Of a stretch of DNA of 53,962 nt, positions 1-53,962 are shown piece after piece. The notes beneath the pieces are model-generated. The model worked only from the letters and a program-made list of their open reading frames with translations, was not told the origin of the DNA and ran no database searches. Both the position numbers and the translations under genes were made by a program. Source of the DNA: Nemertoderma westbladi (taxonomy: Eukaryota > Animalia > Xenacoelomorpha); NCBI GenBank assembly GCA_032718475.1, contig JAUCBJ010002850.1, positions 1 through 53,962 on the forward strand, read 5' to 3'. Position 1 is the first letter of the stretch, and every line of letters starts with the position of its first letter.

Positions 1-2550
1 CACATGTGTTTTATACAGGTCTTTATAAAGGAAAGTTAACACATGTGTTTTGTACAGGTCTTTATAAAAGTTAACACATGTGTTTTGTACAGGTCTTTAT
101 AAAGGGAAGTTAACATGTGTTTTGTACAGGTCTTTATAAAGGAAAGTTAACACATGTGTTTTGTACAGGTCTTTATGAAAGTTAACACATGTGTTTTGTA
201 CAGGTCTTTATGAAAGTTAACACATGTGTTTTGTACAGGTCTTTATAAAGGAAAGTTAACACATTGTTTTGTACAGGTCTTTATAAAGGAAAGTTAACAC
301 ATGTGTTTTGTACAGGTATAAAGAAAAGTTAACACATGTGTTTTGTACAGGTCTTTATAAAGGAAAGTTAACACATGTGTTTTGTACAGGTCTTTATAAA
401 GGAAAGTTAACACATGTGTTTTGTACAGGTCTTTATAAAGGAAAGTTAACACATGTGTTTTGTACAGGTCTTTATAAAGGAAAGTTAACACATGTGTTTT
501 GTACAGGTCTTTATAAAGGAAATTTAGCACATGTGTTTTGTACAGGTATAAAGGAAAGTTAACACATGTGTTTTGTACAGGTCTTTATAAAGGAAAGTTA
601 ACACATGTGTTTTGTACAGGTCTTTATAAAGGAAAGTTAGCACATGTGTTTTGTACAGGTCTTTATAAAGGAAATTTAGCACATGTGTTTTGTACAGGTA
701 TAAAGGAAAGTTAACACATGTGTTTTGTACAGGTCTTTATAAAGGAAAGTTAACACATGTGTTTTGTACAGGTCTTTATAAAGGAAAGTTAACACATGTG
801 TTTTGTACAGGTCTTTATAAAGGAAATTTAGCACATGTGTTTTGTACAGGTATAAAGGAAAGTTAACACATGTGTTTTGTACAGGTCTTTATAAAGGAAA
901 GTTAACACATGTGTTTTGTACAGGTCTTTATAAAGGAAAGTTAGCACATGTGTTTTGTACAGGTCTTTATAAAGGAAAGTTAGCACATGTGTTTTGTACA
1001 GGTATAAAGGAAAGTTAACACATGTGTTTTGTACAGGTCTTTATAAAGGAAAGTTAACACATGTGTTTTGTACAGGTCTTTATAAAGGAAAGTTAACACA
1101 TGTGTTTTGTACAGGTCTTTATAAAGGAAAGTTAACACATGTGTTTTGTACAGGTCTTTATAAAGGAAAGTTAACACATGTGTTTTGTACAGGTCTTTAT
1201 AAAGGAAAGTTAACACATGTGTTTTGTACAGGTCTTTATAAAGGAAAGTTAACACATGTGTTTTGTACAGGTCTTTATAAAGGAAAGTTAACACATGTGT
1301 TTTGTACAGGTCTTTATAAAGGAAAGTTAACACATGTGTTTTGTACAGGTCTTTATAAAGGAAAGTTAACACATGTGTTTTGTACAGGTCTTTATAAAGG
1401 AAAGTTAACACATGTGTTTTGTACAGGTCTTTATAAAGGAAAGTTAACACATGTGTTTTGTACAGGTCTTTATAAAGGAAAGTTAACACATTGTTTTGTA
1501 CAGGTCTTTATAAAGGAAAGTTAACACATGTGTTTTGTACACGTCTTTATAAAGGAAAGTTAACACATGTGTTTTGTACAGGTCTTTATAAAGGAAAGTT
1601 AACACATGTGTTTTGTACAGGTCTTTATAAAGGAAAGTTAACACATGTGTTTTGTACAGGTCTTTATAAAGGAAAGTTAACACATGTGTTTTGTACAGGT
1701 CTTTATAAAGGAAAGTTAACACATGTGTTTTGTACAGGTCTTTATAAAGGAAAGTTAACACATGTGTTTTGTACAGGTCTTTATAAAGGAAAGTTAACAC
1801 ATTGTTTTGTACAGGTCTTTATAAAGGAAAGTTAACACATGTGTTTTGTACAGGTCTTTATAAAGGAAAGTTAACACATTGTTTTGTACAGGTCTTTATA
1901 AAGGAAAGTTAACACATGTGTTTTGTACAGGTCTTTATAAAGGAAAGTTAACACATGTGTTTTGTACAGGTCTTTATAAAGGAAAGTTAACACATGTGTT
2001 TTGTACAGGTCTTTATAAAGGAAAGTTAACACATTGTTTTGTACAGGTATAAAGGAAAGTTAACACATGTGTTTTGTACAGGTCTTTATAAAGGAAAGTT
2101 AACACATGTGTTTTGTACAGGTCTTTATAAAGGAAAGTTAACACATGTGTTTTGTACAGGTCTTTATAAAGGAAAGTTAACACATTGTTTTGTACAGGTC
2201 TTTATAAAGGAAAGTTAACACATGTGTTTTGTACAGGTCTTTATAAAGGAAAGTTAACACATTGTTTTGTACAGGTCTTTATAAAGGAAAGTTAACACAT
2301 GTGTTTTGTACAGGTCTTTATAAAGGAAAGTTAACACATGTGTTTTGTACAGGTCTTTATAAAGGAAAGTTAACACATGTGTTTTGTACAGGTCTTTATA
2401 AAGGAAAGTTAACACATTGTTTTGTACAGGTATAAAGGAAAGTTAACACATGTGTTTTGTACAGGTCTTTATAAAGGAAAGTTAACACATGTGTTTTGTA
2501 CAGGTCTTTATAAAGGAAAGTTAACACATGTGTTTTGTACAGGTCTTTAT
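1..2550. repeat. 39-bp minisatellite (aaaggaaagttaacacatgtgttttgtacaggtctttat), ~65 copies, truncated by window start
   Basis: Direct tandem periodicity; explains the 13-aa periodic ORFs at 294-1835. Ends at 2550 where unique sequence starts. Confidence 0.97.
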
Positions 2551-3830
2551 GCTTTGGGTCTTTGTTTTGTACTCACCCGATCCGGTATTGGATACAGTCT
2601 GATTATTGATGACAACAATATTACCAACCCGAATCAGTTTAAAACATTTACTATATACTTCCACGCAAGGTATAATGTAATATTGCTCGCTATTGATCCC
2701 AGCAATAATACAATAGTATTTATCCCTATTGTGTAATTTTTACGGTAAATTAATTATCACCATGCATGTCGAAATAATCTCACCAAGAGATCGCGAGATC
2801 TACTATATTGGTTTGAAGCAGAAGCATTGTGAGGCCGGTAAGGATTGGGCTGTATTTCCCGATCTATTGTATTTCCATCCCCTGTGCCCAACATAAGGTA
2901 TTAATATCGATTCTTTTGAATGTCATAAGAAATCACTGTTATACTGAGACTAGCTCTCTCAGCTTACGAACTTTCCGCAACCTTACATAATAATTGCCAT
3001 CGTTCTTTGCCTCTCAGCTTCTTATCCTAACTGTCAATATATAATTACGTGCTCCACGAGTTACTTTATTTAGATGTCAATGAAGGACGGCGTCTAATGT
3101 TATCGATTCGCTCACATGGGAAAGTTTCAGCACATTGGTTTATTGATTTCTTACATTCGGACCTTGGCAAGTAGGCCACCTCTGTTATCAGGCAGCTGGT
3201 GGACTGTAAATGAATGGAGTTTGGGCTAAGGAGACCTGAGACTAGTACAGAGTGATAATAACCTTTTACAATAATAGCACCGGTAACAATACCAGTACGA
3301 ACTCAATAACAGGATTTCGTGCTTGTTACAGATCCGCTGAGGCGATCCCTTCCACGGGTTATTCTAGGGGTTGGAGGCCCGGCAGAGCTTGTATAGTGGA
3401 AGACGTGAGTAAAGATGGCGAAAAGTACGTCCTGCCCCACAAAAATACACAAAAATACATACCGGTACACTGCACTCACTGTGTTGTAATTCTCTGAGAG
3501 TGAGAAACCCGGCCAGATAAAATACGATACGATAAAGATAAGATCAAACTCCAAAGGGTATTTTCTAACCTGACATGCTTTTTATTGTTGCAAAATCACT
3601 GAACATCTTGCAATGATTGTGCAAATTCCTGATAAAATATTTGTGAATGAATTTCTTTCATGGTCATCCACTGATTCACTGTTTGCAATTATTTTTTTAT
3701 TGTTTGAAAATAACAAACAAAAACGTATTTCAACGTTAATTCATATTATTGATATGATATAACTTCAGTGATCTTGGGATCTTGCTATAATCTTAAATCT
3801 ACATATATGTTTCAAATTTTCATTACAAAT

Positions 3831-4031
3831 GAGTGTAAACGCTACGCCGACAACCGACAGCCGACAACCATTGCCGAAAACGGCAAATAGGAAAATGGAA
3901 CGTGAGTTCGTGACTCACCTTTATTGTTTTTATTTGAATAACTTTCTCTGTAACCTGTTCCTTTCCCTCGTTTGATAATTAACAAAACTTAGCTTCAATA
4001 ATGGTTGGTTGTCGATGTAGCGTTTACACCC
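3831..4031. mobile_element. Non-autonomous Mutator(MULE)-like MITE with 9-bp TSD
   Basis: TIRs gagtgtaaacgctac.. (3831) and ..gtagcgtttacaccc (4031), extending to ~25 bp with few mismatches; flanked by perfect direct repeat attacaaat (3822-3830, 4032-4040). Confidence 0.8.
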
Positions 4032-4380
4032 ATTACAAATTATGTGTATTGTTATTCTCCCCGCGTACGTAACCCGCCATAGATAATGGATTTCTTGCTA
4101 TCACTGTTATGTTATCACTGACGCTGCTATTCGATTTTTTGGGACTACCGGAAGTTATTTTAAGGAGGGTGGTGAGTGGAATAATGAGGAGATAAGACCC
4201 TCAGGGCGGCTCTTCCGTATAAACGCAGTGTATGAGGTATACCCAACGGTGGAGGAAGTTTAGATAGGAAGTCGCAAGCTGGTACTTTTGGGGAGGAGAT
4301 GAATATCCGGTAGTTAAATACTACTGAGGATGGATGTTTTGTCGGATTTATCATTTTTGTAATTTAGGGGATATCTTTAT

Positions 4381-4520
4381 GGGATATCTCTCGGCACTAC
4401 TGTGTGCCGTCCCTACCTGGTACTCCTATGGGATATCTCTCGGCACTACTGTGTGCCGTCCCTACCTGGTACTCCGATATCTCTCGGCACTACTGTGTGC
4501 CGTCCCTACCTGGTACTCCT
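4381..4520. repeat. ~49-bp tandem triplication with internal hairpin (cggcac-tactgt-gtgccg)
   Basis: Three near-identical copies of gatatctctcggcactactgtgtgccgtccctacctggtactcc. Confidence 0.9.
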
Positions 4521-4588
4521 TCAACGGCAACCTTATTGCCGGTCTATATATATATTATACTAATCATACAGAGTGCGCCGGTGTGTTC

Positions 4589-4821
4589 AGGGGGTGAAAC
4601 TCGACGCAAAACCCGCTTTGGCGAATTTATATCCCGCCTCAATGTTAAATTCTCAATTTAGGGAAAGGAGCATGTTACAGTGGCACGTTATTTTAACCAA
4701 AACAATAAACTAAACACATTAGAACAGGTTACAGTTTTATTTTTGAGAGTAATCAACTATTATTTGCGTCCAATTTCCCTTGGAGAGGGATGAATTTTTA
4801 TTGCGTCCAGTTTCCCCCCCT
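4589..4821. mobile_element. MITE-like interspersed repeat, copy 1
   Basis: Ends agggggtgaaactcgacgcaa / ttgcgtccagtttccccccct are inverted; colinear second copy at 30114-30350. Confidence 0.75.
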
Positions 4822-5332
4822 ATCTGCATTCGTGACACGGGTGTGGTGGCGCGTACGTGACATATTGTTATGATATCTGCAGCCTTAAGTTACTGCATAA
4901 TTATTCCTTCTTCTGTAGCTTAACAATAAGAACGGGGAGGCTGTGATAGAAAGAAAGGGACTCAACTACGGACTGTACTTCATGCAATAATTGGTAGTGG
5001 TTTTAAACGCTATCATATCTCGCCCAATAAAGACGTTATAAAAATTATAATTGATCTTAAAGAACACATTAACTCTGCATGATATGGTTTCCCTATTGTG
5101 TGCTGTTATTATCACTTTCTGGTGTCCTGTGTGCCCAGGTTGGATTCCTAAAACCGCGCCCAGGTAATTAATTGCCTTAACCATGAATTGTGAAACCACA
5201 CCCAGTTTCTAGTTACTGGGGGATTTATTCCATACCACCCATAATAGTGTCTAACCTGTGTTTGTATTACCTCGATGAGGATAATTTATGGATAACAGAT
5301 TCCATTTTAATTTATGATTTCTCATTCCTCAG

Positions 5333-5379
5333 GTTCTGTTCCATTTGACTGAGTTGTTTGTTGTTTACCCCTTACCACT
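5333..5379 (+). other. Probable 5' UTR part of first NCX coding exon (follows a splice acceptor)
   Basis: tttatgatttctcattcctcag| acceptor ending at 5332, 47 nt before the ATG at 5380; implies an upstream non-coding exon. Confidence 0.55.
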
Positions 5380-5613
5380 ATGGCTACTGGCTTTGTTACC
5401 GAAACCTATGGCGAACTCGGGTATATCGCATACAACACGAGTCACTTATGTGATGGAGACTATTGGATTCTCATACCTGGGGCCGCATTGTGGCCAACTT
5501 GGTTGAAAGGACTCTTGTATTTATTAGTTTTGTTCTATATATTTATTGGCATAGCTATCGTGTCCGACATATTTATGTGCAGTATTGAGGTGATAACAAG
5601 TAAAAGTAAAAAG
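5380..5613 (+). CDS. SLC8A: Na+/Ca2+ exchanger (SLC8/NCX family), coding exon 1 (N-terminus, TM1)
   Basis: MATGF...LLYLLVLFYIFIGIAIVSDIFMCSIEVITSKSKK resembles NCX TM1 (..FLGVSIIADRFMSSIEVITS); donor AAG|gtaagt at 5614, phase 0. Confidence 0.93.
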
Positions 5614-6492
5614 GTAAGTGTTTCACCGATCTCCATTACATATTAACATGTAAACTATTAATAAACAATATAATAATATATCTACTTAAACGATCCTGCA
5701 GTACGACTAATGATATTTCGTCGGAGACATTTTTTAACGTTTGTAGCTTAAGATTAAAGCGAAAATAAAGATGTACCGTTCTAGGTCAAAGGTTAGAAAG
5801 AGACAAAGGGTCGGAAGAGTCGAAATGGTATATTTTATTATTTTACTCTTTTTCCCACAATTATTAACAACATTGTTTATTGTTTTGGTTAGAAAACCTT
5901 TTAACACGCGTTTCGACACTATTACTCTTTCTATTCGTCAATCTGAAATCGTCACGCCTCATGTTGTTTCACATTCTAATTATATTATGTAGTGCTACTA
6001 CTTACCGGATGCTGTGATGGGTTCATTCTGTGGCTGTCCTGTATTCCATCCACCCAAACAACAATACCCAAGGGCAACCCACACAGGAAATTATCAGTAT
6101 TTTACAGCCTAATAAATATTCGAGTAGCTAAAATATTAGGAGTTTTAGGAGCATTAGTCACAATGGTATGCTATCTGTAACACTAGGTATATGAACTCTC
6201 TGAACAAAACTGCACAACTTGAGACATTAAACTTGCCATCCTATGGCATACTTTTAGTATTAAAACCCCATTTTAGTATTTACTCATATTTTTTTTAAGG
6301 AAAATAATTATGTACTCTTATTTTTATATGTGCAACTAATTCTATTGCATTATGTTCTCATTTTAAAATAAGTTGAGTACACCATTGATTCGAAAAATCT
6401 TGCAATTTTGTACTCATATTTTAGCCAATTGCGAATTTGAGCCTCATCTTTGAAAAAAATGTCACATCTTTTAGCCAATCATTGATAAGGCC

Positions 6493-6970
6493 GGAGGACG
6501 GAGGTCCGAATGGGACGGAGGTCCGAATGGGACGGAGGTCCGAATGGGGTGGAGGTCCGAATGGGACGGAGGTCCGAACGGGACGGAGGTCCGAATGGGA
6601 CGGAGGTCCGAATGGGGTGGAGGTCCGAATGGGACGGAGGTCCGAATGGGGTGGAGGTCCGAATGGGACGGAGGTCCGAATGGGACGGAGGTCCGAATAG
6701 ACAGAGGTCCGAATGGGACGGAGGTCCGAATGGGACGGAGGTCCGAATGGGACGGAGGTCCGAATGGGACGGAGGTCCGAATGGGACGGAGGTCCGAATG
6801 GGACGGAGGTCCGAATAGGACGAAGGTCCGAATGGGACGGAGGTCCGAATGGGACGGAGGTCCGAATGGGACGGAGGTCCGAATGGGACGGAGGTCCGAA
6901 TGGGACGGAGGTCCGAATGGGACGGAGGTCCGAATGGGACGGAGGTCCGAATGGGATGGATGTCCGAAAC
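6493..6970. repeat. 17-bp minisatellite (ggacggaggtccgaatg), ~28 copies, part of a composite repeat element
   Basis: Tandem periodicity; same motif recurs at 7811-7878; explains ORFs at 6421-7090. Confidence 0.92.
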
Positions 6971-6974
6971 GATT

Positions 6975-7878
6975 CCCCGTACTTAGTTTCAATTTTAGCC
7001 TCATGCGAATTTAGTTCCAATGGAAACGAATTTAGTTCCAATTTTGGCGAATTTAGTTCCAATTTTGGCGAATTTAGTTCCAATAACTAGAGAAAAACGA
7101 AAACTAATTTAGTTCCAATTGAAGGAATTCCAATGGAATGGAATTCCATCCAATGGAATGGAATTCCATCCAATGGAATGGATTTTCAGGTGTGGGGCGA
7201 GCCACGTAGTTGGCGAAGCATCTATGTTTAATGACACTAATAGGTGGATGGTTAAATAATAATTGTAAATAACTAACCCAAAACGCCCAACCTCCTAACC
7301 AAAACAATCTTATCCCAAACAACGCCCATCCCCTAAACCGAAACAACTGGTAAATATTGTATTTGCTATTTGGTGTGAAAATGACACAATGTACATTCAT
7401 GATTTGAGTATATAATACTACAGACTCAGTCCGTCAGTATCAGATTAATTAATATATATTTCAAAATGTGTAATTATACATTTAATTAATTAATAATAAT
7501 TCGCGTAATTCGATTAATAATTCAGTTTTACAATTATTTACAATTATTGTTGACCCTGACCCACCCCAAATAGTGGCAATACGCAATAGGCTTCGTCTAC
7601 TACGTGGCTATCCCCACGATTGAAACATTGGAACTAAGTTCGTACCCATTGGAACTAAATTCGCATCCATTGGAACTAAGTTAGTTTTGATGGGATTGGA
7701 ACTCAGTTCGCCTCGATTGGAACTAAGTTCGCTTTGTAAAATTTATTTTGGAACTAAATTCGTTTCAATTGGAACTAAGTTCGCCTTTGAAAATGTGCGA
7801 TTGGAACTAATGTCCGAATGGGACAAAGGTCCGAATGGGACGGAGGTCCGAAAAATCAAGACGGAGGTCCGAAACACC
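6975..7878. mobile_element. Foldback-like non-autonomous element with inverted sub-terminal repeats
   Basis: gaatttagttccaa repeats at 7007-7120 face inverted ttggaactaa(a/g)ttc repeats at 7628-7810; inner inverted pair gtggggcgagccacgtagttggcgaagc (7192) and gcttcgtctactacgtggctatccccac (ends 7617). Boundaries approximate. Confidence 0.55.
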
Positions 7879-8965
7879 ACATTCTAAGATAATATTTACT
7901 GGATAACTGGCAAACTGGATAATAAAGCAGCACGCATTATATATATAAATGGAAATAATACATTCTGGAATACGGTAATTGAAGTTGTTTCCAGGTTATT
8001 GATTACTTTGCAGCGTTCCGTCTCTATTTTATAAAAGTGGATTGAAATTGAGCCAACAGCCCTAGTAAACTTAGGGCCCTATTCCCAGTGCTTTAGGAGT
8101 GTGTCTAGGATACACGAAGTGGGGCCTTCGCGCAGCACGTGACTTAAATTTAATTTAAGTACTAATTCGAAAGTATTACTGTATTAGCAAATTTTAAGCA
8201 GATTTCGCCTAATCACTTTTTACCTCTTTCATTTCTATTCAGACATTTCTGACTCTAGCGGTATAGTGAGAACTGAAGATGGATTAGGGTCTCCAGCCCC
8301 ACAAAGACACAGCCTATGGATGAATAGTACATACGTACATCGGCCAAGTTTCATCTTGAATAACGGATAACGAAATGAGAGACGGATCTCACTTTCAGAA
8401 ATTTCGTCGTATAGCGGCAGACCGATTAAATCTCCCCCCCCCCCCCCCCCACAAAGACGCAGCATGTGGTCCAGAATATATGGCAAGATTCAGCTTAAAC
8501 TGATTAAAATCAATGAGACGGAAAGAATCTATTCACTTTCAGGCATAAAGTAGTCCTATAGCGGGTGACTGTTGAACTGATTTTCAACAAAACAAATTTT
8601 CAACTTGGCAGCTTTAAATTCGACAAAGTTATAAGCATGTCAATATCATAACGACGACAACGATTTCACTTTCAGACATTTGGCCCTCTAGCGGCAGACT
8701 GGAGAACTGCAGATGGATTCGCCTCCTTTGAAAGTCACAGCTAATGGTCTAATACATATCTGCCAAGTTTCAGCTTAAACGGATTAAAAGCAAAGAAATG
8801 GGAGGGCATTTAATGTTTAGACATGTGGCCCTCTAGCGGGAGACCATTGCACTGATGGTGTCTGAAAGTCTTTCAAAAATCTCAACTTTTGCTCATATTG
8901 ATACCTACAAATTTTCAACTTGGCAGCTTTAAATCCGACAAAGTTATTAGCATGTCAAAATCGTA

Positions 8966-9005
8966 ACGACGACGACGACGACAACGACGACGACGACGAC
9001 GACAA
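8966..9005. repeat. (GAC)n microsatellite within a probable interspersed repeat (~8180-9080)
   Basis: acgacgacgacgacgacaacgacgacg...; surrounding region has internal duplications (e.g. caacttggcagctttaaat at ~8601 and ~8916). Confidence 0.7.
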
Positions 9006-9290
9006 CTATTTGCATAAATTGACCCACCCCCTAACAGTGTCAATTCGCTAAGGCTCCGCCAACTTCGTGGCTCGCCCCACACTCTCTCCTGAGTGTAAAT
9101 GGCGTATCGGCAGTATTCAACACACATAGCACAAAGAGGTATAATAATTTCTCTCTGATAGTAAGTTCACTCTTGTGTGTACTGATTTTAAAATGAGAAC
9201 GGAATTATTTGAATTAGTGACTTTTATAAAAATATGAGTATAAAATTGCGAGATTTTCTGAATTAATGGTGTACTCATTTTAAAATGTCA

Positions 9291-11290
9291 CTTAAAGGGT
9301 CACACATGCTGTATCATACTTGAGGGGTCAACTTTGCTGGGTCATGCTTGATGGGTCACCCTTGCTGGGTCACTCTTGCTGGTCATAATTGATGGGTCAC
9401 TCTTGCTGGGTCACCCTTGATGTGTCACCCTTGATGGGTCACACTTTCTGGATCACCCTTGCTGGGTCACCCTGCTGGGTCACACTTGCTGGGTCACACT
9501 TGATGTGTCACCCTTGATGGGTCACACTTGCTGGGTCACACTTAATGGGTCTCCCTTGATGGGTCACCCTTTCTGGGTCACTCTTGCTGGATCTCCCTTG
9601 CTGGGTCACACTTGATGGTTCACACTTGATGGGTCATCCTCGCTGGGTCACACTTGTTGGGTCACACTTGCTGGGTCACAATTTATGAGTCACCCTTGCT
9701 GGGTAACACTTGATGGGTCACCCTTGCTGGGTCACTCTTGCTGTGCCAGACTTGATGGGTCACCCTTGCTGTGTCATACTTGATGGGTCAACTTTGCTGT
9801 GTCACCCTTGCTGGGTCACAATTTATGGGTCACCCTTGCTGGGTCATACTTGATGGGTCACCCTTGCTGGGTCAAATTTGTTGGGTCACCCTTGATGGGT
9901 CACACTTGCTGGGTCACAATTTATGGGTCATCCTTGCTTGGTCTTACTTGTTGGGTTACCCTTGATGGGTCACACTTGCAGGGTCACAATTTATGGGTCA
10001 CCCTTGCTGGGTTACTCTTGCTGGATCTCCCTTACTGCGTCACACTTGATGTTTCACACTTGATGGGTCACGGTTGCTGGGTCACACTTGCTGGGTCACA
10101 CTTGCTGGGTCACACTTGTTGGGTCACAGGTGATGGGTCACCCTTGCTGGGTCGCGCTTGATGGGTCACCCTTGCTGGGTCACACTTGCTCGGTCACACG
10201 TGATGGGTCACCCTTGATGGGTCACACTTGCAGGGTCACACGTGATGGGTCACCCATGCTGGTTCACACTTAATGGGTCACCCTTAAAGGATCACACATG
10301 CTGTGTCACACTTGAGGGGTCACCTTTGCTGGGTCATGCTTGATGGGTCACCCTTGCTGGGTCACTCTTGCTGGGTCACAATTGATGGGTCACTCTTGCT
10401 GGGTCACCCTTGATGTGTCACCCTTGATGGGTCACACTTGCTGGATCACCCTTGCTGGGTCACCCTTGCTGGGTCACACTTGATGTGTCACCCTTGATGG
10501 GTCACCCTTGCTGGGTCACACTGATGGGTCACCCTTTCTGGGTCATCCTTGCTGGATCTCCCTTGCTGGGTCACACTTGATGGTTCACACTTGATGGGTC
10601 ACCCTTGCTAGGTCACACTTGTTGGGTCACCCTTGATGGGTCACACTTGCTGGGTCACAATTTATGGGTCACCCTTGCTGGGTCATACTTGATGGTTCAC
10701 CCTTGCTGGCGCACACTTGATGAGTCATCCTTGCTTGGTCACACTTGATGGTTCACATTTGATGGGTCACGGTTGCTGGGTCACACTTGTTGGGTCACCC
10801 TTGATGGCTCACACTTGCTGGGTCACAATTTATGGGTCACCCTTGCTGTGTCACACTTGATGGGTCACACATGATGGGTCACACATGATGGGTGACCCTT
10901 GCTGGGTCACACTTGTTGGGCACTCTTGATGGGTCGCACTTGCTGGGTCACAATTTATGGGTTACCCTTGCTGGTTCATATTTGATGGGTCACCCTTGCT
11001 GGGTTACACTTGATGTGTCACCCTTGCTGGGTCACCCTTTACGAGTCACCCTTGCTGGGTCACACTTGATGGGTCACCCTTGTTTGTTCACACTTGATGG
11101 GTCACCCTTGCTTGTTCACACATGATGGGTCACCCTTGCTGGGTCACACTTGATGTGTCACCCTTGCTGGGTCAACCTTTACGAGCACCCTTGCTGGGTC
11201 ACACTTGATGGGTCACCCTTGTTTGTTCACACTTGATGGGTCACCCTTGCTGGGTCACACTTGATATGTTACTCTTGATGGGTCACACCT
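9291..11290. repeat. 14-bp minisatellite (gggtcacccttgct / gggtcacacttgat), ~140 diverged copies
   Basis: Tandem periodicity; ~990-bp higher-order duplication visible (starts ~9291 and ~10283). Confidence 0.93.
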
Positions 11291-11709
11291 CCCAACAAGT
11301 AAGTACTCAGACCTGGCCCATACCTCTTCGTCACAGTTGCAACATAAACTCTCGACCCCTTTGCACTCAATGAAGAGATATTTATTAAATTAATTGGAGT
11401 TGATCTGTTTTTCAGTGGCTAAAGTACGCGGCACTGCGTCACCATGTTAGACACCCTCCTCCTTTAAGCCAACCTTGATGTATTTTTTTCCTTATTAATA
11501 TAATAAATTGCAACAATACTAGAATAAAACTGCGCTGTAACTGCCGCAATATCGATGGAAACATATTTTTTAAATTTGAAGAATAAAAGCAGAAATAAAA
11601 ATTCTGGCTCACCGGTGTACCTAAATTACAATTTTTGTTTTATAGGATTTGGTGTAAATGATCAATATATTTCTCGTTAATATAATGAAACTCATTTATA
11701 ATTTCTCAG

Positions 11710-12210
11710 GTTTTAGTTTGGGACGAGGAATCTAAAGATATGGTAGTTCGCGAAGTCCTCATATGGAACGAAACTGTGGCGAATCTAACTCTAATGGCTC
11801 TGGGAAGTTCAGCTCCGGAAATCCTTCTCGCTATAGTCGAAACTGCTGGCCAACTCGATGAGTCAGGCGAGATTAAGAAGGACAGTCTGGGGGTATTCAC
11901 TATAATCGGGTCGGCCGCCTTTAATTTACTAATAATCTCGGCAATCTGCGTAGCGAGCGTAGATTCGCCGGAGCCGAAACGAATTCGCGAGGTCGGCGTC
12001 TTCATCCTCACCTCTTCGTGGTCAATGTTCGCGTATCTATGGTTACTCATCTCCCTCATCTGGATATCGCCGGGTGAGGTGGATATGATTGAGGCTTGGT
12101 TAACCTTGTCATTCTTCCCGTTGCTAGTGGTTTCGGCATACGCGCAGGATAACGGATGGTGGTGCAGAAAGAAGCAGCACTCTACCTCACAACAACCTCA
12201 GGAACCACAG
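11710..12210 (+). CDS. SLC8A: NCX coding exon 2 (alpha-1 repeat, TM2-TM5)
   Basis: Acceptor tttctcag|; [40 protein letters not shown]...GSAAFN...[10 protein letters not shown] contains the NCX alpha-1 signature; donor CAG|gtgagt at 12211, phase 0/0. Confidence 0.97.
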
Positions 12211-14510
12211 GTGAGTAACCAACGCAACCTGTTAACGCCTCCCCCCCCCCCGGGAACCGCAGGTGAGTAACCAACCCTACCCATAGCAACGACAGCTGAG
12301 TAACCAACCCAACCCATAGCAACGACACCTGAGTAACCAACACTACCCATAGCAACCACACCTGAGTAACCAACCCTACCCATAGCAACGACAGGTGAGT
12401 AACCAACACTACCCATAGCAACCACAGCTGAGTAACCAACCCTACCCATAGCAACCACACCTGAGTAACCAACCCTACCCATAGCAACGACAGGTGAGTA
12501 ACCAACACTACCCATAGCAACCACAGCTGAGTAACCAACACTACCCATAGCAACGACAGGTGAGTAACCAACCCTACCCATAGCAACCACAGCTGAGTAA
12601 CCAACCCTACCCATAGCAACCACAGCTGAGTAACCAACCCTACCCATAGCAACCACAGCTGAGTAACCAACCCTACCCATAGCAACCACACCTGAGTAAC
12701 CAACCCTACCCATAGCAACGACAGGTGAGTAACCAACACTACCCATAGCAACCACAGCTGAGTAACCAACACTACCCATACCAACGACAGGTGAGTAACC
12801 AACCCTACCCATAGCAACCACAGCTGAGTAACCAACCATACCCATAGCAACCACAGCTGAGTAACCAACCCTACCCATAGCAACCACAGCTGAGTAACCA
12901 ACCCTACCCATAGCAACCACACCTGAGTAACCAACCCTACCCATAGCAACGACAGGTGAGTAACCAACCCTACCCATAGCAACCACACCTGAGTAACCAA
13001 CCCTACCCATAGCAACGACAGGTGAGTAACCAACACTACCCATAGCAACCACACCTTAGTAACCAACCCTACCCATAGCAACGACAGGTGAGTAACCAAC
13101 ACTACCCATAGCAACCACAGCTGAGTAACCAACCCTACCCATAGCAACCACACCTGAGTAACCAACCCTACCCATAGCAACGACAGGTGAGTAACCAACA
13201 CTACCCATAGCAACCACAGCTGAGTAACCAACCCTACCCATAGCAACGACAGGTGAGTAACCAACCCTAGCCATAGCAACGACAGCTGAGTAACCAACCC
13301 TACCCTTAGCAACGACAGGTGAGTAACCAACCCTACCCATAGCAACGACACTTGAGTAACCAACCCTACCCTTAGCAACCACAGCTGAGTAACCAACCCT
13401 ACCCTTAGCAACGACAGATGAGTAACCAACCCTACCCATAGCAACGACAGCTGAGTAACCAACCCTACCCTTAGCAACGACAGGTGAGTACCCAACCCTA
13501 CCCATAGCAACCACAGCTGAGTAACCAACCCTACCCATAGCAACGACACCTGAGTAACCAACCCTACCCTTAGCAACAACAGCTGAGTAACCAACCCTAC
13601 CCTTAGCAACGACAGGTGAGTAACCAACCCTACCCATAGCAACCACAGCTGAGTAACCAACCCAACCCATAGCAACCACAGCTGAGTAACCAACCCTACC
13701 CATAGCAACGACACCTGAGTAACCAACCCTACCCATAGCAACGACACCTGAGTAACCAACACTACCCATAGCAACCACAGCTGAGTAACCAACCCTACCC
13801 ATAGCAACCACACCTTAGTAACCAACCCTACCCATAGCAACGACAGGTGAGTAACCAACACTACCCATAGCAACCACAGCTGAGTAACCAACACTACCCA
13901 TAGCAACGACAGGTGAGTAACCAACCCTACCCATAGCAACGACACCTGAGTAACCAACACTTCCCATAGCAACCACAGCTGAGTAACCAACACTACCCAT
14001 AGCAACGACAGGTGAGTAACCAACACTACCCATAGCAACCACAGCTGAGTAACCAACACTTCCCATAGCAACCACACCTGAGTAACCAACCCTACCCATA
14101 TCAACCACAGCTGAGTAACCAACCCTACCCATAGCAACGACAGGTGAGTAACCAACCCAACCCATAGAAACGACAGGTGAGTACCCAACCCTACCCATAG
14201 CAACGACAGGTGAGTAACCAACACTACCCATAGCAACCACAGCTGAGTAACCAACACTTCCCATAGCAACCACAGCTGAGTAACCAACACTACCCATAGC
14301 AACGACAGGTGAGTAACCAACACTACCCATAGCAACCACAGCTGAGTAACCAACACTACCCATAGCAACGACAGGTGAGTAACCTAGCACCCACCTAGTA
14401 ACCGCAGGTGAGTAACAAACACCCATAGTAAACCGCAGGTCTGTACCCAAACTTCCCTTAGCAACAGCGGCTGAGTACCAAAACCTCCCCTAGCAACCTC
14501 GGGTTAGTAA
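12202..14510 (+). repeat. 33-bp minisatellite derived from the exon-2 donor junction (caggtgagtaaccaaccctacccatagcaacga), ~70 copies
   Basis: First unit overlaps the exon end; units alternate caggtgagt / cagctgagt / cacctgagt; explains minus-strand 11-aa periodic ORFs. Confidence 0.95.
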
Positions 14511-14948
14511 CCCCCACACACCCCAGCTATCTCATGCGTCACTCTATCAGCCGTATTACATCCACACCAACTCTTGAATTACTTTATTAAAACTGGCTTC
14601 CTTTCAACTCGTTTTGTTGTTTACTAAATTGATGGAGTTTTATCTGCCGCTGTGCATTACCGTCATTAATAAAGGATTTTGTTATGTAAATCCCTTTCAC
14701 TCACACCTACATACAACCGTGCTAAATATTATTGTCATTCTGTATGAGGGAGGGATGTTTCCTATTTTATTACCCAAAGTCAATAAATATCATGGAGTTT
14801 TCCATTTAACTGCCAGCTTAAATAGCCTGGTTGCTAGGTTCTCTGGCTGTTTTAAGTTCCCAAAATTGTAGCTTTTTATTTTACTTTTAATTATTATAGG
14901 ATTAACTCATCAGCAGTTCCGATTAATAGGCAATTTATACCTCATAGA

Positions 14949-15318
14949 CCTAGAGACCAGCTAGACCATGGCCTAGAGACCAGCTAGACCATGGCCTAGA
15001 GACCAGCTAGACCATGGCTTAGAGACCAGCTAGACCATGGCCTAGAGACCAGGTAGACCATGGCCTAGAGACCAGCTAGACCATGGCCTAGAGACCAGCT
15101 AGACCGTGGCCTAGAGACCAGCTAGACCATGACCTAGAGATCAGCTAGACCATAGCCTATAGATAAGCTAGACCATGGCCTAGAGACCAGCTAGACCATG
15201 GCCTAGAGACCAGCTAGACCGTGGTGGCCTAGAGACCAGTTAGACCATGGCCTAGAGACCAGCTATACCTTGGCCTAGAGGCCAGCTAGATCCTGGCCTA
15301 GAGGCCAGCTAGATCATG
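14949..15318. repeat. 23-bp minisatellite (cctagagaccagctagaccatgg), ~16 copies
   Basis: Direct tandem periodicity. Confidence 0.93.
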
Positions 15319-16634
15319 GACAAGGACAGCTAGCAGCTAACTATATTATTGCGCACTTATTTTGACGTTAATTTATGTATCTCTCATCGGTGTAATCTGT
15401 GTAATTCTGTCGGGATCATCAGTGTAATATTGAGTATCTCTTCCGTGTTGGTCGTTATTTTATTTCATAATTTTATTAATTAAATTCCCGGCATGTCCGG
15501 TAGCCCCAGGTAACCGAACCGTAACCTTTCTTGTACGTTGTACGTACGTTGTACTAGTACCGTTGTTAATTGTACGAACTTAGTACAACTACATTAGGCT
15601 GTTACCGCCCGAATTTATATTGCCATTCTCGCACCTACTGTATTAGGGAATTCAATTCAAGGGAAAAATTCCCCATATTATAGTAGAAAGTCGCACTAAT
15701 TGTATCCCCAGTAAAATTTTTTCCAACTCCAAGGATACCTGTGTGCAGTAGCCACTCCCCCTGTTGTTGGAAACTCAAGGTCGGTTCTCATATTTTACAT
15801 GACACAAACTCCTGATTAGGGAGTTACTCCTTACCCATCGATCTTCCGCCATTAACTACCTACACCACCCCCCTCCCACCCAATTGACTCTGTTGTCCTC
15901 TCCTCTCTCCCATTTACAGTGAAATAATTGATGAGTTTGTCAGTTAAACCTGGTAAATCCTCTATTTGAATCTGAGATACACTATTAGTACATATCCCCT
16001 ACTCTACTCAGTACTAACAATGATCGTTCAGTAATCACTGCTATTCACCATCACTGCTAGTCCCTTATTGTAGTTTACTAACTGTGGACAAGGAAATGTC
16101 TTTTTAATAATTAATTTATCATTACAATTCTACGGGCTGCCTGAGGCCACTATTCCATAATGGGTTCGTTAGTAGCGCTTCACAACACAGTAGCGATATT
16201 TGTCTGCTTCCGATAACGTTACACCTAATTGCCTTCTGCCATGATGGGGTTCTGATCTCTCCAATCGTCCTACCCCATTTCCCTAATGCATTTATTTTGC
16301 ATCAGCCCTTTGTTTGGGGGTAAGGTATGTTGTCAGGTAACCCCCCCCCCCCCCCCCCCAAGATTCAAAGTTTCCGGAATTTCTTCCCAACTTCCTGAGA
16401 CAATTGATTGATTGATTTATTAACCCGGATGATTAATTTATGGCCGCTGCGCAAACACCGTTGAGACAGGCCCAGGGAGACTCGCCTAACTTTCTATCAG
16501 CAACATTCAACTCCGCTGTTCCTCTTCCTTATTAATCGGGAATTTATAATGCGTGGTATCCTTAGTTACGCTGACAGTTTGGGTGTGCACTCTAGTACTC
16601 TAGTAATTTGAAAACAATTTTATCACTTTAGGAT

Positions 16635-16830
16635 GGCGGCTATTCGTCATCCCAGTGGGTGACCACTCCACCAGTTACCGTGAGGTGTCGTCATCCGGTT
16701 TGATTCTAGTTGGGATGTCCCGGGTTCGAGTCCGTGCCGAGCAAATTACAATTTGGGGACATTTTACCGCCAACCCGCACCCCAATCGATATGGGTACCT
16801 GGCTTCGTCAGGGGTAGTAAAGAAAAGGGG
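16635..16830 (+). mobile_element. Probable tRNA-derived SINE (head and body)
   Basis: B-box-like gggttcgagtcc at ~16722; head shares gaccactccaccag..ttctag..gttcga..ccgtg with a minus-strand copy at ~53480-53590. Boundaries approximate. Confidence 0.45.
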
Positions 16831-17349
16831 TTGGATAGTTACTGAGTGTTCACGGAGTTCGTGTGCCGACTTTCCTGCCTTATACTGTAGGTAACAGCCA
16901 AGAGAGATAAGCCTTCGGGTTGCCTCCACTGTTATTTGATTCACTTACACCAATAAGTTTACTTTACCATGACCTACTATAGTAGGTCATGACTTTACTT
17001 TATGGTGGCGGCGGAATGGCCAGCCAATTAGTTGAATGAACCAATTTATTGAACGGGGCCTTTTATTAGCGTAGGCGTACCCCCGTACGCGTATTATTTG
17101 TGTCTGTCTCTCAGTCGGCTGTTTACTGGTAGGCCCTAATGTTGTTACCAGTAAAAATAATAGAGCTGTGCAAATTAGTGACAATTTTCATGAAATTCGC
17201 TTATAAATAAATTTTCCTATTAGCGGGCCTCTGTTACTGTTATCATATAAAGTACTACATTACATGCCACTAAGTATATACAGTATACTGTAGTTATCTT
17301 TGCAAGCGAATAATTCTGAGGGTAGCCCAGTTGAATAGCAATAGTGAAT

Positions 17350-20300
17350 CGTACGTGCCAGTACTAAAGTTAGCTGCCATATGTACCAGTACCAGTAATA
17401 CAGTTAGCTGCTATATACGTGGTACTACAGTTACTGTAGCTGCTATACGTACCGGTACTACAGTTAGATGTAGCTGCTATACGTACCTGTTGCCTACTAC
17501 AGTTAGCTGCTATACATAGCGGTACTACAATTAGATGTAGCTGCTATATGTACCAGTACTACAGTTACCTGCTACGCGTACCGGTACCGGTACTACATTT
17601 AGCTGCTCTATGTACCGGTATTATTGTTAGCTGTAGCTGCTATACGTACCTGTATTACAGTTGGTTATACGTACCGGTCCGGTACTACACTAAGCTGTAG
17701 CTGCTATACGTACCGGCACTACAGTTATCTGATATACGTACCAGTACTACAGTTAGCTTATGCTGCTATACGTACCGGTACTACAGGTAGCTCTATATGT
17801 GCCGGTACTATAGTTAGCTGCTATACGTAACGGCAGTACAGTTAGCTGCTATACGTACCGGTATTACAGTTAGCTGCTATATATGTACCGGTACTACAGT
17901 TAGTTGTTATACGTCCCGGTACTACATTTAGTTGTTATACGTACCGGTACTACAGTTAGCTGCTATACGTACCGGTACTACAGTTAGCTGCTATATATGT
18001 ACCGGTACTACAGTTAGCTGATATACGTACCGGTACTACAGTTAGCTGCTATACGTACCGGTACTACAGTTAGCTGCTATACGTACCTGTACTACAGGTA
18101 GCTGCTATACGTACTGGTACTACAGTTAGCTGCTATACGTACCGGTACTACAGTTAGCTGTAGCTGCTATACGTACCTGTACTACAGGTAGCTGCTATAC
18201 GTACCTGTACTACAGGTAGCTGCTATACGTACTGGTACTACAGTTAGCTGCTATACGTACCGGTACTACAGTTAGCTGCTATATATGTACCGGTACTACA
18301 GTTAGCTGATATACGTACCGGTACTACAGTTAGCTGCTATACGTACCGGTACTACAGTTAGCTGCTATACGTACCTGTACTACAGGTAGCTGCTATACGT
18401 ACTGGTACTACAGTTAGCTGCTATACGTACCGGTACTACAGTTAGCTGTAGCTGCTATACGTACCTGTACTACAGGTAGCTGCTATACGTACCTGTACTA
18501 CAGGTAGCTGCTATACGTACTGGTACTACAGTTAGCTGCTATACGTACCTGTACTACAGTTAGCTGCTATACGTACCTGTACTACAGTTAGCTGCTATAC
18601 GTACCTGTACTACAGTTAGCTGCTATACGTACCTGTACTACAGTTAGCTGCTATACGTACCTGTACTACAGGTAGCTGCTATACGTACTGGTACTACAGT
18701 TAGCTGCTATACGTACCTGTACTACAGTTAGCTGCTATACGTACCGGTACTACAGTTAGCTGCTATACGTACCTGTACTACAGTTAGCTGCTATACGTAC
18801 CTGTACTACAGTTAGCTGCTATACGTACCTGTACTACAGGTAGCTGCTATACATACCGGTACTACAGTTAGCTGCTATACGTACCGGTACTACAGTTAGC
18901 TGCTATGCGTACCTGTACTACAGGTAGCTGCTATACGTACTGGTACTACACTTAGCTGCTATACGTACCGGTACTACAGTTAGCTGCTATACGTACTTGT
19001 ACTACAGGTAGCTGCTATACGTACCGGTACTACAGTTAGCTGCTATACGTACCGGTACTACAGTTAGCTGATATACGTACCTGTACTACAGTTAGCTGCT
19101 ATACGTACTGGTACTACAGTTAGCTGCTATACGTACCGGTACTACAGTTAGCTGCTATACGTACTGGTACTACAGTTACCTGCTATACGTACCGGTACTA
19201 CAGTTAGCTGCTATACGTACCGGCACTACAGTTAGCTGTAGCTGCTATACGTACCGGTACTACAGTTAGCTGCTATACGTACCGGTACTACAGTTAGCTG
19301 CTATGCGTACCTGTACTACAGGTAGCTGCTATACGTACCGGTACTACAGGTAGCTGCTATACGTACCGGTACTACAGTTAGCTGCTATACGTACCGGTAC
19401 TACAGTTAGCTGCTATACGTACCGGTACTACAGTTAGCTGCTATACGTACTGGTACCACAGTTAGCTGCTATACGTACCTGTACTACAGTTAGCTGCTAT
19501 ACGTACCGGCACTACAGTTAGCTATAGCTGCTATACGTACCGGCAGTACAGTTAGCTGCTATATATGTACCGGTACTACAGTTAGCTGATATACTTTCCC
19601 GTACTACAGTTAGCTGTAGCTGCTATATGTACCGGTATTATAGTTAGTTGTTATACGTACCGGTACTACAGTTAGCTGTAGCTGCTATATGTACCGGTAT
19701 TATAGTTGGTTGTTATACGTCCCGGTACTACAGTTAGCTGCTATACGTACCGGCACTACAGTTAGCTGTAGCTGCTATACATACCGGTACTACAGTTAGC
19801 TGATTTACGTACCGGTACTACAGTTAGCTGCTATACATACCGGTACTACAGTTAGCTGCTATACGTACTTGTACTACAGATAGCTGCTATACGTACTGGT
19901 ACTACAGTTAGCTGCTATACGTACCGGTACTACAGTTAGCTGCTATACGTACCGGTACTACAGTTAGCTGCTATACGTACCGGTACTACAGTTAGCTGCT
20001 ATACGTACCTGTACTACAGTTAGCTGCTATACGTACCTGTACTACAGTTAGCTGCTATACGTACCGGTACTACAGTTAGCTGCTATACGTACCGGTACTA
20101 CAGTTAGCTGCTATACGTACCGGTACTACAGTTAGCTGCTATACGTACCGGTACTACAGTTAGCTGCTATACGTACCGGTACTACAGTTAGCTGCTATAC
20201 GTACCTGGTACTACAGATAGCTGCTATACGTACCTGTACTACAGTTAGCTGCTATACGTACCGGTACTACAGTTAGCTGCTATACGTACCGGTACTACAG

Positions 20301-23300
20301 TTAGCTGCTATACGTACCGGTACTACAGTTAGCTGCTATACGTACCGGTACTACAGTTAGCTGCTATACGTACCGGTACTACAGTTAGCTGCTATACGTA
20401 CCTGTACTACAGTTAGCTGCTATACGTACCTGTACTACAGTTAGCTGCTATACGTACCGGTACTACAGTTAGCTGCTATACGTACTGGTACTACAGTTAG
20501 CTGCTATACGTACCGGTACTACAGTTAGCTGCTATACGTACCGGTACTACAGTTAGCTGCTATACGTACCGGTACTACAGTTAGCTGCTATACGTACCGG
20601 TACTACAGTTAGCTGCGTATACGTACTGGTACCTACAGTTAGCTGCTATACGTACCGGTACTACAGTTAGCTGATTTACGTACCGGTACTACAGTTAGCT
20701 GCTATACGTACCGGTACTACAGTTAGCTGCTATACGTACCGGTACTACAGTTAGCTGCTATACGTACCTGGTACTACAGTTAGCTGCTATACGTACCGGT
20801 ACTACAGTTAGCTGCTATACGTACCGGTACTACAGTTAGCTGCTATACGTACCGGTACTACAGTTAGCTGCTATACGTACCTGTACTACAGTTAGCTGCT
20901 ATACGTACCGGTACTACAGTTAGCTGCTATACGTACCGGTACTACAGTTAGCTGCTATACGTACCGGTACTACAGTTAGCTGCTATACGTACCTGTACTA
21001 CAGTTAGCTGCTATACGTACCTGTACTACAGTTAGCTGCTATACGTACCGGTACTACAGTTAGCTGCTATACGTACCGGTACTACAGTTAGCTGCTATAC
21101 GTACCGGTACTACAGTTAGCTGCTATACGTACCGGTACTACAGTTAGCTGCTATACGTACCGGTACTACAGTTAGCTGCTATACGTACCGGTACTACAGT
21201 TAGCTGCTATACGTACCGGTACTACAGTTAGCTGCTATACGTACCGGTACTACAGTTAGCTGCTATACGTACCGGTACTACAGTTAGCTGCTATACGTAC
21301 CGGTACTACAGTTAGCTGCTATACGTACCGGTACTACAGTTAGCTGCTATACGTACCGGTACTACAGTTAGCTGCTATACGTACCGGTACTACAGTTAGC
21401 TGCTATACGTACCGGTACTACAGTTAGCTGCTATACGTACCGGTACTACAGTTAGCTGCTATACGTACCGGTACTACAGTTAGCTGCTATACGTACCTGT
21501 ACTACAGTTAGCTGCTATACGTACCGGTACTACAGTTAGCTGCTATACGTACCGGTACTACAGTTAGCTGCTATACGTACCGGTACTACAGTTAGCTGCT
21601 ATACGTACCGGTACTACAGTTAGCTGCTATACGTACCGGTACTACAGTTAGCTGCTATACGTACCGGTACTACAGTTAGCTGCTATACGTACCGGTACTA
21701 CAGTTAGCTGCTATACGTACCGGTACTACAGTTAGCTGCTATACGTACCGGTACTACAGGTAGCTGCTATACGTACCGGTACTACAGTTAGCTGCTATAC
21801 GTACCGGTACTACAGTTAGCTGCTATACGTACCGGTACTACAGTTAGCTGCTATACGTACCTGTACTACAGTTAGCTGCTATACGTACCTGTACTACAGT
21901 TAGCTGCTATACGTACCGGTACTACAGTTAGCTGCTATACGTACCGGTACTACAGTTAGCTGCTATACGTACCGGTACTACAGTGTAGCTGCTATACGTA
22001 CCGGTACTACAGTTAGCTGCTATACGTACCGGTACTACAGTTAGCTGCTATACGTACCGGTACTACAGTTAGCTGCTATACGTACCTGTACTACAGTTAG
22101 CTGCTATACGTACCGGTACTACAGTTAGCTGCTATACGTACCTGTACTACAGTTAGCTGCTATACGTACCGGTACTACAGTTAGCTGCTATACGTACCGG
22201 TACTACAGTTAGCTGCTATACGTACCGGTACTACAGTTAGCTGCTATACGTACCGGTACTACAGTTAGCTGCTATAACCACTACATAGCTGCTATACGTA
22301 CCGGTACTACAGTTAGCTGCTATACGTACCGGTACTACAGTTAGCTGCTATACGTACCTGTACTACAGTTAGCTGCTATACGTACCGGTACTACAGTTAG
22401 CTGCTATACGTACCTGTACTACAGGTAGCTGCTATACGTACCTGTACTACAGTTAGCTGCTATACGTACCGGTACTACAGTTAGCTGCTATACGTACCGG
22501 TACTACAGTTAGCTGCTATACGTACCGGTACTACAGTTAGCTGCTATACGTACCTGTACTACAGGTAGCTGCTATACGTACCGGTACTACAGTTAGCTGC
22601 TATACGTACCGGTACTACAGTTAGCTGCTATACGTACCTGTACTACAGTTAGCTGCTATACGTACCGGTACTACAGTTAGCTGCTATACGTACCGGTACT
22701 ACAGTTAGCTGCTATACGTACCTGTACTACAGTTAGCTGCTATACGTACCGGTACTACAGTTAGCTGCTATACGTACCGGTACTACAGTTAGCTGCTATA
22801 CGTACCTGTACTACAGGTAGCTGCTATACGTACCTGTACTACAGTTAGCTGCTATACGTACCGGTACTACAGTTAGCTGCTATACGTACCGGTACTACAG
22901 TTAGCTGCTATACGTACCTGTACTACAGCTGCTAGCTGCTACTACGTACCGTACTACAGTAGCTGCTATACGTACCGGTACTACAGTTAGCTGTAGCTGC
23001 TATACGTACCGGTACTACAGTTAGCTGCTATACGTACCTGTACTACAGTTAGCTGCTATACGTACCGGTACTACAGTTAGCTGCTATACGTACCGGTACT
23101 ACAGTTAGCTGCTATACGTACCTGTACTACAGTTAGCTGCTATACGTACCGGTACTACAGTTAGCTGCTATACGTACCGGTACTACAGTTAGCTGCTATA
23201 CGTACCTGTACTACAGGTAGCTGCTATACGTACCTGTACTACAGGTAACTGCTATACGTACCGGTACTACAGTTAGCTGCTATACGTACCGGTACTACAG

Positions 23301-24785
23301 TTAGCTGCTATACGTACCGGTACTACAGTTAGCTGCTATACGTACCTGTACTACAGGTAGCTGCTATACGTACCTGTACTACAGGTAACTGCTATACGTA
23401 CCGGTACTACAGTTAGCTGCTATACGTACCTGTACTACAGTTAGCTGCTATACGTACCGGTACTACAGTTAGCTGCTATACGTACCTGTACTACAGGTAG
23501 CTGCTATACGTACCTGTACTACAGTTAGCTGCTATACGTACCTGGTACTACAGTTAGCTGCTATACGTACTGGTACTACAGTTAGCTGCTATACGTACCG
23601 GTACTACAGTTAGCTGCTATACGTACCGGTACTACAGTTAGCTGCTATACGTACTGGTACTACAGTTAGCTGCTATACGTACCGGTACTACAGTTAGCTG
23701 CTATACGTACCGGTACTACAGTTAGCTGCTATACGTACCTGTACTACAGCTGCATAGCTGCTTACCACTATAACCACTTACATAGCTGCTATACGTACCG
23801 GAACTACAGTTAGCTGTAGCTGCTATACGTACCGGTACTACAGTTAGCCGCTAAACGTACCGGCACTACAGTTAGCTGTAGCTGCTATACGTACCGGTAC
23901 TACAGTTAGCTGATTTACGTACCGGTACTACAGTTAGCTGCTATACGTACCGGCACTACAGTTAGCTGTAGCTGCTATACGTACCGGTACTACAGTTAGC
24001 TGATTTACGTACCTGTACTACAGTTAGCTGCTATACGTACCGGCACCACAGTTAGCTGTAGCTGCTATACGTACCGGTACTACAGTTAGCTGATTTACGT
24101 ACCGGTACTACAGTTAGCTGCTATACGTACTGGTACTACAGTTAGCTGCTATACGTACCTGTACTACAGTTAGCTGCTATACGTACCGGTACTACAGTTA
24201 ACTGCTATACGTACCTGTACTACAGGTAGCTGCTATACGTACCGGTACTACAGTTAGCTGCTATACGTACTGGTACTACAGTTAGCTGCTATACGTACCT
24301 GTACTACAGTTAGCTGCTATACGTACCGGTACTACAGTTAACTGCTATACGTACTGGTACTACAGTTAGCTGTAGCTGCTATACATACCGGTACTACAGT
24401 TAGCTGATTTACGTACCGGTACTACAGTTAGCTGCTATACGTACTGGTACTACAGTTAGCTGCTATACGTACCTGTACTACAGTTAGCTGCTATACGTAC
24501 CGGTACTACAGTTAACTGCTATACGTACCTGTACTACAGGTAGCTGCTATACGTACCGGTACTACAGTTAGCTGCTATACGTACTGGTACTACAGTTAGC
24601 TGCTATACGTACCTGTACTACAGTTAGCTGCTATACGTACCGGTACTACAGTTAACTGCTATACGTACTGGTACTACAGTTAGCTGTAGCTGCTATACAT
24701 ACCGGTACTACAGTTAGCTGTAGCTGCTATACATACCGGTACTACAGTTAGCTGATTTACGTACCGGTACTACAGTTACCTGCTA
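17350..24785. repeat. 28-bp satellite (gtaccggtactacagttagctgctatac), ~265 copies
   Basis: 28-bp period; homogeneous core (~21000-22200), degenerate edges; unit contains palindromes gtaccggtac and tacgta. Confidence 0.97.
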
Positions 24786-25399
24786 AGAGAACATATTAGA
24801 GAACATGTCTCGACTATGAGTGATTAATGACAAAGAAGTGGAGCGTGTTGCAAGTCGGGTTGTTGTGCAGAAGGAGAGCTCCCGTACGCCTATGGTTGTA
24901 CTTTACCGGTACGTAATAGAAAAGTAGTGGGATGAATCATCTGTACCGGTTATTATTATTATTCCCGGATTACGCCCCGGTGGCTGTAATTAGTAAAATG
25001 GTCTGACAATATGAAATAAAATATACAGACAAGAAATTACAAAAGTTACAATTATACCATTATTATTAAAATTATACAATTATAATATTATAATACGGCG
25101 TAGCTAATGTAAGCTAAGATCTAGAACAGATATATATCTAGAATTAAGATCTATATGGGTCTCATTCGAATACAGTGAACATATCTTCAATTGTTTAGCA
25201 CCAAATCATCCAAATTAACAATTAATAAATTAAGGGACATGTATAAACACTTTTTATTAACGTTAAAATGTAGGCACAGGTAGATCACTAAGAACAATGT
25301 TTACAGGGCTGAAATTATTACACGGCATAGGTAAAATATGATAACATAACCATATGATAATATGATACAGGTATAGATCATCAAAATGGAAGGGTTGGT

Positions 25400-25720
25400 G
25401 CGTAATACTTAGACTGTCAGTGTAAACTCGCGGATTAGATCCATTTTAGTACTGTATGGGGCGTCGGCATTGTTTAATATTGATTGGAAGTATAGGCTGC
25501 AAAAGTGTTCCTCTGGAGTCAACGAGTTCAGGAGGTATGGGAATTTGCAATTGCGGATGCAAAGATTTAGTTTATATAGGTGGGTTGCCAATGATCTGTA
25601 TGACCGGTACGTAATAGAAAAGTAGTGGGATGAATCATAGCTGGTTGGTTTGGTGGAGGTCATTAACCTTGTAGAGATCGTCGATGTCGTAGAGATCGAG
25701 ATGTAGGTCATTGCGTAAGA
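25400..25720 (-). mobile_element. Possible degenerate LINE 3'-end fragment
   Basis: Minus ORF ..LATHLYKLNLCIRNCKF..LTPEEHFC.. resembles the Cys/His-containing C-terminus of non-LTR ORF2; weak. Confidence 0.35.
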
Positions 25721-26680
25721 CACTCAGCACTCAGGAGTGATCGCCGGTGTAAAAGTTACACACTCAGCACTCAGGAGTGATCGCCGGTGTAAAAGTTACA
25801 CACTCAGCACTCAGGAGTGATCGCCGGTGTAAAAGTTACACACTCAGCACTCAGGAGTGATCGCCGGTGTAAAAGTTACACACTCAGCACTCAGGAGTGA
25901 TCGCCGGTGTAAAAGTTACACACTCAGCACTCAGGAGTGATCGCCGGTGTAAAAGTTACACACTCAGCACTCAGGAGTGATCGCCGGTGTAAAAGTTACA
26001 CACTCAGCACTCAGGAGTGATCGCCGGTGTAAAAGTTACACACTCAGCACTCAGGAGTGATCGCCGGTGTAAAAGTTACACACTCAGCACTCAGGAGTGA
26101 TCGCCGGTGTAAAAGTTACACACTCAGCACTCAGGAGTGATCGCCGGTGTAAAAGTTACACACTCAGCACTCAGGAGTGATCGCCGGTGTAAAAGTTACA
26201 CACTCAGCACTCAGGAGTGATCGCCGGTGTAAAAGTTACACACTCAGCACTCAGGAGTGATCGCCGGTGTAAAAGTTACACACTCAGCACTCAGGAGTGA
26301 TCGCCGGTGTAAAAGTTACACACTCAGCACTCAGGAGTGATCGCCGGTGTAAAAGTTACACACTCAGCACTCAGGAGTGATCGCCGGTGTAAAAGTTACA
26401 CACTCAGCACTCAGGAGTGATCGCCGGTGTAAAAGTTACACACTCAGCACTCAGGAGTGATCGCCGGTGTAAAAGTTACACACTCAGCACTCAGGAGTGA
26501 TCGCCGGTGTAAAAGTTACACACTCAGCACTCAGGAGTGATCGCCGGTGTAAAAGTTACACACTCAGCACTCAGGAGTGATCGCCGGTGTAAAAGTTACA
26601 CACTCAGCACTCAGGAGTGATCGCTGGTGTAAAAGTTACACACTCAGCACTCAGGAGTGATCGCCGGTGTAAAAGTTACA
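25721..26680. repeat. 40-bp minisatellite (cactcagcactcaggagtgatcgccggtgtaaaagttaca) x24, almost perfectly homogeneous
   Basis: 960 bp / 40 = 24 copies; only one substitution noticed (~26625). Confidence 0.98.
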
Positions 26681-26689
26681 TTTGTAAAC

Positions 26690-27050
26690 ATTTTATATCA
26701 TAAAAATCAGTTTTTATTCAATCAGGTTATAGAGCCTAGTAGTATATTCTATACTGAGATGAGACTGCAGGATCTGTGGATGTCGCGAAGTGATTGATTG
26801 ATGAAGCCGTAGCTAGTTAATAATGCTGAGAGTTCATTGACCAGTTGAGATCGATGTAGACATTCAAATACGTAATGCTCCTCCGTTTCAGGTTTACCAC
26901 AGGCGCACAAGTCATTTTCAAAGTCACCGTATATGTAACGCATGTTTGCTAAGTTAGACTGACGGACTGACCAATATGTAGCCCTAATATAAATGATTCT
27001 TGACTTCTTGTACAATTAAGAGCGATTGGTGATACGGTAGGTCATATCAA
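26690..27050 (-). mobile_element. CR1/L2-like LINE ORF2 C-terminal fragment
   Basis: Minus ORF 26749-27015 has NDLCACGKPETEEHYVFECLHRSQL, the CxC..ET..H...C motif typical of non-LTR ORF2 3' ends. Confidence 0.65.
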
Positions 27051-27501
27051 AATGAAATATGAATATTTAAAAAATTGATGCACATTAAAAGTAATTCCAA
27101 ATATAATTAAAATATCCCCTGGGATTTGTTCTAATTAAGACCGGATAGCAGCAGCATGTGGAGTTTATTTAGGGCAATTAGGGACACTCCAATGCAATGT
27201 GGTGGTTCCTTGTGACTGTTGAGTCACTCCTAAGCTGAGTTGCATCTACAACAGATGCAATAGCCAGTTGCTCTCCGGCAGGATTTAGTTGAGATAAACC
27301 TACTTTTAAATGTAAATCCACTTTAGCAGCAAGTCGCATACATGATATGATATAATACGATACGATATTATTATTATTAAAAGTTACACCCAAACTGAAA
27401 CTCATTCATATTGTTTACTAACTAACCCTTATTGTTATTTGTATTTCTATCAAGTAATCAATCATATTTCGCGCAACTAACAAAAGACTGTTTCATTTCA
27501 G

Positions 27502-27612
27502 ACCTCACCTACAGCTAACCCTGTCGGCATAACTAACTCAGTTACAACTCCAACCCACAGTAATGGTGCCCTTGGCAACGGGAGAGTACCCAACAATAAC
27601 GTACCGTTAGAA
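27502..27612 (+). CDS. SLC8A: NCX coding exon 3 (cytoplasmic loop, low complexity)
   Basis: Acceptor tttcatttcag|, 111 nt open (TSPTANPVGITNSVTTPTHSNGALGNGRVPNNNVPLE), donor GAA|gtaagt at 27613; phase 0/0 fits flanking exons. No homology support by eye; being symmetric it could be a cassette. Confidence 0.7.
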
Positions 27613-27637
27613 GTAAGTCTGTCAGAAATTCAATGTA

Positions 27638-29966
27638 TTAATGGGAGGGGAGGGGTACCCCCCCCCTTAAAGGGAGGGGAACCCCCCCCCCCCCTTAATG
27701 GGAGGGGTACCCCCCCTTAATGGGAGGGGAACCCCCCCCCCCCCCCTTAATGGGAGGGGTACCCCCCCCCCCCCCTTAATGGGAGGGGTACCCCCCCTTA
27801 ATGGGAGGGGAACCCCCCCCCCCCTTAATGGGAGGGGAACCCCCCCCCCTTAATGGGAGGGGAACCCCCCCCCCCTTAATGGGAGGGGTACCCCCCCCCC
27901 CTTAATGGGAGGGGTACCCCCCCTTAATGGGAGGGGAACCCCCCCCCCCTTAATGGGAGGGGTACCCCCCCCTTAATGGGATGGGACCCCCCCCCCCCCC
28001 TTAATGGGAGGGGTACCCCCCCCCCCCCTTAATGGGAGGGGTACCCCCCCCTTAATGGGAGGGGTACCCCCCCTTAACCCTATTACCACTGGGGTGTTTT
28101 GACCATTAGCACCACTGGGGGGGGGGGGGGGGGGGGGAATTCGGCCCACCCATATTTTTGTAATCGTCCAATGAAATCCTACAAAATTTGGGCTGTTGGT
28201 TAAACAACTATAGATGAACACTACCAAACCTTAAAAAGTTAAAATTTCATAAGCAGGGAATCATAATTTTGATGAAAAATAAAAGTAGTCCCAGGACAAA
28301 ATTACATAATTTTTCGTTTTCTAAAAACTATTAGTCTGGCAGTGTTGGTTAGATTTAGTAGGTTTTTCAAGACGCTGAATCGAATGTGATTATATTCCAT
28401 TTCCAAAAATTGAAGTGGATGCTATTTTTCGTGCACCTAAGAAGTGGGCGTGGCACTTCAAATTTTGAAAAATTAGATATTCAGAAAATGCCCCTAATTT
28501 TTTATTTCAACGCATCTTTATAGGTTTTCTGGGCCGCTGAATCGATTGAAAGTAATATAGAAGCCTGAAGACTTAGTGGTTCGCCATTTTTGGTGCACCA
28601 AAATTAGGGCGTGGCACTTCAAATTTTGAAAAATACGAGATTCGGAAAATAAACCAAAATTGAAATTTTAACGCATTTATATAGGTTTTCTAGACCGCTG
28701 AATCGATTGAAAGTAATATAGAAGCCTGAAGACTTAGAGGTTAGCCATTTTTGATGTATCAAAATTAGGGCGTGGCACTTAAATTTTGAAAAATGAAATG
28801 AAAAATTTTGGTGCACCAAAAATGGCGAACCACTAAGTCTTCAGGCTTCTATATTTCTTTCAATCGACTCAGCGCTCCAGAAAACCAATAAAAATGCTTC
28901 GAAATCAAAACTTTAGTAAATTTTCCGAATAAAGTAATTTTGAAATATTAAAGTGCCACGCCCTAATTTTGGTGCTCCAAAAATGACGTACCACTACACT
29001 TACATACTTGTAAAGAGCATTAGAGTGATCCACACCAATAAAAATAAAAAAAATAACCCAAACATAAATAATTACTAAATCACGAATGACTTTGTAAAAT
29101 TCGAAAATTTCAAAAAATTTGGTGCTGGAGACCAAATTTTGAGGTGGGTACCCACATCGAAAAGTAGAAATCCAATTGCAACGTCGTTTATTGCAAAAGA
29201 TGCGGCATTAAATTTGGCTAATTCTCAATAAAAATTGGGCCGGTACGTAATGTGGTTGCATAGTTACAGCAACTAAAATCTAGGAAGGGGTCGATTCCCC
29301 CCCCCCCCCCCCCCCCCAGTGGTAATAGGGTTAATGGGAGGGGTACCCCCCCTTAATGGGAGGAGTACCCCCCCTTAATGGGAGGGGTACCCCTCCTTAA
29401 TGGGAGGGGTACCCCCCTTAATGGGAGGGGTAACCCCCCTTAATGGGATGGGTACCCCCCCTTAATGGGAGGGGTACCCCCCTTTAATGGGAAGGGTAAC
29501 CCCCCCCCCCCCCTAATGGGAGGGGGAACCCCCCTTAATGGGATGGGTATCCCCCCTTAATGGGATGGGTACCCCCCTTAATGGGAGGGGTACCCCCCCT
29601 TAATGGGAGGGGTACCCCTCCTTAATGGGAAGGGTACCCCCCTTAATGGGAGGAGTAATCCCCCCCCCCACTAATGGGAGGGGTACCCCTCCTTAATGGG
29701 AAGGGTACCCCCCCCCCCCCCCTTAATGGGAGGGGTAACCCCCCTTAATGGGATGGGTACCCCCCCTTAATGGGAGGGGTACCCCTCCTTAATGGGAGGG
29801 GTAACCCCCCTTAATGGGATGGGTACCCCCCCTTAATGGGAGGGGTACCCCTCCTTAATGGGAGGGGTACCCCCCTTTAATGGGAAGGGTAACCCCCCCC
29901 CCCCCCCCCCCCCTAATGGGAGGGGGAACCCCCCTTAATGGGATGGGTATCCCCCCTTAATGGGAT
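27638..29966. repeat. G/C-tract minisatellite (ttaatgggaggggtacccccc, variable C run), interrupted by a transposon at 28078-29330
   Basis: Same ~20-28-bp unit on both sides of the insertion; unit is quasi-palindromic around GTAC. Confidence 0.92.
28078..29330. mobile_element. Non-autonomous piggyBac-like DNA transposon (1253 bp)
   Basis: TTAA on both sides (28074-28077, 29331-29334); perfect 17-bp TIR ccctattaccactgggg / ccccagtggtaataggg; internal direct and inverted repeats; no transposase ORF. Confidence 0.88.
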
Positions 29967-30113
29967 ATCATAAAATAATTAGCTACTGTAAAATATACTG
30001 TAAATAATAAAATATAAGTAAAATATACTGTAAAATATTGTAAAATAATAACTGTTTCATTAATCTTGAGCTTTCTTGTTGTTTGAGACAACAGAATGTT
30101 ATTATTTGAGACA

Positions 30114-30350
30114 AGGGGAAAAACTGGACGCAAAACCCGCCTTGGCGAATTAATATCCCGCCTCAATGTTAAATTCTCAATTTAGGGAAAGGAGCACTGA
30201 GCAGGTTACAGTGGCACATTATTTTAACATAAACAATAAACTAAGCACAATAGAACAGGTTACAGTTATATTTTAGAGAGTAATCAGGTGTTATTTGCGT
30301 CGAATTACCCCTGGAGAGGGATGAACTTTTATTGCCCTATTCAGCCCCCT
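30114..30350. mobile_element. MITE-like interspersed repeat, copy 2 (of 4589-4821)
   Basis: Colinear similarity, including identical atatcccgcctcaatgttaaattctcaatttagggaaaggagca. Confidence 0.75.
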
Positions 30351-30858
30351 ATCTGTATTATTTTGACAAGTTATGAAATTATATTATATTGTCGGATTGA
30401 TTGCTGTTTTGCAATTATTTATTTTTATTACAATGTAACACAACACACATGTGATTATTGTGGGGCAACATTTAGTGTTAAACTAATATAATGGCTATGC
30501 GCCCCGGTGTGCGTATTCAAGCAGGCTTCTGATTAAACTCACAACGGCATCCCTCACACACGAAACACCTTAATTATAAGCCGCCATGTAACCCTAACCC
30601 GTTGCTAAAAGTGTTGGACCGTATAGGTCGTCATAGGCCAATGCACCCTATTGGCGTAGTAGTTACAAATACCATTTCTTTAATTTATTGTAGTACTTAA
30701 ATTAAGGGCTACATTATTGCGTATAATAATAGATTACTTAACAATAGTTTATTTATATTTATTGAACCAAATTTATGGATTTATCGAACAAATTAATTGA
30801 TTATAATGTTACGTGTGTGTTGGCTATCCATTAATATCATTTCTTCTACATCCATTAG

Positions 30859-31010
30859 AGACCGACTTCTACTGGCAGTACCCAATCTACTGTTCGTATT
30901 GTTGGTACGAAACGCCGTGCGACTCTGTTCCATGGTCCCTCTACCGAACTGCAGACCTTGGAGAGACAATCCGCGTTGCGCGCTAGTCGTGGGGATTTAC
31001 GGGACGACCT
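30859..31010 (+). CDS. SLC8A: NCX coding exon 4 (cytoplasmic loop)
   Basis: Acceptor ..ttctacatccattag|; RPTSTGSTQSTVRIVGTKRRATLFHGPSTELQTLERQSALRASRGDLRDD; donor CT|gtaagt at 31011; phase 0/2 matches exon 5. Confidence 0.8.
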
Positions 31011-31026
31011 GTAAGTTCCTAGCTAT

Positions 31027-34000
31027 GTGTGTCCCTCAGTATTTAGTGTCAGTCCCTCAGTATTTATTGGCTTTGTGTCCATCAGTATTTATTTGCTTTG
31101 TGTCCCCCAGTATTTATTGGCTTTGTGTCCCTCAGTATTTATTTGCTTTGTGTCCCTCAGTATTTATTTGCTTTGTGTCCCTCAGTATTTGTTTGCTTTG
31201 TGTCCCTCAGTATTTGTTTGCTTTGTGTCCCTCAGTATTTATTTGCTTTGTGTCCCTCAGTATTTATTTGCTTTGTGTCCCTCAGTATTTATTTGCTTTG
31301 TGTCCCCCAGTATTTATTGGCTTTGTGTCCCTCAGTATTTATTGCTTTGTCAGTCCCTCAGTATTTATTTGCTTTGTGTCCCTCAGTATTTGTTTGCTTT
31401 GTGTCCCTCAGTATTTATTTGCTTTGTGTCCCTCAGTATTTATTTGCTTTGTGTCCCTCAGTATTTATTTGCTTTGTGTCCCTCAGTATTTATTTGCTTT
31501 GTGTCCCTCAGTATTTGTTTGCTTTGTGTCCCTCAGTATTTATTTGCTTTGTGTCCCTCAGTATTTATTTGCTTTGTGTCCCTCAGTATTTATTTGCTTT
31601 GTGTCCCTCAGTATTTATTTGCTTTGTGTCCCTCAGTATTTATTTGCTTTGTGTCCCTCAGTATTTATTTGCTTTGTGTCCCTCAGTATTTATTTGCTTT
31701 GTGTCCCTCAGTATTTATTTGCTTTGTGTCCCTCAGTATTTATTTGCTTTGTGTCCCTCAGTATTTATTTGCTTTGTGTCCCTCAGTATTTATTTGCTTT
31801 GTGTCCCTCAGTATTTGTTTGCTTTGTGTCCCTCAGTATTTATTTGCTTTGTGTCCCTCAGTATTTATTTGCTTTGTGTCCCTCAGTATTTATTTGCTTT
31901 GTGTCCCTCAGTATTTATTTGCTTTGTGTCCCTCAGTATTTATTTGCTTTGTGTCCCTCAGTATTTATTTGCTTTGTGTCCCTCAGTATTTATTTGCTTT
32001 GTGTCCCTCAGTATTTATTTGCTTTGTGTCCCTCAGTATTTATTTGCTTTGTGTCCCTCAGTATTTATTTGCTTTGTGTCCCTCAGTATTTATTTGCTTT
32101 GTGTCCCTCAGTATTTGTTTGCTTTGTGTCCCTCAGTATTTGTTTGCTTTGTGTCCCTCAGTATTTATTTGCTTTGTGTCCCTCAGTATTTATTTGCTTT
32201 GTGTCCCTCAGTATTTATTTGCTTTGTGTCCCTCAGTATTTATTTGCTTTGTGTCCCTCAGTATTTATTTGCTTTGTGTCCCTCAGTATTTGTTTGCTTT
32301 GTGTCCCTCAGTATTTATTTGCTTTGTGTCCCTCAGTATTTATTTGCTTTGTGTCCCTCAGTATTTATTTGCTTTGTGTCCCTCAGTATTTATTTGCTTT
32401 GTGTCCCTCAGTATTTATTTGCTTTGTGTCCCTCAGTATTTATTTGCTTTGTGTCCCTCAGTATTTGTTTGCTTTGTGTCCCTCAGTATTTATTTGCTTT
32501 GTTTCCCTCAGTATTTATTTGTTTTGTGTCGCTCAGTATTTATTTGTTTTGTGTCCCTCAGTATTTGTTTGCTTTGTGTCCCTCAGTATTTATTTGCTTT
32601 GTGTCCCTCAGTATTTATTTGCTTTGTGTCCCTCAGTATTTATTTGCTTTGTGTCCCTCAGTATTTATTTGCTTTGTGTCCCTCAGTATTTATTTGCTTT
32701 GTGTCCCTCAGTATTTATTTGCTTTGTGTCCCTCAGTATTTATTTGCTTTGTGTCAGTATTTATTTGCTTTGTGTCCCTCAGTATTTATTTGCTTTGTGT
32801 CCCTCAGTATTTGTTTGCTTTGTGTCCCTCAGTATTTATTTGCTTTGTGTCCCTCAGTATTTATTTGCTTTGTGTCCCTCAGTATTTATTTGCTTTGTGT
32901 CCCTCAGTATTTATTTGCTTTGTGTCCCTCAGTATTTATTTGTTTTGTGTCCCTCAGTATTTATTTGTTTTGTGTCCCTCAGTATTTGTTTGCTTTGTGT
33001 CCCTCAGTATTTATTTGCTTTGTGTCCCTCAGTATTTATTTGTTTTGTGTCGCTCAGTATTTATTTGTTTTGTGTCCCTCAGTATTTGTTTGCTTTGTGT
33101 CCCTCAGTATTTATTTGCTTTGTGTCCCTCAGTATTTATTTGCTTTGTGTCCCTCAGTATTTATTTGCTTTGTGTCCCTCAGTATTTATTTGCTTTGTGT
33201 CCCTCAGTATTTATTTGCTTTGTGTCCCTCAGTATTTATTTGCTTTGTGTCCCTCAGTATTTATTTGCTTTGTGTCAGTATTTATTTGCTTTGTGTCCCT
33301 CAGTATTTGTTTGCTTTGTGTCCCTCAGTATTTATTTGCTTTGTGCCCATCAGTATTTATTTGCTTTGTGTCCATCAGTATTTATTTGCTTTGTGTCCCT
33401 CAGTATTTATTTGCTTTGTGTCCCTCAGTATTTATTTGCTTTGTGTCCCTCAGTATTTATTTGCTTTGTGTCCCTCAGTATTTATTTGCTTTGTGTCCCT
33501 CAGTATTTATTTGCTTTGTGTCCCTCAGTATTTATTTGTTTTGTGTCCCTCAGTATTTGTTTGCTTTGTGTCCCTCAGTATTTATTTGCTTTGTGTCCCT
33601 CAGTATTTATTTGCTTTGTGTCCCTCAGTATTTATTTGCTTTGTGTCCCTCAGTATTTATTTGCTTTGTGTCCCTCAGTATTTATTTGTTTTGTGTCCCT
33701 CAGTATTTATTTGTTTTGTGTCCCTCAGTATTTATTTGCTTTGTGTCCCTCAGTATTTATTTGCTTTGTGTCCCTCAGTATTTATTTGCTTTGTGCCCAT
33801 CAGTATTTATTTGCTTTGTGTCCCTCAGTATTTGTTTGCTTTGTGTCCCTCAGTATTTGTTTGCTTTGTGTCCCTCAGTATTTGTTTGCTTTGTGTCAGT
33901 ATTTATTTGCTTTGTGTCCCTCAGTATTTATTTGCTTTGTGTCCCTCAGTATTTATTTGTTTTGTGTCCCTCAGTATTTATTTGCTTTGTGTCCCTCAGT

Positions 34001-37000
34001 ATTTATTTGCTTTGTGTCCCTCAGTATTTATTTGCTTTGTGTCCCTCAGTATTTATTTGCTTTGTGTCCCTCAGTATTTGTTTGTTTGTGTCAGTATTTA
34101 TTTGCTTTGTTTCCCTCAGTATTTATTTGCTTTGTGTCCCTCAGTATTTATTTGTTTTGTGTCCCTCAGTATTTATTTGCTTTGTGTCCCTCAGTATTTA
34201 TTTGCTTTGTGTCCCTCAGTATTTATTTGCTTTGTGCCCATCAGTATTTATTTGCTTTGTGTCCCTCAGTATTTGTTTGCTTTGTGTCCCTCAGTATTTG
34301 TTTGCTTTGTGTCCCTCAGTATTTGTTTGTTTGTGTCAGTATTTATTTGCTTTGTGTCCCTCAGTATTTATTTGCTTTGTGTCCCTCAGTATTTATTTGT
34401 TTTGTGTCCCTCAGTATTTATTTGCTTTGTGTCCCTCAGTATTTATTTGCTTTGTGTCCCTCAGTATTTATTTGCTTTGTGCCCATCAGTATTTATTTGC
34501 TTTGTGTCCCTCAGTATTTGTTTGCTTTGTGTCCCTCAGTATTTGTTTGCTTTGTGTCCCTCAGTATTTGTTTGCTTTGTGTCAGTATTTATTTGCTTTG
34601 TGTCCCTCAGTATTTATTTGCTTTGTGTCCCTCAGTATTTATTTGTTTTGTGTCCCTCAGTATTTATTTGCTTTGTGTCCCTCAGTATTTATTTGCTTTG
34701 TGTCCCTCAGTATTTATTTGCTTTGTGCCCATCAGTATTTATTTGCTTTGTGTCCCTCAGTATTTGTTTGCTTTGTGTCCCTCAGTATTTGTTTGCTTTG
34801 TGTCCCTCAGTATTTGTTTGCTTTGTGTCAGTATTTATTTGCTTTGTGTCCCTCAGTATTTATTTGCTTTGTGTCCCTCAGTATTTGTTTGCTTTGTGTC
34901 CCTCAGTATTTATTGGCTTTGTGTCCCTCATTATTTATTTGCTTTGTGTCCCTTAGTATTTATTTGCTTTGTGTCCCTCAGTATTTATTTGCTCTGTGTC
35001 CCTCAGTATTTGTTTGCTTTGTGTCCCTCAGTATTTATTGGCTTTGTGTCCCTCATTATTTATTTGCTTTGTGTCCCTCAGTATTTATTTGCTTTGTGTC
35101 CCTCAGTATTTGTTTGCTTTGCGTCCCTCAGTATTTGTTTGCTTTGTGTCCCTCAGTATTTATTTGCTTTGTGTCCCTCAGTATTTATTTGCTTTGCGTC
35201 CCTCAGTATTTGTTTGCTTTGTGTCCCTCAGTATTTATTTGCTTTGTGTCCCTCAGTATTTGTTTGCTTTGTGTCAGTATTTATTTGCTTTGTGTCCCTC
35301 AGTATTTGTTTGCTTTGCGTCCCTCAGTATTTGTTTGCTTTGTGTCCCTCAGTATTTGTTTGCTTTGTGTCAGTATTTATTTGCTTTGTGTCCCTCAGTA
35401 TTTATTTGCTTTGTGTCCCTCAGTATTTGTTTGCTTTGTGTCCCTCAGTATTTGTTTGCTTTGTGTCCCTCAGTATTTATTTGCTTTGTGTCCCTCAGTA
35501 TTTATTTGCTTTGTGTCCCTCAGTATTTAGTTGCTTTGTGTCCCTCAGTATTTATTTGCTTTGTGTCCCTCAGTATTTATTTGCTTTGTGTCCCTCAGTA
35601 TTTATTTGCTTTGTGCCCATCAGTATTTATTTGCTTTGTGTCCCTCAGTATTTGTTTGCTTTGTGTCCCTCAGTATTTGTTTGCTTTGTGTCCCTCAGTA
35701 TTTGTTTGCTTTGTGTCAGTATTTATTTGCTTTGTGTCCCTCAGTATTTATTTGCTTTGTGTCCCTCAGTATTTGTTTGCTTTGTGTCCCTCAGTATTTA
35801 TTGGCTTTGTGTCCCTCATTATTTATTTGCTTTGTGTCCCTTAGTATTTATTTGCTTTGTGTCCCTCAGTATTTATTTGCTTTGTGTCCCTCAGTATTTG
35901 TTTGCTTTGTGTCCCTCAGTATTTATTGGCTTTGTGTCCCTCATTATTTATTTGCTTTGTGTCCCTCAGTATTTATTTGCTTTGTGTCCCTCAGTATTTA
36001 TTGGCTTTGTGTCCCTCATTATTTATTTGCTTTGTGTCCCTCAGTATTTATTTGCTTTGTGTCCCTCAGTATTTATTTGCTTTGTGTCCCTCAGTATTTA
36101 TTTGCTTTGTGTCCCTCAGTATTTATTTGCTTTGTGTCCCTCAGTATTTATTTGCTTTGTGTCCCTCAGTATTTATTTGCTTTGTGTCCCTCAGTATTTG
36201 TTTGCTTTGTGTCCCTCAGTATTTATTGGCTTTGTGTCCCTCAGTATTTATTTGCTTTGTGTCAGTATTTATTTGCTTTGTGTCCCTTAGTATTTATTTG
36301 CTTTGTGTCAGTATTTATTTGCTTTGTGTCAGTATTTATTTGCTTTGTGTCCCTCAGTATTTGTTTGCTTTGTGTCCCTCAGTATTTATTTGCTTTGTGT
36401 CCCTCAGTATTTATTTGCTTTGTGTCAGTATTTATTTGCTTTGTGTCCCTCAGTATTTATTTGCTTTGTGTCAGTATTTATTTGCTTTGTGTCAGTATTT
36501 ATTTGCTTTGTGTCCCTCAGTATTTGTTTGCTTTGTGTCCCTCAGTATTTATTTGCTTTGTGTCCCTCAGTATTTATTTGCTTTGTGTCAGTATTTATTT
36601 GCTTTGTGTCCCTCAGTATTTGTTTGCTTTGTGTCCCTCAGTATTTGTTTGCTTTGTGTCCCTCAGTATTTATTTGCTTTGTGTCAGTATTTATTTGCTT
36701 TGTGTCCTTCAGTATTTATTTGCTTTGTGTCCCTCAGTATTTGTTTGCTTTGTGTCCCTCAGTATTTATTTGTTTTGTGTCCCTCAGTATTTATTTGCTT
36801 TGTGTCCCTCAGTATTTGTTTGCTTTGTGTCCCTCAGTATTTATTTGCTTTGTGTCAGTATTTATTTGCTTTGTGTCCCTCAGTATTTGTTTGCTTTGTG
36901 TCCCTCAGTATTTATTTGCTTTGTGTCCCTCAGTATTTATTTGCTTTGTGTCCCTCAGTATTTATTTGCTTTGTGTCCCTCAGTATTTATTTGCTTTGTG

Positions 37001-40000
37001 TCAGTATTTATTTGCTTTGTGTCCCTCAGTATTTATTTGCTTTGTGTCCCTCAGTATTTATTTGCTTTGTGTCCCTCAGTATTTATTTGCTTTGTGTCCC
37101 TCAGTATTTATTTGCTTTGTGTCCCTCAGTATTTATTTGCTTTGTGTCCCTCAGTATTTATTTGCTTTGTGTCCCTCAGTATTTATTTGCTTTGTGTCCC
37201 TCAGTATTTATTTGCTTTGTGTCCCTCAGTATTTATTTGCTTTGTGTCCATCAGTATTTATTTGCTTTGTGTCCCTCAGTATTTATTTGCTTTGTGTCCC
37301 TCCGTATTTATTTGCTTTGTGTCCCTCAGTATTTATTTGCTTTGTGTCCCTCAGTATTTATTTGCTTTGTGTCCCTCAGTATTTGTTTGCTTTGTGTCCC
37401 TCAGTATTTATTTGTTTTGTGTCCCTCAGTATTTATTTGCTTTGTGTCCCTCAGTATTTGTTTGCTTCGTGTCCCTCAGTATTTATTTGCTTTGTGTCAG
37501 TATTTATTTGCTTTGTGTCCCTCAGTATTTGTTTGCTTTGTGTCCCTCAGTATTTATTTGCTTTGTGTCCCTCAGTATTTATTTGCTTTGTGTCCCTCAG
37601 TATTTATTTGCTTTGTGTCCCTCAGTATTTATTTGCTTTGTGTCAGTATTTATTTGCTTTGTGTCCCTCAGTATTTATTTGCTTTGTGTCCCTCAGTATT
37701 TATTTGCTTTGTGTCCCTCAGTATTTATTTGCTTTGTGTCCCTCAGTATTTATTTGCTTTGTGTCCCTCAGTATTTATTTGCTTTGTGTCCCTCAGTATT
37801 TATTTGCTTTGTGTCCCTCAGTATTTATTTGCTTTGTGTCCCTCAGTATTTATTTGCTTTGTGTCCCTCAGTATTTATTTGCTTTGTGTCCCTCAGTATT
37901 TATTTGCTTTGTGTCCCTCAGTATTTATTTGCTTTGTGTCCCTCAGTATTTATTTGCTTTGTGTCCCTCAGTATTTATTTGCTTTGTGTCCCTCAGTATT
38001 TATTTGCTTTGTGTCCCTCAGTATTTATTTGCTTTGTGTCCCTCAGTATTTATTTGCTTTGTGTCCCTCAGTATTTATTTGCTTTGTGTCAGTATTTATT
38101 TGCTTTGTGTCCTTCAGTATTTATTTGCTTTGTGTCCCTCAGTATTTGTTTGCTTTGTGTCCCTCAGTATTTATTTGTTTTGTGTCCCTCAGTATTTATT
38201 TGCTTTGTGTCCCTCAGTATTTATTTGCTTTGTGTCAGTATTTATTTGCTTTGTGTCCCTCAGTATTTGTTTGCTTTGTGTCCCTCAGTATTTATTTGCT
38301 TTGTGTCCCTCAGTATTTATTTGCTTTGTGTCCCTCAGTATTTATTTGCTTTGTGTCCCTCAGTATTTATTTGCTTTGTGTCAGTATTTATTTGCTTTGT
38401 GTCCCTCAGTATTTATTTGCTTTGTGTCCCTCAGTATTTATTTGCTTTGTGTCCCTCAGTATTTATTTGCTTTGTGTCCCTCAGTACTTATTTGCTTTGT
38501 GTCCCTCAGTATTTATTTGCTTTGTGTCCCTCAGTATTTATTTGCTTTGTGTCCCTCAGTATTTATTGGCTTTGTGTCCCTCAGTATTTATTTGCTTTGT
38601 GTCCCTCAGTATTTATTTGCTTTGTGTCCATCAGTATTTATTTGCTTTGTGTCCCTCAGTATTTATTTGCTTTGTGTCCCTCCGTATTTATTTGCTTTGT
38701 GTCCCTCAGTATTTGTTTGCTTTGTGTCCCTCAGTATTTGTTTGCTTTGTGTCCCTCAGTATTTATTTGCTTTGTGTCCCTCCGTATTTATTTGCTTTGT
38801 GTCCCTCAGTATTTATTTGCTTTGTGTCCCTCAGTATTTATTTTCTTTGTGTCCCTCAGTATTTATTTGCTTTGTGTTCCTCAGTATTTATTTGCTTTGT
38901 GTCCCTCAGTATTTATTTGCTTTGTGTCCCTCAGTATTTGTTTGCTTTGTGTCAGTATTTATTTGCTTTGTGTCCCTCAGTATTTATTTGCTTTGTGTCC
39001 CTCAGTATTTGTTTGCTTTGTGTCCCTCAGTATTTATTTGCTTTGTGTCAGTATTTATTTGCTTTGTGTCCCTCAGTATTTATTTGCTTTGTGTCCCTCA
39101 GTATTTATTTGCTTTGTGTCCCTCAGTATTTATTTGCTTTGTGTCCCTCAGTATTTATTTGCTTTGTGTCCCTCAGTATTTGTTTGCTTTGTGTACCTCA
39201 GTATTTATTTGCTTTGTGTCCCTCAGTATTTATTTGCTTTGTGTCCCTCAGTATTTATTTGCTTTGTGTCCCTCAGTATTTATTTGCTTTGTGTCCCTCA
39301 GTATTTATTTGCTTTGTGTCCCTCAGTATTTATTTGCTTTGTGTCCCTCAGTATTTATTTGCTTTGTGTCCCTCAGTATTTGTTTGCTTTGTGTCCCTCA
39401 GTATTTATTTGCTTTGTGTCAGTATTTATTTGCTTTGTGTCCCTCAGTATTTGTTTGCTTTGTGTCCCTCAGTATTTATTTGCTTTGTGTCAGTATTTGT
39501 TTGCTTTGTGTCCCTCAGTATTTATTTGCTTTGTGTCCCTCAGTATTTATTTGCTTTGTGTCCCTCAGTATTTGTTTGCTTTGTGTCAGTATTTATTTGC
39601 TTTGTGTCCCTCAGTATTTATTTGCTTTGTGTCTCTCAGTATTTATTTGCTTTGTGTCCCTCAGTATTTATTTGCTTTGTGTCCCTCAGTATTTATTGGC
39701 TTTATGTCCCTCAGTATTTATTTGCTTTGTGTCCCTCAGTATTTATTTGCTTTGTGTCCCTCAGTATTTATTTGCTTTGTGTCCCTCAGTATTTATTTGC
39801 TTTGTGTCCCTCAGTATTTATTTGCTTTGTGTCCCTCAGTATTTGTTTGCTTTGTGTCCCTCAGTATTTATTTGCTTTGTGTCAGTATTTATTTGCTTTG
39901 TGTCCCTCAGTATTTATTTGCTTTGTGTCCCTCAGTATTTGTTTGCTTTGTGTCCCTCAGTATTTATTTGCTTTGTGTCAGTATTTATTTGCTTTGTGTC

Positions 40001-41820
40001 CCTCAGTATTTGTTTGCTTTGTGTCCCTCAGTATTTATTTGCTTTGTGTCCCTCAGTATTTATTTGCTTTGTGTCCCTCAGTATTTATTTGCTTTGTGTC
40101 CCTCAGTATTTATTTGCTTTGTGTCCCTCAGTATTTGTTTGCTTTGTGTCCCTCAGTATTTATTTGCTTTGTGTCAGTATTTATTTGCTTTGTGTCCCTC
40201 AGTATTTATTTGCTTTGTGTCAGTATTTATTTGCTTTGTGTCCCTCAGTATTTGTTTGCTTTGTGTCCCTCAGTATTTATTTGCTTTGTGTCCATCAGTA
40301 TTTATTTGCTTTGTGTCCCTCAGTATTTATTTGCTTTGTGTCCCTCAGTATTTATTTGCTTTGTGTCCCTCAGTATTTATTTGCTTTGTGTCCCTCAGTA
40401 TTTGTTTGCTTTGTGTCCCTCAGTATTTATTTGCTTTGTGTCAGTATTTATTTGCTTTGTGTCCCTCAGTATTTATTTGCTTTGTGTCCCTCAGTATTTA
40501 TTTGCTATGTGTCCCTCAGTATTTATTGGCTTTGTGTCCCTCAGTATTTATTTGCTTTGTGTCCCTCAGTATTTATTTGCTTTGTGTCCCTCAGTATTTA
40601 TTTGCTTTGTGTCCCTCAGTATTTATTTGCTTTGTGTCCCTCAGTATTTATTTGCTTTGTGTCCCTCAGTATTTATTTGCTTTGTGTCCCTCAGTATTTA
40701 TTTGCTTTGTGTCCCTCAGTATTTATTTGCTTTGTGTCCCTCAGTATTTATTTGCTTTGTGTCCCTCAGTATTTATTTGCTTTGTGTCCCTCAGTATTTA
40801 TTTGCTTTGTGTCCCTCAGTATTTATTTGCTTTGTGTCCCTCAGTATTTATTTGCTTTGTGTCCCTCAGTATTTATTTGCTTTGTGTCCCTCAGTATTTA
40901 TTTGCTTTGTGTCCCTTAGTATTTATTTGCTTTGTGTCCCTCAGTATTTATTTGCTTTGTGTCCCTCAGTATTTATTTGCTTTGTGTCCCTCAGTATTTA
41001 TTTGCTTTGTGTCCCTCAGTATTTATTTGCTTTGTGTCCCTCAGTATTTATTTGCTTTGTGTCCCTCAGTATTTATTTGCTTTGTGTCCCTCAGTATTTA
41101 TTTGCTTTGTGTCCCTCAGTATTTATTTGCTTTGTGTCCCTCAGTATTTATTTGCTTTGTGTCCCTCCGTATTTATTTGCTTTGTGTCCCTCAGTATTTA
41201 TTTGCTTTGTGTCCCTCAGTATTTATTTGCTTTGTGTCCCTCAGTATTTATTTGCTTTGTGTCCCTCCGTATTTATTTGCTTTGTGTCCCTCAGTATTTA
41301 TTTGCTTTGTGTCCCTCAGTATTTATTTGCTTTGTGTCCCTCAGTATTTATTTGCTTTGTGTCCCTCAGTATTTATTTGCTTTGTGTCCCTCAGTATTTA
41401 TTTGCTTTGTGTCCCTCAGTATTTATTTGCTTTGTGTCCCTCAGTATTTATTTGCTTTGTGTCCCTCAGTATTTATTTGCTTTGTGTCCCTCAGTATTTA
41501 TTTGCTTTGTGTCCCTCAGTATTTATTTGCTTTGTGTCCCTCAGTATTTATTGGCTTTATGTCCCTCAGTATTTATTTGCTTTGTGTCCCTCAGTATTTA
41601 TTTGCTTTGTGTCCCTCAGTATTTATTGGCTTTATGTCCCTCAGTATTTATTTGCTTTGTGTCCCTCAGTATTTATTTGTTTTGTGTCCCTCAGTATTTA
41701 TTTGCTTTGTGTCCCGCAGTATTTATTTGCTTTGTGTCCCTCAGTATTTATTTGCTTTGTGTCCCTCAGTATTTATTGGCTTTATGTCCCTCAGTATTTA
41801 TTTGCTTTGTTGTCCCTCAG
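31027..41820 (+). repeat. 25-bp satellite (tatttatttgctttgtgtccctcag), ~430 copies, 10.8 kb
   Basis: 25-bp period with 21-bp deletion variants; consensus has no stop codon on +, producing the spurious 1300-2100 aa ORFs. Confidence 0.98.
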
Positions 41821-42654
41821 CACGGGACCTGGTGGTGTCTGGGGCTGAAGCAATGACTTGGGAGTGGGATCTATCCTAAAATTGGATTATACCATGCTTC
41901 AGCAATAATATCGCGAACTGTATGTGCAAGCCTAGGGTGTAGTTCATTACTAAACAAGAACGATAATATAGGAAACCATTGATTCAACCGTGACCCGAAT
42001 AGTTATTACCTGTAACTGTAAGGCTTTAATCCACCACACCTCAGGGCGTGGCCCTAATGGCGAACAATGTCATACAATGACGCCTTTATAGAATACTGCG
42101 GAGAAACAACATGTTTTTAACAAGAACCACGCGAAGTGGCCTCCTCTCTATTGGAACAACTTAATGACATCTATTAATCCTGAATGTACCTAATGGGGCG
42201 AGCCACATACTGAACAATGCCATCGCATAGCACGTTATATTTATGTTATGCAACAGCTCAAGACTATTATAAACAGCAAAGTAGCAGAATATTTTTACGG
42301 AATGAGTTATTGAGTTGCACCAAAATATACCCGTAATCTGCCCCATGGCGGGTAATAATTTATTCCATAGGTTCCTTGCGTAACATAGTAAGTGAGGTAG
42401 GTAATATGCTTGCTTAGCTTATTTGGTTGTCAGGCAATTTACAATTAATAATAAATACCTTTTATTGTTTATGTTCTAACTACTGTAGGTCGACGGTCGA
42501 GGTTAAGATGTCTCTGGTTCAGTTTCATTTTAAAGAACTTGTCTGTAGCTTTAAACTCTACACAACTTACTGTAGCTATTATTTGCATATCTATTATATG
42601 TGATATGTTATCCGGTAAGACGAATACATGAGGAATACTTGATAGATGCTCGAG

Positions 42655-44116
42655 AGATACACGAGGGTTACATGAGGGTGCACGAGGGATACATGAGGGT
42701 TGCACGAGGGATACAGGGATACATAGGGGATGCAGAAGGGATACATAGGGATGCAGGGATACAGAGGGGATGCAGAAGGGATACACAGGGATACAGGGAT
42801 ACATAGGGGATGCAGAAAGGATACATAGGGATACATAGGGATACATAGGGATACAGGGATACATAGGGATACATGAGGGTTACATGAGGGTTGCACGAGG
42901 GATACATGAGGGTGCACGAGGGATACAGGGATACATAGGGGATGCAGAAGGGATACATTGGGATACAGGGATACATAGGGATACAGGGATACATAGGGGA
43001 TGCAGAAGGGATACATAGGGATACAGGGATACATAGGGATACAGGGATACATAGGGATACAGGGATACATAGGGGATGCAGAAGGGATACATTGGGATAC
43101 AGGGATACATAGGGATACAGGGATACATAGGGGATGCAGAAGGGATACATAGGGATACAGGGATACATAGGGATACAGGGATACATAGGGGATGCAGAAG
43201 GGATACATTGGGATACAGGGATACATAGGGATACAGGGATACATAGGGGATGCAGAAGGGATACATAGGGATACAGGGATACATAGGGATACAGGGATAC
43301 ATAGGGGATGCAGAAGGGATACATAGGGATACAGGGATACATAGGGATACAGGGATACATAGGGGATGCAGAAGGGATACATAGGGATACAGGGATACAT
43401 AGGGATACAGGGATACATAGGGGATGCAGAAGGGATACATAGGGATACATAGGGATACATAGGGGATGCAGAAGGGATACATTGGGATACATTGGGATAC
43501 ATAGGGGATGCAGAAGGGATACATTGGGATACAGGGATACATAGGGATACAGGGATACATAGGGATACATAGGGATACAGGGATACATAGGGGATGTAGA
43601 AGGGATACATAGGGATACAGGGATACATAGGGGATGCAGAAGGGATACATAGGGATACAGGGATACATAGGGGATGCAGAAGGGATACATAGGGATACAG
43701 GGATACATAGGGATACAGGGATACATAGGGGATGCAGAAGGGATACATAGGGATACAGGGATACATAGGGATACAGGGATACATAGGGGATGCAGAAGGG
43801 ATACATAGGGATACAGGGATACATAGGGATACAGGGATACATAGGGGATGCAGAAGGGATACATAGGGATACATAGGGATACATAGGGGATGCAGAAGGG
43901 ATACATTGGGATACATTGGGATACATTGGGATACATAGGGGATGCAGAAGGGATACATTCGGATACAGGGATACATAGGGATACAGGGATACATAGGGAT
44001 ACATAGGGATACAGGGATACATAGGGGATGCAGAAGGGATACATAGGGATACATAGGGATACAGGGATACATAGGGGATGCAGAAGGGATACATAGGGGA
44101 TGCAGAAGGGATACAT
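42655..44116. repeat. Compound short-unit satellite (gggatacata / gggataca / ggggatgcagaa modules)
   Basis: Modular 8-12-bp units in recurring higher-order combinations; explains the MYPCIP-type ORFs. Confidence 0.93.
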
Positions 44117-44473
44117 GTGCAGTGCAAGTTAGTCATAGATTAATGAATCAGATTGTGTTCGCGCGACGCACGTGCATCAAGAATAGGAAAGAAGATAATA
44201 ATGAATTATGTATCTCCGGTTGAGTATCTCTTGGCAGAATTATCCAGTTTGTGGACTTGCTTTGCTTTGTTGCTTTGTGTACTTGGAGCTCAGCTATAAA
44301 GTACAATATTTTAAGTGATGGATTATCTTCTACTATACTTAATTACTTTGTAGTTCCAGTAGGACCACCTACCTACTGTATACACTTCATTCAATCTGTT
44401 AATAGAACTGTGCAAGGCTCCTAGAATAACTGGTATTCCAGCTGCCGTGCTTTTGAGGCAATATATCCCGCAA

Positions 44474-44770
44474 ACTACTACTACTGTAATATCTCGACCG
44501 AACTCGGACAATGGAAATGAGATCCTTCCAGGCTTCCCGATTCTCCATAGTTGTCGCAATTTCGTTTCTCCCACGTCCAGTATCTCTTTCAAGTTGGTCT
44601 ATATATGTTATAGCCGGTCGCCCACGGCTACGCTTTCCATTTGTTGGTTGCCAGAAACGTAGATCTGGTATAACCTCATGTTTACTACTCCAGCACGGCC
44701 CACTGAATCTTAACCTGCGTTCACGGAGGGTGATGAATCCTTTATTGCCAGCTCTCGCTGGTATTTTCAA
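44474..44770 (-). mobile_element. RTE-clade LINE, 5'-truncated 3' end
   Basis: Minus ORF ERRLRFSGPCW..WQPTNGKRSRGRPAITYIDQLERDTG..MENREAWK is the typical RTE ORF C-terminus; followed by an (AGT)n tail (actactactact on +, 44474-44485). Confidence 0.8.
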
Positions 44771-44882
44771 TTATCACAGGTAGTCAGTATGAGACCAGGA
44801 CCAGATGGCACTCAAACATCTTTGAAGTGTAGCTGTAAGTCAGACGTCCGGCTTTATGGGTTCTACTTTTTATCATTTTCAG

Positions 44883-45032
44883 GGATTTGGAGAACGGGCA
44901 GATAGGGGGCGGTAGTCGACGCGGCAGTGTTGTCATGGGAACCAGAAGAAACAGTGCGGCAGTAACGGGCAGCTTCCGACACGGGATGTTGCGAATCGGC
45001 GAAGAGGACCGCGTGTCGTTCCAACGAGCTCG
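44883..45032 (+). CDS. SLC8A: NCX coding exon 5 (cytoplasmic loop)
   Basis: Acceptor tttttatcattttcag|; DLENGQIGGGSRRGSVVMGTRRNSAAVTGSFRHGMLRIGEEDRVSFQRA; donor CG|gtaggt at 45033; phase 2/2. Confidence 0.82.
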
Positions 45033-47328
45033 GTAGGTTTACAAACCCGTACCAACGAACTCGGTAGGTTACAAACCCGTACCAACGAGCTCGGTAGGTT
45101 ACACACCCGTACCAACGAGCTCGGTAGATTACAAACCCGTACCAACGAACTCGGTAGGTTACAAATCCGTACCAACGAGCTCGGTAGGTTTACAAACCCG
45201 TACCAACGAGCTCGGTAGGTTTACAAACCCGTACCAACGAGCTCGGTAGGTTACAAACCCGTACCAACGAGCTCGGTAGGTTTACAAACCCGTACCAACG
45301 AGCTCGGTAGGTTTACAAACCCGTACCAACGAGCTCGGTAGATTACAAACCCGTACCAACGAGCTCGGTAGGTTACAAACCCGTACCAACGAGCTCGGTA
45401 GGTTACAAATCCGTACCAACGAGCTCGGTAGGTTTACAAACCCGTACCAACGAGCTCGGTAGGTTTACAAACCCGTACCAACGAGCTCGGTAGGTTACAA
45501 ACCCGTACCAACGAGCTCGGTAGGTTTACAAACCCGTACCAACGAACTCGGTAGGTTACAAACCCGTACCAACGAGCTCGGTAGGTTTACAAACCCGTAC
45601 CAACGAGCTCGGTAGGTTACAAACCCGTACCAACGAGCTCGGTAGGTTTACAAACCCGTACCAACGAGCTCGGTAGGTTACAAACCCGTACCAACGAGCT
45701 CGGTAGGTTACACACCCGTACCAACGAGCTCGGTAGGTTACAAACCCGTACCAACGAGCTCGGTAGGTTACACACCCGTACCAACGAGCTCGGTAGGTTA
45801 CAAACCCGTACCAACGAGCTCGGTAGGTTACAAATCCGTACCAACGAGCTCGGTAGGTTACAAACCCGTACCAACAAGCTCGGTAGATTACAAACCCGTA
45901 CCAATGAGCTCGGTAGGTTACAAACCCGTACCAACGAGCTCGGTAGGTTACAAACCCGTACCAACGAGCTCGGTAGGTTACACACCCGTACCAACGAGCT
46001 CGGTAGGTTTACAAACCCGTACCAACGAGCTCGGTAGGTTACAAACCCGTACCAACGAGCTCGGTAGGTTACAAACCCGTACCAACGAGCTCGGTAGGTT
46101 ACAAATCCGTACCAACGAGCTCGGTAGGTTACAAACCCGTACCAACGAGCTCGGTAGGTTACAAACCCGTACCAACGAGCTCGGTAGGTTACAAACCCGT
46201 ACCAACGAGCTCGGTAGGATTACAAACCCGTGCCAACGAGCTCGGTAGGCTTACAAACCCGTACCAACGAGCTCGGTAGGTTACAAACCCGTACCAACGA
46301 GCTCGGTAGGTTACAAACCCGTACCAACGAGCTCGGTAGGTTACAAACCCGTACCAACGAGCTCGGTAGGATTACAAACCCGTACCAACGAGCTCGGTAG
46401 GTTTACAAACCCGTACCAACGAGCTCGGTAGGTTACAAACCCGTACTTACGAGCTCGGTAGGTTACAAATCCGTACCAATGAGCTCGGTAGGATTACAAA
46501 CCCGTACCAACGAGCTCGGTAGGTTACAAACCCATACCAACGAGCTCGGTAGGTTACAAACCCGTACCAACGAGCTCGGTAGGTTACAAACCCGTACCAA
46601 CGAGCTCGGTAGGTTTACAAACCCGTACCAATGAGCTCGGTAGGTTACAAACCCGTACGAACGAGCTCGGTAGGTTACAAACCCGTACCAACGAGCTCGG
46701 TAGGTTACAAACCCGTACCAACGACCTCGGTAGGTTACAAACCCGTACCAACGAGCTCGGTAGGTTTACAAACCCGTACCAATGAGCTCGGTAGGTTACA
46801 AACCCGTACGAACGAGCTCGGTAGGTTACAAACCCGTACCAATGAGCTCGGTAGGTTACAAACCCGTACCAACGAGCTCGGTAGGTTTACAAACCCGTAC
46901 CAACGAGCTCGGTAGGTTACAAACCCGTACCAACGAGCTCGGTAGGTTACAAACCCGTACGAACGAGCTCGGTAGGTTACAAACCCGTACCAACGAGCTC
47001 GGTAGGTTACAAACCCGTACGAACGAGCTCGGTAGGTTACAAACCCGTACCAACGAGCTCGGTAGGTTACAAACCCGTACCAACGAGCTCGGTAGGTTAC
47101 AAACCCGTACCAACGAGCTCGGTAGGTTTACAAACCCGTACCAATGAGCTCGGTAGGTTACAAACCCGTACCAACGAGCTCGGTAGGTTTAAAAACCCGT
47201 ACCAATGAGCTCGGTAGGTTACAAACCCGTACCAACGAGCTCGGTAGGTTACAAACCCGTACCAACGAGCTCGGTAGGTTACAAACCCGTACCAACGAGC
47301 TCGGTAGGTTACAAACCCGTACCAACGA
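45021..47328 (+). repeat. 30/31-bp minisatellite derived from the exon-5 donor junction (ccaacgagctcg|gtaggttacaaacccgta), ~76 copies
   Basis: First unit = last 12 nt of exon 5 plus first 18-19 nt of intron; donor retained in almost every unit. Confidence 0.96.
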
Positions 47329-47744
47329 TCTCTGTATCTTTACATTCGCTTAATCACCCTCTATATTGATGGTATTCCTTATTCATTAGTAATTATTTAT
47401 TCATTATTATTATTTATTCATTACTTTTTAATGGTTTATTTTATTCAATTTACCCTTTATTGTCATTCCAATAATCTCCTAACCTGATTTATTTATTGAC
47501 ATTTAATTGTTAATCGTTTCTCAGGAATGTTTTCACTGAATCAACTGGTTGGAGTTATATTAGAACTCTACTATTTAAATCCATTTGATATCTAAGGGTG
47601 GGCTCGGAATCGTATAATGATAAGACTACATTTAACTAAACGTAAACATTTCTTACTAATTTTATTATCATTTTGATCACTCCAAAATTATAATTATAAT
47701 TAACAATTAACCCTATATTGTTATATTGTGTTAAGCTCTTCTAG

Positions 47745-47762
47745 TGTCTGTCAGCAGATAAG
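47745..47762 (+). CDS. Candidate 18-nt NCX microexon (adds VCQQIR)
   Basis: ttaac (~47707)..gctcttctag|tgtctgtcagcagataag|gtaagg; length multiple of 3, stop-free in phase 2 between exons 5 and 6. Confidence 0.45.
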
Positions 47763-47833
47763 GTAAGGAAATATTCGTCATCTACTGAAGAATAGATTTT
47801 GTAATTTCTGTTGATTTGAATGATTGTTTGATA

Positions 47834-50648
47834 TAGGGTTATCATCCCATATGCTGGTTGGCCCATGGACTAGATAGAGGGTTATCAGTATCCCCTATGC
47901 TGGCTGGCCCATGGACTAGATAGAGGGTTATCAGTATCCCCTATGCTGGCTGGCCCATGGACTAGATAGAGGGTTATCAGTATCCCCTATGCTGGCTGGC
48001 CCATGGACTAGATAGAGGGTTATCATACCACCCCCTATGCTGGCTGGCCCATGGACTAGATAGAGGGTTATCAGTATCCCCTATGCTGGCTGGCCCATGG
48101 ACTAGATAGAGGGTTATCAGTATCCCCAATGCTGGCTGGCCCATGGACTAGATAGAGGGTTATCCCCTATGCTGGCTGGCCCATGGACTAGATAGAGGGT
48201 TATCAGTATCCCCTATGCTGGCTGGCCCATGGACTAGATAGAGGGTTATCAGTATCCCCTATGCTGGCTGTCCCATGGACTAGATAGAGGGTTATCAGTA
48301 TCCCCTATGCTGGCTGGCCCATGGACTAGATAGAGGGTTATCAGTATCCCCAATGCTGGCTGGCCCATGGACTAGATAGAGGGTTATCCCCTATGCTGGC
48401 TGGCCCATGGACTAGATAGAGGGTTATCAGTATCCCCTATGCTGGCTGGCCCATGGACTAGATAGAGGGTTATCAGTATCCCCTATGCTGGCTGGCCCAT
48501 GGACTAGATAGAGGGTTATCAGTATCCCCAATGCTGGCTGGCCCATGGACTAGATAGAGGGTTATCCCCTATGCTGGCTGGCCCATGGACTAGATAGAGG
48601 GTTATCAGTATCCCCTATGCTGGCTGGCCCATGGACTAGATAGAGGGTTATCAGTATCCCCTATGCTGGCTGTCCCATGGACTAGATAAGAGGTTTATCA
48701 TCCCCTATGCTGGCTGGCCCATGGACTAGATAGAGGGTTATCAGTATCCCCTATGCTGGCTGGCCCATGGACTAGATAGAGGGTTATCATACCATCCCCT
48801 ATGCTGGCTGGCCCATGGACTAGATAGAGGGTTATCATACCCTCCCCTATGCTGGCTGGCCCATGGACTAGATAGAGGGTTATCAGTATCCCCTATGCTG
48901 GCTGGCCCATGGACTAGATAGAGGGTTATCAGTATCCCCAATGCTGGCTGGCCCATGGACTAGATAGAGGGTTATCCCCTATGCTGGCTGGCCCATGGAC
49001 TAGATAGAGGGTTATCAGTATCCCCTATGCTGGCTGGCCCATGGACTAGATAGAGGGTTATCAGTATCCCCTATGCTGGCTGTCCCATGGACTAGATAGA
49101 GGTTTATCATCCCCTATGCTGGCTGGCCCATGGACTAGATAGAGGGTTATCATTGCCTATGCTGGCTGTCCCATGGACTAGATAGAGGGTTATCAGTATC
49201 CCCTATGCTGGCTGGCCCATTGACTAGATAGAGGGTTATCAGTATCCCCTATGCTGGCTGGCCCATGGACTAGATAGAGGGTTATCAGTATCCCCTATGC
49301 TGGCTGGCCCATGGACTAGATAGAGGTTTATCATCCCCTATAGAGGTTTATCATCCCCTATGCTGGCTGGCCCATGGACTAGATAGAGGGTTATCATCCC
49401 ATATGCTGGCTGGCCCATGGACTAGATAGAGGGTTATCAGTATCCCCTATGCTGGCTGGCCCATGGACTAGATAGAGGGTTATCAGTATCCCCTATGCTG
49501 GCTGGCCCATGGACTAGATAGAGGGTTATCAGTATCCCCTATAATGGCTGGCCCATGGACTAGATGGAGGGTTATCATTGCCTATGCTGGCTGTCCCATG
49601 GACTAGATAGAGGGTTATCAGTATCCCCTACGCTGGCTGGCCCATGGACTAGATAGAGGGTTATCAGTATCCCCTATGCTGGCTGGCCCATGGACTAGAT
49701 AGAGGGTTATCAGTATCCCCTATGCTGGCTGTCCCATGGACTAGATAGAGGTTTATCATCCCCTATGCTGGCTGGCCCATGGACTAGATAGAGGGTTATC
49801 AGTATCCCCTATGCTGGCTGGCCCATGGACTAGATATAGGGTTATCAGTATCCCCTATTCTGGCTGTCCCATGGACTAGATAGAGGTTTATCATCCCCTA
49901 TGCTGGCTGGCCCATGGACTAGATAGAGGGTTATCATCCCCTATGATGGCTGGCCCATGGACTAGATAGAGGGTTATCAGTATCCCCTATGCTGGCTGGC
50001 CCATGGACTAGATAGAGGGTTATCATTGTATCCCCTATGCAGGCTGGCCCATGGACTAGATAGAGGGTTATCAGTATCCCCTATGCTGGCGGGCCCATGG
50101 CCTAGATAGAGGGTTATCAGTATCCCCTATGATGGCTGGCCCATGGACTAGATAGAGGGTTATCAGTATCCCCTATGCTGGCTGGCCCATGGACTAGATA
50201 GAGGGTTATCCCCTATGCTGGCTGGCCCATGGACTAGATAGAGGGTTATCAGTATCCCCTATGCTGGCTGGCCCATGGACTAGATAGAGGGTTATCATCC
50301 CCTATGCTGGCTGGCCCATGGACTAGATAGAGGGTTATCAGTATCCCCAATGCTGGCCGGCCCATGGACTAGATAGAGGGTTATCATCCCCTATGCTGGC
50401 TGGCCCATGGACTAGATAGAGGGTTATCATCCCCTATGCTGGCTGGCCCATGGACTAGATAGAGGGTTATCCCCTATGCTGGCTGGCCCATGGACTAGAT
50501 AGAGGGTTATCAGTATCCCCTATGCTGGCTGGCCCATGGACTAGATAGAGGGTTATCAGTATCCCCAATGCTGGCCGGCCCATGGACTAGATAGAGGGTT
50601 ATCCCCTATGCTGGCTGGCCCATGGACTAGATAGAGGGTTATCATTGC
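47834..50648. repeat. 46-bp minisatellite (gggttatcagtatcccctatgctggctggcccatggactagataga) with 40/43-bp variants, ~62 copies
   Basis: Direct tandem periodicity. Confidence 0.96.
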
Positions 50649-51718
50649 CTCTCTTTGTTAATGAATAATAATAATAATTAAAATTTATTACAACATAATC
50701 CTATTTTATGAGTTATAATAATTTAATAAATATGCAATTTAAACGATTTGATGAACAACTGTAAATTTTGTATATTTATTCAATCTGTGGATTTTATAAC
50801 AAATAAGGGATGTAATCATTTAATTTATTAATTATTTAACAATTTTTTAATGTAATATTCCCCCCTCATTAACGACTTCAGTATGTTACACTGAACTTAT
50901 ATCTTTATAATATTAACGAAACTATTTCCAAATTAGCGTAATAGCGAATGTTTCCAAATAAAACCTTTAGTGAAAACCTTTTGGACCATGTGGCTTACTT
51001 GTTTATGTAATTTAATTTAATTACTTATCCTCATGTTTTCATTAAAAATATGAGTTTATAGCGTACAAATTCTTTTGTAATTCGGAAACACCATACGTTA
51101 TAGACCTGTTAAACTAATTGTGGTGGTGAACAAATCCGCATTTACCAGGAATTTAATTCTGAACTTCTAACTGAACCTAAAGTAAACATGAAAACATTTA
51201 AATTTAAATAAAAAATAAAAATTTAAATTTTTGCAAATTTACAATTTAATTTCAACTTGGTTATCCTTATAGAGGCCAGGGTGTAGTGATACTACTACAT
51301 GCCATTGGCTTTGTAATAATTTGTATCGTCACAAGGCCAACCTGGTAGTTAACTAACATTAGTTGCTAAGGAAAACTTATTTCGGTACTCAAAAGTAAGC
51401 ATATAATATAGGGAGACAAAACATTACAGAAAATAAAATATATATTTAAAATGCATTCATAGTTTGAGTCATTAGTTGTTCGTTATAATTGTTGTTAATT
51501 CTTCCTTAATTGTGTATCAATTTTACCCAGTAGTGTTGGTGGTTTTGTTATAATTGTTTGTAGTGACCTACTTGCAGCGAGCTAACTGAACTTCTAACGA
51601 AAGTAAATTATTTTGTTAACTACTCTTTTAAAACTAATTTGTTTTCATTAATGGTTTTTTATTAATGTTCTAGAACATTACTCACGCACCGTTAAACTTA
51701 TCTGTTTAAACTTTTCAG

Positions 51719-51742
51719 CAGCAACGTAACATATTACAAGAG
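51719..51742 (+). CDS. Candidate 24-nt NCX microexon (adds SNVTYYKR)
   Basis: aaacttttcag|cagcaacgtaacatattacaagag|gtttgt; NAGNAG acceptor; stop-free in phase 2; donor weaker. Confidence 0.3.
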
Positions 51743-52504
51743 GTTTGTTAAAATCTCTTTAATTAATCGTATATCTCTTAACTTTTCCCCCTCTCCCGTT
51801 TCTATGAATCAGTAGCTACATTAACAAATTTACCTAATTTGGTTTATTCAGAGGTCGAGGGGGAACATTTACGAGATTAGCGATGTTCTTATCTTAAACC
51901 TGCATGATCTTTTACGATCGTTTGCAATCTTTAACTTTACATTTCATGCTATGGAGATTACGATTGATCCCAAGTTTTCCAGACACCCTCTCGATTAAAC
52001 TAAGTTCTGTTACTTTCTTTACGTAGACTGGGGTTTTCTGACATTAATTTATCATTCAACTACATTTATCTATGATTATAAAAAATGTTCCCTAACGTCG
52101 ATGCTTTGATTGATTAGAGATGACATATTCATTGTCTTATAGTTGCTAGGTCGGTCTCGATGCCTTTTAAATAAAATTTAAAAAGATTTTCAGCATGGAA
52201 AACATTAAAAAATTATATTGCACCGGTACTTAGTTTTTGGGTTTACTACAATTTTCATTTATGTTTTTTTATATTAGACTTTAACTGTCTTGTGTTTTCT
52301 TGTGTTAATGTTTTATATTCAAACTTATAATTATGTATGTTGTTATTAATTAATCATGTTTCGCGCTACGTGTACTGGAATCTATATTAGATATACTTCT
52401 ATGGTAATCGATTTCATCAAACTTTATTATTTTATTACATTATACATTAAATTACATTTCATTATTCGTAATTAAACTTATTTAATAAAACTTTCTTCTA
52501 TTAG

Positions 52505-52650
52505 ATTTCGACACGCGGTAATGCGAGGTGTCGTTGGCAAGAAAGCTCCGAAACCATCGCCACCCCTGGAAACTCGTCTGAGCGAACAAGCTAATAAATT
52601 TCTCAATCTCGTGGAGAAAATGAAAATGATAACCAAATTCCCAGGTTTAG
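52505..52650 (+). CDS. SLC8A: NCX coding exon 6
   Basis: Acceptor ctttcttctattag|; FRHAVMRGVVGKK.. (junction QRAR-FRHAVMR recalls NCX SRAFYRIQATR); donor AG|gtgaga at 52651 (alternative same-phase donor at 52645); phase 2/1. Confidence 0.82.
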
Positions 52651-53419
52651 GTGAGAAAAAATCAATAAACGAACTTGCGAAAAATTATGTACCTATCCAA
52701 TCCATGTTCCGGTCTGGGGGGGGGGGGGTACTTTACTTTGTTTTATACTTTGTCTGTCCGTTTGACTGTCAGTCTGCCTGTCCGTTAGTCTTTCCCCAAA
52801 TCAATAGAAAGCATACTATCCGGCTAAAAAAAATTCGTACATAGGTTACTTTGGTCGGTTTTTGGTCGGTGGCCCAAGTTAGCTTTGTCGTGTCTCTCCG
52901 TTATGCCTGTCAGTCTGTTCGTTAAAATATAACCGACAGCCACATTGACAGTTTGGAAGCCATAAAATGTGAAAACTGATATTCGAAATTAATTCTGCGA
53001 CCTTAGGAAATCCCCTTTACCTAAACTTTTAGCGAGCTGATATTTGTATTGTCAAATCACGGAGACGAGATATTAATTCACCGAAAAGGGATTCCGCCTA
53101 CCTCGCCAGTTGTCACTTTTGAGGTTTTTACTGTCTGTGAGATTTCCAGGAAAATGTCTCCGTTGAATTCTAATAACTGCTTCGCAATAAGCCAACAATT
53201 TTTATCTGCTCACCAGAAGGTATCTGATTGACTTAACAATTCCCCACCAATGTAATACTTTGGCTTTCTGCTGTTGGTAATAGGCGGCAATCTCACCGGA
53301 AGCTGCGACCTTCCGATATAATTACCTGCTGATTGACATATCGGCTCGACAAGTTGCATCCAATAATTGAGATTTTATTTGCTATGATTTTGTGCCGATG
53401 TTAAGAAGGTAACGTGTGT

Positions 53420-53595
53420 GATGGCGTGGGATATTGTGGGCGCCACACTAACTCACAAAGCTGAGCACTCCATAAACATCCAACCCAACCGCCACGGGAT
53501 CGAACCTGGGATGCCCCCCCCCCCCCCCCCCCCCCGGCTAGAAGCACAGCGAGTGACCTGGTGGAGTTGTCCTAGTCGGGCAGCACCTAAGAGAA
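53420..53595 (-). mobile_element. Probable tRNA-derived SINE head
   Basis: Minus strand ..gacaactccaccag..ttctagccggg..catcccaggttcgatcccgtgg with B box ggttcgatccc; related to 16655-16740. Confidence 0.45.
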
Positions 53596-53659
53596 CATTG
53601 AGTAACATTGTTTATCAACCGACCACGTTGTTATTTGACCACTTTTCTTTTTTCTTCAG

Positions 53660-53765
53660 ATTCTGACCTTCTTGCTGGGAAGGTGACAGTGTCTCTCCCG
53701 GCTCTTTCCGTTCTGTCCACCGAAGAATCCATCGACGTAGATATCGTATATCACAGAAAGAAAAC
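53660..53765 (+). CDS. SLC8A: NCX coding exon 7 (probable start of first Calx-beta domain); gene continues past window
   Basis: Acceptor ttttcttttttcttcag|; DSDLLAGKVTVSLPALSVLSTEESIDVDIVYHRKK resembles the first strands of Calx-beta; donor AC|gtaagt at 53766; phase 1/2. Confidence 0.8.
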
Positions 53766-53800
53766 GTAAGTATGACGTCACTCTGGTAAGGGATTGATGG

Positions 53801-53962
53801 AATTTTGGTAAAGTTTTTTTTTGTATCATTGATATAAATCTGTGACTAATTTTGGTAAAGTTTTTTTGTATCCTTGATATAAATCTGTGACTAATTTTGG
53901 TAAAGTTTTTTTGTATCCTTGATATAAATCTGTGATTAATTTTGGTTAAGTTTTTTTGTATC
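53801..53962. repeat. 45-bp minisatellite (aattttggtaaagtttttttgtatccttgatataaatctgtgact), truncated by window end
   Basis: About 3.5 copies visible, beginning 35 nt after the exon-7 donor. Confidence 0.88.

What the first reader, a model, noticed from the sequence alone, without database searches (positions are those of the whole stretch)
12202..53962. Splice-donor-anchored satellites: a different tandem array starts at or just after most 5' splice sites of the NCX gene
Seen: five of seven coding-exon donors are followed by an array, each with its own unit. Exon 2: 33-bp unit overlapping the donor. Exon 3: G/C unit, 25 nt downstream. Exon 4: 25-bp unit, 16 nt. Exon 5: 30-bp unit overlapping the donor. 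Exon 7: 45-bp unit, 35 nt. The candidate microexon donor (46-bp unit, ~70 nt) and a minus-strand donor-like site at 2576 (39-bp unit, 26 nt) fit too. None of the seven acceptors has an array abutting it. Exons 1 and 6 are exceptions. Inference: since the units are unrelated, they look like in-situ amplification of whatever lies at the intron 5' end rather than a spreading satellite family. Possible causes are a transcription- or splicing-coupled process (pausing, R-loops, slippage at the exon/intron edge) or selection for repeats there. I do not know this as a described system.
Basis: partly seen in the sequence, partly recalled or inferred. Interest (0 to 1): 0.85.

Follow-up and report, generated by a model that had tools for sequence, protein, structure and literature searches.

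The report
Minisatellites born at intron starts
In an invertebrate sodium/calcium exchanger gene, five of seven predicted exon ends are followed within about 50 bases by a tandem repeat with its own unit; two copy the splice signal itself (a type known from lancelets and humans as 'mirages'), three do not, so intron starts are likely a local birthplace of harmless repeats whose cause is still untested.

Summary
The seven-exon NCX model reads in one open frame. Arrays start at -7, +26, +17, -26 and +36 from five donors, where about 0.3-0.5 such hits are expected (p about 1e-5 to 8e-4). The empty acceptor side is only chance level (P about 0.55).

Two arrays (exons 2, 5) contain the donor and match published 'mirage'/F7-type minisatellites. 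The scan has found those before: 73 notes in at least 17 genomes, many in this one. Three arrays do not contain the donor, yet are still over-represented (3 of 7, p 0.002-0.02). That is the less familiar part.

Short-read contigs of two studies show the exon-2 and exon-7 arrays. One sample very likely carries a single-copy allele of the 46-bp array, which supports recent amplification in place. No RNA run or genome was available, so exon use and genome-wide enrichment are untested. Units share no motif or G-skew, which argues against R-loop or enhancer readings.

Verdict: a real, likely neutral variant of a known repeat type, with an open question about why repeats are born at donors.

The parts
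5380..5613 (+). NCX (SLC8-like) coding exon 1; donor has no array (nearest 883 nt)
   Evidence: open frame; tblastn E 1e-14 with homologues; distance
11710..12210 (+). Exon 2, Na_Ca_ex domain; donor CAG|GTGAGT
   Evidence: Pfam PF01699 E 1.7e-15; 56-67% identity to the 120 listed homologues
12203..14440 (+). 33-bp donor-spanning (mirage-type) array; 24 of 66 anchored copies keep GT, 42 do not; read-through meets an in-frame stop after 19 codons
   Evidence: contig break or tandem joint here in runs X1 and X2
27502..27612 (+). Exon 3, 111 nt, phase 0/0, branch-point-like motif at -25; no homologue support
27638..29966 (+). G/C 22-bp array starting 26 nt after the exon-3 donor, interrupted by an inserted element
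28078..29330 (.). Non-coding element with terminal inverted repeats, CCC...GGG ends and a TTAA on each side, inserted into a TTAA of the array (piggyBac-like MITE; these hallmarks are recalled, not searched)
30859..31010 (+). Exon 4
   Evidence: tblastn E 5e-6
31027..41820 (+). 25-bp T-rich array, about 430 copies, starting 17 nt after the donor; unit holds no donor
44883..45032 (+). Exon 5; donor TCG|GTAGGT; its last residues align with homologues
45006..47336 (+). 30-bp donor-spanning (mirage-type) array, about 77 copies, 73 with an intact donor core; read-through stop at once
47745..47762 (+). Candidate 18-nt microexon, in frame, at a position where 5 of 18 aligned homologues carry short insertions
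   Evidence: no RNA evidence
47830..50650 (+). 46-bp array, about 62 copies, 68 nt after the microexon donor; tandem in run X2, very likely single-copy in run X1
52505..52650 (+). Exon 6; donor has no array
53660..53765 (+). Exon 7
   Evidence: tblastn E 7e-5
53801..53962 (+). 45-bp array starting 36 nt after the donor, cut by the window end; multi-copy in runs X1 and X2
1..2550 (-). 39-bp array 26 nt past a minus-strand donor-like site at 2576; belongs to a neighbouring, unconfirmed gene

Best explanation
These are minisatellites that likely arose one by one in place, each from a 22-46-base piece at or just after an exon's 3' end that was likely duplicated during DNA replication or repair and then expanded by slippage or unequal exchange, and they are likely neutral passengers. 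Shown: the positions, the unrelated units, the exon-derived units at exons 2 and 5, and the presence of arrays in other samples. Inferred from human and lancelet cases: the first donor is the one used, so extra donor copies and everything past about +6 are tolerated. Inferred and untested: exon edges have a raised rate of small tandem duplication for a DNA-level reason, such as misalignment where conserved exon meets indel-rich intron. Donor-side products would survive more easily than those that disturb a branch point or pyrimidine tract. On this reading a mirage is the subset whose unit happens to overlap the junction, and the three donor-free arrays are the same process a few bases further in.
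For: Donor enrichment of 5 of 7 against 0.3-0.5 expected. Donor-free arrays alone: 3 of 7, p 0.002, and p 0.02 without exon 3 or without the last intron. The exon-2 and exon-5 units align to the exon end plus donor better than any of about 2,080 unique windows, so they were born there. Units are mutually unrelated. Run X1: a 916-nt contig at single-copy depth aligns to 50601-50972 and runs 545 letters further upstream. 88% of the window's 31-mers there are repeated, so it cannot be crossing the array, and a one-copy allele predicts its end at 47299, exactly where the exon-5 array would break it. Run X2 breaks at the array and has a tandem contig at depth 448 against 21. A transposon-like element sits inside the exon-3 array and most exon-2 copies have lost GT, as expected for unconstrained DNA. 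First-donor use is shown experimentally for human F7 (PMC1557585, passages read), and normal splicing is reported for lancelet mirages (PMC3087553, PMC3902484, passages read).
Against: One gene, chosen for the pattern, and no genome to test it on. The donor-free units show no significant likeness to their donor flank (p 0.07-0.77 against unique windows), so a mirage ancestry for them is not shown. A symmetrical edge effect predicts acceptor-side arrays, and this window has none (0 of 6). Sense-strand donor-like motifs away from the seven exons also precede arrays (3 of 15 against 0 of 15 antisense), which fits a splicing-linked cause better. Part of the 46-mer occurs in other genomic places. 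Nothing here tests the cause of the positional bias. The X1 allele's letters were not displayed.
Confidence: 0.55

Rival explanations
1. A transcription- or splicing-coupled process (polymerase pausing or backtracking, or U1 engagement at the 5' splice site in the germline) would make DNA just past donors prone to breaks and tandem duplication.
For: The excess is on the donor side only and includes arrays without a donor in the unit. Sense-strand GT[AG]AG motifs precede 3 of the 9 arrays that are away from the seven donors (p 0.02-0.03; 2 of 8 and p 0.12 without the microexon site), while antisense motifs do so 0 of 15 times. The minus-strand site at 2576 fits in its own orientation.
Against: No shared G-skew or motif among units, so no R-loop or G-quadruplex signature. 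Earlier, unreviewed scan notes report giant acceptor-spanning arrays in this genome. No RNA or nascent-transcript data. Pausing at splice sites is recalled, not taken from a call.
Confidence: 0.2
2. Chance plus selection of the window: two-thirds of the intron DNA is tandem repeat, and a reader scanning many windows picks the one where arrays happen to sit at donors.
For: 67% of intronic bases are arrays. 9 of 14 arrays are not at the seven donors. The donor-free class is only p 0.002-0.02. Donor against acceptor is Fisher p 0.02-0.06.
Against: Overall p 5e-6 to 8e-4 with arrays collapsed to points. Two of 14 units spanning a donor is itself p about 0.02. Many other genes of this genome were noted with junction arrays (unreviewed and also selected).
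Confidence: 0.12
3. Arrays arise anywhere but are kept longer, and end up closer, next to donors, because deletions that trim the spacer are tolerated until they reach the donor.
For: Spacers of 16-67 nt sit just beyond the essential donor bases; introns show frequent small indels between samples.
Against: It cannot produce units made of exon sequence (exons 2, 5). It predicts short gaps at acceptors too, but the nearest are 409-422 nt. The 46-mer precursor already sits at the same distance in the single-copy allele.
Confidence: 0.08
4. The arrays are selected splicing regulators (intronic enhancers, silencers or decoy donors).
For: Human intronic repeats can alter splicing (PMC10078293, passages read; ABCA7 seen as a search listing only). 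73 intact donor copies follow exon 5.
Against: No shared motif. One array is very likely absent in another sample. Exons 1 and 6 have none. No array was found after the matching donor in any of 80 related loci, 23 of which look like genomic copies with an intron there (a weak control).
Confidence: 0.05

Closest known systems
Lancelet 'mirage' minisatellites (Adh3, globins BflGb6/BflGb9, troponin C, PGBD5; PMC3087553 and PMC3902484, matching passages read)
   Same: Tandem copies of an exon-intron boundary with gene-specific units (10-72 bp in Adh3), length-variable, some copies with dead splice signals, mechanism stated to be unclear.
   Different: Here 66-77 copies against 3-6 in BflGb6. Three further arrays start 17-36 nt inside the intron and hold no junction. 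No lancelet protein is among the 120 listed homologues and the tree leaves the organism unplaced.
Human junction-spanning VNTRs: F7 IVS7 37-bp, 6-16, CBS IVS13, LAMIN B2, PDGF (PMC1557585, matching passages read)
   Same: The first monomer spans the donor, pseudo-donors follow, and copy number is polymorphic.
   Different: These are single loci with 5-25 copies. Here most donors of one gene are affected, and first-donor use was not tested.
Donor-adjacent intronic VNTRs and splicing-associated tandem repeats in humans (ABCA7 intron 18, PMC5954066, listing and abstract start only; PMC10078293, passages read)
   Same: Intronic tandem repeats near splice junctions with variable length.
   Different: Described for their effect on splicing. 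In the passages seen no birth bias towards donors is reported.

Membership tests
Mirage / junction-spanning minisatellite | Unit spans an exon-intron boundary (exon-2 and exon-5 arrays) | tested here: met
   scores 40 and 46, above all ~2,080 unique windows and 1,000 shuffles
Mirage / junction-spanning minisatellite | Unit spans an exon-intron boundary (exon-3, exon-4, exon-7, microexon and minus-strand arrays) | tested here: not met
   p 0.07-0.77 against unique windows; these five are not mirages by definition
Mirage / junction-spanning minisatellite | Head-to-tail copies, many keeping the splice signal | tested here: met
   24 of 66 and 73 of about 77 copies
Mirage / junction-spanning minisatellite | Copy number varies between alleles | tested here: inconclusive
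   Inferred for the 46-mer only; contigs cannot size the exon-2 or exon-5 arrays
Mirage / junction-spanning minisatellite | Normal splicing from the authentic site | not testable with these tools
   No RNA holder listed; no own-transcript protein found
Dispersed satellite family | One unit shared among loci | tested here: not met
   1 of 78 unit pairs beat all 200 shuffles (23-mer with 46-mer). A core of the 46-mer does occur elsewhere.
G-rich / R-loop-prone intron-start repeats | G-rich sense strand | tested here: not met
   GC skew -0.45, -0.18, -0.06, -0.12, +0.06, +0.39
SLC8/NCX host gene | Na_Ca_ex domain followed by the conserved cytoplasmic loop | tested here: met
   PF01699; alignment with 18 homologues through exon 7

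The most novel reading that the evidence does not exclude
In this lineage the first ~70 bases after a sense-strand U1-binding site are a germline hot zone for tandem duplication, created by transcription or spliceosome assembly itself. Mirages would be only the junction-overlapping subset, splicing would be writing its own repeats into the genome, and this would be a main engine of intron growth (donor-side arrays supply 16.6 kb of this gene's 48 kb of intron).
Probability: 0.2. Interest if true: 0.8.

Novelty: new variant of a known kind. Interest (0 to 1): 0.4.

Why it matters
The origin of mirage repeats is stated to be unclear (PMC3087553). This gene suggests the bias is about position (the intron start) and not about copying the splice signal, because arrays with and without the donor are both enriched there. 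A genome with so many arrays, and with expanded and single-copy alleles side by side, would make the question directly testable: birth sites can be mapped against donors, acceptors, strand and germline expression. If the cause is splicing-coupled, it would be a new route from RNA processing to heritable mutation. If not, it is a neat but neutral feature of a repeat-rich genome.

Tried and rejected
No whole genome is held, so the genome-wide test could not be run. No RNA holder was listed; this says nothing about expression. Searches for the organism's own transcript-derived protein found nothing with exon 5 or exon 4. The minus-strand open frame 2578-2724 found no family, homologue or Atlas hit of 0.9 or more. 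The first metagenome scan found no relative; the second gave 80 loci, a weak control since many are redundant or transcripts and short-read contigs tend to break at arrays. The quick tree left the protein unplaced on a long branch (the careful search did not finish). Runs X4 and X5 barely covered the stretches. Rejected: donor-free units as decayed mirages (not significant; exon 3 borderline at p 0.03-0.07). Rejected: a conveyor in which arrays age with distance from the donor (the most uniform array, the 40-mer, lies 13.5 kb from its donor). Rejected: hidden in-frame exons before the 25720 and 42651 arrays (no in-frame, stop-free cassette ends at either donor-like site). Rejected: assembly artefact, for the three arrays examined. 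Ten paper searches found mirage and F7-type papers but none reporting a genome-wide birth bias at intron starts. The library lacks most subscription journals, the original Adh3 mirage paper was not seen, and no supplements were read.
Full report
Gene model. The window holds the 5' half of an animal sodium/calcium exchanger gene. Seven GT-AG exons give one open frame of 466 codons, or 472 with an 18-nt candidate microexon. Exon 2 matches Pfam Na_Ca_ex; the 120 listed homologues are 56-67% identical and come from echinoderms, hemichordates, molluscs and other invertebrates. Exons 1, 2, 4, 6 and 7 have tblastn support (exon 6 weak, E 0.01), the end of exon 5 aligns, and exon 3 has no counterpart in 17 of 18 aligned homologues. 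Five of those 18 carry short insertions at the microexon position, which makes it plausible but unproven. A quick tree leaves the protein unplaced. No genome and no RNA run were available.

The observation. Tandem repeats fill 66% of the window. Of 14 intronic arrays, five start at -7, +26, +17, -26 and +36 from the donors of exons 2, 3, 4, 5 and 7, and a sixth starts 68 nt after the microexon donor. The nearest array-to-acceptor gaps are 409-422 nt. With arrays collapsed to points and placed at random over 13.4 kb of unique intron, 0.3-0.5 donor hits are expected. The observed count has p between 5e-6 and 8e-4 whether short TRF hits are added, the truncated last intron is dropped or exon 3 is dropped. 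These values ignore that the window was picked for the pattern. Zero acceptor hits is unremarkable (0.56 expected).

Two classes. The exon-2 and exon-5 units are copies of the exon end plus donor. 24 of 66 exon-2 copies and 73 of about 77 exon-5 copies keep the GT, and use of a later copy would meet a stop codon. These match lancelet mirages (PMC3087553, PMC3902484; matching passages read) and human F7-type VNTRs, where the most upstream donor was shown to be chosen (PMC1557585; passages read). Earlier scan notes gave me the name and these papers; 73 notes in at least 17 genomes describe such arrays, and notes on this genome include acceptor-spanning ones (unreviewed, not tested by me). The other arrays (exons 3, 4, 7, microexon, minus strand) do not contain a donor and are not significantly like their flanks. 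Taken alone they still hit 3 of 7 donors against 0.3 expected (p 0.002; 0.02 in the strictest variants). This class is what the finding adds.

Are the arrays real, and are they local? In three DNA runs (two studies) contigs cover exon 2; those of X1 and X2 break or turn back at the array start, and the X3 contig runs to 12248. At exon 7, contigs of X1 and X2 end at 53821 and summed depth in the last bin is 900 and 233 against 18-21. At the 46-mer, X2 breaks at the array and has a tandem contig at depth 448. X1 has one 916-nt contig at single-copy depth that aligns to 50601-50972 and carries 545 more letters upstream. It cannot be crossing the window's array, since 88% of 31-mers there are repeated. 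If X1 has one unit, position 50601 corresponds to 47844 and the contig should end at 47299, which is exactly where the exon-5 array would stop it. The letters were not shown, so this is inference, but it indicates a one-copy precursor segregating with a 60-copy allele. Loose ends and the high X1 depth in that bin show that a roughly 30-nt core of this unit also occurs elsewhere, so the amplified piece need not be unique. Units are otherwise unrelated (1 of 78 pairs). The exon-3 array has a TTAA-flanked, piggyBac-like element inserted in it.

Cause of the position. Sense-strand GC skew of the six arrays runs from -0.45 to +0.39, so there is no R-loop or G4 signature and no shared binding motif. 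Three of 15 sense-strand GT[AG]AG motifs outside the seven exons are followed by an array within 75 nt, against 0 of 15 antisense (p 0.02-0.03; one of the three is the microexon donor and without it p is 0.12). This is a weak hint for a splicing link. No array follows the best donor candidate in any of 80 related loci, 23 of which look genomic with an intron there, so the trait is probably lineage-specific, with the caveat that such contigs break at arrays. The minus-strand site at 2576 closes an open frame of about 50 codons with a plausible acceptor but no homologue; the same 39-mer also reads as an acceptor-like unit on the plus strand, so it is not counted.

Reading. Most likely (0.55), short pieces at exon ends and intron starts are duplicated by ordinary replication or repair errors at a raised rate, expand as VNTRs, and persist because the first donor is used. 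A splicing-coupled origin (0.2), chance with selection of the window (0.12), erosion towards the donor (0.08) and selected function (0.05) are the rivals. The cause of the positional bias is inferred in every case.

Novelty. Donor-spanning arrays are known and were seen many times in this scan. Ten searches found no paper on a birth bias of junction-free arrays at intron starts; the library is incomplete and supplements were not read. I rate this a new variant of a known kind, interest 0.4, rising to 0.8 if a genome-wide, transcription-dependent bias is shown.

Noticed in passing
window 28078-29330: 1.25-kb element with terminal inverted repeats, TTAA on both sides and internal 161-bp inverted repeats, inserted into the G/C array; looks like a piggyBac-type MITE.
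   Followed up: partly
window 47830-50650 and run X1 record 1: Very likely a one-copy versus ~60-copy polymorphism; a core of the unit also occurs in a dispersed high-copy sequence.
   Followed up: partly
window 2578-2726 (-) and 2783-2900 (-): Open frame of about 50 codons with acceptor and donor, preceded by a possible 58-nt intron; candidate neighbouring gene with no homologue found.
   Followed up: partly
window 1-2550 (+): On the plus strand each 39-bp unit reads like an acceptor (pyrimidine-rich run, CAG|GT, TTAAC upstream); an acceptor-type array cannot be excluded.
   Followed up: no
window 25714 and 42614: Donor-like GTAAGA motifs 6 and 37 nt before mid-intron arrays, with no in-frame cassette exon; possible non-coding or cryptic sites.
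   Followed up: partly
window 6230-9290: The 17-mer and 21-mer arrays recur at 6496-7182 and 7626-7870, and the region's ends look like inverted copies by eye; possibly a mobile element carrying satellites.
   Followed up: no
window 11579-11613 and 52902-52941: Short pieces of very high-copy dispersed repeats (summed depth thousands to tens of thousands).
   Followed up: no
window 4590-4810 and 30115-30345: Two similar ~220-bp stretches, seen by eye; likely a dispersed repeat.
   Followed up: no
window 27580-27591: A 12-nt piece inside exon 3 resembles the G/C array unit (p 0.03-0.07).
   Followed up: partly
window 3351-3403 (+): Possible non-coding upstream exon ending in a GTGAGT donor; exon 1 has an acceptor at 5331, so an upstream exon is expected.
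   Followed up: no
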